Both the position numbers and the translations under genes were made by a program. From positions 29,450,001 to 29,514,000 of the forward strand of contig NC_087255.1 of NCBI RefSeq assembly GCF_037042905.1: a stretch of 64,000 nt of DNA, read 5' to 3'. A model generated the notes under the pieces. That model saw nothing but the letters and a program-made list of their open reading frames with translations. It ran no database searches and was not told where the DNA came from. Positions 1 through 64,000 of this stretch are shown here, in pieces (the first letter of the stretch is position 1; every line of letters starts with the position of its first letter). Source of the stretch: Lytechinus pictus. Lineage: Eukaryota.

Positions 1-68
1 ATTATGAACAAGCAAAAATTTAAAAGAAAACATAATTAAGGTACTTGTACTGAGACAAAATCTTGAAG

Positions 69-261
69 ACCAAGATGGTTGAAGGGTCATATAATGTTTT
101 TATCCTTCTAGATTATAATGAAGAAAGTGCTTTTCACCAAGACGGTTGAAGGGTCATCTTTTTATCCTTCTAGATTATAATGAAAAAAGTGCTTTCCACC
201 AAGACGGTTGAAGGGTCATCTTTTTATCCTTCTAGATTATAATGAAAAAAGTGCTTTCCAC
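69..261. repeat. Tandem repeat, 3 units of ~62-67 bp
   Basis: ACCAAGAYGGTTGAAGGGTCAT...TTTTATCCTTCTAGATTATAATGAA.AAAGTGCTTT occurs three times. Confidence 0.9.
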
Positions 262-1382
262 TAAGTCATAAACTAAGAAACAAAAGTAAGCTCATGATGA
301 ATACACTATCCATGTGTACATGAGTTTTATATTAATAAGGTGGAACAAGGCTTTATTTTACAAGATATTGTATGAACAAAAATAAAATCCTTAAACATGG
401 AAAGCTTGGCAGTGACTGCTTGACTTACCAGAATAATACAGAATGGCTAGATATACCATAATGAAATAGAAGCATTACCCTAAGTCTTTTCCCCCTCAAT
501 TCTTGAGGGCATAGAAACTAATCCCTGAATGGACTTGATTGTTAATAATGAATTATAGATTCTGATTGGTCAATTTCTCTGAGAAATACCTGTTTCTTGA
601 CCTATAAAATGTATGTGAACACTTATTGTGGCAATTGGATTCCATATTCCATGAGGATGAGAACAAGGGAGATGTTTTTTTTTTTGTCTCAATGTCTAAT
701 GTCCAAGACCTATCCATGTTATTGTTAAATAAAGAGAAATAATCAGGATAACTACATGCACATACATGTACATGTATCTCTGTATTTTGCAACTTATTTA
801 TTGCAGTCACTGTGAAAATCTTGCTAAGGATTCATTCAGAGCAGTCACACCCCCCCCCCCCCTCAACACCTTCCTCCCCCTCTCTGTCCAAGTATAAGGA
901 GTGTACAAGTTGCTTTTGTGGGCAATAAAATGAACTCTCATATTCCACTCCAATATTTCAACATCTTTGTGCAAAATTGGCCTTACACGTAACTTGTGAA
1001 AAAATTGGTATCCCATTGCCCATTCAGAGCCATCCGATGTAATATCACAAAATAAACATTAAAAAAACAGCCATCATCATTTATCAGTATTCTGATGGAC
1101 TGTAAAATTCCTTGAAACTATGGATTTTTTGTATAAAAACCCAAATATAAACTGTATTCAACAATATTCAAGGCATGTCTACTCCAGAGGTTCATCTAAA
1201 CTGAATAGTACAAACTTTTGTGAAAATGTAGCCAAAAGTGCGCTAAATATACACATACATGTACATATACATGTATGCTTATGTACGATGTGTATTAATG
1301 TACACCTTGTTTCAATTGTTCACCTTGCTTTAGTGGTCTTAATCCTTAATGTTGTATAGATCTGTTACTGTAGCATACAGTA

Positions 1383-2049
1383 TATCGTTGGTGGTCATCC
1401 GAACGGTTGTATCACACATACGACCCATTTCAGAGAAAATCGACTTCAAAGATTAGTATAATTTTCACACTTGGTTCTCCAGCCTAACAACATATTCATT
1501 GCTAGAAAAATACATGGTTGGAAAGACCAAGACAATTGCTTGACAATGGTATCTTTATTTTTACACAAAACCAAGGATCATAGAAAATATCACAAAAGAG
1601 CTCCGTGCTTGTAATTTCAGTTTGAGCGGTTTAGATTTCGCCTGTACAAAAACGCCATAGGGAATACAACAACCCTGACCACGATTTCAATGCGCGCGGT
1701 CAGTCAAAACGTCGTATCGCTTTTCACGTGCAAAGTCAATGCATTGCAGATGGCCAATACGATAGTTTGGTTGACCACGCACATTGAAATCGCGGTCAGT
1801 CAAAATGTTGTATTGCTCTGCTACAGTACACGTTTCCAATGGGATTTTTCGCATTTTATTAAAAATTTCTATGGCATCGCTGTGAAAATCCCAGGCTCAT
1901 ATCTCAGAAATTAAAATAAACTGCTGCCTAGAAATTCAGTTATGAATAGAATAGGACTTGTACATTAATTTTCTGCAAAAATCTCAAAATCAAATTTTTT
2001 TTTGGACCAAAAATGAATGAAACGACGGTTCGGATGAACGCCGACGATA
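1383..2049. mobile_element. MITE with ~22-bp TIRs and TA-type flanks
   Basis: TATCGTTGGTGGTCATCCGAAC ... GTTCGGATGAACGCCGACGATA. Internal inverted repeats at ~1676-1800. An empty site is visible in the adjacent duplicate near 2281. Confidence 0.75.
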
Positions 2050-4046
2050 TATTGCACCATAAAAGGTAAAATAAAAAAATTTAAAAATCAGAATTTGTTT
2101 GATTAATGTAAAATCATATTCAATTTCAGAAAAGGTACAATTACAATGGTATGCAATTTAATTTCATTTCCTATTTACAAGTACAAGTCTGCTCTTTTAT
2201 TATCCTAGTTCCCTTGTTTCAATTGTTCACCTTGCTTTAGTGGTCTTAATGCTTTATGTTGTATCTGTTGCTGTAGCATATATATCGCAGCATAAGAGGT
2301 AAAATAAAAAATTTTAAAAATCAGAACTTGTTTGATTTTAAAATGTAATATCATATTCAATTGCAGAAAAGGTACAATTACAATGGTATGTAATATTTAA
2401 TTTCATTTCCTACTTACAAGTACATGTCTGCTCTTTTATTATCCTAGTTCCCTATTGTTTTCAATATATATGCATGCACATTCCCTTATACACCAAGTAC
2501 ATGTTATATGGCCGAGTGCTCAGTTCTCTCCATCCTCTAAGAAAGAATCATGTTATTACAATTTCCGCAGATGACTGAAATGACTTGACTGAAATCTTGT
2601 AGAAACCTTGACAAACACATCATATTGTGCCAAAGAAGCCAAGGCATAAGTGTAGTCTGCTGGGCAAACCCTTCACTCGAGTTAAGGGTCTGAATGTGCA
2701 GCCTACTCATGCCTTGTGTACTGAAGGCTCTCTCGCTCAGTATGTGCTAGTCTTTGCGTGGAGGCACACTTATTGATCAAAGTTCCAATCAGGGTCTGTG
2801 CCTGCAGACTAGCATAAGTGTGCACGTGTACCTGTTCATGTATGACACGACACTCTAATTTGTCGCCTTTTGTATTAACAGAGGCAAACAATTAAGTTCA
2901 ACAGTATTAAAGAGAGAAGCCATGAATACAAAAGTGAAGACTTCTAAGAATAAAAACCATGTGTTCTTTAATTGCTCAGTGATATTTCCAGTCTGAAGTT
3001 CTGTTTATTTATGAATATATATCTGTTAATATTTTCGGTCTGAGTTTCTGTTACCTATGAATCTATATTTGTTAACTTATTGGGTCACAGAAGACCATTT
3101 ACAATTTAAGTAAACTTGAAAAGCACCAGTGAAAACACTCATCCCCTTTACAAATATATCTGTGTGTGTTTATCTTTTATCATGACAGATCTGAAGTGGA
3201 TAAAGCAATTTCCTGTATATAATCTTCTTTTATAATCACAGAAGAGTACAAATTATTGGCATATATAACAAATTGATTTTGAGTCCAACAGATAAAGAAA
3301 TAAGGATATGCTCAACATTCTTTGAATGGTTTAGAATGAGTAATACATGTACATTCTTTCAGTAGTATCACTCTGTTTCAAAAGAAAGTTTCATTTCTAA
3401 GGATGCTTATAATTTTGTATATTTTGTATCCCAATTATATATTTCCTAAATACACGGGCCCTTATTGATTCTGAACTCCAGTTTAACTTCATAAGCCATA
3501 GTCTAACTCTATGCTAAAATATGTTTACACTGTATATTTCTTAGGTATAATGTGCCCTTTCATCATACTTTAAAACTCTGGCTTCCTTATTTGTAGGTCC
3601 CACCACCCACCGCTCTAAAGTGTACCCCTTTTTTCTATTTCATTCTGCATTTATTGTTATAATTTATATTATTTCAGAATGAGTTGTATCTTTTTGTATT
3701 TTGATTGATTTGTGCAAAATAAGTGAAAGGAAATTATTAAGGGGAATAAAACTGTTTTAAAGCTACATTTTGAGTGTCAAATGAGCAGATAGATTGATCC
3801 AGTACTGTAAGAGATTTATTTCACAATTGGCTGATCATAGTAAAAAAAAATTAATAAATTTGGTTGGATTCATAACAATCATGTATGATTTTTTGTAATT
3901 TTAATTGTGTCTTTATTTTGTATTACGATAAGATTTCCAACTCATTGCCTTTATTTTCCATTTGCTATTGTACAAATATTGACACTCGAGCTATCAAATT
4001 TTGTTTTACTTTGCAATCACCTGCCCACTTTAGTGCCCGTGATAAC

Positions 4047-4618
4047 CCCGGGGGGGCCACTTCCATTGACGAGTGGATACCATGCGCGACCACGGGGTCT
4101 CGAAAAGCACCCTAAACACGTATTTTCCATGTTCTGAAAATGCACCCCTTAACAAGTATTGGCGTCTGAAACCCTACCCTTAACAAGTATTGGAAACAAA
4201 ACTATACTCTTGGCAAGTATTCCCTGAAATGAACCCGTAAACAAGTAAATTTTATTGTTGTGTCACGGGTCCGTCGGTCGTCGGTTTTACCTAATTTACA
4301 CACCATTTGGTTTAGTAAGGTCCCACCTTCCTCACCTCGCGCAAATCGGGACTCTAAACACGTAGTGTTGGGGCAAAAAGCCAGAAAAAGGACATCCTTT
4401 ATACAACATTTTAATTTTGTTTTATCATCCCCGCAAATGTGACCCTAAACACGTAGCTTTCCTAGCGAAAAAGATACCCTTTTTTCATTATTTTTGTGTT
4501 TTTGACACCCTTATCACGTTACGTACGTAACGTGCCCTATCTTGAAAAAGACATCCTTTTTACGTGTTTTCTTGGTCGCGCATGGTATCCACTCGTCAAT
4601 GTAAGTGGCCCCCCCGGG
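4047..4618. mobile_element. MITE with CCCGGG termini, ~45-bp TIRs and 8-bp TSD
   Basis: TIR CCCGGGGGGGCCACTTCCATTGACGAGTGGATACCATGCGCGACCA. TSD GTGATAAC at 4039-4046 and 4619-4626. Confidence 0.92.
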
Positions 4619-5135
4619 GTGATAACACAATAATTCTGCAACAAATCAATTGAGTGTGTTCTACTTGTTACTGAATACAGCATTATGAAAGCGATCAAGT
4701 CGAGCAAAGAAAGACATAACTTTTACATTTAAATAAGGGTTTCTGTATTCTAGAAATAGGATTTATACAAAGCAATATATAGGCCTACCATTTCCTTCCC
4801 ATGTACACATTGTACAGTATATTGCAATGAGAGAAATTAAAAAGACAAACATTTAGATGGGTCTATATTTTCCAGGATAATGTCTCAATGTATTCATATC
4901 AAGACCATCGGTGAACAGCCTCTCTCGGGACAGGGAACAGTCAGGCTACAGCCAGGCTATCATCTTGATTATGTGAACACGATAAATATTACCATGCATG
5001 GCTGGTAACACTAACCATTTCGTCCAAAGGAGTAGATGACACTTTGAAAATCATAGCATTTCTTTTAAATTAAACTTTGGTTAAGATATCGCTATGCAGG
5101 CCATACAAAAATCATATAATTTTATTTTAACATAC

Positions 5136-8100
5136 CATGTCATCTACCAGAGTATCAGCCATCCGTCTACATTGCTGTATTTCCTCATCTACTTGGGCTA
5201 TCTGAGATTCAGTCCTAAGGATAGAAAAGGAAAATATGGATATAAGAATAATATTTTGAACAGCAATTGTGGTATACATATAAACAGAAAAAAGAAGAAC
5301 TTTGTTTACATTGCAATTTCATTATGCCAAAACAAGAAGAAAACTTCAAATAACAAATCTATTTGGATATTTTTAGGGTTAAGAGCCACATTTCTGCAGT
5401 GAAAATTAATATATAACAGCACAAATTAGAAAAGAAATTGTAAAATGGGTACAACATAGCAAAGGAGAGGAGTATTGAGACCAATCACAAGAACATTTAA
5501 AGTCATGGTCTTTGTTGCACTGGATTAAGCTTAGGCCTAAAAACATCATTGTACTTGAGAATATAAATCAATTTTTATTTTATCATGTTAAGGCATCTGA
5601 AATGTAAAAGTCTTGTCATGTCATGCCAACTTCCTCACTTTGTAAGTCAGCATGACAACATGTGTGTAATGTATCTTGCAAAATTAACTTCTAAGCAGTT
5701 ACATGTCAGTATGGCAACTCAGCAACACACCTCATACATGTATTGCCATGTTGACTTTAATGTATAACTAACTTTCAGACTCTAGATAAATAAAGGCAAA
5801 ATATAGATACTTACTCTTGTCGTGTTGTGAAAATTGTGTCAATATTCTTGCTTTCGAGGTCATTTTCAACTTTCAGCTGTAAATAAATGCGAGTAAACAA
5901 AGAAATCACAACGTAAAAACTTTAACTCAAATTGCATTGATACAATGTGGTTGAAACATACTGTATCATGGGAAGCATTTCATGAAATAAAGTCAGTAAT
6001 TCTAATTGATTATTGTTATGAACTACCCAAATCCTTGTATCTGATTGGCTCAGAGCAAATATGTCAGTGCAAATAACTATTTGTTTCATGAAATGCTCTC
6101 CTGGTTCTGAATAATATAGGAGGGATCTACTCAATCCATAGGAGGGATGTAAGAAAGAGAGAGAGAGAGGGGGGAGGGGAAGGGGAAAGGATTGTATTGA
6201 AATAAGAAAACAGAAATATAACATACCTGATTGTAATCCTCTTGCACTTCATCCATTTCAGTATCTGTGTTCAATTTATCTACAAGCTAGGAGATAAGAT
6301 TGATATTTTATACAGAAGCAGTTACATATATTATATCCTCACATATACATGCATCACACTTAACATATTTTCAAAATTTATCCAGCTACAAACAATCCCT
6401 CATGTACATGTTATTCTGCCTTATGATTCATGAGCTCATATGAAGTAATAGGGCAAAATTTACCACAAACGACATTTTCTAAACAGAAAAGCAAACTGTG
6501 TGAGTAAAATGACATGACAGTGTGGGTTTTTGTTCAATAAACATATTCAACAGTGGAAACATCTTAACATATTAATCCCTCCTTTAACGCTTAGAAGACT
6601 GGGGGGGGGGGCTGATTTGGCCCCCCCTCGACATTTTTCGCGATAAATACGCTGCGCTAATTTTTTTGACCCCGTCGCTCACTGACTTTTTATTTTCAAG
6701 TCTAACGCAACTTTTGAGACCAAAATTATGACCGCCTGGTACACGGTTCCGAAATCATGCAACATTTTGTAAGTGCATGCAGACCCACAATTGTTCAAAA
6801 ACATGAATTTGTGTAAAAATCCAATGCAAATAGTGTTTTTAGCCAAAATTCATAAAATGTATCATTATTTTTCCTTTTACTGCTTAAAATCAATTAATTT
6901 TATCTTGTTTATGGTCAAAATAAAGTCTCTGACAATTTCCATTGAAAAAAAAAGTTAAAAAAACAAAGAAATACATAAGAAATTTAGAAAACAATAAAAT
7001 ACATCAAAAATAAATGTGATGTTGACATTTTTTAAAAACAAATTTGATCAGATGCCTATAAAGAGTATGTGAAACAAAAATTAGCATTTTAGGGGCATTA
7101 TTTTGTTAATTAGAGCAAACTTATGATTTTACGCATAAATTAGCATAATTAATGAGCAATGTGATTTTTCGCAGAATTTGATATTACAGTTTTGTAGATA
7201 ATGCCATGGGTAGCGCACGTGCCAATTTTCATCGCGATCGCGCGGTCGACGGCCGAAATCATTCAGCCCCCCCTCAGTCTTCTTAGGCGTCGAAATAGCC
7301 CAGTCTACTTAGGGTTAACAAACCTACATGTAACCTTTAAGACAATTAACTAGCCATTGTACACAATCATAATCCCTCAATTTGAATTATTCAAGCAATT
7401 TGATTGATATTAAAAATTTATTTAAAAAATATTACATTTCCTCATCCCCACAAAGACCAATTAGGCACTGTATTTAAAGCTAAACTAAAGTAGCTGCACT
7501 TATAATTTTAGTGGAAAGTCTTCGTAAAAAGGTTTATTATTACCCTTCTCTCACTGACATTGATCTAGCAAGTTCTAACTTCAAATATATAAACCAAACA
7601 ATGTCAAGTAATGGGATCTAGACTGAAAGCACAGAGCACATTTCAAATCTTCACATTTCAAAGCACATTTATTATACAGATAAGCACATGTGGGAACATG
7701 CATTATCATTGCTTGAAAAAAAATCTACCTGAAAGAATATTATCCACTTATTTTGGTTATTACTGAGCAATTACTCATTTTCTAACAGAGTCACTTGGCA
7801 ATTTTTTCATCATTTTTTTCTACTTATACACATAGAAGCACCTTGATTGTTATATGATCATTGACTGGAATTCCATTACTGGAATTTATGAATTTGACAC
7901 CAATTTTTTTTTCCTCCAATAGCTAAAGAAGTTGGAATGATAACTAAATGCATTAAATATTCATTGCTGCAACTAATTTTATCATAAGGGAGACATATCA
8001 TTCACACTTATATGAAAAAAAAGGAAAAAATATGATTTCATGTAATAACATAATAAAAAGGAAAGTGGGGATGTGACATCATCAGCCCACCTAATGAATA

Positions 8101-11100
8101 TTCATGACAACATGCACATAACTTTTCACAAAATATTGTTAAAGTGTTTAATTTAATAACTTCATTATTTGTTTACAGATTTTGATAAAATTTTCAGCAT
8201 TTAGCTCTGTGAATTTATATTTTCAGCCCAGAGTACTACTTTAATCTACTCCCCATGAATGCTGATGCCAATGTTACTTTCAATGATGAATTATTAAGTG
8301 ACAACTTACTGTATTGTAGTCTCCTAATTGACCCTGCAATTCCTTGATTTCTGCAGCCACACCCTCTGCCCTGTAAACATGATATGACAAAAGTAAAACC
8401 CATGTACATACTGCAAGCAGAATGATGTGCATTTATCTATTTTTGGGTTGCAGTTTTAACAGGCATCCATTAGGAGCTCTTATACAATAAAACACCAATA
8501 TACTGTACATGGTATCACTAGCCCTGTAAGCAAAGAATATTGAAATGATTCTTAATTTTCTATATCGCTACTGAAAGCTGTCTACTATAAAAGCCAAGAC
8601 ACCAGAGCAATATTCACATGTAGTGCAATTCATAGATGTCAGATTCACACAAGCCCTTCTTATCCCACTAGCTCCATTTTTTATCTTCTGCCACAATGTC
8701 AAATACATTTTCGATTATGCAATAATATCAGCCTCGACCCTAATAGACTTTAAAGCAATCAAAACAGCTTTTACAAGCCCACACATATTACGGTTAACTT
8801 ACTTTTTCTCGTAAGACAGAAAGCTGTTATTCTCCTCATTTATCCTGTCGATTTCTCGCTGAAGTTTATTGTTTTCAGTTGTCAGCTCATTCATCTTGGT
8901 TCTCAGAAGGCCGAGGAAATAAGACTTATCCATTACAACCCTTGAAGGACCTGTAATGAGATACATATATAGAAGGTCAAAGGTGAGATGTTTCATCACC
9001 CATAAGGAAACTTCCCGGGGGGGCAACTTACATTGACGAGTGGATACCATGCGTGACAAAAAAAACATGTAAAAAGGATGTCTTTTTCAAGATAGGGCAC
9101 GTTACGTACGTAACGTGATAAGGGTGTCAAAAACACTAAAATAATGAAAAAAGGGTATCTATTTTCGCTAGGAAAGCTACGTGTTTAGGGTCAAATTTGC
9201 GAGGGTGTAAAAAATTAAGACTAAAATAATTTATAAAGGATGTACTTTTGCCCCAAGAGTCAACACTACGTGTTTAGAGTACGATTTGGGCGAGATGAGG
9301 GAGGTGGGGCTGTATTAAACCCAATGATGTGGGTGAAGGTAGGCCGACGTCCGTGACATAACAATAAAAATATCGCTGTAGGCCTACTTGTTTAGGGGGT
9401 CAATTCAGGGTACTTGCCAAGAGTAAAATTTTGTTTCCAATACTTGTTAAGGGTATGGTTTCACACGCCAATACTTGTTAAGGGGTGCATTTTCAGAAAA
9501 TGGAAAATATGTGTTTAGGGTGCTTTTCGAGACCCCATGGTCGCGCATGGTATCCACTCGTCAATGGAAGTGGCCCCCTCGGGGGAAACTTACATTTAAA
9601 AGGTCAACATCAACATGATTAATCTGCATTACAACTGGCAGGCTGTTTCTGAAAAAAAGGTATTATTTTGTAAAGCTCTGAACAAGTGCATGAATGGTTG
9701 GAACATGGAAAGTCAAGACACATTTATTCATGCATTTGCAGTTGAAATATAATAATATGTCCATTTATATAGCGCAGTTACTATGTGCATATACTCAACT
9801 TCGCTTTGATACTTGGTATCATATTATTACCCCGGCTGTACTGTAGCTAAGCTGCAATATATTAATAGGCGCTAAACGTTCAAGGAAAAATTGTAGATTG
9901 TAGATTTCTAAAAACAGCTTTAACATTCATACTCACCTTTTCGTCCAGTCTTGAGTCCTCCGAGGCCTTGTTGAGTGGTTGGCCTGTCAGCAACATTGAT
10001 GTTTGCATTAAGAACTTGGAGAATGAAATGAACAAAACAAAGGAATCCTGTAACCATCTTAGGGGCATATGACAAGAAGTACCTAGCTGTATTGATACAG
10101 TTCTTACAATAATATCAGTTCCTTAAAGGTCAAGTCCACCTCGTAAAAATGTTGATTCAAATCAATAGAGAAAAATCAGACAAGCATCATGCTGAAAATT
10201 TCATCAAAATCGGATGTAAAATAATAAAGTTATGACATAATTATTCGCTTATTTTTTACAAAATAGTTATATGCACAATTTAGTCACATGCAAACAAGAG
10301 AATCGATGATGCCCCTCACTCACTATTTCTTTTTTTTTTCATTCTTCGAATTATATATTATTTCAATTTTTTGCAGATTTTACAATAAGGACCAACTTGA
10401 CTGAACCATAAAATGTTAAGCAATGGTAATTCAACATGTTCAGGGAGAAATAAAACTTTGTTTCACAAGGACCATGAGGAGAAATTAAAATATTTCATAT
10501 TTCATATAATAAAATACAAAAGAAATAATGAGTGATGTCATCAGTTATACCAACCGGGATGTGCATATAACTGTTTGTGAAATTAAGCGAAACTTTAAAA
10601 TATCATAACTTTCGTATTTTACATCCGATTTTGATGAAATTTTCAGTGTTATGCTTGTTGGATTTTTTACTTTTTATTCAAATCAAAATTTTGTTGGGGT
10701 GGACTTGTCCTTTAAATTTTCACTGCACTGAATTCTTTGTAACTGAAACATATTTTGTTTGAACTGAATTTAGAATTCACCTTGTATGAAATGGATGCAG
10801 TCTTCAATTATTTACGATGAAAACTTCAATTGTTATTCAACAGTAACATGGAAAACAGTCTAAAACATCAAAGAAATCCATGAAAGGGGCATTAGACAGC
10901 AGTATATGGTAGAACCCTTACAAGCATTTCAACACACTTATCTCTTTAATTAAGCAGCTTTTAAACCATGTATACAAAATAACTGGTCTCTATACATAAG
11001 TGTCTGGACTGAATTCAAGTAATTATGCATCAGTGGCCAGATACATGTACATAAAATTCTAGCGCTTCAATTATGATGTACGTATAATTAAAAAACAGGC

Positions 11101-14100
11101 TGGCTTCAACTCTTTTCAATCTCTTGCCCCCGTCTTTGGAACAAGCTCCCTCCATCTCTTTAAAACCTGACCTCTTAAAAGACATCTTAAAACAAACCTA
11201 CATGTATATAACCATAAACCTAACTTGTCTGTCTTTAACAGTGCTCTGTATCCCCTGGAAAAAGTGCTATATAAATCCAATTATGATTATTATTACATTA
11301 TAGAATGTAGTAAATTAATAAATAAATACCTGCCCCTGTTGAAGGGCCAGCTCCACCCCTCGTCCCAGGCCGAGCCGTTCCTGGAGCCTGTAATAATGTA
11401 AATGTAATACATATATTCTTCAATGAGTTTTACATGTCAAAATAAAAACACCATACCAACTGAATTCTGCTCTCATATCATATATCCTACCTTTGACACT
11501 ACAGTTTGATTAGTATAGACTTGACTAGGATAAAGTGCATTGATGTTGGGGACAAAAATACTCTCATTAATTCAGAAAAATTGCATTACTATACATGTAT
11601 AGTAGTGAATGTTACAAAAAATGCACTCCGCTCTGTAAAGTGCTCAAGGCCTTGATAATATTCAAATAGTTCCTACAAGTTTTATTATTATTTGTATCTG
11701 TTTGGCATCACCTGTGCCTCAGAGGTGAAAAGCGAACTGAATCACTATGACCTGCAGATCTCTCCTCCCGATAATTGATAGGGGGGTTGCAAGTGGACCA
11801 CTACATTGGGGCTTCCCCTACTCTTACATAGTATGAGTAATGCAGTGGATTCTTAACGTGCAAAGGTGCTGACTCTCCTCTTCACGGAGTCTCCATTTAA
11901 CATCCTAACAGAGGGACAGAGTGTTTTCCACTGTAACATACAGTAGCCTGCATCTATGGAACAGGGGAGGGACAGGTTTACACACAATACAGGCTTCAGT
12001 CATCCGCCCGGGGTGGACTCGAACCCTCGAAGACCTTTGATTCGACAGGCAGACACTTTACCCACTGATCTAACTCGCTCCCTAAATGAGAATGTGAAAT
12101 CCTGCATCTAATTGCTCAATGTTATAAATTTGGGAAACATTTCAATAGTTCTTATAATTTTCATTGCACTGAATTACAACTGAAAACATTATTATAAAAT
12201 AAGAACTAGTGCTGGTCGATATATGATTTCAATGTTAGTAGATTATTGTCAGCAAAATATTGTTGATAATATGATATATCTCTGAGTCTGAAAAATCATT
12301 ATAAACATTCATTATGAGCTGCAAATCTGTGAGAGCAGGGAAGGGGGGAAATGAAAGTAAGGCTTTTACCATTGCTTGTCCATGAAAAGTGTGCATTAGG
12401 GTACAAACTTACAGGTACATGTAAAAAGTTCTGATACAGAGCAGCATTTGGGCCAATAAATTGTAATTAACTTTTCATAATGGACTGTATTTTTTTCTGG
12501 TCATAAAACCATTATTGAATATTTGATTTTTTTTTCATTATTGCCTAATTTTGATGATATTGAAAGATTGTCCTGCACTAATAGGAAGAACTGAATTGAA
12601 AATTCTTAACAACCCTTACCCCTGTACCAGGAGGCATCCTCATAGCTGTCCCTGGAGGGGGCTGTCTCATACCAGAAGGTGGTCTCATTCCTGTTGTTGG
12701 CTTTCGCCCGCTACCAGAGGGGGGACGATTCCTGGAACAATCAATTCAAATGAATAAATAACATAAAATATACATCGCATGCAGGTCATAAAAGATCAGC
12801 AAGATTTGGAAATATGCAGATGATTCATGCCAGACATCACATCGCAAAGGTCTTATTTAACAAAATTCAGAACTTTTAAGTGTTGTATTTAAAATGTATG
12901 GTAAAATAACACCCAGGAAGAAACAAATCAAATTTGTGCAGAATTGGCAGCATAGGGCGACAGGCTATTTCGCTCTCATGAGAGCTCAAGTCCCTCCCCC
13001 CCCTAAAATTCAACCAAAATGCTACCTCGAGCGATATTCGTGCAGGCTCCACTCCACCTCCGCTCCACCTACCCGAACATCGAGCCCGTGAACTCGATCT
13101 GATATTCCGAGTGACAAAGGTGGGATTTTATGGGGGAATATATAAAATTCATGCAACATCACAATCTTTAAAAACAATTGAAAATAATATTCTTACTTTA
13201 CACAAAGTTTCACTTCTTTTCCATGCTTCTATCAGTCTCAAAATTGGTGATTTAGAGCCAACATGAAGTTCCTCACACTACTATAAATAATTTGCTGCCG
13301 ATTTCAAAACATCGCATGCGCGAGGTCGGACCCATGGAAATGAAAATATTCCAAGTACGATCCCATTTGAAGGTGTAGCGAGTGTAATGTGACCAAATAT
13401 ATATCGGACGATTCACTCCAGACACGTCCAGACAGGACAGCACGTGCATGAGCTGAATGATGTAGGCCTGTCTGGTTTTAGACTTTTAGTAATAGTAGAC
13501 TCGCACTTACACTCGCCTCGGTCAAATTCATTGCATTTTATTTCATTCGATCGGAACTAAAAAATAAACACACATACTCTCGTAACTAGGCCCGACTTGT
13601 ATAACTCAAATAATAGTCATTTACTAATAGCTTACACAGTCATACGATCTACATTTGTAGCCGTAGCCTCACGCTAAGACTCACATTAGTTAAATCCGAT
13701 TGCAAAACAGATTCAACCCAAAATATTCAGCTTCTCGTAATTTTGTGGTTTTCAGAAATATTTTAATTAGCGCACGCTGACTCTCGCCATCATCGGATAG
13801 GTTCAAAACTCAAATATAACTTAAATATAACTCAAATAAGTGCAAATGGATATTATTTTTTATACTTCAGGGTAAAATTTCGAATACCCGTCTGCCGTCC
13901 GGTTTTCAGTGTCGGGTATCCGAATATTGAAATATCCGTTTCAAGTCAGGCCTAATGTAAACAACGGAAATACAATAGCGTCGACCCTTGAACCGCTTAT
14001 GTATGACGTACTTCCGGCTAGCAATGCCGTCTTGAGGAACAATTTATAGATGAATAATTTTTATCTATAAATTGTTCCTCAAGACGGCATTGCTAGCCGG

Positions 14101-15688
14101 AAGTATGTCATACATAAGCGGTTCAAGGGTCGACGCTATATTGTATTTCCGTTGTTTACATGTGGATCGTGGGGTCTACGCAGCATCAGTTAGGTAAGAA
14201 ACCTTTTTTTTTTTTACATTATTATATTTTATCTAACATTTTTAAAACCTTCCTGCGCATTAGGCGTAGGAAGGTGTAAAAATCAATAAAATTCATAAAC
14301 TTTACATGATTTTGGTCTTAAAAGATGGATTTTCTAGGGAAATCCATCTTTGTCTTGGTCCGTCTCTTAATTATCTTAATACAGGCCTCTACAAATAAAA
14401 AAATTATCACTTGCCCTGTCGGGCAAGTGATGAAAAAATTTGCTTGCCCGATAGAAAAAACTGCTTGCCCAATTTTTTCCAAAAATTATTTTGCTCTTAA
14501 TCATATTCTTTTCTGTCCTGGCTGAACTTGATATACTGGCGCTGCCCTTGCCCTTGGCATTTCTTTTTCTTGACTCTTGTTCAAGTTGTTCTGGTCGCCG
14601 ATCACGACAACAAAAGTCGCCTATTTTAGTCTGACGACTCATTGTTTATTTGATTTGAAGTTGAAGCCGAGTCCTGGCCAGGGTGACCAGATTTCACAAA
14701 ATGAAATACAGGACAATCGACAAAAAAAAAGATCAAGAAAGAAGACTACACAGTGTTAGACTTGTAAAAAATTATACAGAATTGGAAGGGAGGGTGAACG
14801 AAAGAATGAAGGAGAGAAAGAAAAGAGATGAATTGAGAAGAAAGAAAGAAAAAATGAAGGGGAAAATGAAGGAAATAATAAAAAATATAAGAAAGTTCTA
14901 ATAAAAGAAGGATGAGAGAGAGAATAAAAATAGATAAAAAGGTTTCCGTCATTCTTTGAATTGAATATAGAAAGAAAAAAAAAGAAAAGAAGGGAAGATG
15001 AATAAATGTGTGAAAGTCACATAAAATACGGGACGTCTGGTCACCCTGATCCTGGCCGAGTCAGTCCGAAGCTTGCATGCATTCAGCGCGATCTAGCTCT
15101 CGAGTCGACTGGCTCGCGATCGCTCGTGTACGTCCGTACATGTACTGTAGCGCTCAGAGGGCGAGAGAGGGGTTTTCAATTAGTAGCGCATGCGCACAGT
15201 GTAGTTTAGAAAGTAAGATGGCAGCCCCCATCGAACGGGACCGCTGGGCGCTGGCGATAAATTGTCGGTAAATTGGCGCTGATTTGACATGTTTCCACTG
15301 TTTTTTTACTGGTATGAGAGATAATTGGCCGATGATTGCAATCTATCAAACAATTATTAAACTTTTACTGTCAATTTATCCTTTTCATTATCAAAACAAC
15401 CACTTGCCCGATCGCGCAATTGACTTTGAAAAAATGCTTGCCCGCACGTCAATTTCACTTGCCCCGGGCAAGCGGGTTTGTCGCGCCCTGCTTAATATTA
15501 ATCACTCTAGGCGACACCCCAATACTTACCCGCGTTAATAAACTGGGACTCCACTCACGCGCATTTGGGCCGCCCTAGCTTAGAACTAAGCAATATTATC
15601 TAGAAATTGTTAAACTCTAGTCATAAAATATGTTCTATTAAATAAATTGATAATGTTTAATCGGTACTCACCGGTTCTTTTGTTGCAT
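5136..15688 (-). CDS. IFT74: Intraflagellar transport protein 74 (IFT-B subunit), 5' portion; remaining exons presumably lie left of the window
   Basis: GT-AG exons with consistent phases: 15672-15688, 12620-12731, 11330-11387, 9937-10014, 8803-8950, 8310-8370, 6227-6286, 5815-5876, 5136-5214. Translation MQQKNRNRPPSG...[17 protein letters not shown]...[57 protein letters not shown]...[51 protein letters not shown]... matches recalled IFT74 motifs (RPVTQQGL, DKSYYLGLLR, ELQGQLADYN, LVDKLNT). The 17-nt first exon is the least certain. Confidence 0.93.
6588..7314. mobile_element. piggyBac-type MITE
   Basis: TTAA on both flanks. Termini C(G)CTTAGAAGACTGGG ... CCCAGTCTACTTAGGG. Confidence 0.75.
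9014..9583. mobile_element. Same MITE family as 4047-4618, opposite orientation
   Basis: Reverse-complement match along its length. TSD GGAAACTT at 9006-9013 and 9584-9591. Confidence 0.92.
10127..10711. mobile_element. Kolobok-type MITE (TTAA TSD, AGG...CCT termini)
   Basis: TTAA|AGGTCAAGTCCACC ... GGTGGACTTGTCCT|TTAA with long imperfect inverted arms. Confidence 0.85.
11682..12082 (-). mobile_element. tRNA-derived SINE (Nin-domain-like)
   Basis: Minus-strand head GGGAGCGAGTTAGATCAGTGGGTAA...GGTTCGAGTCC (A and B boxes), central TGCACGTTAAGAATCC motif, (AAT)n tail. Confidence 0.65.
13955..14161. repeat. Near-perfect 207-bp palindrome (97/99-bp arms, 11-nt loop)
   Basis: 13955-14051 is the reverse complement of 14063-14161 except for one substitution and one 2-nt indel. 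Confidence 0.95.
14382..15490. mobile_element. hAT-like MITE with subterminal CTTGCCC repeats
   Basis: CAGG...CCTG termini, CTTAATA on both flanks, CTTGCCC/GGGCAAG clusters at both ends. Confidence 0.65.
14679..15048. mobile_element. hAT-like MITE nested in the preceding element
   Basis: TIR CAGGGTGACCAGA ... TCTGGTCACCCTG. TSD GTCCTGGC/ATCCTGGC (7 of 8 match). Confidence 0.8.
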
Positions 15689-16170
15689 TTTCAGACCATT
15701 TCTCACAATTCTTCGTAAATATTTGCGGCAAATTTTGTCGCCATAGACAGCTATACGTCCATCTTTATTAATAAATGGAGCGCCCTTTACGATAGTTGTT
15801 AATGCCGCGGAGAAATCGTTAGGCATTTTGGCCTGTGTTCAAGGCGTTCTTTCTGTTTTATTTTTTATATTGAAGATTGTGCATTTGTTGAATAGCGCCG
15901 TCTACGTCAGGTATGAGATCGAGTGTATAAATACACTCTTCCAAAATAATTATGATTCCGACCTGGCGCTGTTTAACTTCAATCTCTTTCACCTAAATTA
16001 GCGATGAATGCTAGCATTATAAAATATATATTATTAACGTCTGACGAAAAGAATAATCAACCGATCAGCTGACGAGAACGCGAATCACGTGATCTTCATA
16101 TCAGCTTCGATCGCGAGTCAGAAGTGAAGAGCAACTGCCCAGAAAATCTGGAAAAAGCCGTGAAAATGTA
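15689..16170. promoter_or_regulatory. Putative bidirectional promoter of IFT74 and PHF24, including a probable non-coding PHF24 exon 1
   Basis: IFT74 ATG at 15688 (minus). Plus-strand donor AAAAT|GTAAGT near 16167. CpG-richer than its surroundings. X-box-like GTCGCCATAGACAG at 15737-15750 and E-box TCACGTGA near 16086. Confidence 0.55.
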
Positions 16171-17536
16171 AGTTCCCCTTCATTTCTTTCATTTTTTTGT
16201 TGTTGCCAACGATGCATTTACACTATAAAATTATAATTTAAATAAGAGAAAGGAATATAGCTTGTACTTGTGATATAATATAGAAATATCCTGTTCTCAG
16301 AGATTTCTAACCAAAAATACTACTGATGTCGCCTATGAGGTCCATACATGTAATGTTGGACCTCATTGGTACTAGGAGTGGGAGTGAGGCTAGACAGCTG
16401 GTAGCCGTCTGTTTCGAGGAGTTTTTAAACATTTATTTTTTAAATTTCTCCTCATACACAGACGGCTCGCTATCGTGCAGCCACCATTTGGGGACTTACA
16501 ATGCAAAATCCCCCCGTCGGGGCTCTTCAATTTTTGTCTTTAATGAATCAAACTTTTGAAAATTAACGCGACCGAAATGCAAATTAATATTCCCTCTTGG
16601 CATTAATTGCCAGAAAACGGGGGAAATCAAGTTAAAAGGAACAAAAACAGTGACTTACCTCGGCTGTCGCGCAACTTCACTGCCCTGTTTTATCCGAACT
16701 TAATACACATAAACATATGGCCATTGAGTCCCCTGTACAGATCGCGCTAGAACTTCGGTCTCTGTATTTGGTGAGTGAAGCCAACGGAGTTCAGCTGAAC
16801 AACCAACATAACAGAGACCGAAGCTTTTGGTCTAGAGTGAGGCAAGCCAATATTAAAATTAAATATGGACAAAAAATAAAAAAGCCCCTAAAAATAAGAA
16901 CTATTTCCTACCGGAACACATGATAGTATATGAAATGAAATTGGGAGGTATTTTGCGTAATCATATTTCCTTTTTTTAATCACAAATAGATGATTTTCTG
17001 AATTCTGTGAAAAAAATTTCAATGCAAAATCAACGAGTTCGACGAAGCCAACATAAACTCTAACGTATGGGACTGTGCTAGACTTTTTTGTCGATCCTTG
17101 CTCCATTTTTTCCAAAAAAAGTATTTTCCTTAAATGGATCATGAAACGAAACATTCATTCCCATGACAATATCTAATAAAATTCAAAAGTAGCTATACTC
17201 ACATAGATGTGACAACAACTTATGACTTCCAAAATGTGTTTTTTTAATCGCTTGGCGTCGGTGGTCGCTATGCGATTTTGGGTACAAAACTATGTGCGCA
17301 CTGCATGATGGGAATATTGACAATGCCGGCGGCCCTCTACGTCGCGTCATGTTGCAATCAAGCCGAGTCGCGATTTGGCAATATCTGAATATGGATTTTG
17401 ATTGGTCAAAAGTTCGCAGCCTCTAGCCTATTGCGATCTCGAGTGGAGGAACAACTTGTCAAGTTTTGGCTTTGGATTGTTAACTTTTTTATCTAGCCTA
17501 AATCCTGTCGATTCTTAGTCTTACCAAAAGATCAAG

Positions 17537-20500
17537 ATGGGAAACGCAGTTATGAAGTATAGGAAAGAAAGGATACAAAAGAGAGCACAGCAGGCAGGCA
17601 GGATTGGTTTGATAGCAAATGTTTTCTTATCTGCTGGCAAAAAGGGAGCTGCACCAATCAAAGCTGCTGGAGCAACGCCTTTTGACACGGGACAAAGTAG
17701 GCAGCAAGACGGGACTACAACAAGCAGCACGACTGCAACTGAAAGCCAGAGACAGAGTGACACGGCAAAAGGAAACGCCACACTGCCCACAGGCACAATT
17801 CCATCATGGATGAGACCTTTTCAAAAAATGAACAGGTAGATATTCACTTAGGCCTACTGAATAGTCTAGATCTACATTATTTTTGCTTGATCCGTGTCGA
17901 TGGGAATTAGAGTAGGACTAGGACCTAGTCTAGATCGACTAAATCAAACCAGCCTGCTAGGGCTAGGCCTAGCCCTAGCCTAATGTAGACTCAAGCCCGA
18001 ACACATTGTCGAGGTCCCCGGAGCCCTAACGTTAGGCCTAACCTTGGCAGGGCTAGGTTAGGATAGGGTAGGCAATATGTAAATGGCACTTGTGCTGTAG
18101 ACTAGACATGTGTCCAAAAAGTAAATAGGTGAGTTGGCCTCAAATTTTCTTTCTTTATAAAAAGTTTATTTTGAGTGATCAATGTAGGCCTAGTTAAATT
18201 TTGCGACATCTTCAAATTTTCTGGCACTCAACTTCCAAGTTGAGTAGAACTCAAGTTGATCAATTAATTATCATGTGACATGTTTCCATTTCCAAGGCTC
18301 CTCACAGAGGTCAGACAAAGGCTCAAAGTCAAACAGTCGTTAGGTCAGCATAAAAATAACTTTAAAATGCCTATTTTTAGCCACTAGCCCACAATATAGC
18401 CTAGGGCTAGGCTAGTATGGGGATGAGCGATTGCTACATCATGCATTTCCATTCCAGGCATATTTTATGGAGTAGGGTCTAGATAGATCTAGCCTACATG
18501 TATTTATCTAAATAATTTAGATATCTACAATAGTACATGTAAGCCTTATTTTTCACTCTTTTAAGTTTCATTTCTGTAACAAAGTTCAAGTTACTTGTAC
18601 TTGTTTCAGCAAGAGATTTTCTTTATACGCACCGTACTCCGTAGGCATTCTGATGAGCCGAAAGAAACAACACAGATATCATACAACGGACAGCGTTCAG
18701 AGAGACAGGCAGAACGTCAGAAACTTGCCCTTGAAGAAGCTAAATTTGGCACGGCACCAGCCAACCTAGAATACGAATCCATGCTTGAAGTAAGACTATA
18801 CATCTACATTTTATGTCATAATTTACACTCCAATAAATTGATATAGGTCTGCATGTACATTTATCTTCTAGGCATATGTTTGCTTTTTTTTTTTTTTGGG
18901 GGGGGGATAATAATGCATTCTTCAGAACTATCTTTTCCCCAAAACATTAAAGGCAATGAGTATTTGTTTAAGTACATATACTAACTGAGTTTTAGAACTG
19001 TGTAGAATGAAGATTTCTATCCTATCATGAGTTGATTGCCTTTGTTTTAAACAAATTTTCCCATCCATGGTTAAATCTTTTGTTAGACTGAGATCTAAGT
19101 AATTATGGTACTATCTGCCTTCCCCTATTCTGAGGTGCAGCCTGTCACCACTGTCAGTGCTGACCAGTGTTTTTTTTTAGTTGATATCTTTATGTTACAT
19201 AACTTTCATATTACTGATACTTTACTGTCTTTGTCAAGTCTGTTACTTTTAGGGAGTCCTACCTACAAGCTTGGGGGCTCCCATATCATTAAAAAAAATC
19301 ATCATGTTCTGTTGCATTGTACGTTGTATGTATAACTGCCCCATTTGACCCATACATGTAGTCTGACATTGATGTGAACTGTGCGCTATGCAACATGGTG
19401 AAGAATGACGTCATCCATGAGTGCAGGATCTGTGGGAGGTGTTCGCATCAGAAATGCCTTGAATCTGGTGGCTACTGCTGTGATGTCAATTTTGCCACGG
19501 CCTTGAAGAACTCGGAAGAAGAGGTCGGATGGAGCTGCTCAGAATGTGTAAGTGTTCTTCAATGAATTCTTGTGTATAGTGTTTTTTAATCATTGTTTTC
19601 AACTCATTTTTGTCTCGCCTGCATAGCAGAGCGAGACTATAGGCGCCGCTTTTCCGACGGCGACGGCGGCGGCGACGGCGGCGGCGGCGTCAACATCAAA
19701 TCTTAACCTAAGGTTAAGTTTTTGAAATGACATCATAACTTAAAAAGTATATGGACCTAGTTCATGAAACTTGGACATAAGGTTAATCAAGTATTACTAA
19801 ACATCCTGCTTGAGTTTCAGGTCACATGACTAAGGTCAAAGGTCATTTAGGGTCAATGAACTTAGACCATGTTGGGAGAATTATTTTCAAAATCTTAACC
19901 TAAGGTTAAGTTTTTGAAATGACATCATAACTTAGAAAGTATATGGACCTAGTTCATGAAACTTGGACATAAGTTTAATCAAGTATTACTGAACATCCTG
20001 CTTGAGTTTCAGGTCACATGACCAAGGTCAAAGGTCATTTAGGGTCAATAAACTTTGGTCAAGTTGGGGGTATTTGTTGAATTACTATCATAACTTTGAA
20101 AATTTATGGATCTAGTTCATGAAACTTGGACATAAGGTTAATCAAGTATTAGTGAACATCCTGCCTGAGTTTCAGGTCACATGGCCAAGGTCAAAGGTCA
20201 TTTAGGGTCAATGAACTTTGGCCAAGTTGGGGGTATTTGTTGAATTACCTTCATAACTTTGAAAATTTATGGATCTAGTTCATGAAACTTGGACATTAGG
20301 TTAATCAAGTACCACTGAATATCCTGTGCAAGTTTCAGGTCACATGACCATGGTCAATGGTCATTTAAGGTCAATGAACTTTAGCCGTGTTGGGAGTCTT
20401 TGTTAAATTACCATCCTAACTCTGAAGGTTTATGGATCTAGTTCATAAAACTTGGACATAAGAGTAATCGAGTATCACTGAACATCTTGTACGAGTTTCA

Positions 20501-23500
20501 GGTCACATGACCATGGTCAAAGGTCATTTAAGGTCAATGAACATTGGCCGTGTTGGGGGTATTTGTTGAATTACCATCCTAACTCTGAAGTTTATGGATC
20601 TATTTCATAAAACTTGGGATATAAGAGTAATTAAGTATCACTAAACATCCCCTGTGAGTATCAGGTCACAAAACCAAGGTCAAAGGTCAGTTAAGGTCAA
20701 TAAACTTAGGCCATGTTGGGGTAATTGTTGAATTGCCATCATAACTTTGAAAGTTTATGGATAGAGTGAATGAAATGTGGACATGGGTGTATTTGACCAT
20801 ATGAATGGTGTTTTTGTGAATGATTATTTTATAGTAGTTTTCAAAGTTAGCACTGCTGCTATATTAAATTGCGTAATGCAGGCGAGACTGCCAGAGGCGT
20901 TCCACTTGTCTTATGTTCATATCATTACTCATCCACTTTCATCATTACACAGAAACTTTATTTGAAAGAATTATAACAAGTGTATCAATCTTTAGTTTTG
21001 AATTTTCTCCATTAATTACCTGAAAACGAAATATAGGCCAACCTCAAATTTAGGTTAAAAAATCATAACAATTTTGCATACATTCCTTGATTAAGTGATG
21101 ATAATGATGAATTCACCTCAGTCGAGCCATGACTAAATATTTACATTTTTTTTTATATCAAAGGAGTCCATTGGAAACCTTATTACACTGGTTGAGATGG
21201 ATGGACTAATGGAAAAGTTTGACAGATATGACAGAGATGAAGGTAAGTTACTGTAGGTATTTTAGGAATAATCCTCTCTGAGGAGCTTATCTTGTTGGAA
21301 AGAACACAGTGTCATACAGTGTGTTTACATAGTGGACTTGTGAAAATATTATTTGCATTGTTAAAGTGCCAGAATTTCTTTTCACACTGTGGACACCTCG
21401 ACAGCGTGACTGTTCACATCGTGCTCACATGGTCGACTACGTGATTCACGCTGTTGAAATGTTTAGATTTAACAGTATGAAGGTGATTTCACATTGTGTT
21501 CCCCTCTGTGAACACACTATGGCACACACGTGGGACACTGTTCTTTTCAGTAGGGTAACGACACTTCAAGACTCCTTCAGTCACAGATCCACTGAGGCGA
21601 GCGAGCCCAGACTCACCTCCAGGCCATACTGTTTTCTTGTTACTGTGCTTGCCCCCCCCCCAAAAAAAAAAAAAATAATAAAAATAAAAATGGTGGCCCT
21701 AAATTTGTTGGGGAATAGTGCCTCCTTCCACCTTGGATCCGCCCCGTTCTCCTTCACAAAAGACCCATACGCTTAAATACCTTTAACAAAAACACTGGGA
21801 AATGAATTGTCAATGTAGAGGTAATTTACAGTGGCAATGTGATTTATATTTCTATATAAACAAGGAAAGTTGGTAAAGCTTATTCTGTTATAATTTTGCC
21901 ATGGGCAAAAAAATATTATAAATTGTAGTAATATAAATTAACTGTTTTCCTTGAAGTGGATATATGTACATGATCAAGTAATGTTGTGGTAGTCTGGCTT
22001 TAAGAACAAAGATAATTATAAATATATTTTATTCAGGATATAATTTCTATCTCAGATTGTCTCATTTCATACATTTTTTTCAAGAAAAAAAACAACCAAA
22101 TTAGCTTCCAGTAATATGAAACAATTGCTATATAGTCATTTTTAACGGTTAGACCAAGTGTAATTTAACAAAACAATATACGTATTCATCCATCTCATTT
22201 GATGAAGTAAATTTGTGTTTGAAATTATGCTGAGCAAATAAAAAAATTCTTGGATTTTGTGAAAGAAGAGTGATTTTTTTTCAGTATAGTTTGACAAAAT
22301 TACTTTATGAACCACAGCTTGTATAACGTACATACTATTGCAAAACTTAGTTTGTTGTATAAATTACAAAATTTGTAGATTCGAAGATATCTTGGGCAGA
22401 TTACCGAGCAGTAGAGACATCATCAGCTACTGAAAGTAACGCAAAGGAAAAGGTAGGGAACATATATTTTTATTACATTCGTATTTCATTGCAACATGGT
22501 GCTAACGTTGTTTATTTATATGGTCGTTTGTTTTTTTAGGGGGGTAATTAATATATAATGTTTTGTGAGGGTGTGTGTGTGTGTAATACACACGTACTCA
22601 ATTATCTATTTGTATGTCAGTTTCATCCTCCACGTAAGAATGAACAATAAGTATACATGCTTTTATGCCTCTAAGAAATTATTTATACATTAACCTGACA
22701 AAAATTGTTTTTACCCTGAGAAAATGTAATCATTATCCAGAATTGTTAAATTTACTTTCTCTCTTCATTAAATCCCTCCGATCTTCATCAAATTGTTTCA
22801 TGGTTTTTACAACAGAGCAATGAAGATTGATTATGAAAATTCCTTCATACTTCATCGCAATCACTGTAATCATTCAGTTGAGACTTATAAGATCATATTC
22901 TGAAATTCTCAGAGAGAAAATATTATTCATCGGGGTTGATGGTTAAACATTCTAAAATGCGCAGTGAATTTAATCTATTTACTATTTTCTTGCATGTCCT
23001 TACATCATTTGCATTTGAAAATCTAACAATCCCATTCCTGGTATCGCGCATTGCAATTTACTCCACATTTTGAAAGACTGCTATGCATAAAGTCTTTTGT
23101 ATAGCATATTTTACATAGGACTGTACATTACTTAGTTGAGAGCTTTTCTCTTATGAACAAAACTGCATTTATTGTCAATATCAAAGACTAATTATAAGTT
23201 CAATGCTGATTTTTTTTTAGTTCTTTCAGTATGATACTGATGGAGACGGCATTGTTTCCTGGGAAGACTATTTACTTGTTGAAGCTCTTGATATTCTGGA
23301 AAAACAACCTCAGGTAAATGCAAAAGTTGAAATCATTTATTATTATTATCATTATACTAATTATTATTATATATATTAGTATTATTATAAGTAGTAGTAG
23401 TAGTGTAGTAGTATTATCACTATAGACATGAAGAAATCTGCACATGTCTAATTAGCCATAACTTTACTGATACTTTACTGGTATTTTGGGTAATGTGAAT

Positions 23501-25364
23501 ATTTGAAACATTTTTTTTTGGAAAAGTAAGAAGCATTTTATAATTCTTTGAGCTAGTCTCATTTCATTTCACTTTTTTCTTTTACTCTTCATTTGTTTTC
23601 GTTGTGTTGTTCTTTATTCGTTTTTATCACTTTAAAAATTGTGGAGGGGGTCTGTTGCCCCCTGCTTTCTATTGTATAGTAACTGGGTCATATATTACAA
23701 AACAACGCACTTGTAACATGAACCGGAACATGAATAATGAGCAACTACAGAAATTGACCAGCTGATGTTTTGTTGCTGATAGTGAAATAGTGAATAACAT
23801 GTTTTGAAAGTTATGTAACAAGATATTGGGGTTATCATGTCCATACCTCAAGGTTCAACTGATGATGTTCCTAGTGCCAAAGGAGATAGAGCGCATTAAG
23901 AATTGTTTCAGGATGAAGGATGATCATAACACAGGAGTCATCTCCGTAGCTGCAGCAGCCGAGGCTTATTCAAACTGGCTCACTGCCCAAGGGTTAGTAA
24001 ACCCAAGCACGAATCCAGGGGTCAAGCAGGCATTGCCCACCCCCCCCAACACACCTTTTTTTTGGTCTGTCAAATTTTGTTTAACATTTTCTTTTGGGTC
24101 ATTCACTTATTAAAAGAAAATCCCCCCTGTAAATTCGGGTCTGCCCCTTGGTAAACTAAATATTTTTTTTCTCATTCATTTTATATTGTTCACTATCATG
24201 ACAGGGGCCGCAGAAGCGACGGGGGGGGGGGGGGGCTTCAGCCTCCCCCCACTTTTTTTTCCCAAACCGTGTACAAAAAGGTAAAAATGACCATAGGATT
24301 GTGATTTTTTACATGGTCAGCCCCCCCCCCCCCCCACTTTGAAAACCGTTCCGCGGCCCCTGCATAACGTAATTTCAATTGATAATTCTTGAAAGTTTTC
24401 TATCAGAAAACGTAAATATTATTATAATGATGATAATTGTAAGAAAATATATATAACGAATTAACTGATGATAATGATCAATGAATGAATGAATGATATG
24501 TAGCAAAAGTAAATCCTTAAAACATTGAGATTCACTTCTTAATGACATGAACACTTCCATTTGCAAGAAAAGTCAGTGCTTTGTTGGTCTCCTGTCAATA
24601 AAAATGTTTTTTTTTTTTTTTAGCAGTATGGAAACTTTACTAATTTAAACAGAAGTCATTCCCATTGCAATCACTATATACATGCACATGGCATATATTT
24701 ATTTCTATATTGTAAAATGGCAAAATTGACTGAACTAATATTTTTTATTCCAGGTTAGAGTCAAGTCAAGAGGGAAGAAATGTTCAAGAACAAATGTACA
24801 ATCCATCAAATAAACGAAAGTAAGTATCTTTTGGTCTTTTCTAAGTGCCATGTGTTTTTTTTTTTTTTTTTAGAAAACATTTACCTCGTAATGATCATAA
24901 TTTCTATTTGTTATCCTAAACTATCAACCTTTCTCATTCTGGTATACAATATTTGACTCACGGCTTCCAAGGTAAAGGCACCCGTCCGATCGTGAATTTC
25001 TTGTACAGTCTTCAATCCTTTTGACTTTACATGATGATCCAACCTTCAATTCCCATGGACATAAATGATTAAAACCTGAAATTTATGAATGACACTCTGA
25101 CCTGAAAATGGGAGATTTTTTTTATAGATATTGTACAATCCCTTGTGTTTTTTAAATTCTTTTTTATATATATATAAATCGCTACATATCTATATGATGA
25201 TATTCAGTTTGTATTAAATTCATTTTTGTGACTTTTTGTTGTTGCTAAGGTTGATTTCTTGGGAGAGGTTTATCCGACAACACGCCCTAGCCATCTTGAG
25301 TGCTCGGCCCAACACAGCAACTATCACCCCTTATATTAGGGGTCACCCCAGTACAGGATTATAG
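17537..25364 (+). CDS. PHF24: PHD finger protein 24-like (KIAA1045/GINIP), 398 aa, PHD-type Zn finger plus EF-hand-like loops
   Basis: Exons 17537-17835, 18645-18789, 19362-19547, 21164-21242, 22379-22452, 23221-23313, 23853-23992, 24754-24819, 25250-25364, all GT-AG and in frame (1197 nt). Motifs CALC...CRICGRCSHQKC...GWSCSEC, KEIERIKNCF and C-terminal ISWERFIRQHALAILSARPN match recalled PHF24 (GWSCHYC, KERERAR, WPTF...ILAARPN). Confidence 0.88.
19607..20910 (+). mobile_element. Helentron-associated non-autonomous element (HINE/DINE-1-like) with an internal ~163-bp tandem array
   Basis: 5' T-run, subterminal inverted repeat GTCTCGCCTGCA ... TGCAGGCGAGAC, (GGC)n microsatellite, about 6.5 units (anchors at 19763, 19955, 20118, 20281, 20444, 20606), 3' CACTTGT. 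Confidence 0.8.
21300..21553. mobile_element. Interspersed repeat (probable MITE); second copy at ~45700-45923
   Basis: Shared TTTTCACACTGTGGACACCTCGAC...TTTTCAGTAGG. Confidence 0.6.
24202..24362. mobile_element. Short MITE with poly-G/poly-C tracts
   Basis: CAGGGGCCGCAGAA ... TTCCGCGGCCCCTG termini. Confidence 0.65.
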
Positions 25365-27721
25365 GTTGTATTTGCTCAATTTTCTTTCCATGCTATAAAC
25401 CTTGATTCTGCTTCCAGGGAGTTGTATGTGATCTCACTACCAACTCCCTAGCTGGTGCTTCTGACCAGGAGATCTTGATTATGACCACTTCAAACTATGA
25501 TACTGAAATATAAATCGAATTAATTTCGGACTTAGAATCTGATTTGTTTTATATTTAGTGTATTTGTTTGTAATGAATTTGGGACTTAGAATTTGATTCA
25601 TTTTATTCTAAATGTATTTTGTTTGTATTTTAGTTGTTTTTTATTACATTTTTTATTTATTGGAAAATATTTATTCAGGATAAAAAGATAAGCTAAATTG
25701 CTGTTTTACATCAATGTTTTGTAAATACATGTATCCTCAGTACCATAGCTACACTGTAAATGCAAGTGGTTTTAATGTTCACAGGTATGATGGTAATTTT
25801 GATAATTGCCAATGAGTAGATTTATTTGATGTAATACATGTTTTTTTCCTTGGAATCATATAATGTACCTCACAGAGATAAAACGGACTAAAATACCGTA
25901 TACGTTTGAAATACAAATCTGCCCATATGTCATGTTGAAATGAATGTATAGGCAAGTCTATTAAAAATGTCAATATATACAGTATATTCCATGAACTTTA
26001 AATTTGATGAAAAAGGTTAGATATGTTACTGAAAAATGGATTCGAAATATTCGAACAGAATAAGTATCACAGACATTATCTCTCTTAGCTGTTTAAATTC
26101 TTACATTTAGCAGGAAATTTTTACGACTATTCCCCTTGTTTTATGGGACTCCCTCGATGAATATGCCAAAGAATTTTCGGGAGGGGTTGTCATCAGAGGA
26201 ATTAAAGATGTAGAGTGAGCTAGAGAAGTTATCCTACAGTGCTCCATGAAGGTTGTCAGGTTGGAAACTCCGGGAGTCTCGGGGAAAGTTTTCCACGAGG
26301 ATAAAAAAAAGGTTCTTAAGTTTACCCATGGCTTTACAAAAAAGTGTAGATCTTCATCTTGGTTGTATATTATAGGTATAGAGAAAGGGGTCTTGATTAC
26401 GAAGGGAGGCACAAACATTGTCGGAATGTATTGAGCTCAAATCCTGGACCACCCCCCTTCTCTCGATGTTTTGATATGAACTAACAATTTTTTTTGGAAG
26501 AATGAAAAAAATACTTGCAACTTCACAACTTCAAATGTGACAACTTGCCGACATTAAATTTGGTTAAGTCGGCTTTCTATATTATGTTTAGAAAATCATC
26601 TCAGTTCAGACCAGAACGTGTACAAGTTGTGCTATTTACATCTTCTATGTCATATTTCGCATAAGTCAAACATATAACTCGACTTAGGCAGATCGTTTCA
26701 GCAGTGTAGTGCAAAGTGTGAGGTCGTTCTTAATCTGTCTCTATATTTAGAACAGTGAAGTATGAATAAAATATTGCAAAAACACGTGTTTTTTATCATA
26801 CTTGTCTATATATTCTACCCCTCGTTATTAATGATGGCCTTTTCCCCCAGTTGACTTTGCTTGTAATGCTTTTTAAAAGGAAATAAACAATAAACAAAGT
26901 TGGATTTGATTTGAATTGGGTTTATTACCAAATCTCTCTGTATGGTCCATGCAATCATTATTATGATTATAATAGCTGATTATAACACATATTTACAAAC
27001 ATTATCTACTAAGACCTTATACGATAGCAACATGACAATCGAGGTTTAGCCCCGAGTATAAATTATATCATACTTTAAACAGTATCGTACAAAATATTGA
27101 ACAATTCATAAACTTGCCTTTATACATTCAACATGATTCAATACATTGAAACGTCGGTTTTAAAAAAAATATATACATGAATATTTACAGATAATGAAAT
27201 ATGATATTTTCTTACACAGCTCAATACCACTAGTAGATTATACACACACACACAGTAAAATTGGTTGAATATGAACAGATGCATGTTGAATGAATACAGT
27301 ATTCAATGCTATATTCGACATCCAAAATTGACTGAATATGTATGACATGTACAAATTGCTTTATGTTTAGTACGATCTGACGACGCGAATTCCAATGACC
27401 GTAGATGTGATATAGTAAGTAATTTATTTATGTACAATTATATTATGTATTAGTATTTCATTTCATATGCATCCAGTTTCAACAACAAATACAGTCAAGT
27501 AAAGTAAGTCAATATGATTAAAGCAGTATTATAAATACTGTGCAATCGTCGCTATTGAAATAAGCATGCTAGCATATCTGTAAATATACAATCAATAAAA
27601 TCTTCTTTTTTAAGTGCTCCATATCGCGTGGAAATGGAAAGACCCACTTGATTACAATTCTTGTGTTAGGTGGGGTTTTAACGAAACGGAAGTCGGGAAC
27701 ATAACAAGGAAAGGAAAACTA

Positions 27722-28039
27722 CACTGTTAGAAAATTTCTACTTAAAAAACAAAAATTCCTGCAGCAGAGTCCCGAGAACATGTGTAATCTTACTGCACTG
27801 CGTAATATTACATGCATTTGTGTAAAATGACAGAAAATAGATATTTGGTGTATGTAACCTAACAAATTTATTGTTATAAAACTGTTTTCCCTCTTTTTAA
27901 CTCAGACCTGTTCTGTAAAATTTTATAACTGTATAAAATCTTTGCTGTTTTAAATATTTACAGAATGATTTGGTTACTTCTTTCTGTAAAATCTGTTTTT
28001 GTTTCTTTTGTAAAATCTTCTGTTTTTTTTCTAACAGTG
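27722..28039. mobile_element. CACTG-ended MITE (EnSpm/CACTA-like) with TA flanks, in the probable 3'UTR of the YWTD gene
   Basis: TA|CACTGTTAGAAAA ... TTTTCTAACAGTG|TA. Confidence 0.75.
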
Positions 28040-28312
28040 TAGTATGATAGTCACCAACAGAGAAAACAACCACATTACTTGAAATTACCGAAACACCCCC
28101 CAAAAATCCATTGACAGAACAATACAAAAGAAAAGTATAAGTCAATATTACTACGAAAAGGCAATCCAGAAAACGACAAAACTGAAAAATTAAGGATAGA
28201 ATTGGTCTTATAAAATAAAATATTGATCTGAAATATCCACTAGCTAAGAATCGAAATAGATAAATATTGACAATTCTAAGGGGAAGAAATCGTCAAGATA
28301 AGATATTACTCA

Positions 28313-31300
28313 TCAACGACGAATTTGCCCAGGTACCCAAACACTTCCGTTTAAATATGTTGGAGGGGGCTCCGTTTGTTGTAATCCCGGTCGATCCAAG
28401 TACGGATATGCATAAGGGTACGGCTCTGTATATCCCGAGGAATCTCCTATCACAGGTGTTTCACTGAAGGCGCCATCAACATCAGTGGTGTTTTCGTATA
28501 GTCCAAAGCCATCTGTTGTTTCATATACATGTGATGGAGGCATTTCAGGGTTTGACTGGACACGATTTAGCTCAAGGGAGGATGGCAGACGCCCTGGAAG
28601 AACAGTAGACCTCTCGGTAGATGGAGTTTGATTGATGTTCGTTCTTATTGGATCTGGCTCGAGGTAGGATGGTAGACGACCAGGAAGGGCGACATTAGAA
28701 GACTTTGTTGACTCAACCGATGGAGATCTATCTCGACTGGCAATAGAATGATACAATATACCGTAATGATTTGAACTCTGTTGTTTAGTATTTTTCTTTT
28801 ATTTAGAATCCGCGATTCTTTTTTACTGTTCATCCCCCCTATAAACCTTAAAACTTGTCTTCCTCTTTGCCAATTTCTCCCAATAAATACTTTTTAATAA
28901 CCCTTTCTCTGTCCCTCTTTTTTTTTGTCTTCATCTTGTTCTTCTACCCATCCTTTTCCTTCTTCCTTTCCGACTATACTTCTTCTTTTTCTTCTTCCCC
29001 TCCTCATTCCTCTTCTTCTACTACTTCTACTACTCCTACTAATACTACTACTACTATATACATTTCCCCTTTTCTTATTTTTTTTCTTCATCTTCTCCTA
29101 CTACTGCTGCTGCTGCTACACTTCTACTACTACTCCTGCTACTACTACTACTATATACATTTCCCCTTTTCTTATTTTTTTTCTTCATCTTCTCCTACTA
29201 CTGCTGCTGCTGCTACACTTCTACTACTACTACTGCTGCTGCTGCTGCTACACTACTACTACTACTTCTATTACTCCTACTGCTGCTGCTACACTACTAT
29301 TACTTCTACTACTACTAATACTACTCCTGCTACTACTACTATTTCTACTACTACTTCTACTACTACTATACACACTTTTCCCTTAATTTTCTTCTTATTT
29401 TTTTTCTTCATCTTTTCCTTCTTCTTTTCCTTCTTCAGCGTATAGGCATGTACCAATAAGTCATCTTACCTTATTTTAATTCCAATAGTTATTATCAAGA
29501 TGATGATTAGAACTCCAATTATTGAACCTCCTGAGATAACGATGATAAACATCGATTGTGGTAGATTCTGGTTGCCATCTATGTAATATAAAATAATTAT
29601 ATTTTGGTTTGGGCAAAAATCGATCGTGAACATCCGAAAGGATCACTAGCGGTACTTTAATCTTTCCAAATCAAACTAAGAAAGTTGTAATCAAAAGAAA
29701 TGAACCAATATAGGGAATAAAATAGTTATAACAATTAGAAGATTAAGCATGGAACGGACTCCTGTCCAAATAATTTAATCAACATTTGAGAAGCACGTTT
29801 GGATTAATTTTCGACTGGGTCTTAATAGCATTTAAGTTTCATTTATAATCGTATGTGGCGGATACCGGCGGTAGGGGCATATCCGGCCTGTGAATACCCC
29901 CCCCCCCCCCCCCGCGCATTTGAGAGCCATTATAAATCGAGTGGAAAATGTCTTGCAATTTTTGCTTGTCAAATTTTTCTTGAAAGAAATATCCATCTTT
30001 CTTTCTTTTAAACAGTACTGCAACCTCCTTGGTAAATCCTGGATCCGCCCCTGATAATCGTTCGAAATGCTAGTCTATAGTCTAGTCAGACGGACCCTGC
30101 AGCTTCTGTCTTTGCCTTTACGAGTCTGATGTGCCGTTATTATATACGCAAAGAATCAGCAATACGTCTGATGCGGAGGAGCCGTGGTGTAGTGGTTCTG
30201 ATTCTCGCCTTGTAAACAGAGGGTCGTGTGTTCGAATTCCACCTCGGTCTGGTGTCCTTTGGCAAGGCGTTAATCCACAGTTTGCCACTCTCGACCCAGG
30301 GGCTAAATGGGTACCCGATAGGATGTGAAAGTCATTGTAGCTTGTCCAGTACTGTGTGCGCCTCACCGGCGACTGACTGGAATACTCCACAGGGAGTGGA
30401 GGATGTGCACACATTGTGTGCGGGAATGACTGATTGAATCCGATGACCGGGGTAATATATGTAAAGCGCTTAGACACGTCGTGATGTATTAAGCGCTATA
30501 TAAAAGCGGATTATTATTAATATTATGCGAAAGACTGCGTACATGTACAGTGGCTGCGTTCTCGAAAGGCTTGCAATTGAAGAAATTCATTTTAAACCAT
30601 AACACCCTTTCTAATTGTATATTTGAATAATTCCAAAACACTGTTTCTTCCCCCAAAACGCATCAATGCACGGCAGTACGCAAATTTTTTTTTCTTTGGA
30701 TCAGGCGGGTTATGAGCAAGAATCATTCAAATAATCGAAGAAACTCGAAAGCGAGGGAGCAAGGACGCCGAGCTTGTCTAAGGGCGCAATTTCTAAAGCG
30801 AAATTTCTAGCACCCTTTTAGCTGTTTAGTGAATTTTCCTAAGTACATTTTTTTCAATGCAAGTTTTCAAAATTTCGGAGGGGGGGGGGGGGTAGGAAAC
30901 GCCTACCCTTTATAATTATCTCCAGGCTCCGCGGGGAGTACCTCCATGATCCAGTCCATGACCGTACGCAGCAGAGGGGGGGGGGTCACACTAACATTCT
31001 AATGACAATTTTTACAAAAAGTATGCACGAAAATGTTCAATTCCACTGTGGAAAATGCAAAAGCTCCCCCATGACAAGCTCGGTTGCTTCACTCTCGCTT
31101 TTTTAGTTTCTAAGAAAATGTTTACGTGTATTGCCCCCCCCCCCCCCGGCCCGGTAAATATTTCTTTGAACAGCCAGCATGATCCAGTCATAAAGACCTA
31201 CCTGCTGTCGTAGAGTTAATCGTTGTAGACATCGAAGAGGACCCGGCTATTGTCGTGTGATTGGTGGAATCTTGAACGACGGTCGTGGTAGTTGTCATCG

Positions 31301-34300
31301 AATCTGCGGTTGATGGACACGGCGCTTGCTGGGGTGCAGACTTGGAATCTGGATCACAGATGACTATCGTGGATGAGGGATTAAAACAAACTACATAATT
31401 AAAATTTGAAATGAAATCTGAAATCAAGAAACGTGTCTTAGAGAAAATAGCCATCAAACGGTACTGCATATCAGTAATCAAGATTGCTAAGAAACCCAAT
31501 GTTCGCTTATTATGATTATTGTCAACACTCGAGATCTTTCTCCAATCCAGACATCCTTTTTATCAGATTGGACCTTAATATACGGAAGCCACCTTATTCC
31601 CAAGGATAACGTAAAGGATTGGCACTGGGTTGGGCAATTTAAGAGTCACATTATTTAGGAAGATATCTTCCATATATCGACGTCCAACCTGGACTAATCT
31701 TCTTTGTGCTGCGGATAAGTGACGATGAAGTATTGCTGGAAATTACAAAGTGGCACAATAGACGACGCGACTAGAAGATTAAGACACAACGTAGATTGCA
31801 TTACCATGGTTACAATGCTATCGAAGAGGAGCATTCTAGTAGCCAATGGAGATACTTCTGAATGACATGTTACTGATCGTCACCGGCTCCTGTACTGGGT
31901 TTCATGAAGGGACTTTATCCGACAAGTTCTGGTTTATCCGACAATTACCATAGTAACAGTACCTCTCAGCCAATCAGAATCAAGGAAAGATGTCAGATCT
32001 GACAACTTGTCGGACAAAAATGTTGATGAAACGCTCCCCTGATATCACTATTCATCCTGATTGGCGATAATATATACTTGTATTATAGTAAGATTATAAC
32101 ATGTGCGTGCTTTTAATACATCACTGGATATCTCGACTCTAATGGGCTATCTTGTCAGAGTACGCCTGGCAGATAAAATGATATAAAAATAAGCAAAATA
32201 TATGATCGACAGCCATTATAGATACCTTCCGAAAATTCGCTAATAAAGATATGCCTCAGATCCCGAAATTGAACTTCGTTGCCTTGGATCGTTATTTCTG
32301 TTTGTTCACTTCTTCGCGACTTGTCGATTTCTAAGATGACCGACTGAGTATTATCAGAGTAGAATATCTTATCTTCCCTTCCAAGGAGCGCGAGGCCGTA
32401 AGGTTTGATGAAGGAGAAGCCTTGCACCTTGGTAACGTGTTCCCTACGGTCTTTACCATTAATAGTTACAGACTCCACACGCCCTCGCCCAAAGTCTGCC
32501 CAGTACAAACGATCCTCTAAAAAGAAGAAAACATATAACATGTCTTAAAATCGTCAAGGTAGAATTGACAAAAATGGAATGTTACATTAAATTTGAATTT
32601 GACATTAAAAGTTGTCTGAGCAGAATACAGTTCTATCCACACTACACCTCTTCTGTGTGTACATTATTGGCATTCAAAACTTTGCATGTGTATTAATAAT
32701 AGTTGGATGTTATAACTTCTCTTATCTTTTTATATTAGTGCGAGTTTTCTTCTTGGTATAAGTAAGATGACAATATAGGATAAATTATTGCTGCAATAAC
32801 CGTGTAACATAGAACAAATTCATGAATGTACACTGTACTATTGAAATTACATGAACAAAAAATATATAGTTACAGCATTATTGTGATAATCTGTTCTGTC
32901 GTCGCGTTGTTGTATTTTTTTAAAATCCACATTAAGTTTAATTAACAACATAAAAATGCCTTATTACCATCGTGGTTGAGGGAAACTGCAGTCGGATAAT
33001 TCAGCTCATTTGAAACGATCGTCATGCGTTGGCTGCCTGTGGTATTGACACGCTCAATTTTCCTAGGATTGTTATTGTCACCCCGATCAGCCCAAAATAG
33101 AAGGCTGTATAAAACAAATAAATATATGAATGAATGGATGAATGACTGAATGATTGAATAGATGGATGGATGGACGAATTAAGGAATGATTGAATAAACA
33201 AACGAATGATTGAATGAATGAATCAATCAATCAATCAATAAATAAATAAATGAAAATAATATATGAAACTGCCGAATGTTGGCGGAAAAAAAACAACGGA
33301 ATGAGTAAGAGGCCACAAGGGAAAGGTTGGAGCATGAATCGCGAATTGGAAAAAAGGAAGGGCGGATATTTGTCATATCGTGAAAAGAGGCAACAATAAC
33401 ATAATTTCTTGCCAAAAGCCTCCCCCATGTGATATATTTGTATTAAAAATAATATTCGAACCATACATTTCATAGCCTAATGGCATAATTATGAAACAAT
33501 ATTCTGATCCAGCTTACAATAATTAAAGGCCCCATTTGATTTAGGAAAGAAAAAAGGAAATCATTAAATTAGATACCAATCGAAAGCGTGTTAACTACAA
33601 AGCATATGCAGATTCACTTTTACCGGTTTCTATGGTAACAACATACATGGTGATAAAACGGAAAACTTTTTTTTTCATTAACATAATGTTCCCCAGCGAA
33701 GACAGCTCAAACGAGGCAGGATGATATTGCTTGATTTAGTTGAAAGTGAATAAACATCCGACATGTCCGAGGCAATGAAAGTTCAGACAAGGATTGTGTA
33801 TAAGAGGCTGTTCTCACTACGTTCCTAAAACTAGTTTACTGGGAACCGGTTCAGAAAGCCAGTTTGGAAGATCGCTTTGCTAGCGTTCTCACTTGATCAC
33901 ACGAAAGTGGTTTTCAAAATCACTTCACGTATAGCGCTCTTGTTGCTATGGAAACGCTCTCAGTGGGGAGACACGTTTCGCGCGAAATTCGAAACCGCAG
34001 CATAGGCATTCTACACCTGTCGTGTGGAGTAGCGCGCTCAAAATGTGCGAAGATCGCTTCCCGAAGAACGGTTGTGTCCTCACTTACGCTAAAACCACTT
34101 TTCCGATGCGAAGCGATCTTGAAAACTACATCGCGAGGTGGTCTTCCAAACTGGTTTGGAAGAGCGCTTCCAAGAGCGCTTCGACCGTTCTCACTTAGCG
34201 TTAAACTAGTTTCCACTAAACTAGTTTCCACTAAACTAGTTTAAGGAACTGAGTGAGAACAGCCTCTAATTCCCTCACTTGTTTCTCGTGGACACTGTGA

Positions 34301-35825
34301 TACCTTCCGGCCTCGTTAATCCACTATTGACCAATACAGTTCTGTCAGTGCCGTTAAGGGTTGAAGATCCTACCACATCAAGTTCATAGTCTGTCCAGTA
34401 AATTCTGTCGTTCATCGTGTCAATGGCCAGACCAGCAGGATCTGCGACAAAAATATGGAAATGCATTTTCCAACTGTCATATATTAGCAGGGTAGAATTT
34501 ATCATTAAAAAACATTGACGTTGGAAAATTATTATTTAAAAGAAAATGACATAATACTTCTTACTACATGAAGTATGAATTCAGAACACGATAGTTGATT
34601 AGAGCACGACGTCTTATATCCTATCACCATAATCTATAGGCCTAGATAGATAGTTGTGTTTAAATATCGCGTATTTTATAAGTTGCACAAATTTGCCTGT
34701 ATAGTATCTGCAAATATCGTACGCCGAAATTTGACGGATTCCTCATTATAATTTTATGCAAAACTTGGGAAATATCTTGTCTTGATATCAAATACAATCA
34801 AATTTGTAAAATTAGGACAAAATGTCCTGGTCACGATTTGAGGCAATTATGTTTCTCCATCAGGCAAATTCACTTACATCCTAATTCTTCCACTATGATT
34901 CTCTGATCAGTACCATCAATATTCGCTCTTAGGATGGCGTCAAGAACACCATCTGACCAGAAGACAGTCCTTGATCTATTGTCAAAGGCGACTGCCCATG
35001 GCAACATCAGGTTGTCCAAAGGCAGAGCTTTAAAGTCTGTTTCAGCAAAAGACCCGTTTTCATCGGAAACACCCACGTATATCGCCTGACTCCCCATCCC
35101 TGGATCAGCGACGAACATTTCAGCTGGAAATAAGGTAAAAACATAAATTTGAAATCAACCGGTTACGGTATATCATTTCGACAAGAAATCATCGAAGATA
35201 CTTTATTAACTTCGCCGAGGACATTTGATCTAAAAAGGGCAACTGAACCCACATGAGCTCCTGCACATGAGAAAATTCAAGTAAGCATAAATATGCATAG
35301 GTACTTTAATGTTTAGTTTTATTTTCACATAGCATTAAATTTACATGAAATTTACAGAAACACTGGCTTTTTTAAATTTACCCAAATACCTAATACACTG
35401 TAAAAAAAAATATATTGGGTAAAATGTATACCACCACGAGGGTAATGATGTGTCCAACCAATTTGGGGCAGTATTTTACCCAATGCGGAAAGTATATTGT
35501 CCAGTAAGGTTAAAAAATAAGCAGCAATTACTTTAGAATGGGCAACATTTTCATCACACTGGATAAATAAAAATGCCCAAAAGAAATGCCCAATGTTGGT
35601 TGGACACATACATAATTACCCTCATGGAGCACTTTTACCCAATATTTTTTAGAGTGTATGTGAGCTTGCTTCCTTTAACACAATATTGGATAATCCTTTG
35701 TATTTTTTTTAAATACAGATTGAACTTATAAACAATGTTAAATGAAACTTATATATACCTCCATAAGTGCAGATTTTGAAAAATCCTGGAACTGCGAAGA
35801 CTAGAGCAGTGGTTATGAACCTCAT
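28313..35825 (-). CDS. LRP-like single-pass membrane protein: signal peptide, one six-bladed YWTD (LDLR class B) beta-propeller, S/T-rich stalk, TM helix, Tyr-rich tail; 541 aa
   Basis: Exons 35759-35825, 34878-35123, 34279-34441, 32968-33104, 32226-32516, 31202-31390, 29470-29578, 28313-28736, all GT-AG and phase-consistent (1626 nt). Blade motifs FVAD, FWSD, YWTD, FWAD, YWAD, FYSD. TM MFIIVISGGSIIGVLIIILIITIGI. Confidence 0.85.
28970..29370. repeat. (CTA/CTG/CTT)n low-complexity microsatellite
   Basis: Trinucleotide runs that generate spurious poly-L/T/Y ORFs. Confidence 0.9.
30175..30520 (+). mobile_element. Full-length tRNA-derived SINE (CORE/Meta-like centre, L2-like tail)
   Basis: A box GTGGTGTAGTGG, B box GTTCGAATTCC, centre CCTTTGGCAAGGC...GACCCAGG...AAATGGGTACC, tail TAAGCGCTATATAAAAGCGGA(TTA)n. 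Confidence 0.85.
33804..34266. mobile_element. PIF/Harbinger-type MITE (TAA TSD)
   Basis: TAA|GAGGCTGTTCTCACT ... AGTGAGAACAGCCTC|TAA, long imperfect inverted arms. Confidence 0.85.
35396..35656. mobile_element. CACT-ended MITE; second copy at ~39109-39362
   Basis: CACTGTAAAAAA..TATTGGGTAAA ... TTTACCCAATATTTTT(T)AGAGTG. The two copies are highly similar. Confidence 0.8.
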
Positions 35826-36241
35826 CTTTGAGATGAAATTAAATACCTGTGAATCAAATTATGGAAATTAAAATTATCATCGCAAACCCATGACAAGTCA
35901 ATGGAAGTAATTTTCCATTATTATTATTTTTTTTTAAAGAATGAATATCAGACGATTATTGAAATCGCATCATTTACTCACACAACAACATGGTTTTATA
36001 TTCACTTGGTGTCACTACCATTACGTTGATTACGTTGTAATACCATAATGATTATTAATCCACAATTTGGTATAATATTACTTTGCCCAACTATCGCTTC
36101 CGTCTAAATCTGGGAGGGGAAAGGGTTGGGGATATTCCCTACTTTTCGGAGAAGAGGTGTAGCATGTACAATCACCCCACACTTTTCAAGACAGAAACGT
36201 TATTTTTTTAATCACCGAATGATGCGTGGATTTATCTTTAA

Positions 36242-36838
36242 AGGACAAGTCCACCCCAACGAAAGGTTGATTTGAATAAAAAGAGAAAAATCCAACGAGC
36301 ATAACACTGAAAATTTCATCAAAATCGGGTGTAAAATAAGAAAGTTATGACATTTTAAAGTTTCGCTTAATTTCACAAAACAGTTCTATGTACATTCTGG
36401 TCGGTATGCAAATGAGGGGACTGATGACATCACTCACTCACTATTTCTTTTGTATTTCATTATGTGAAATATGATTCATTCCCATTTTCTCCTCATTGTC
36501 CTTAAAACAAAAGTTTCATTCCACCCTGAACAAGTGGAATTCCCATCGCCTTAATATTTTATGGTTCTGTGAAGTTGGTCCTTATTGTTAAATCTGTAAA
36601 AATTGAAATATTCTGTAATTCAAAAATAAAAAACAAAAGAAATAGTGAGTGAGGGACATCGACTCTCATTCGCATGTCATTGAGATGTGCATATAACTGT
36701 TTTGTGAAAAATAAGCGAAACTTTAAAATGTCATAACTTCCTTATTTTACATCCGATTTTGATGAAATTTTCAGCATTATGCTAGTTTGATTTTTTCTAT
36801 CTATTAAAATCAACATTCTTCTGAGGTGGACTTGACCT
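36242..36838. mobile_element. Kolobok-type MITE, same family as 10127-10711, inverted
   Basis: TTAA|AGGACAAGTCCACC ... GGTGGACTTGACCT|TTAA. Confidence 0.85.
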
Positions 36839-39512
36839 TTAAATGCGGTTAAAGTGCTTAAACTTGCCAAATACCGCGTTCAAAGAATTCAAAATTTCTC
36901 TCGCTGTCGCCCCGCTCCGGTGCTCAATCTAATCTTACAAAATTTAAGCCATGGCATAGTCCTACGTTTAGCTTATTGCAAAATCCCTCTATCATGAGAG
37001 TATGGTTATAATACGTCCATTTATGAATCATATGATACCAAATACCTTTAAATATAGTTATAACTTATATTACTTCAAATGATCATAAGCCAATCAAATC
37101 TTCCGTTGAGTTAATACACTGGCGTGAATGTGGGGGGGGGGGGGGGGGGAGGCAAGGGTCATATTATCCTAGCATCTTTGTGGAAGGGGAAGATATTTGA
37201 TACAAAAAATATACAAAAACCATATAGTTTAAGTTAAGTGTATATACCATGAGTTACTAATGACATTGACCAACATTCCGTTAATGAAACACAGAAGCAA
37301 GTTAATTAATACAGCAATATTTCCCACACACTTTCATCCGTTTATAGGAGAATTTAATTCACAACAATGTAATAAATATTTCAAATATGAAATCTGTTCA
37401 AAATAATGAATGTTGCATCATCACCCAATAATCTTAAAGATTATTCAAAATCTTTCCTTTCTGCAATATTTTACTTTTAATTTGCTTCCTTTGCCATTTT
37501 CACATTTTTAGAAGTTTACAGTTTGGCCTGTGATGGCACCCTATGCATGCCATAGGTGGTGGCCTATAATCAGTTTAATAAAGCACCCTTAATCCCGATA
37601 ATCAGATCCCCATTTTCATTCTTATCTCACCTTTAACCAGTGAGCAAATGAGTTTCATTGGACAAAATATGGACTGTTTAATAATTTTTTGCTCATTATA
37701 TTTCCTTTTCTTCTAGAGTTTAATTTATTGATTAATTACCTTTATAATCCTCTGTAATGTATTCACATCTTTTTTAACGACTGAAGCAACCTTTTCAAGA
37801 CTCGCTCATTACGTTCCCTCGCTGCATTTCTCCAATGATTGCACACACTTGAAATACGATTTTGGCACCAATTCTGTTTCTAACTATTGAAAATTTGCTC
37901 GCTCGCATCACTCACTCGCATATTGATATTAACTGCAATTCTTTACTTAAATCTCTACAAATCCATTACAATATAGCCATCGGAAAAAAAATCGTGATAG
38001 ACCTTTGACTGAAAGATGGTAGTACAGTGAACACTTTTACAGTATATACACATCCGACATTGCCAAATATGTGATAATTACACACCACCGAAAGAGGGCT
38101 TTGGACATCATTTTGTCTTCCAACTACTGAAAATTTACTTGATGGTTTCGTTTGCTCGCATATATTGATATCTACTGTAAAAAATCATGATAGGCCTCTA
38201 ACTGAAAGATGGTAGTACAATATACACATTAACAATATAGCCATCGAAAAAATCGTGATAGGCCTTGAACTGAAAGATGGTAGTATAATGTACACATTTA
38301 CAGTATATACCTACGTATACATTGCCCGTGAAGTGATAATATTACATACCACTTGAAAGAGGTTTTTGGACACCATCTCGTCTTCCAACTACTGAAAATT
38401 TGCTCGTTCGCTTCGCTCGCTCGCATATTGTTATTAACTGTAATTCCTTACTTTATATCACAAAAAACCTATTCCAATATAGCCATCGAAAAAAAAAATC
38501 GTATAGGCCTTTATGAGAAAGATAACAGTATTATGTACACGGTTATGTACCCACGTATACATAGCTCTTGGTGTGGGGGTGTACCCAAAATTTTGATTAT
38601 TCAGGTGAATATATTGCTATCACCCCCACCCCCCTTGCTCTGAATGGATTTACACCATTGTCACGTTCGGTCACACTGAATGCAAATATTGTCCAAGGTT
38701 GAATAATTTGGATTTCCTCGTTTGTTGAAACTTTCTTTTTAAAAAATAATTAAAAAAACATTATTTGCGAAACTATTGGACCATGAATCCACAGATACAA
38801 TTTCACCCAACCACACACACACACACAAAAAAAACACAATAAATCGTGTTGATAAGTTATCCGTAATAGAGATCATGCGATATTTTGCATTATAATTTTG
38901 ACTAAAGAGAGAGAAGGTCACATACCTTACATTCTTAAATTCTGAAATATAAAATAACAAAGTTCAGTGGGCCATTTTTTTTTTAGTTATATCAATCGGA
39001 GTTCAATTCAAATAATATAATGTTGTCATTATATCATGGGTCTCATATAGGTCCAAGGGTATCAATAATACAATTTCTTAAAAAAACTAACAATATGTAT
39101 ACAGTATACACTGTAAAAAATATTGGGTAAAATTTTAATCAGCACGAGGGTAATTATGTGTCCAACCAATTTGGGGCAGTATTTTACCCAATGCGGGAAG
39201 CATATTGTCCAGTAAGGTTGAAAAATAAGCAGCATTTACTTTAGAATGGACAAAATTGTCATCACACTGGATAAATAAAAAAATGCCCCAAAGAAATGCC
39301 CAAAGTTGGTTGAACACATAATTACCCTCATGGAGCATTTTTACCCAATATTTTAAAGAGTGCATATATAATACATTTCGTTGATAAAACAATTTACAAA
39401 AAGCGGATTCAGCATAAAGTTATATCATCAATGCGGCAGTCACACAGATGATACTGATTTTAGAACAATGCACTATTCATGGAGTCATACTATCGGTCGG
39501 TTTGGAGTCGAC

Positions 39513-41003
39513 TTAGATTTAGATTTTATTTCCGTTCAACAATTTTTTCAAAATATAATCAAAGAAACAATACATATTCAATATAATCGATAATACAGAC
39601 AAATCAATGAAATTTCGTAACAAATGTTGAATATAAATTAAACAAAACTACAACTTGTTGCAGTAATTTTATCAATGAAAAGAAACAAGAAATGAACGGA
39701 GGGACTTGCCAAGAAAAGCAAAAGCTTGTAGAGAAGGCAAGCCCCTAAACTTAGTTTCAATACTAAATTATAAACAAACTATATATACAACTCTATACAA
39801 AAATCGAGACGGACACAGAAGACAAACTTAAAACAAGTAATCCACAAATATCAAAATAAAACGAATAAGCGACAACAAAAATAAGAGAAAGTAATTCAAA
39901 TAATAATAATTACAGTGGTAACACACAAAAAAAAGTACTTACAAAATCATAATCGGGAGGGAAAAGTGGCAAAGGAAAGAAAGAGGGAGATAAGGGCGGT
40001 GCAAATAAAAAGTGCAAATGAAAAGAGGAACATGGCAGGTGCACAGGTCGTAATGTATTGTATCATGTTGTAGTGTTGTTGTTTTTTTTATAAGTAAAGT
40101 TTGACAAATTTATTGGTAGTTAAAGGTTAAGTTATTATTAGTTTTAGTTTAGATTATGTGTTAGCTTGACTTGTAAGTGTGGAGTATTGACAAATGAGCA
40201 TCTTTTTAAGTTTCCGTTTAAAAATATTAAGGTTTGTAGATTCTTTAAAGTCGTTGGGCAGGGAATTCCAATACACAGGTCCAAAAAAGATAAAAGAGTT
40301 TTTCGCTAATATAGTACGGGTAGGGGGTAGGTGATAACAATTACGTTGTCTCGTTGGGTAATCGTGTATAGAGGAGTTTTTACAGAACATATTTGAAAAA
40401 ATTGTTAGGAGATCATCTTTGTTTAGTTTATACATAAATTGGGCGAGTTGGAAAAGATATAAATCACTCACTTTAAGAATATTATTTTGGAAGAATAGTA
40501 TATCTGTGTGTGATCTGAATTGGGTTTGAAAAATTATTCTAAGATCCTTCTTCTGCAGCAACAGTATTCTTTGTAATTGTGTTTGGATCGCACAACCCCA
40601 TGCCAAAATGCCATAATTAATGTATGGTAATATTAATGTATGATACAGTGTAAGTAAAGTGTGAGATGGGAGAGAATATTTGAGTTTGTTGATAATTCCG
40701 ATGTTTCTTGAAATTGTTTTGCATATATTATTGATGTGTGGTTTCCATGATAGCTTATTATCAATAGTAACCCCCAAAAATCTGGTCTCTGAAACATTTT
40801 CAAGAACAGTATTATCAAAAATTATGTTATCAGGTATTTTATTTATTCTGTTACTAAAAAGCATAAGATTCGTCTTTTGTAAGTTAAGTGATAGTTTATT
40901 CGCCTTAATCCAGTCAGTGACATGTATAAGTTCTGAGTTTACAATTCTTACAAGTTGGTTTACGTTATCATGAGAAAAGAAAATGTTCGAATCGTCAGCA
41001 AAC
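39513..41003 (-). mobile_element. 5'-truncated CR1/L2-type LINE (reverse transcriptase C-terminus and 3'UTR)
   Basis: ORF 40154-41005 contains FADDS, WIKANKLSLNLQKT, FLGVTIDNKLSWKPHI, LYHTLILPYINYG. AATAAA plus (TCTAAA)n-like tail near 39513-39530. Confidence 0.9.
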
Positions 41004-41021
41004 AATGTTCATGTTGTGACT

Positions 41022-41308
41022 CACTAGCGTACCTACGGGGGGGGGGGGGGGCAGATGGGGCAGACTGCCCCCCTGACAAGTCACAACCCATGCAAGGGAC
41101 ATATCCCTGCCCCCATGACGATTCTTGAAGACCTTTTTTTTTTTTTTTTGCTTGTCAAATTTTTTTCTGGTACGTAATCCTTTATTTGTGGTTGAAGACT
41201 GCTTGTCAAAATATTGTTGGCGGACGAGATCCTTTATTTGTGGTTGAAGCCTTTTTTTTTGGCGAATTTGCCCCCCCCCCCATGTGGAAAATCCTAGGTA
41301 CGCCACTG
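41022..41308. mobile_element. hAT-like MITE (CAGTGGCGTA-type termini)
   Basis: CACTAGCGTACCTA ... TAGGTACGCCACTG. TSD TTGTGACT/GTGTGACT. Confidence 0.75.
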
Positions 41309-43719
41309 GTGTGACTGTAGCATTACTGACCACTGATGATGGTATCTATCATGGTTACATAAAGGGAATTCAAAATCGAGGTCTGGTGATACCATTACTC
41401 CAAAAGCTATAAAACACTACGAAATATGACTAGATAAATACTTTAAAGAACAAGCCACGTTAATATAAAAGGAATATATATTATGAATAGTTTATTATCA
41501 GTTTTTATGTATATGTTTGTAAGTTATGAAAACTTATTCAGGTAAATAAATGGGTTTTTGAGGAAAATGATGCGGAATTTTGCATGCTATTATTACTGGT
41601 CATCGCAAAGGCCCTATGCACAAAATTTTCATAATGCTTTGAGTAATTTATCTGGGATATCGAACGGTTACAGATCCCAAGCAATCGCAAAACGACAGTA
41701 AAATCACAATTATCATTTGATAAAATTAAGAAGAATTGCTAGTAGGTCTTAGTGCCCCCTCCTCTCCAAAAAAAAATAGTATAAAAAGGTTATACTCACA
41801 TTAAGTACAAATTTTCAAGTTGAACCGGACCATATCAATCAAACAAGCAGCATTCACATCTGTTTATTGCAATATATTGCGTCCATAAACCTCTTATAGT
41901 ATGGATGATTAAGAAATAGTTTTGAAAAAGTATGAAACGATGTATATTTGTAATATTGTGATTTTATGGGATGTAAATATAAAAACCACATCTATTTACA
42001 TAAACCATATTTTATCTTATCAAAAGATCTAGTTCATTATCTAGTTTCTTGTTTACATTATGATATCCGCATTTGTTTCAAACCACTCCACTCAAATAAA
42101 TGCTCGACCACAGTAAACAAAAAAATGTGAATCACAATAAATCACCGACATGCTTTGACAACTTTGATCAAGACTGCCCTTTGCCACGAAACTAAATTTA
42201 ATGTTTGAATATTATTTCGCAACATCGCCTAGTTTATACAGAACAGGTTTGTAAAGCAGATGATCATCGCTTTCAATTTCTATAATAATCATGATAATGG
42301 ACATATTGAATCGCGGTCGAACAAACGCCAATTTTAGGGCTTCTATAGGGACTGCGCCAGGGAATTTTGATGGGGGAGGGGTAAGATAGCCTACTTTTAT
42401 TGCTCTATGGAATTAGCTTATTCACAGAGTTACACCACAGTTGCCATGTAGGACCTATACATCTCTTTTTAATGCTGTTATTTATTTTCTCTTCGCCCCC
42501 CCCCCTTCACTTTTCGAAAGATCTTAGGAGTACTTACCAGAGTAGTGAGTAAAATATCGATAAACTTGGTAGTGACCCATTGGCTTCTACGTCACTTCAG
42601 TATCAATTTCGGTTTGCAAGGTAAATGCGTTGGACCATGGACCTACTACTCTGTCCATGGTTGGACCGAGAGCAGATGATTAAGAGTCCTCGCATTATAG
42701 AAGAGACTCAATTGTGAATAAATTGTTGTAGTAAAAAACAATGATTTTACTTGTGAGAAGGGCCCCAGTATATGTATTACTATGCATACAAAATCGTAAC
42801 TTTTTTCTTTTTGCCAGGGAATATGTATTATGCTACGCGAACTCTCCCCCCCCCCCCCCTCCCGGGGCTTTTTCATCCACTTACTTTGAATTAAGACAGA
42901 TTATCCGTCAGATTTTGAATCAGTTTACAAGTCTTGTGGGGCGTTGCAAGAAACTTGCGATCAGTTGAAAGTCTATTTTTTTCTCGAAATTTAAGCATAT
43001 GCCATGTTATTAATTGCAAATTTGCTATTGATTGCTAATATGCTCCATGAAACAAGTAGTGTGACTTGATTTGCTATAGTTAAAAGTGATCAATCAATCG
43101 TAGTATTGCCACAGAATATTTGTGATTGATTGCAAATATTTTCTTGCAACAGCCCCTTGGACTTTATTTTTCAAAGTTTCACTTCAATATTTGAGCCAAG
43201 AGAGAGAGAAAGAGAGAGTTGCGGATTTAATCGAGCGACCTTGCCATTGTAAGGGCTAGAATACCAAATCTTGTTGCAGAATATCCAACATCGGCGAAAA
43301 CGTAAATACACGATGACACACACATACACAGTCACACCCACCAACAACCATCGAATCTGACACACGCACACGTGCGCGCGCACTACTATCTTAATTTTCC
43401 GTTTATGATTACAAAGAGCTCGTGGTAAAGATGAATATGATTCAGCAAAAACAGTGCATAAAACAAAAAATAACCAATAAAACTATCAACAATTTTTAGT
43501 CTCAGAGAAGTAGCTGTGTTAGAAAGGCATAGTCCTGTATTGAAAATAATAAAAAGAATGTTCATTTTTATTTGCGAAACAATCTAAACATTTATCAGAA
43601 AATAAACATCCCGTAAAATAATATGACGTATTGTGTGGGTATATATTGATTGTGTAATTTTGGATAGTACGTGGGTGTAGACCGACACGGTCTAAAGGTT
43701 TCCATTTTTAATGATTTCA

Positions 43720-44490
43720 CTTACTCGACTCGAAATAATTCCAAACCTAAGTAATATGACATGATTTCTATATCGAAAGCCTGACTTCGACTCAAACTCG
43801 AAATCATTCCACGACCCCAAACAACATGACTTGATCCGTCGATGGCTTCCATTGGAAACCATTACGACCCCCAAAATATCATCACATAACTCTTTATCAA
43901 TGACAACGGTTCTGATGTAAATTTGAAAAGCAAAAACAAAAGAAGAAGATTTTCACTACAAAATGCAGATCAAATTGGGAATTTGAAAAGAAAGAAAAAT
44001 TGAGGATTCAATAGAGAATTAATGTCATTGGGTGACATTTTTCCAGAATACCTGGGGGTACTGCCTATGGAGAATATTACACACAGCACCCCCACTTCCC
44101 AGGGCCATACGACTCGACTGGAAATAATTCTCAAATCTTAAATAACCCGAGTCCACCTCTATACACCAAAACATTCAACCACTCGACTCGACACTCAAAA
44201 TTAATCTTATTTCAATAGCGTGACTCAATCTCTATCAAAGACTTTATTCACTTAGTACGTCGACTTGAAATCAAGGACTTGACTTTATCAACTCTACTCG
44301 AAACCCCAAATAACCCGACTTGGACTCTACACTTCAATGACTTGGCTTACTTCACTCGACTTGAAACCATTCTGAACCCCAAAACAATTATCTATGATTC
44401 GACTTATATCAAGTACATAACAATGACTTGACTTACTAAACTTGACATGAAATCATTCTGAACCCTTAAATACCTGGCTCGACCCATAAT
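43720..44490. repeat. Degenerate array rich in GACTCGAC/GACTTGAC motifs
   Basis: Many recurrences of CGACTCGA, GACTTGA and ACCCCAAA. Confidence 0.55.
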
Positions 44491-45110
44491 AAAAATCCTC
44501 GTCCAACCTGGATCAAAGTGAGAGTGGAATGAGATGAAAGGTTTATACCATCATGCGGTGGAAATCGGTTGTGATTTAAGATGTGTGACTATAGGGAAGC
44601 AAAATTCAACTGATTTTCGGAGAGTTATTTGAGGTGTCACGCGCGTAAAACATTCCCCATAGACCTGTGTGTTAAAATGGCACTTAAGAAAAATTCATAA
44701 AAAATAAATATTAAATTAGACGGTCGAATGTTTACTACCTTTGGATAGGATATATATCTGACATTCCATGTCTGACCAGAGAAGGGTATCGTAGCCAGCT
44801 CATTTTAAAAATAAATTGCCATTTATGAAGATAACTATGATGGCATCAAATTCATCAACTGAAACAGTAAAATAGCCCCAATTCTTCCGCCAGTCAAAAA
44901 ATAGTTCCAAATCATCGATATATCTTCCCAATTTGGGCAAAGGAAGTTCAGTAGTTACCATTTCTAGAATCAGTGATAGATTTTGAATCATATTCATACA
45001 CGTTGACCAATCAGCAATATCAAATTAAAAAAATTCGAATGGGTTGGGTCGAACGAATATCTTTAGCCCTCCTGATGTAATTAGGCTCGTGGCTCCTTGA
45101 GAAGTTCGGT

Positions 45111-47413
45111 TTAGTGTCTGAGAGTTCCAATCGGATCATTGTGGTACAATGCCCCAAGATCGCCAAACTCAATATTTTCATACATAACATGAGCCATCAT
45201 TCGATCACTGGGGATGACCTGGGTCATATCGCCTGTGTTAGTGTATTCTGCTTCACGATAGGAACGAGGCCGCAAGTAGTCCTGGTTCTGTTCCAGTTTA
45301 TCAGGTTCTGGGTAAGGACTGGTCCTTAGCTCGACTTGAACTGAAACAGGTTCACCGCTGTTGTTTCCGGTATTCGAAATTTTGGCAGTGCCGCTTTTCC
45401 TGAAATTAAAGAAAAGAATATCGTTCTTATATTTTATTTTCTTTACGAAGATTGGTCCATCCCTACCCCTTAAGTCTTGTGTGTGTTAGTTTTTAAAACA
45501 TTTTCTCAAAATTCCATTGGTTTTTTATACATCAAGTAAAAATAACCTGTCCCCCATTTTATCCCATACCTACCCAAGCCAATGCAGGAAGGAAGGAATT
45601 TGAAAGTGATACGATACTCTCCTAAATATAGATGTAAGCTATGTCATGCGAGGTGCAAGCAAAGAAAATTGTCATTTACAACATGTTCAGGGCAGTTTTC
45701 ATACTGTTAATATGCTCAATCTTTGTAGTGTGAAGATATTTTCACACTGTGGACACCTCGACGTTGTGACTGTGCACACCATGTTCACATGGTCCATTAT
45801 GTGGATATTTCATTCACACTGTTAAAATGCTCAAATTTAACAATGTGACGGTGTGTTCACATTGTGTTCCACACTGAACACACCGTGGCACACACTGTGG
45901 GATAGTGTTTTTTTTTTCAGTAGGATATATTAGGAGGAATCTTGGAAAATGGGGTTGTGAATAATAAACAATAAATCACAATATAGACTAAATATCTTGA
46001 AATGTGCATCTTATTTCCCAAGTATGTTAAACACGTAAAACAGAACTGCACTATGAAAGTGATTTATCATTTTCTGCGTATGTTTTGTACAATGTATAAT
46101 CACGGAGTGTTTCTTTCAAGTCATGATCTATAATTGACGTTGACCATCATAGAATCAAAGTAGACACCTTTGAAGAGAATGTCATTCAGATTGAGACTGA
46201 CAGTGAACATCTAGTTCATCCATCTCTTTGTACAGGTCTATGATCTGAGAATCCAACTAGGGATTAATATAGGAAAATAAATTTTAATGGCACGTTGCAA
46301 GAAACTTGCATGTAATAACTAATGGAGCACAAGTCCCCAAATCAAACCCAAGTTTCCCTTTAAACTTAAATTTTCAGTTGAACGCATGTTACATCCATTC
46401 CTGCTACGAGAAACGCTCGATCAATAAAGCATAAATCAAGCGCAATCTTCGCAATTTATTCAAAATCAAACATGGTAACTTACACGTTAGATTAGGAGGT
46501 ACGTGAACAATTCCCTTACATACCTTTTTGTTTTGAATACGCCTATAATTGCCATCAAAAGAACGACAGCAAGAAAGGCAATGGAGACACCACCAGCCAA
46601 CACGATGATAAGCATGTAGTTTGGAAGGGATCCAACACCTTTATTGGGTTGAAGAAACAAAAGGAAACGAAAGACAAATGTTTTGATGCTGTATAATTTT
46701 ACTTGTTAGTTTAGTGGTCAAGACTGATTTGTCGTAGTTTGTATATATTTCCATATTAAGTGCACTTTGTCAAAAAAAAAAACGGACCCCATTCATTGCC
46801 ATTGGGAAATAAATCATGTCGGTTTTCATGGGCTATCCTGTCAAAGTATTTCGATACTTAATGTTATAATGTACCTTATTCCTGACAAATAAAATCAATC
46901 TTGAAGATACCGCAAGGTTCTCATATTTTCGTTCACCCTACCCCTTACCTTATCATAATCATATCCTATTCTCTATAGCAGGTGACCAGTAAAGTGAATA
47001 CATTACTATTATATCCTCCGATTTCTTATAGAGAATGGTGGAGAGTATAATATCGCACAATTATGTGGGAAGATTTCCACGCAAGACATGAATTAGTGTG
47101 GGACAAACAAATGTCTTATCTTTTAGTGACATTTGAAAAAAATAATCGGTATCGAATTAAAAAACAATACAAAGCATGACACATGTTTATTTGGACGAGT
47201 TAAAGCCCCACACACCGATCCCGTCTCAACTATTTGAGTTGCATTTTTCCTCGAAGTAACCGTTTTATTAAATGCAAATCTTACGCCCCCTGTACGGGGA
47301 GTCTAAATATAATATGAACAGGGATCAATATTTACGAATCATGTACCTGATGTCCCTTCGTCAAGTGGTGTCGTTTCAAGGGTTGTCATCGCATCCATGG
47401 TGGAAGTTGCCAT
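45111..47413 (-). CDS. Small single-pass membrane protein (156 aa) with no signal peptide or folded ectodomain; candidate transmembrane adaptor, or 3' remnant of a receptor paralog
   Basis: Exons 47347-47413, 46524-46638, 45111-45399 with GT-AG and matching phases. Translation: MATSTMDAMTTLETTPLDEGTSGVGSLPNYMLIIVLAGGVSIAFLAVVLLMAIIGVFKTKRKSGTAK...DYLRPRSYREAEYTNTGD...VMYENIEFGDLGALYHNDPIGTLRH*. Absent from the ORF track. Confidence 0.68.
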
Positions 47414-50400
47414 CAGATAGAACGGGATGATGACGGTGATGAAAGGACGTTGCGACGGTGAATATGATCAGTCGTGGTCGCTACAATGTTAGGCAATGAA
47501 ACAAATGAAAGCAAGGCAGGAAACTATTTCTTTTCCATGTATGAAAAAAAACGAATTACAGAGACCGGGGCAATAATATTTCAGTGAATTGAGTAGGATT
47601 TCAATGTGAGAGGGTGCCCCTCACAAAAAAGACATTTCAAGTCTTTACCGTCCAGAAATAAAGCTTGTATACGTATAATCGGCTCTACCATATCCAATCG
47701 AGTTTTCACAAGACTGTGAGAAGTGAAAAGTTGGAAAACGAGGCAGCTATGCTCAACAAATGATCTTTGGAAGAATGGACAAGAACAGATTGTATAGGCC
47801 TACAATTCATCACAATCAGAGAAAGGATACTTTAAGTTGATAAATTGGTGTAATGCGATGCCTTGCTCATATGGTATAAGGTCATCTGTACGGAGGCTCG
47901 AATTCCAAACTTTCATGTTGTCTTTTTTTGTCTGGAACCCCATATCAAGACCATCGTAAATCTGCACAATAACTGATTATAATGCAATCAACCTCTCCTT
48001 TCATAACTTAAATATTAAATTATTTTAGTTAGAATTATGGTAACTATCATGGCAATAGGGCCAAGCATCCCGTTAATGACGAATCACGATCAAGACTTAC
48101 ATGGTAGGTAGCAATAAGTATTGTGAAGTTGCCATAGTTGTATAAGTTTGAAACGGGTCCGAGGATAAATTGATCCCATGTACATAATTCGCATCCCATT
48201 GGATAGGCTAAGCCTATTATACATGTTTAAAGTATTCCGATTCTAATAAGTTCCCACTTCCAATCAGTCGAATATATTGGACTCCATTGAGCAAATAGGC
48301 CTATTTGGGCTGGTATAGACCGGTACGCATGCAAGGTAAACCTATTCGGTGTAATTAAACAAGATTGGGGCCAGTATATATTATCTTGATAGCAAATCCT
48401 AATTATACTTACATGGTACTCCTTAAAAAGTATGGTGCTTGAAAGTGGAAACTTAAAAAGTGGACCTTCCTTCTTATAAAAAGTAAATCCTCTCTCCTTT
48501 ATCACAATGATCCTGATAAAAAAGTCATTTCTTTTCCGCTTGTCTTAATTTTGATATGCGTTTTGTAGTTGAAAGGTTGATTTAGGCCTATATTTGTCAT
48601 GCGGTGTGGATCTCTACATACCGTATCTATTTCCTTGTTGTTTTATGAAAATTTCATGTAATCTATTAGACGAACAGTCCCTCCATGTTAATTAGCATTA
48701 CCACGAAACCAAGAAAACATATTTGCCATGATTGATAAATTGTTTACAATTTGAATAATAATTTCAAACGCATTATACAGTACTCAAGGTCGAGGGCGGT
48801 GGTACGAGGGAAAGGGTCGACATAAAAAGAGGAGGAAAAAAAAGGAGCAAAATTATCAAAGGAGAAACATTGACTTGGTAAATAACACTATTTATTCAAG
48901 GAGGAAAAAATGTTACACCCCTTAGGCCTTAATACCCGTCTTGCTCCCCTCCCCCATCGAAATATTTGGTTTTAGCTGGTACGGCAGGTATCGAAAAACA
49001 TAGGCGAATGATATTAGGCAGGAAGAAAAGCAATTGGTCTATGTTTAAGTCAATCCAAAAAAATTAGTGATCTTCGTGCAATTATTTCTGAGCAGCAATG
49101 ACTTGTCTCTACAATCTTATTACACAGTTTTCTTTGCAATTAATCGTCTATGCTATTCTTAGGAATTGTAGTATTGTAGTATTGTGTGAGTAAAAGAAAA
49201 TACTTGACACTTCACAAATCCCCAATTTAAGGAAAAATATGTCATAAACACATAGTCATTATATATGATTGGATAGAGTATCTTCTCTCAATTAACTTGA
49301 TACCATACATGCCATATTTATGAGGTATGTGTTAACGCTTGGATGATCAGGATGTATTCTTTGCAGTGATGTAAATTTAGATTTGCGCCAAAATATGCAG
49401 TGAATGAATTCCAGATGCCAATGATGTCATAATCCTACATGAGTTAGTATTCATTTGCAAATCCCTTTTCAATTAAATTAACTTGAGAATTGATACTGAA
49501 ATAATAGCAGGGCCCGCTGGTAGAACAGTTTTCGAAACTGAAGTGGCTACCCTGGGTAAATATACCTATATTATTATTATTATTAAATGTGTTTATTGAA
49601 TAATTGAAATGTAAATTACTGAAAAGGTGTTTTGAAATGGATTTTAATACAACTCTTGTAGGATTATGACATCATTGGCATCTCAATTCATTCATTATGT
49701 ACCGCCATGCCATAGTTTGGCGCAAATCAAAAATTACATCCCTGCAAATAATTCCTCCTGATCATCCAAGCGTTAACACCTACCACAAAAATATGGTTTC
49801 AAAATATTTGGGAGAAGATGCTCTTTCCATTCATGTATAATGATAATGCATTCATGACATATTTCTTTTATTTTTGAGGTGTCAATTTTTTTTACTCACA
49901 CCATTGAGGGTCAGCAAAATGCAGTTGCTGCTTGTCAACCCTTATCTATCTGAGAATTTGGACAAACATTTGTGGGGAGGGGGGGGGGGCAATGAGCGAC
50001 CTCTTTCGTATAGACCCTTCCTATTCATTATTGATTCTTTGATATAGATGAAAACGTGAATAAATTGACTCGAAAACGAAAAAAAATAGGTTTGCTAAAA
50101 TAATTGAGACTAAAATGCCGTGAAATATTTTGAAACCGTAGGCCTAGAAAGGGCCGAGTAACGATTTCTGGCGACCATAGTAAGATTAACAATAGGCACC
50201 CGTTTCACTAGAAAAAAAAATCAATCATAATTATAGATTGTTTCTACGTAATACCATTTATTTATATTATTTTGCATATTACTGTAAAGAATTATCACAA
50301 TTCACTTAAATCATTTAAAATCAGTGTCGTGCTGCATCAACTAATAGGCACGATAGGTCACTTATAACAATAATGTAGAACCTTGCAGCTTTGCAAGCGA

Positions 50401-50802
50401 AAGATTATCAAAATAGGTTAGATATCACGATTGTGAAAAATTGAAGATTCCTCACGTCACAAGATCACTCACATGAACCCTTTCAGTGATGTTGGAACTT
50501 ACAAAATTCACATATGGGATATCATCGAGAAGGGCAATATTTATAAAGGTTGCTTGTCTAATTCTCTAACTAATTTGTATTGTTTCTGTATTTGATGGTT
50601 AAACCAATATTAATATTAAACTGTACAATAATGTATTGAATCCCCGGCATGTACTCGCTCTCTGAACTGAAGGTTCTTATTCGTCAACGATGGTTAGGGA
50701 TGAAGAAATGGAACAGAACAGAATCAGATTCACATTTATATGAATTTACAGGCAAATTTTCAAGCCGTAAATCTGTCCATTCTTTCATTTCAGGAATACT
50801 AA

Positions 50803-50967
50803 TACCTCGGTCACATTTGCTCTTCGGTGGCCGTACGGTGAGTCGAAAACAGCACTTTTATTGATTTTTATTCAAACCATGTATATGTAGCTATTACAAA
50901 AAAAATGTCAAAACGGCTGTTTTCGACTCGCCGTACGGCCGCCGTAGAGCAAATGTGACCGAGGTAT
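50803..50967. mobile_element. Small Harbinger-type MITE (~50-bp TIR, TAA flanks); duplicated at ~55585-55747
   Basis: TACCTCGGTCACATTTGCTCT...GAGTCGAAAACAGC and its reverse complement. Confidence 0.85.
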
Positions 50968-52686
50968 AAGTCTTCTGATCAATTACCAAAATTCTACCCG
51001 TATGTTTGGTGGGTACATACTCAATTGTTAAATCAAATAGACGCAGATATCAATCATAGTAATAATAAACAGTTCTTGTATAGCGATTATAACATTATTA
51101 TGATTATAACGTCTCTGAGCGGTTCAAAAGGACTTATTACAATGGATTTAGTTTGGTGGTCGTAATATATATTTACAGCGTACTCGCATAATTAATTCCT
51201 GTAAGGTACACATTTACCCGCGTTGAGTGCAGCACAATGTGGATCAATTTCATGATTTTGACATGCTATTCAGAAAATGATATAACAAATTAACCATTTT
51301 GTCTTTTACCTCTCTCTTTTGTCCCCTCACTCATATTTGACACTTTTAATAAATTTTACTATGTCTATAATAAAAACTAGACTGCAAATTGCAAAACTCT
51401 GTGTCAAATAAAATGCGGCAATGGTAAATAATGAATCTAGTCTCACTACTTCAGACTCTACACTATGCGAATTGCAACAAAAAAATGTCTGTGCATGCAT
51501 ACTATAGGCATAGCAGCCAAGCAGCCCCCTTCCACATCTGTACGCCAGTGACTGCAACGAATATACTATCGAAGGCTTTTGATGTTTGGCGTTTACCTAC
51601 ATTGGATCTAATACGTGAAAATCTACGATATATGAAACACGATATATTATGTAACAATGATTCTAAATGATTTTAAATGGTAAATCATGAAGAAAACAGA
51701 AGGGGAAACCAGCAAGATGCAGCTTGTGCTGGGAATACCCGTGATGATTCAAACTTAATTCAAATTAAATATGACGAGCATTATGAAAAAATGTTATATG
51801 ACATGCAATAGAATATGAATTTAGAGCGAATCTAATTCATGAAAAGGGGATAATGGAATTATCAGTGGTCTGTTTTATAAATCTATAAAAAAAAAATGAC
51901 AAGCCAATCAAAATCACTGTTTGGCAGTTCCTAAAAGGTAAAGTTAATGAAACCTTTAATGAAACGGGTCCGTGGTGGCATATTCCTCCTAACTTTTTTT
52001 GGGTAAATGTTGACACCCATACCTACTCAAATCAGTCAAAAAACCACTTCCAATAATTTTATTCCAGATGGTTACTAATTACGGGATACTAGTAGTGGAA
52101 ATAAATAATATCAAGTATCATGCTATGCATAATAGACACATAAACAGGGAGGATTCTGATAATCTTCCCACAACTTAAAGCTATGGTAAGGGTAATGTTT
52201 TTGGAGAGGATTAATCTTACAAAAAGTAAAGAGACCATTGCATCTTAGTTCTGTTGATCGTTTCCAAATGCTGAATTTCGAATATTGAGCTAGTGACCGC
52301 CCTTTCTTAGAAATGTATTATTTTCTTCTTTAATAAAAGTGACCCGTTAGCAATTATCTTTTAAATCTATATAGTGATTAGATATAAGACAGCCTTCAGA
52401 CAATAATGGTATCCTGTAAATGATCATTCTAGGGCATATGGAATTATATTTGAAGGAAATACCGAGAAATCTAAATTTATTGTTCAACCGATCAAACAAA
52501 ATGTCATACCTTATCACAAAATTTATCCAATAAAGCGCATTTTTATTTGTATTCTTCACATTAGACTTGTTTTAAGGCAAACATAAAAAAAATTAAATAA
52601 TCCATCTCAAAAGTGAATGGGATTACCATAATTTTTAACAGACCCTCAGTTCGATAAGGATTTAAAATGTTCTTGAATCTGTTTAG

Positions 52687-53185
52687 CTAATCTTCTTGGA
52701 CGACTAAGTACTCATTAGGCTTATCCTTAGCTTCCGAACGGGGCCGATGTTCATAATAATGATGATTGAGGTTCTTTGGCGCCATCATGGGTGAGGGCGT
52801 CATGTCGATGGGAGCGCGTTGTTAGCCTATCCTTGACTCGTACATGTTACCCACGGCAAGTGTGGCAAGCTCACCACTCGAGGTGGTAGGATCACAAACA
52901 GAATATTCCGGTGGGAGATCATCAACTTTCGGTGTGTCTGGTAATGCTCCTAACCTACTCCCTTCAGAGGTACGGGGAATCTGTGTTGAGTATGTCGATG
53001 TGTAGTCATTAGAAAGTACATCCTTAGGAGCATCATAGATGGGATCATCCAGGCCTAATATCTTGCTTTCGGCGCATGGGTAAGACATACCTCCTACAGC
53101 ACCCATTGGTAGATTGGCAGCAGAGTTGGTATTACCGTGGAGGTCGCTGGCTAATGGCAGATCCCGGTTTCTTTTATTTACAAAT
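52687..53185 (-). pseudogene. Duplicated copy of the EGF-sushi receptor last exon with a premature stop
   Basis: 499-nt near-identical copy of 57526-58024. TAC>TAA at 52822-52824. The acceptor AG is retained. Confidence 0.8.
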
Positions 53186-56100
53186 CTGAGAAAAAAACAA
53201 GAATATTGAGGTTCAGAATTCCTTTTTTTTTAATCATTTTTTCTCAAAAAGTATATATTGTCATCAGGTATTTACTCCTCCAGTAAATCACATGCAAACA
53301 TCATTATATCATCACACAAGGGCCGTACTATACCACTGGCTTTGTGAGGCTTAATTCATGAGGGGCTGATTTCTTGGATAAGGCACATTATTTTTCTTTA
53401 GAAAATGTGAGTGAGCAAAACGAGTGAAAAAATATATCTCATTCTCCACTCTGTCACCTTCATATACATCCATCATTCCTGGCTATGTTATATTTATTTA
53501 TTTGTTTGTTTTCATTAGATTATAATGCAGGGTAGGCCTGTTCAGTTATGCAAAACTGCTTTCCAAAGGCGCCCTACAGTTTAACAAATAACTCAATACC
53601 ATAGCAATTCAATGTATGTAACATAATAAAGTGCAAACAGAATACGTTATTATAGAATGAATCAACAAGTATTATGGAATTATTACATCAAGTTATTCAG
53701 TGTAATTACATGTATTACAGTCAGAATTTTAATGATTTACAGTGATTTTTTAATGCATGGAGGGACGTGCATTTTTGTATATCACGAGGGAGCGAATTGA
53801 ATAAGACGGCAGCAACATATTCAAAATATTTGTTTTCATAAACCGTCCTTGGTCAGGGTATTTGAAGGGGACATTGTTCAGAATATCGTGTTTTATGACT
53901 TAAATTACGTTTGCAGATAATAATAATAATCCGCTTTTATATAGTGCTTAATAAATCGGAACGACGTGTCTAAGCACTTTACATAATTATTACCCCGGTC
54001 ATCGGATTCAATCAGTCATCCCTGCACACAATGTGTGCACATCCTCCACTCTCTGGGGAGTATTCCAGTTAGTCGCCGGTGAGGCGCACACAGTACTGTA
54101 CAAGCTACAATGACTTTCACATCCTACCGGGTACCAATTTTGCAGTGATGTTAATTTAGATTTGCGCCAAAATATGCAGTGAATGAATTCCAGATGCCAA
54201 TGATGTCATAATCCTACATGAGTTAGTATTCATTTGCAAATCCCTTTTCAATTAAATTAACTTGAGAATTGATACTGATATAATAGCAGGGCCCGCTGGT
54301 AGAACAGTTTTCGAAACTGAAGTGGCTACCCTGGGTAAATATACCTATATTATTATTATTATTAAATGTGTTTATTGAATAATTGAAATGTAAATTACTG
54401 AAAAAGTGTTTTGAAATGGATTTTAATACAACTCTTGTAGGATTATGTTATCATTGGCATCTCAATTCATTCATTAAATACCGCCATGCCATAGTTTGGC
54501 GCAAATCAACAATTACATCCCTGCAAATAATTCCTCCTGATCATCCAAGCGTTAACACCTACCACATAAATATGGTTTCAAAATATTTGGGAGAAGATGC
54601 TCTTTCCATTCATGTATAATAATAATGCATTCATGACATATTTCTTTTATTTTTGAGGTGTCAATTTTTTTTACTCACACCATTGAGGGTCAGCAAAATG
54701 CAGTTGCTGCTTGTCAACCCTTATCTATCTGAGAATTTGGACAAAAATTTGTGGGGAGGGGGGGGGGGGGCAATGAGCGACCTCTTTCGTACAGACCCTT
54801 CCTATTCATTATTGATTCTTTGATATAGATGAAAACGTGAATAAATTGACTCGAAAACGAAAAAAAATAGGTTTGCTAAAATAATTGAGACTAAAATGCC
54901 GTGAAATATTTTGAAACCGTAGGCCTAGAAAGGGCCGAGTAACGATTTCTGGCGACCATAGTAAGATTAACAATAGGCACCCGTTTCACTAGAAAAAAAA
55001 ATCAATCATAATTATAGATTGTTTCTACGTAATACCATTTATTTATATTATTTTGCATATTACTGTAAAGAATTATCACAATTCACTTAAATCATTTAAA
55101 ATCAGTGTCGTGCTGCATCAACTAATAGGCACGATAGGTCACCTATAACAATATTGTACAACCTTGCAGCTTTGCAAGCGAAAGATTATCAAAATAGGTT
55201 TAGATATCACGATCGTGAAAAATTAAAGATTCCTCACGTCACAAGATCACTCACATGAACCCTTTCAGTGATGTTGGAACTTACAACATTCACATATGGG
55301 ATATCATCGAGAAGGGCAATATTTATAAAGGTTGCTTGTCTAATTCTCTAACTAATTTGTATTGTTTTTGTATTTGATGGTTAAACCAATATTAATATTA
55401 AACTGTACAATAATGTATTGAATCCCCGGCATGTACTCGCTCTCTGAACTGAAGGTTCTTATTCGTCAACGATGGTTAGGGATGAAGAAATGGAACAGAA
55501 CAGAATCAGATTCACATTTATATGAATTTACAGGCAAATTTTCAAGCCGTAACTCTGTCCATTCTTTCATTTCAGGAATACTAATACCTCGGTCACATTT
55601 GCTCTTCGGTGGCCGTACGGTGAGTCGAAAACAGCACTTTTATTGATTTTTATTCAAACCATGTATATGTAGCTATTACAAAAAAATGTCAAAACGGCTG
55701 TTTTCGACTCGCCGTACGGCCGCCGTAGAGCAAATGTGACCGAGGTATAAGTCTTCTGATCAATTACCAAAATTCTACCCGTATGTTTGGTGGGTACATA
55801 CTCAATTGTTAAATCAAATAGACGCATATATCAATCATTATAATAAACAGTTCTTGTATAGCGATTATAACATTATTATGATTATAACGTCTCTGAGCGG
55901 TTCAAAAGGACTTATTACAATGGATTTAGTTTGGTGGTCGTAATATATATTTACAGCGTACTCGCATAATTAATTCCTGTAAGGTACACATTTACCCGCG
56001 TTGAGTGCAGCACAATGTGGATCAATTTCATGATTTTGACATGCTATTCATAAAATGATATAACAAATTAACCCATTTGTCTTTTACCTCTCTCTTTTGT

Positions 56101-57525
56101 CCCCTATTTTTTTCCTTCTTGATCTTGAAACGGGGGGGGGGGGTGCATGGCCTAGTATGCAAGCAAATACTCATATTTGACACTTTTGATAAATTTTACT
56201 ATGTCTATAATAAAAACTAGACTGCAAATTGCAAAACTCTGTGTCAAATAAAATGCGGCAATGGTAAATAATGAATCTAGTCTCACTACTTCAGACTCTA
56301 CACTATGCGAATTGCACCAAAAAAATGTCTGTGCATGCATACTAGGCATAGCACCCAAGCAGTCCCCTTCAACATATGTACGCCAGTGACTGCAACGAAT
56401 ATACTATCGAAGGCTTTTGATGTTTGGCGTTTACCTACATTGGATCTAATACGTGAAAATCTACGATATATGAAACACAATATATTATGTAACAATGATT
56501 CTAAATGATTTTAAATGGTAAATCATGAAGAAAACAGAAGGGGAAACCAGCAAAATGCAGCTTGTGCTGGGAATACCCGTGATGATTCAAACTTAATTCA
56601 AATTAAATATGACGAGCATTATGAAAAAATGTTATATTACATGCAGTAGAATATGAATTTAGAGCGAATCTAATTCATGAAAAGGGGATAATGGAATTAT
56701 CAGTGGTCTGTTTTATAAATCTATAACAAAAAAAAAAGGACAAGCCAATCAAAATCACTGTTTGGCAGTTCCTAAAAGGTAAAGTTAATGAAACCTTTAA
56801 TGAAACGGGTCCGTGGTGGCATATTCCTCCTAACTTTTTTGGGGTAAATGTTGACACCCATACCTACTCAAATCAGTCAAAAAACCACTTCCAATAATTT
56901 TATTCCAGATGGTTACTAATTACGGGATACTAGTAGTGGAAATAAATAATATCAAGTATCATGCTATGCATAATAGACACATAAACAGGGAGGATTCTGA
57001 TAATCTTCCCACAGCTTAAAGCTATGGTAAGGGTAATGTTTTTGGAGAGGATTAATCTTACAAAAAGTAAAGAGACCATTGCATCTTAGTTCTGTTGATC
57101 GTTTCCAAATGCTGAATTTCGAATATTGAGCTAGTGACCGCCCTTTCTTAGAAATGTATTATTTTCTTCTTTAATAAAAGTGACCCGTTAGCAATTATCT
57201 TTTAAATCTATATAGTGATTAGATATAAGACAGCCTTCAGACAATAATGGTATCCTGTAAATGATCATTCTAGGGCATATGGATTTATATTTGAAGGAAA
57301 TACCGAGAAATCTAAATTTATTGTTAAACCGATCAAACAAAATGTCATACCTTATCACAAAATTTCTCCAATAAAGCGCATTTTTATTTGTATCCTTCAC
57401 ATTAGACTTGTTTCAAGGCAAACATTAAAAAAAAAAAAAATCAATCTCAAAAGTGAATGGGATTACCATAATTTTTAACAGACCCTCAGTTCGATAAGGA
57501 TTAAAATGTTCTTGAATCTGTTTAG

Positions 57526-60500
57526 CTAATCTTCTTGGACGACTAAGTACTCATTAGGCTTATCCTTAGCTTCCGAACGGGGCCGATGTTCATAATAATG
57601 ATGATTGAGGTTCTTTGGCGCCATCATGGGTGAGGGCGTCATGTCGATGGGAGCGCGTTGGTAGCCTATCCTTGACTCGTACATGCTACCCACGGCAAGT
57701 GTGGCAAGCTCACCACCCGAGGTGGTAGGATCACAAACAGAATATTCCGGTGGGAGATCATCAACTTTCGGTGTGTCTGGTAATGCTCCTAACCTACTCC
57801 CTTCAGAGGTACGGGGAATTTGTGTTGAGTATGTCGATGTGTAGTCATTAGAAAGTACATCCTTAGGAGCAGCATAGATGGGATCATCCAGGCCTAATAT
57901 CTTGCTTTCGGCGCATGGGTAGGACATACCTCCTACAGCACCCATTGGTAGATTGGCAGCAGGGTTGGTATTACCGTGGAGGTCGCTGGCTAATGGAAGA
58001 TCCCGGTTTCTTTTATTTACAAATCTGAAAAAATAAGAATATTGAGGTTCAGAATTCATTTTTTTAATCATTTTTTCTCAAAAAGTATATATTGTCATCA
58101 GGTATTTACTCCTCCAGTAAATTACATGCAAACACCATTATATCAACACACAAGGTCCGTACTATACCACTGGCTTTGTGAGGCTTAATTCATGAGGGGC
58201 TGATTTCTTGGATAAGGCACATTATTTTTCTTTAGATAATGTGAGTGAGCAAAGCGAGTGAAAAAATATATCTCATTCTCCACTCTGTCACCTTCATTTA
58301 CATCCATCATTCCTGGCTATGTTATATTTATTTATTTGTTTGTTTTCATTATATCATAATGCAAGGTAGGCCTGTTAAGTTATGCAAAACTGCTTTCCAA
58401 AGGCGCCCTGCAGTTTAACAAATAACTCAATATCATAGCAATTCAATGTATGTAACATAATAAAGTAAAAACAGAATACGTTATTATAGAATGAATCAAC
58501 AAGTATTATGGAATCATTACATCAAGTTATTCAGTGTAATTACATGTATTACAGTCAGAATTTTAATGATTTACAGTGATTTTTTAATGCATGGAGGGAC
58601 GTACATTTTTGTATATCACAAGGGAGCGAATTAAATAAGACGGCAGCAACATATTCAAAATATTTGTTTTCATAAACCATCCTTGGTCAGGGTATTTGAA
58701 GGGGACATTGTTCAGAATATCGTGTTTTATGACTTAAATTACGTTTGCAGATAATAATAATAATCCGCTTTTATATAGTGCTTAATAAATCGGAACGACG
58801 TGTCTAAGCACTTTACATAATTATTACCCCGGTCATCGGATTCAATCAGTCATCCCGCACACAATGTGTGCACATCCTCCACTCTCTGGGGAGTATTCCA
58901 GTTAGTCGCCGGTGAGGCGCACACAGTACTGTACAAGCTATACAATGACTTTCACATCCTACCGGGTACCAATTTTGCACCTGGGTCGAGAGTGGCAAAG
59001 TGTGGACTAACGCCTTGCCAAAGGACGCCAGACCGAGGTGGGATTCGAACACACAACCCTCTTTTTACAAGGCGAGAGTCAGAATCACTGCACCACGGTT
59101 CCTCCACCGTGATCCAAAAGTGGTCCCAAATAGGATGGGGCTAAATCGTTTTGTATTTTGAAAGCAAGAACACAATATTGATATTTGATACGTTCCTCCA
59201 CTGTTTGCCATTTGAGTGTAGACAACAATCATGTTGGGGAGTAAGATAGTCGTTAATTATTCAAAATTATTCGGGCATACTTATTCTGCAATTTTTATAT
59301 CTTATTTTTGTTATTTTCGTTGGTTTTTGCACAGCTTCCTTAAGATGTACAACAATAATCAATGTAAGGTAAAATCATGGCAAAATATAAATTCTTAAGA
59401 ATTCTAGGCGGAAGAAATTGTTTAATTACCTAATTTATACACCCGGCTATCGTACGAGATATTTTTTCATACTCAGAATCATTTCTCACTTCCCATCCCC
59501 CCTCCCCTCTCTCTCTCTTATCACCTCTTCATTTATGAAAACCTGGAAATATACTCACTTGTATAGGAAACATAGGCAGATTCCAATTAATAGAACGAAC
59601 AATGCCCCAGCCACAATGCCTATTAGAGCTGATATTGGCAACCCTTGCTCATCTGTACACAAAGAAAAGAGAGATAAATATATTACTAATCATTTGATAA
59701 ATCTTGTATTTCATCTCTTTGCTGAGCATAATTCAAGAGAAAGAACTAATACTTGACCGTCAAAATAACGTCAGATATGCTTTAATACCAATACCAAGAT
59801 TATTTGTATTGATTTCAGGGCGATTCTAGAAGTAATATACAATTAAGAATAATTTATTATATTTATAGTATAGACCTTTCCCGCGCGACACTAATTTGTA
59901 ATGCATCACAAACACTACAAGTTGAAAATGATTAAAAAATATAACCATTTACATTGCATAGAAAAGGTCTCTGTATTAGAGCATTAACGCAAACTAAAAT
60001 TTCAAAACTACATAATATTTATAATGAGGCTAACATCTTTAAGGCTTTCATCAATTGAGAAATGTAATTGCCTGAATAGTTCCAAGCTAGCAGTGGCCAA
60101 ATATTTCACATTTTCAAACATTCCATTGACATAGATAGGGAACACAAATAATTCTGATTTAACATATTACAACAATTTCGAATCAAGCGTGTTAACAGAG
60201 TATTAGACACGGCAAGAGGATTGTGAAAATACGTTTATGTTAGGTGTAGTTTTGTTCAGTACCTGATTGACAATCTAGATCGGCCAGCTGAATCCATTCT
60301 CCGGTGGCGCCATTGCATCTCCAAACGACAGAAGCATCTATCTCATCGCATTCAATCGTGATCAGAGCTCCTGCCATGTACGTACTCTGGGGTTGCGAAA
60401 CATGGCTAAGAGGATGGTTCGGCAACGGACACGTGATCTCTAAAAATCGATTAAAAGAAATATCGTTTTTAACCAAATTTTCCGCAAAAAGTGGCAGAGG

Positions 60501-63098
60501 CTTTAGCTATGTCATGTGAGTAGTAGAAAAGCATAACGGTAGCTAATGATTTACGACCGTAGTTTGCAGTAGGTGACGAACTACCTAGGATCCACTTAAA
60601 AAATCTTTGCACATATTAGAAAGGCATTGGTCCCAAACACAATGTCCCTCAGAAAGGACTTAAGTAATGGTTAAGTCATCTTACTTACTTAGATTTTGTT
60701 TTAGATAAAAGGGTGGTAAATGAATACCACTAACTAATCCAACAAACCTTCACTGCATGTGTCTCCAGTAAAACCCTCAGCACACTCGCATGTATATCCT
60801 AGTGATTCTTCCGTGCAGGTGGCTCCATTCGTACAGGGTGACGGGTCGCAATAAGTAATGTCTGTAAACATGGCAAGACAAACGATAAATATAAACTTCG
60901 GATATTAGTGCTACATCATAAGAGTGTTACTCTTTCAATGTGGGTAATATCATAGTCAAGAACCTTATCATTAAACAATTTACTCCAGCATTTTTTTTGC
61001 ATTTCCATCATAAATGTTAAGAAAAAGAACCAAAACCGTTACGTCACACCCCCATAAAGGTGTTGGTACTGATTTTGGCGTGATTTCATTATGGTGGGGA
61101 TAGTACACGCTTTCCCTCTTTTCTTTTTTTTCTTTTCTATTCTCGAATTCATTTTAGTTATTTCTTTTCATCGTCTTTTTGCTTCTATTCTTGTTCTTGT
61201 CTTATTCCTCTCCGTATAATTCTTGTTCACCCCTTATCTTCTTTCTTCCTTCATGTGCTCATGGAAACATTAACTTTCAATCCTTTTCTCTCAGGCCAGT
61301 CTCTGAAAATGAAGTTCTTAAAGTGTTATGTGGTATGAAAAATATGAAATTAATCGGCACTGATGGAATTCCTATGTATATTTTGAAATTGTCTGTTCAT
61401 GTAATAATATCGTCTCTGACTCATATTATAAATACTTCATTATCAAGTGGGATAATGCCCTCACGTTGGAAACAGGCCAAAGTTGTGCCGATTTATAAAT
61501 CTGGTGAAAAAAACAAATCCCTCTAATTATCGGCCAATTGCGATTCTTTCATCGGCTTTTAAAACTTGTTCAAATTCAACTTGCTAACCACTTGAAAGTG
61601 AACAATTTACTTTCTTCACATCAGTCTGGCTTTAGAGAAAAGCACTCAACCATCACTTCTCTTATAAGAGTCACTGATGAATGGCTTCACGCTCTTGACA
61701 ATGGTTAATACCCTGGAGTGGTTTTCATAGACATGCGTAAGGCATTTGATACCGTTAACCATTATATTCTTTTTGAAAAACTCAATTCTCTTGGAGTTTC
61801 AGATTCTAGTCTTATATGGTTTAAAAGTTATATGAACCGTAAAATATGTACTTGTATAAATTCTACTATCTCTGACAGAGCCATTGCTCTTTACTATATA
61901 TGTAAATGACATCACAAAGAATGTCGATCAATATACTATCCATTTTTACGCAGATAATACTGTCCTTTATTTTCCCTTAAAAATGTAAGAAATATAGAAA
62001 GTATACTGAACACACAGTTAAACCATATTTACAAATGGACATGATGGATGTGTTCTAATAAGTTGAGTTTAAACTTTGATAAAAAAGAATGTTTGATGAT
62101 TGGGTCCCGCACTATGTTAAATAAGTAATCCCCACGTCAAATATGTGTATAGGGAAAGTGGATCCAACCTAAAGAAAGTGCTAAATATCTTGGAGTGGTT
62201 ATTGATCATCAGTTAAAATGGGACAAACATATTGAATACTTTACTGAAAAAGTGAGCAAGCTGTTAAGTTTTTGGGGGGCTGTCTTCGACACAGTTTTAA
62301 TGAGGCTAGCTTAAAATTTATCTACCAATTAGTTATTCTTCCTAGTTTTACTAAGCTGATATAGTGTACGATTATAACAAAGGATGTGTTACCCAATTGC
62401 AAAAGTTGCAAAACAGAGCTGAAAGAATAATACTTGGGATAAGTCCATTCAAACATATATCGAACTGTAATATTTACCAAATATTAAACTGGGAATAAGT
62501 TTAATATTTTTGGGTGGGTGGTGGGTAGGGTTCGATACTCGGTTTCTACTGAAGGATGGGGTGGGATTGCTGTTCTTTCTCCCTTTAGCTGTTGTTGCTT
62601 TTATGTTATACAAATTTGTTAAATTCATTTGTTAATGAATTTATTTTTGTAATATGAATTTCATGTTGTTTATTTAACATAGCTGGACCCCTCGGCAAAA
62701 CAGTTGTGCTGTAATGGCTCAGCTGAATAGGGCGATCCATCCAATGTTATTTTATCATGTATTACATTATGTTGTAATTTTATATTGTTTTTATATTGGT
62801 AAATAAAATGAAATCAAATCAAAAAAAAAAATGTATAGTTTGTTAATTTCCTCCAATCCTTCAATTATTCTTACTATATTGTTTTTTTTACGATAACTTT
62901 TTCGTGATTTTTCATCCCTAGCTCTATGTCAAAAATAAATTCAATCTGAATGGCCGAGTATTCTCTGGTTTGAATAATACGTACTTGTTTCGCAATTGAG
63001 GCCTGTGAATCCAGGTTGACAGGTACAATCGTAAGAATCCACTTCAGGTTCACTGCAACTCCCATGAACGCAGGGTGCTGAATCGCATTCATTGATAT
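57526..63098 (-). CDS. 3' part of an EGF-EGF-sushi(CCP)-TM receptor with a Tyr-rich cytoplasmic tail; the 5' end lies beyond the gap or window edge
   Basis: Exons 62985-63098 ([14 protein letters not shown]...[13 protein letters not shown], Ca-binding EGF type), 60748-60861 ([12 protein letters not shown]...[12 protein letters not shown]), 60263-60439 (CPLP...IEC...WRC...GEW...DC, sushi), 59559-59652 ([24 protein letters not shown]), 57526-58024 (tail). Phases are consistent. Confidence 0.87.
58751..59105 (-). mobile_element. Same SINE family, reverse orientation; a truncated duplicate lies at ~53918-54144
   Basis: Reverse-complement match to 30175-30520. Confidence 0.85.
61270..62830 (+). 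mobile_element. Decayed CR1/L2-type LINE in an intron of the EGF-sushi gene
   Basis: Frameshifted RT remnants [57 protein letters not shown] plus (AAATC)n tail. Confidence 0.88.
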
Positions 63099-63335
63099 CT
63101 GTAGTCATCATAGTGTTATAAAATTCACAATTTTCACAAATATTTTTAGTATTATAATACCAACTGTCCAGAAGCTATCATAGGGATGAATAGGCGTCGG
63201 GGAAAACATAGGGTTTATTCCATAAAAGCAGTAGAACGACGATTTTATTGGGGGAATTGAATTTATGTCAAAAGTAATTTTGAATAATTGAAGAGGACGA
63301 AAGGTCTCCCTAACGTCGGATTTAAGGTAATTTGT

Positions 63336-63472
63336 AGAAGTAGTAGAAGTAGTAGTAGTAGTAGTATTAGTAGTAGAAGTAGTAGTAGTAGTAGTAGTAT
63401 TAATAGCAATAGTATTCGAAGTAGAAGAAGTAGTAGTACATTAGTAGTAGTACTAGTAGTGGTGGTAGTAAT
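63336..63472. repeat. (TAG)n microsatellite abutting the gap
   Basis: AGT/TAG runs. Confidence 0.9.
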
Positions 63473-63632
63473 NNNNNNNNNNNNNNNNNNNNNNNNNNNN
63501 NNNNNNNNNNNNNNNNNNNNNNNNNNNNNNNNNNNNNNNNNNNNNNNNNNNNNNNNNNNNNNNNNNNNNNNNNNNNNNNNNNNNNNNNNNNNNNNNNNNN
63601 NNNNNNNNNNNNNNNNNNNNNNNNNNNNNNNN
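63473..63632. other. Assembly gap (160 N)
   Basis: Run of N. Confidence 1.
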
Positions 63633-64000
63633 CAACAGCAGCAACACGATATCACACCGAAGGGCCTTTATTCCATTAGTTCCCGATACTGCCGATAAAA
63701 ATAAATGAAGTGTGTTCATTCTCTTCTCAAGAAACAATTAACATTCACCGTTATACTCCATAAATAATTATAGAATTGTACTGAACTGATTTCGCAAACA
63801 AAATAATTAATAACATGCACGGCATTTCATTTATTCATTTCGAGCGGACTCTCGTCCCTTTGTAACAGTTTCAATACGCCTCTTTGTCATTTTTCTTTTA
63901 AAAGTTTTAATCTTTCCTGCATTATCATTGTTTAAAATTGGGTGCGGCATACAGTATTTTTAAAACGTTACTTGCCTTCATCGCAGGAAATCCCTGTGTA

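Follow-up and report, generated by a model that had tools for sequence, protein, structure and literature searches.

Propeller-receptor genes and a small single-pass gene, each with its own membrane and tail exons, at a locus of Lytechinus pictus

The window, a stretch of 64,000 nucleotides of Lytechinus pictus (contig NC_087255.1), includes three genes on the minus strand, numbered here by increasing position, for all of which RefSeq models of this species already exist. The exon sets of genes 1, 2 and 3 translate exactly to the three RefSeq proteins. Each gene has a transmembrane (TM) exon bordered by AG and GT, with a phase-1 intron before it and a phase-2 intron after it, and poly(A)-signal candidates lie downstream of the stop codon in each. 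The TM exons, the tail exons of the three genes, their phase-1 and phase-2 introns and the LP before the helix lie where the first-pass annotation had placed them, and its peptides GSIIG, GVSIA and GIVAG and motifs YxN, YxxP, PPxY and VMYENI were all found in the letters. The splicing of genes 1 and 2 is that of the RefSeq (Gnomon) models alone, and RNA joints come from gene 3 only.

Gene 1 (28313..35825) encodes the 532-aa protein XP_063963155.1 (P0058), named 'LRP4-like' in RefSeq, with a YWTD propeller, a mucin-like stalk, a TM segment and a tail. In the exon model, which has AG/GT at every border, a signal-peptide exon (35825-35759) is followed by the propeller exons (35123-34878, 34441-34279, 33104-32968 and 32516-32226) and a Ser/Thr-rich stalk exon (31363-31202). 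The 109-nt TM exon (29578-29470, phase 1 in, phase 2 out) encodes ..GNQNLPQS-MFIIVISGGSIIGVLIIILIITIGI-KI, and the last exon (28736-28313) encodes a 141-aa tail with PPTY, YEN and YLN. Pfam Ldl_recept_b was matched with E = 6.8e-27, and five YWTD-type motifs together with an N-terminal closing strand are present, as they are in gene 3. The protein belongs to a 90% identity cluster, the representative of which is an older 168-aa model.

Gene 2 (45111..47413; LOC135156024) encodes the 156-aa protein XP_063962981.1 (P0001), the RefSeq sequence of which is that of the three-exon model. Exon 1 (47413-47347) starts with the ATG and encodes 22 acidic and Ser/Thr-rich residues without a signal peptide. 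The TM exon (46638-46524) and the tail exon (45399-45111) follow, the latter with three YxN motifs and one ITIM-like VMYENI. Given the acidic N-terminus and a KTKRK after the helix, it is predicted to be a signal-anchor protein with an N-out, C-in orientation. With the tail as query, XP_063962981.1 was the sole RefSeq match; a search for contigs encoding the protein gave no record, and no orthologue was found.

Gene 3, the 3' part of which lies in the window (57526..64000), encodes the 670-aa protein XP_054765305.2 (P0005), which was mapped by tblastn. It comprises a propeller, three EGF modules, one divergent CCP/Sushi module, a TM segment and a tail. Its exons for the signal peptide and the propeller fall outside the window, at about 64001-70308 (locus L005), and the EGF1 exon (64101-63976), which has a GC donor, is cut by the window end. 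The EGF2 (63098-62985), EGF3 (60861-60748), CCP/Sushi-like (60439-60263), TM (59652-59559) and tail (58024-57526) exons are connected by the RNA joints 60861/62985, 60439/60748, 59652/60263 and 58024/59559; the tail of 166 aa includes PPEY and DDPIYAAP. Pfam identified EGF and Ldl_recept_b (E = 1.7e-19) in gene 3, and no Pfam match was obtained for its CCP exon, for gene 2 or for any of the tails. The 60439-60263 exon nevertheless has the features of a CCP/Sushi module, namely a length of about 60 residues, four Cys with a conserved Trp, and a beta-sandwich CCP fold; C6, C33, C44, W51 and C59 are invariant. The family profile matched the PDB entries of factor XIII B (E = 7e-4) and beta2-GPI (E = 4e-3). 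The model of the module (pLDDT 89.5) gave Foldseek TM-scores of 0.53-0.71, the top 40 of the 50 listed matches being CCP-containing. The S. purpuratus protein is only about 40% identical to the gene 3 tail exon, and PPEY, DDPxYAxP and MYES are common to the Lytechinus and Strongylocentrotus tails.

Judged by their sequences, genes 1 and 3 are members of a family of type I receptors with a single YWTD propeller that has expanded in echinoids and is dispersed over at least 15 loci on 8 contigs; a literature search found no paper on this family. Within it, the two genes are deep paralogs by the same measure. Their propellers are 33-42% identical, gene 1 being the weakest listed match to the gene 3 propeller; in the tree, gene 1 falls outside the clade of gene 3, on a long branch (1.54), and the closest paralogs of gene 3 lie on other contigs. 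Hence, the genes are not a recently diversifying array, and the diversifying array proposed in the first-pass annotation is not supported.

The echinoid relatives compared were P0016 ('LRP4-like'), P0009 ('notch 1-like'), P0008 ('nidogen-2-like') and S. purpuratus LOC757083, drawn from L. pictus, L. variegatus and S. purpuratus. They share with the present genes the order propeller, EGF, CCP, TM and Pro/Tyr-rich tail, the phases of the TM exon, the LP and the PPxY, and differ in that gene 1 has neither EGF nor CCP, gene 2 lacks the whole ectodomain, and the tails are unalignable except for the start of the gene 2 tail with that of P0009. A TM exon with phases 1 and 2 is present at the P0016 (C11:15.74 Mb) and P0009 (C11:28.42 Mb) loci, 14 Mb and 1 Mb away, respectively, and the helix of P0016, like that of the S. 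purpuratus orthologue P0007, is also preceded by GLP or LP. The occurrence of the phase-1/TM/phase-2 design at distant family loci indicates that it was inherited and is not a local cassette system. The common ancestor of the family would thus have borne a phase-1 intron, an exon with LP and the TM helix, a phase-2 intron and a tail, and phase compatibility would be a by-product of descent rather than a device for exchange. Common ancestry as the source of the shared phases, the fallback explanation of the first-pass annotation, is borne out by these distant loci, by family membership and by the likeness of gene 2 described below.

The RefSeq names 'LRP4-like', 'LRP1-like' and 'pro-EGF-like' derive from the LDL-receptor superfamily and pro-EGF, which have in common with the genes described here a six-bladed class B propeller, EGF modules (gene 3), a single TM segment, a tail with tyrosine motifs and module exons bounded by phase-1 introns. 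Unlike those receptors, genes 1 and 3 have a single propeller, no class A repeats in Pfam scans of P0005 and P0058, and PPxY instead of NPxY; the module nearest the membrane is a CCP in gene 3, and EGF is absent from gene 1, which has a mucin-like stalk.

Gene 2 lacks the propeller ectodomain that is present in genes 1 and 3, and yet it is probably a derivative of the same family, as suggested by its gene 1-like TM segment, its P0009-like juxtamembrane tail and the same intron phases. The TM exons of genes 1 and 2 align with a score of 61; segment-wise shuffling gave 34.8 +/- 5.9 (p = 0.0006), and natural single-pass TM segments scored 24-42. A tblastn search with gene 1 as query matched the gene 2 TM exon at E = 0.011. 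The start of the gene 2 tail aligns with the first tail exon of P0009 with a score of 52 versus 27.8 +/- 5.0 (p = 0.0013), the sole significant match among 21 pairs. Both similarities are short, about 28 and 23 residues, with a nominal p near 0.001 each. The gene 1 stalk and the gene 2 N-terminus show a weak similarity (p = 0.034). The TM exon of gene 3 has no significant likeness to the other two (p = 0.13 and 0.25); on whether the TM exons are more alike than random single-pass segments, the answer is therefore positive for genes 1 and 2 and negative for gene 3 with either.

The tails of genes 1, 2 and 3 are unalignable with one another, and a direct comparison of tails 1 and 2 gave no significant similarity. 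When each tail and the TM exons of genes 1 and 2 were searched against the L. pictus genome, only the query itself and the duplicate described below were returned, and a genome-wide family of these exons was not detected by this search. Over gene 2 and the DNA upstream of it (45001-49400), a search for remnants of propeller or EGF exons gave none, even at E up to 50. The TM exon and juxtamembrane segment of gene 2 would be those of the family, and its first exon, of 22 aa, would be new.

The first-pass annotation had listed four different tails. Three are distinct; the fourth (53185-52687) is a near-identical copy of the gene 3 tail exon, from which it differs by 8 bases, one of them creating a TAA stop codon at 52824-52822. 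Self-BLAST placed it in copy A (49360..54144) of a 4.8-kb tandem duplication, copy B of which (54139..58979) holds the tail exon of the current gene 3 RefSeq model. The copies are 97.6-98.4% identical, with repeat spacings of 4779-4841. The boundary at 58979 falls inside an interspersed repeat (58751..59105; self-BLAST, 92% identity) in the intron between the gene 3 TM and tail exons, further copies of which lie at 30175-30523 and 53917-54143. As ARAGORN found no tRNA in the window, the repeat is called SINE-like only. The fourth tail may have arisen by a very recent tandem duplication, or two haplotypes may have been placed in tandem by the assembler.

It is doubtful that gene 3 uses the copy-A exon, in at least some animals, as a genuine second 3' exon through a 59559 to 53185 junction. 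The acceptor of this exon is intact, the duplication joint has no N gap, and copy-A letters occur in the X1 and X2 contigs, both in the 3' UTR and at 57686, 57717, 57820, 57872 and 57963. However, the letter that makes the TAA (57661 G>T) is absent from all four RNA or contig runs, and in the raw-read runs A and B letters are intermixed, as expected of segregating alleles of one locus. Moreover, A-type residues but no stop are present in the earlier protein version XP_054765305.1, and L. variegatus agrees with copy A at two residues and with copy B at two.

Proline and tyrosine are abundant in the tails of genes 1 and 3, which are probably disordered and would act through short linear motifs. 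PPxY is the sole motif that recurs across paralog tails, with PPTY, PPEY, PPGY and PPSY in four independent ones; the chance of occurrence is 0.02-0.16 per tail and about 4e-5 jointly. NPxY is absent from the tails of genes 1, 2 and 3, and only the paralog P0009 has NPSY. The gene 2 tail has YTN, YEN and YHN (3 observed versus 0.43 expected in shuffles, p = 0.005), which could dock Grb2-type SH2 domains if phosphorylated. Its single VMYENI is at chance level (p = 0.18), and no ITAM (two YxxL/I, 6-8 residues apart) or conserved ITIM was found in the tails.

PPxY is a class I WW-domain ligand, and among PPxY receptors under Nedd4-family ligases are Drosophila Notch, with PPSY and Su(dx), and LRAD3 with Itch. 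Like these, gene 3 encodes an EGF-type single-pass receptor with PPxY in a probably disordered tail; the homology is limited to modules. By what is known of the motif, PPxY suggests a link with endocytic sorting and Nedd4-type ubiquitin ligases, or with WW proteins of another kind, and not with signalling of the immunoreceptor type. Nothing examined points to the immune or sensory role that had been proposed for the cluster.

Vertebrate lymphocytes have transmembrane adaptors such as LAT, NTAL, PAG and LAX. Gene 2 resembles this type in its very short outer part, one TM segment and tyrosine-rich tail with YxN. It differs in having no sequence relation to them, its own relatives being propeller receptors, and in lacking any cysteine (P0001), and thus the CxxC palmitoylation motif. 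A pairing in which the gene 2 protein joins the gene 1 (or gene 3) receptor through the TM helix and supplies YxN docking sites, in the manner of the DAP12, FcR-gamma or LAT-type chains of vertebrates, is a tentative and unlikely reading. In its gene 1 form, gene 2 would be an ectodomain-less paralog, the TM segment of which is under selection and which lends Grb2-type YxN sites to the receptor. Genes 1 and 2 are adjacent, no other part of the two proteins is as well preserved as the TM segments, the tails having drifted apart, and the excess of YxN in the gene 2 tail would suit such a partner. However, common descent gives the same TM likeness, and neither charged TM residues of the DAP12/FcR-gamma type, nor an ITAM, nor a juxtamembrane CxxC as in LAT or NTAL is present. 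The small-xxx-small motifs noted in the first pass do occur in the TM helices, but 6 of 8 other TM helices carry such motifs as well, which is chance level.

Four runs supplied the RNA evidence. Two were raw RNA reads; the other two, of unrecorded kind, were Logan contigs, which serve only to join exons. Raw-read depth was 1-3x on gene 3 exons, at which rare cross-gene junctions could escape, and 200-600x on the SINE-like repeat, owing to its many genomic copies. In all four runs, compared with gene 3 at this low depth, the only joints were its canonical ones, and no junction from a gene 3 donor to a TM or tail acceptor of another gene was found, contrary to the proposed splicing to another gene's tail. 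All loose ends among those listed lie in the SINE-like repeat, none at 59559 or 60263. Tail switching, in which read-through transcripts would join an ectodomain or TM exon of gene 3 to a downstream TM or tail exon belonging to gene 1 or 2 and so give several tails per head, has in its favour that the TM and tail exons are all co-oriented and phase-compatible and that gene 2 lacks an ectodomain, but is highly improbable given the joints and loose ends seen, three separate RefSeq models with their own ends and poly(A)-signal candidates, and the same, hence inherited, phases in family genes megabases away. Clustered protocadherins and UGT1A likewise have phase-compatible, co-oriented exons in a row, and differ in that each gene here has a complete 3' end and no cross-gene RNA junctions were seen (gene 3, low depth). 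A system for swapping membrane and tail exons is therefore not supported. The region is best read, with a probability of about 0.8 for the whole explanation including family descent, as three independent, co-oriented and separately spliced genes, in each of which its own TM exon is joined to its own tail exon.

With the proposed tail-switching system absent and the genes already in RefSeq under automatic names, little changes in the annotation of the locus. The 4.8-kb tandem repeat is flagged in the reference as a possible haplotype duplication inside a gene model; the sites that differ between its copies also vary in transcripts of other animals. If the gene 2 protein did pair with the gene 1 receptor, a receptor/signalling-chain pair would have evolved independently in an echinoderm by way of a truncated tandem receptor copy. 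What is described is an unstudied echinoid family with a single propeller, a membrane-proximal CCP module and PPxY tails, in which truncation of a receptor probably gave rise to gene 2, a small single-pass 'tail-only' gene.

Database searches revealed that all three genes are already present as RefSeq models. For gene 1 (28313..35825, minus strand), the exon model built from the DNA translates to a protein identical to XP_063963155.1 ("LRP4-like", 532 aa). An older annotation of this gene had only a 168-aa TM-plus-tail model (XP_054764925.1; 28313-29578) starting at a Met inside the transmembrane (TM) exon; it is likely to be an artefact of the assembly then in use, and its start could mark an internal start of gene 1. 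Gene 2 (45111..47413, minus strand) is XP_063962981.1 ("uncharacterized LOC135156024", 156 aa), which equals a three-exon model of 47413-47347, 46638-46524 and 45399-45111. Gene 3 (57526..64000, minus strand, 3' part) corresponds to XP_054765305.2 (670 aa), named "prolow-density lipoprotein receptor-related protein 1-like" by RefSeq, and has orthologues in L. variegatus ("pro-epidermal growth factor-like", 95% identical) and S. purpuratus (LOC757083). Its signal peptide and propeller exons are located past the window end, at locus L005. The EGF1 exon is truncated at 64000 by the window end, and its other border is a GC donor (GAAG/GCAAGT; 63976-63974, minus strand), i.e. that of a non-canonical GC-AG intron.

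The gene 1 product includes, in order, a signal peptide, one YWTD propeller, a Ser/Thr-rich stalk, the TM segment and a 141-aa tail. That of gene 3 includes a signal peptide, propeller, three EGF domains, a 59-aa four-cysteine module, TM segment and a 166-aa tail. The four-cysteine module gave no Pfam match. A profile of nine family copies of the module matched factor XIII B chain and beta2-glycoprotein I in the PDB, and CCP-containing proteins made up the best 40 of the 50 fold matches listed for its AlphaFold model (pLDDT 89.5). By profile and predicted fold, the module is assigned as a divergent CCP/Sushi domain.

The first-pass annotation described three genes that share a phase-1 intron, a TM exon, a phase-2 intron and a tail exon, and the exon borders show this description to be accurate; the peptides and tyrosine motifs that it quoted were found in the three genes. 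The TM exons of genes 1, 2 and 3 (29578-29470, 46638-46524 and 59652-59559, respectively; all minus strand) have AG and GT borders, and each carries two codon-completing bases at its start (phase-1 intron before) and two at its end (phase-2 intron after). The respective tail exons (28736-28313, 45399-45111 and 58024-57526, minus strand) each begin with one base and are open to the stop. When two other family members, P0016 (C11:15.74 Mb) and P0009 (C11:28.42 Mb), were mapped to the genome, each was found to have a CCP exon ending in phase 1, followed by a TM exon of its own that ends in phase 2, and GLP precedes the TM helix in P0016 too. Because the layout is repeated at these loci, it is a family trait, and members would be "phase-compatible" with each other wherever in the genome they lie. 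Common ancestry, already allowed for as a cause of the shared phases, therefore explains the shared design.

A diversifying paralog array had also been proposed. A search of the L. pictus genome with the gene 3 propeller gave 48 exon matches on eight contigs, with tandem clusters on C11 (15.75-15.83 Mb), C8 (near 10.0 Mb) and C9 (near 21.2 Mb). The closest paralogs of gene 3 are on C8 and C6 (~60% identity in the matched propeller exon), and gene 1 was the weakest among the propeller matches listed. In a maximum-likelihood tree, gene 3 clusters with its orthologues and with paralogs older than the Lytechinus/Strongylocentrotus split, and gene 1 forms a long basal branch. Each tail is unique in the genome, and none could be aligned with another. 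The dispersed matches, the tree and the unalignable tails contradict a young diversifying set and identify genes 1 and 3 as old paralogs that happen still to be neighbours.

A fourth tail (53185-52687) with a motif set of its own had been listed as well. Self-comparison of the window revealed a tandem duplication (49360-54144 vs 54139-58979; copies A and B) with 97.6-98.4% identity, and this tail is the copy of the third tail within it. Eight bases distinguish the two tail copies, and one of these changes Tyr121 to TAA in copy A (52824-52822). In two runs of Logan contigs (X1 and X2), the tail has copy-A letters at 57686, 57717, 57820, 57872 and 57963, and the stop-making copy-A letter at 57661 is absent from these contigs. 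Two raw RNA runs (X21 and X22) showed a mosaic of copy-A and copy-B letters in the tail, the older protein version XP_054765305.1 has A-type residues without the stop, and L. variegatus has two residues in common with each copy. Thus, the A/B differences behave like alleles segregating at a single locus; the duplication may be present in the reference animal itself, or its copies may be two haplotypes placed one after the other in the assembly.

The same four runs were mapped to a stretch of 6000 letters (57101-63100). The sole exon joints were 58024/59559, 59652/60263, 60439/60748 and 60861/62985, all CT..AC on the plus strand, and read orientation was consistent with a minus-strand transcript. 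Among the loose read ends listed, none was at donors 59559 or 60263; all were in the SINE-like repeat at 58751-59105. Tail switching through junctions from these donors to other genes is not supported, as only the expected gene 3 joints were seen in the four runs, at a raw-run exon depth of just 1-3 reads with which rare isoforms are compatible. A receptor-adaptor reading of the three genes is likewise not supported.

The SINE-like interspersed repeat (58751-59105; further copies at 30175-30523 and 53917-54143) had an RNA depth of 200-600x, as compared with 1-3x on adjacent exons. Its reads at 58751-59105 were nearly all in a single orientation, internal deletion variants were common (joints 58841/58949, ~107 nt skipped), and ARAGORN called no tRNA there.

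The window (C11:29450001-29514000 of L. pictus) is AT-rich eukaryotic DNA that contains interspersed repeats and a run of 160 N at 63473-63632. Together with 97-nt repeats, trinucleotide arrays of the (CTA/CTG)n type fill the last intron of gene 1 (29018-29437), which explains why its bin is so strongly skewed in GC and AT. A tandem array at 19698-20784 has ~5 copies of a 163-192-nt unit (87-96% identity). Two non-LTR reverse-transcriptase fragments lie between genes 1 and 2 (40157-41008, minus strand) and in a gene 3 intron (61179-61526, plus strand). Dispersed repeat pairs with 83-85% identity, direct and inverted (10120-10717 vs 36235-36844; 4046-4618 vs 9584-9014), are probably transposon remnants. 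A 100-aa open frame beginning MGNAV (17537-17839, plus strand), within the GC-richer stretch 14000-20000, could represent exon 1 of an unrelated gene on that strand.

Tyrosine makes up ~6% of the tail residues. PPxY, a class I WW-domain ligand, is present in four independent paralog tails (PPTY in gene 1, PPEY in gene 3, PPGY in P0016 and PPSY in P0009) at a per-tail chance of 0.02-0.16, and YxN, a Grb2-SH2 preference, occurs three times in gene 2 (p = 0.005). The two motifs may be used in these ways in the tails. PPEY, DDPxYAxP and MYES are retained from Lytechinus to Strongylocentrotus, with the rest of the tail exon only ~40% identical. The single ITIM-like match is no commoner than chance, and small-xxx-small motifs are at chance level. 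The TM helix is ~87% conserved between the gene 3 protein and the orthologous S. purpuratus protein, far above the tail, which suggests that the helix sequence of gene 3 is itself under constraint.

The claim that the TM exons are more alike than chance was upheld in part. In shuffles with head, helix and tail segments kept separate, the TM exons of genes 1 and 2 scored 61 (shuffles 34.8 +/- 5.9, p = 0.0006), with 12 ungapped identities observed vs 7.5 expected (p = 0.002); natural single-pass helices of other proteins scored 24-40 with that of gene 2. The likeness of the gene 3 TM exon to either was not significant; it resembles the TM of P0016 (score 49). The opening residues of the gene 2 tail align with those encoded by the first of the P0009 tail exons (score 52 vs 27.8 +/- 5.0, p = 0.0013), the only significant pair among 21 tail comparisons. 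Given this match and the TM likeness to gene 1, and with the intron phases and LP motif shared as well, gene 2 is probably, with a likelihood of about two in three, an ectodomain-less derivative of the propeller-receptor family. Its tail is open for 95 codons in AT-rich DNA, which argues against a decayed relic. The likely birth of gene 2 by truncation of a family receptor is the one modestly new point.

What the first reader, a model, noticed from the sequence alone, without database searches (positions are those of the whole stretch)
45111..47480. Hidden 156-aa LAT/TRAP-like transmembrane adaptor candidate
Seen: three spliced exons missed by the ORF track encode ~30 extracellular residues with no signal peptide, one TM, a basic stop-transfer segment (KTKRKS) and a ~95-aa tail with six Tyr: YPEP, YLRP, YREA, YTNT, YENI, YHND. 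Established: pYxN binds the Grb2 SH2 domain, three distal YxN sites are the hallmark of LAT/NTAL-type adaptors, and VMYENI fits the ITIM consensus (V/I/L/S-x-Y-x-x-I/L/V). Inference: an adaptor convergently derived by ectodomain loss from the neighbouring YWTD receptor family, whose TM exon it resembles. A possible non-coding first exon ends at a GTATGT donor near 48621. There is no juxtamembrane CxxC, unlike LAT.
Basis: partly seen in the sequence, partly recalled or inferred. Interest (0 to 1): 0.72.

Follow-up and report, generated by a model that had tools for sequence, protein, structure and literature searches.

The report
Small sea-urchin membrane protein, tyrosine-motif tail

Summary
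The three minus-strand coding exons (47413-47347, 46638-46524, 45399-45111) join in frame to 156 aa. This is letter for letter RefSeq XP_063962981.1, "uncharacterized protein LOC135156024" of Lytechinus pictus, so the gene is not hidden.

A 681-nt contig from a public run carries all three introns removed at GT..AG sites. The non-coding first exon ends at 48413, not near 48621. An in-frame TGA lies upstream of the ATG, so in this transcript the protein is not the end of a longer receptor.

The protein has about 30 acidic, Thr-rich N-terminal residues, one confident helix (27-57), the basic stretch KTKRK, and a disordered tail with no cysteine. The tail has six Tyr, three of them in YxN.

The only relative found is a 92-aa fragment from Logan contigs of an unnamed species. 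It keeps SPY/SSY-x-(E/D)-PD, SYRE, YEN and the last YxN. It loses YLRP, YTNT and the ITIM context.

The membrane exon resembles that of the adjacent YWTD receptor gene beyond chance and has the same intron phases, so a truncated paralogue is plausible.

It fits the architectural class of transmembrane adaptors (the LAX/GAPT type, without CxxC) and shows no sequence homology to any of them. Pairwise dN/dS is 0.84 and expression is low. Function remains an inference.

The parts
48413..48508 (-). Non-coding first exon. Its 5' limit is unknown because the contig starts here. Donor GTAAGT at 48412.
   Evidence: X20 contig record 13 joins 48413 to 47480, skipping 932 nt with GT..AG on the minus strand. 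The exon holds no ATG.
47347..47480 (-). Exon 2: 5' UTR 47480-47414 with an in-frame TGA at 47470-47468, start ATG at 47413-47411, and 22 codons of an acidic, Thr-rich N-terminal (predicted extracellular) segment. It ends in phase 1.
   Evidence: Contigs of X20 and X1 cover 47345-47480.
46524..46638 (-). Exon 3, 115 nt, phases 1 to 2: membrane-spanning helix plus the start of the basic stop-transfer stretch (…FKTKR).
   Evidence: Kyte-Doolittle scan. AlphaFold helix 27-57, pLDDT 77-90. Junctions in X20, X1 and X21. Similar to the YWTD neighbour's membrane exon, 0 of 5000 shuffles.
45111..45399 (-). Coding part of exon 4: a 95-residue disordered tail with six Tyr (three in YxN). Stop codon at 45113-45111.
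   Evidence: 100% identical to residues 62-156 of XP_063962981.1.
45064..45110 (-). Start of the 3' UTR as far as the spliced contig reaches. The contig breaks inside a repeat.
   Evidence: X20 record 13 ends at 45064.
44633..45097 (.). High-copy repeat just after the stop codon. It explains the very high read depth here and most of the 'holders' found by the run search.
   Evidence: Depth is in the hundreds to thousands, many variants are present, and loose ends lie at 44632/44633 and 45088-45097.
29470..29578 (-). Membrane exon of the neighbouring 532-aa YWTD receptor gene (109 nt, same phases 1 to 2). It is the presumed paralogous exon and is not part of this gene.
   Evidence: NCBI calls the neighbour as a 532-aa Ldl_recept_b protein starting near 35825.

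Best explanation
Shown: LOC135156024 of Lytechinus pictus is a real four-exon gene on the minus strand, with one non-coding and three coding exons. Its spliced mRNA encodes a 156-aa protein with a single membrane helix and no signal peptide.

Inferred from the positive-inside rule: the 30-residue acidic, Thr-rich N-terminus faces outwards, and KTKRK plus the 95-residue disordered tail face the cytosol (type III topology).

Inferred from exon similarity and shared intron phases: the membrane exon, and perhaps the tail, share ancestry with the stalk-membrane-tail module of the adjacent YWTD receptor gene. On that reading the gene is a receptor paralogue without an ectodomain.

Inferred mechanism: with no ligand-binding or catalytic part, the protein most likely works as a docking scaffold. 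A Src- or Syk-type kinase would phosphorylate the conserved tail tyrosines, above all Y134 (YEN) and Y146 (YxN). Those sites would then recruit Grb2/Drk-type SH2 proteins to the membrane, as vertebrate transmembrane adaptors without a CxxC motif (LAX, GAPT) do. That the gene and its protein layout are real I put at about 0.95. The adaptor mechanism I put at about 0.35. The confidence given is for the statement as a whole.
For: - The ORF and splice sites are in the sequence.
- The protein is identical to XP_063962981.1, and NCBI calls it as a separate gene.
- A spliced 681-nt contig in X20 carries all three introns removed. The junction 47347/46638 is also in X1 and in raw RNA-seq reads of X21, whose first mates lie on the + strand, as expected for a minus-strand RNA.
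- An in-frame stop precedes the ATG, and the known 5' UTR has no upstream ATG.
- There is one confident helix (27-57); the rest has low pLDDT. Flank charges are -4 and +5.
- YxN is enriched (P=0.004).
- The relative keeps the open frame over about 137 codons at dS about 0.58. It keeps the blocks QVELRTS-x-Y-x-x-PD, SYRE, YEN-x-F-x-DL and Y-x-N-x-x-IG.
- Between two samples of the relative, coding sites differ four times less than flanking non-coding sites: 5 of 419 against 35 of 787, Fisher P=0.002.
- The membrane exon is similar to the YWTD neighbour's and has identical phases.
- The architectural definition of transmembrane adaptors, and YxN as the Grb2 motif, come from PMC3342071.
- Protein-language-model neighbours include LIME1 and SCIMP, at lead level only.
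Against: - Pairwise dN/dS against the only relative is 0.84 (0.89 for the tail), which is close to neutral.
- Expression is low: depth under 1 in 6% samples of two 20-Gb RNA runs, and word depth about 10 in X20.
- Only one homologue was found among 1.84 billion representatives, and none is annotated in other sea urchins.
- Four of six Tyr are conserved, which is not clearly more than the 41% overall identity predicts.
- The ITIM context and YTNT are not conserved.
- There is no juxtamembrane Cys.
- No evidence of phosphorylation, SH2 binding or surface localisation exists.
- Introns 1 and 3 rest on a single contig of one run of unrecorded library type.
Confidence: 0.4

Rival explanations
1. 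It is a truncated receptor paralogue that acts through its membrane helix. It would pair with the neighbouring YWTD receptor, or with other family members, as a small accessory or decoy subunit that changes their trafficking or signalling. It would not be an independent phosphotyrosine scaffold.
For: The best-conserved part of the protein is the N-terminal half of the membrane exon (S-L-P-N-Y-M-L-I-I-V). It is identical in the relative and shared in pattern (LP..M.IIV..G) with the adjacent YWTD gene. The membrane exon's dN/dS (0.61) is lower than the tail's (0.89). The two genes are neighbours on the same strand.
Against: The helix has no charged residue of the kind that drives assembly of DAP12- or FcR-gamma-type subunits. 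The conserved tail blocks would then have no explanation. There is no interaction data.
Confidence: 0.2
2. It is a transcribed relic: a leftover stalk-membrane-tail fragment of a duplicated receptor, weakly transcribed and drifting, whose motif content is incidental.
For: dN/dS is 0.84. Expression is very low. There is a single detectable homologue and no annotated orthologue elsewhere. The region is rich in recent duplications and repeats.
Against: The frame stays open over about 137 codons in two lineages at dS about 0.58, with every length difference in frame. Conservation is blocky around the motifs. Coding polymorphism in the relative is four times lower than in flanking DNA, P=0.002. The splice sites are canonical and used.
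Confidence: 0.2
3. The tail tyrosines are sorting signals, not signalling sites: YENI would be a YxxPhi motif for AP-2, and the protein would be a small endocytic or cargo-type membrane glycoprotein like opalin or TMEM154.
For: YENI fits YxxPhi. The nearest language-model neighbours are opalin, TMEM154 and syndecan-type tails. The Thr-rich N-terminus could carry O-glycans.
Against: The hydrophobic +3 position is lost in the relative (YENT), while N at +2 is kept in both YxN motifs. That pattern points to a pYxN reader and not to AP-2.
Confidence: 0.1

Closest known systems
LAX and GAPT (vertebrate transmembrane adaptor proteins without a CxxC palmitoylation motif)
   Same: Short ectodomain, one membrane helix, a tail with no enzymatic domain, and several Tyr with YxN (Grb2-type) motifs. 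LAX, like this protein, lacks the juxtamembrane CxxC (PMC3342071).
   Different: No sequence homology. The tail is much shorter than LAX's (95 aa, in a 156-aa protein, against LAX's 398 aa overall). The species is an echinoderm. Phosphorylation and Grb2 binding have not been shown.
LAT / NTAL (LAT2)
   Same: The layout, and distal YxN motifs. YENI and YHND recall the YENL and YHNP of human LAT (from my own memory, not tested here).
   Different: There is no CxxC and no cysteine at all, so raft targeting by palmitoylation is impossible. There is no PLC-gamma-type YLVV site. It does not match the Pfam models. Only two YxN are conserved.
Adjacent 532-aa YWTD (Ldl_recept_b) receptor gene, window about 35825-28316, minus strand
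   Same: A membrane exon of similar length (115 against 109 nt), identical intron phases, and the shared pattern LP..M.IIV..GG..I. The preceding exon is Ser/Thr-rich and ends in phase 1 in both. The tails show a weak colinear match, SY-x-(E/D)-PD … (L/V)-YEN-(T/I), E about 0.1.
   Different: The neighbour has a signal peptide, a YWTD propeller and a mucin-like stalk. This gene has none of these. Neither the tails nor the first coding exon are significantly similar.
Opalin / TMEM154 / vaccinia A36-type small single-pass proteins
   Same: These are the nearest clusters by protein-language-model features. All have a short N-terminal ectodomain, one helix and a disordered tail.
   Different: Scores are at most 0.90 with 108-148 shared features, which the tool rates as leads only. 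There is no alignment-based similarity.

Membership tests
Transmembrane adaptor proteins (TRAPs; an architectural class, PMC3342071) | Short extracellular segment unlikely to bind a ligand | tested here: met
   26-30 residues precede the helix, and they match no domain.
Transmembrane adaptor proteins (TRAPs; an architectural class, PMC3342071) | Single membrane-spanning helix | tested here: met
   One hydrophobic stretch. AlphaFold gives one helix, 27-57, with pLDDT 77-90.
Transmembrane adaptor proteins (TRAPs; an architectural class, PMC3342071) | Cytoplasmic tail without enzymatic activity but with several tyrosine-based motifs, including YxN | tested here: met
   No Pfam domain. Six Tyr, three in YxN, shuffle P=0.004. 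YEN and the last YxN are conserved in the relative.
Transmembrane adaptor proteins (TRAPs; an architectural class, PMC3342071) | Tail tyrosines phosphorylated by Src/Syk-family kinases and then bound by SH2 proteins | not testable with these tools
   This needs phosphoproteomics or pull-downs.
LAT/NTAL/PAG subgroup (palmitoylated TRAPs) | Juxtamembrane CxxC palmitoylation motif | tested here: not met
   The 156-aa protein has no cysteine.
LAT, LAT2, LIME1, SCIMP, LAX1 as homologous families | Sequence match to the family profile | tested here: not met
   Pfam scans at E up to 10 give only sub-threshold hits: DUF4330, Cadherin_C_2 and TMEM210, at 12-14 bits. phmmer against 1.84 billion representatives finds no such protein.
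ITIM-bearing inhibitory receptors | (S/I/V/L)-x-Y-x-x-(I/V/L), conserved | tested here: inconclusive
   The motif is present in L. pictus (VMYENI). In the relative the same site reads DVYENT, which fails at -2 and at +3.
YWTD / LDL-receptor class B propeller receptors (the neighbouring family) | YWTD (Ldl_recept_b) repeats in the product | tested here: not met
   None in the 156-aa product. The in-frame stop upstream of the ATG excludes an N-terminal extension in this transcript. Only the membrane exon is shared.

The most novel reading that the evidence does not exclude
This would be an echinoderm transmembrane adaptor that arose independently of the vertebrate ones. A receptor paralogue kept only its stalk end, membrane exon and tail, and now works as a free-standing phosphotyrosine (pYxN/Grb2) scaffold. 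That would show one concrete route by which LAT-like adaptors are born.
Probability: 0.2. Interest if true: 0.55.

Novelty: new member of a known kind. Interest (0 to 1): 0.3.

Why it matters
Transmembrane adaptors that organise phosphotyrosine signalling have been described in vertebrate leukocytes. Two full-text searches here found no report of such adaptors in sea urchins or other invertebrates. A sea-urchin protein of the same layout, sitting next to the receptor gene whose membrane exon it shares, would be a simple test case. It could show how such adaptors originate by truncation of a receptor, and what recruits Grb2-type proteins in echinoderm cells. As it stands, this is an annotated, uncharacterised, lineage-restricted small gene with modest evidence of constraint. 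It is useful as a candidate, not as a discovery.

Tried and rejected
- Longer receptor. The region upstream was checked for ectodomain exons. The EGF/sushi-like gene upstream has its own membrane exon (about 59.6 kb) and tail, and the YWTD gene downstream has its own signal peptide and membrane exon. The spliced contig and the in-frame stop settle the matter for this transcript.
No joint was seen there; the real donor is at 48413/48412.
- Paralogous tails inside the window. tblastn found none.
- First coding exon derived from the neighbour's stalk exon. A 15-residue Ser/Thr-rich match has P=0.02, and the nucleotide alignments are not significant (P=0.19 and 0.09). I left this as unsupported.
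- Tail homology to the neighbour's tail. hhalign and BLASTP give E about 0.1; suggestive only.
- ITAM reading of YENI-x8-YHND. Rejected, because the second motif lacks a hydrophobic +3 and the relative lacks it in both.
- Runs of 'organism B' as evidence of an expressed orthologue. Rejected, because the 700-nt query overlapped the high-copy repeat at 44633-45097, which explains those word matches.
- Pfam, solved-structure sequences and two word-indexed protein searches added no relatives.
- Literature searches for transmembrane adaptors in sea urchins or invertebrates found nothing relevant.
- The exon chain of the 532-aa neighbour was not rebuilt. I showed only that its Tyr-rich 161-codon ORF can be reached in phase from its membrane exon through AG sites at 28775 or 28736.
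Full report
**What is there**

On the minus strand, the exons 47413-47347, 46638-46524 and 45399-45111 join in frame to a 471-nt ORF of 156 codons plus stop. The donors read GTACAT and GTATGT, and both acceptors end in AG. The product has four parts:
- 30 residues rich in Thr, Asp and Glu;
- a hydrophobic stretch of about 26 residues;
- the basic stretch KTKRK;
- a 95-residue tail with Tyr at 90, 102, 108, 113, 134 and 146, and no cysteine.

**It is an annotated gene**

A profile-free scan of 1.84 billion representative proteins with the tail exon returned a 156-aa protein, 100% identical. That protein is RefSeq XP_063962981.1, "uncharacterized protein LOC135156024 [Lytechinus pictus]".

In the NCBI assembly GCA_037042905.1 it is called as a gene of its own. 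No gene is called in the 10 kb upstream. The next gene downstream is a 532-aa Ldl_recept_b protein that starts near window 35825. The gene is therefore not hidden, and the genome is the sea urchin L. pictus.

**It is transcribed and spliced as proposed**

Reads and contigs of four public runs were laid on 44400-49400.
- One 681-nt contig of run X20 (same species) runs 48508-48413 | 47480-47345 | 46636-46523 | 45398-45064. All three skipped parts are bounded by GT..AG on the minus strand.
- The middle junction is also in a contig of X1 and in two raw reads of the stranded RNA-seq run X21. Their first mates lie on the + strand, as expected for a minus-strand RNA.
- Depth is low: under 1 in 6% samples of two 20-Gb runs.

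The first exon is non-coding and ends at 48413.

The 163 nt of known 5' UTR contain no ATG. An in-frame TGA (47470-47468) lies between the acceptor at 47480 and the start codon.

Caveat: introns 1 and 3 rest on one contig of one run whose library type is not on record.

**Surroundings**

- Upstream, on the same strand, lie two EGF exons (62944-63174 and 60737-60904, Pfam EGF), a Cys-containing exon that looks sushi-like but has no Pfam hit, a membrane exon near 59.6 kb and a Tyr/Pro-rich tail exon at 57529-58077. That gene has its own membrane anchor.
- Its tail region is tandemly duplicated at about 98% identity: 49522-54144 against 54301-58979.
- Downstream, on the same strand, is the YWTD gene. 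It has a signal-peptide-like start near 35825, four YWTD-bearing exons, a Ser/Thr-rich stalk exon ending at 31202, a membrane exon at 29470-29578 and a 161-codon Tyr-rich ORF at 28316-28798.
- The very high read depth at 44633-45097, just after the stop codon, comes from a high-copy repeat and not from this gene. It also explains why runs of a second species appeared to hold the query.

**Relation to the YWTD neighbour**

The candidate's membrane exon is 115 nt, starts in phase 1 and ends in phase 2. The neighbour's is 109 nt with the same phases and ends at the same point, just after the first basic residues. The peptides share LP..M.IIV..GG..I. Their Smith-Waterman score of 62 is reached by none of 5000 composition-preserving shuffles, whereas the upstream gene's membrane exon scores at chance level (P=0.06).

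In both genes the preceding exon is Ser/Thr-rich and ends in phase 1. Beyond that, nothing reaches significance:
- the first coding exon against the stalk exon is not significant;
- the tails share only a weak colinear pair of motifs, SY-x-(E/D)-PD and (L/V)-YEN-(T/I), at E about 0.1.

Common ancestry of the membrane exon is well supported. Derivation of the whole gene by loss of the ectodomain is plausible but not shown, and its direction is open.

**Conservation**

The only other homologue found anywhere is a 92-aa ORF (P0002/P0003) on two Logan contigs, from SRR28370584 and SRR28370587; the species is not given.

Those contigs are unspliced. They carry a 115-nt membrane exon with the same phases, a 429-nt intron and the tail exon, which joins in frame to give …LVKPTRRKK….

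Nucleotide identity to the window is 76-79% in the exons and undetectable in the introns. It is therefore another species or an old paralogue.

The tail is 41% identical. The invariant blocks are QVELRTS-x-Y-x-x-PD, SYRE, YEN-x-F-x-DL and Y-x-N-x-x-IG. Y90, Y108, Y134 and Y146 are kept, with N at +2 in the last two. Y102 and Y113 (YTNT) are not kept. The ITIM-like V-x-Y-x-x-I becomes D-V-Y-E-N-T.

The evidence on selection is mixed:
- Nei-Gojobori dN/dS is 0.84 overall (dS 0.58, 130 codons), 0.61 for the membrane exon and 0.89 for the tail. That is close to neutral.
- Against pure drift, the frame is open in both lineages and every length difference is in frame.
- Also against drift, the two samples of the relative differ at 5 of 419 coding sites, all within 13 nt, but at 35 of 787 flanking non-coding sites (Fisher P=0.002).

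I read this as a fast-evolving disordered tail with short constrained motifs. A drifting relic is not excluded.

**Structure and families**

AlphaFold2, run without an alignment, gives one helix (27-57, pLDDT 77-90) and no other confident structure. The ESM Atlas model of the same sequence has mean pLDDT 0.52.

Net charge is -4 before the helix and +5 in the 15 residues after it. By the positive-inside rule this predicts N-out, C-in without a cleaved signal peptide.

No Pfam family reaches threshold, and no solved structure matches by sequence.

By language-model features the nearest clusters are opalin, TMEM154, poxvirus A36, syndecan-type tails, LIME1 and SCIMP. All are small single-pass proteins with disordered tails, and all score at or below 0.90, which the tool rates as leads only.

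**Comparison with known adaptors**

PMC3342071 defines transmembrane adaptor proteins by a short ectodomain, one membrane helix and a non-enzymatic tail with tyrosine motifs. It gives YxN as the Grb2-binding motif. It notes that LAX lacks the CxxC palmitoylation site, and that NTAL, LAX and GAPT were themselves found by motif screens.

This protein meets every architectural criterion. Its YxN enrichment is beyond composition (P=0.004). It fails the CxxC criterion of the LAT/NTAL/PAG subgroup and shows no homology to any adaptor family. The functional criteria, phosphorylation and SH2 recruitment, cannot be tested here.

So it may work like a LAX/GAPT-type adaptor, but it is not a member of any of those families.

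**Verdict**

The gene model is right but already public. The adaptor idea is a reasonable hypothesis, partly supported by motif conservation and untested. The link to the YWTD family rests on one exon.

Interest is modest: a lineage-restricted, weakly expressed, uncharacterised small membrane protein.

Noticed in passing
window 49522-54144 and 54301-58979: A tandem duplication of about 4.7 kb at 97.6-98.4% identity copies the Tyr/Pro-rich tail exon of the upstream EGF-type membrane gene (57529-58077; copy at 52825-53229, which has a shorter open frame). NCBI calls no gene in 47.4-57.4 kb. It could be a recent duplication or an assembly artefact.
   Followed up: partly
window 57529-63174, minus strand: An upstream gene with two EGF exons (Pfam EGF, E=1.8e-10 and 3.9e-4), a Cys-containing exon that looks sushi-like but has no Pfam hit (60243-60506), its own membrane exon near 59.6 kb, and a tail with DDPIY and PPEY motifs.
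   Followed up: partly
window 28316-35825, minus strand: A 532-aa YWTD (Ldl_recept_b) receptor gene with a signal-peptide-like start, no EGF or LDL-A exons seen, a Ser/Thr-rich stalk, a membrane exon at 29470-29578, and a Tyr-rich tail ORF with YENT, PPPTY and an internal LPGRLPS repeat. Its exon chain was not rebuilt.
   Followed up: partly
window 44633-45097 and 45727-45876: Two high-copy repeats with depth in the hundreds to thousands in RNA runs. The first lies in the 3' UTR of the gene. The second lies in its last intron, has a 79%-identical copy at 21379-21533, and shows 'goes back' joints typical of tandem or rearranged copies.
   Followed up: partly
window 45365: A variant, T>G on the + strand, is seen in an X20 contig and in two X22 reads. 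By my own position arithmetic (not run in a tool) it changes codon 73 from Asn to His. It was the only exon variant listed.
   Followed up: no
window 40157-41008 (-) and 61158-61906 (+): Long open frames that look like reverse-transcriptase fragments of non-LTR retrotransposons, judged by eye from the translations.
   Followed up: no
window 63266-63700: The assembly gap (63473-63632) is flanked by Thr/Ser- or Leu-rich low-complexity repeats.
   Followed up: no
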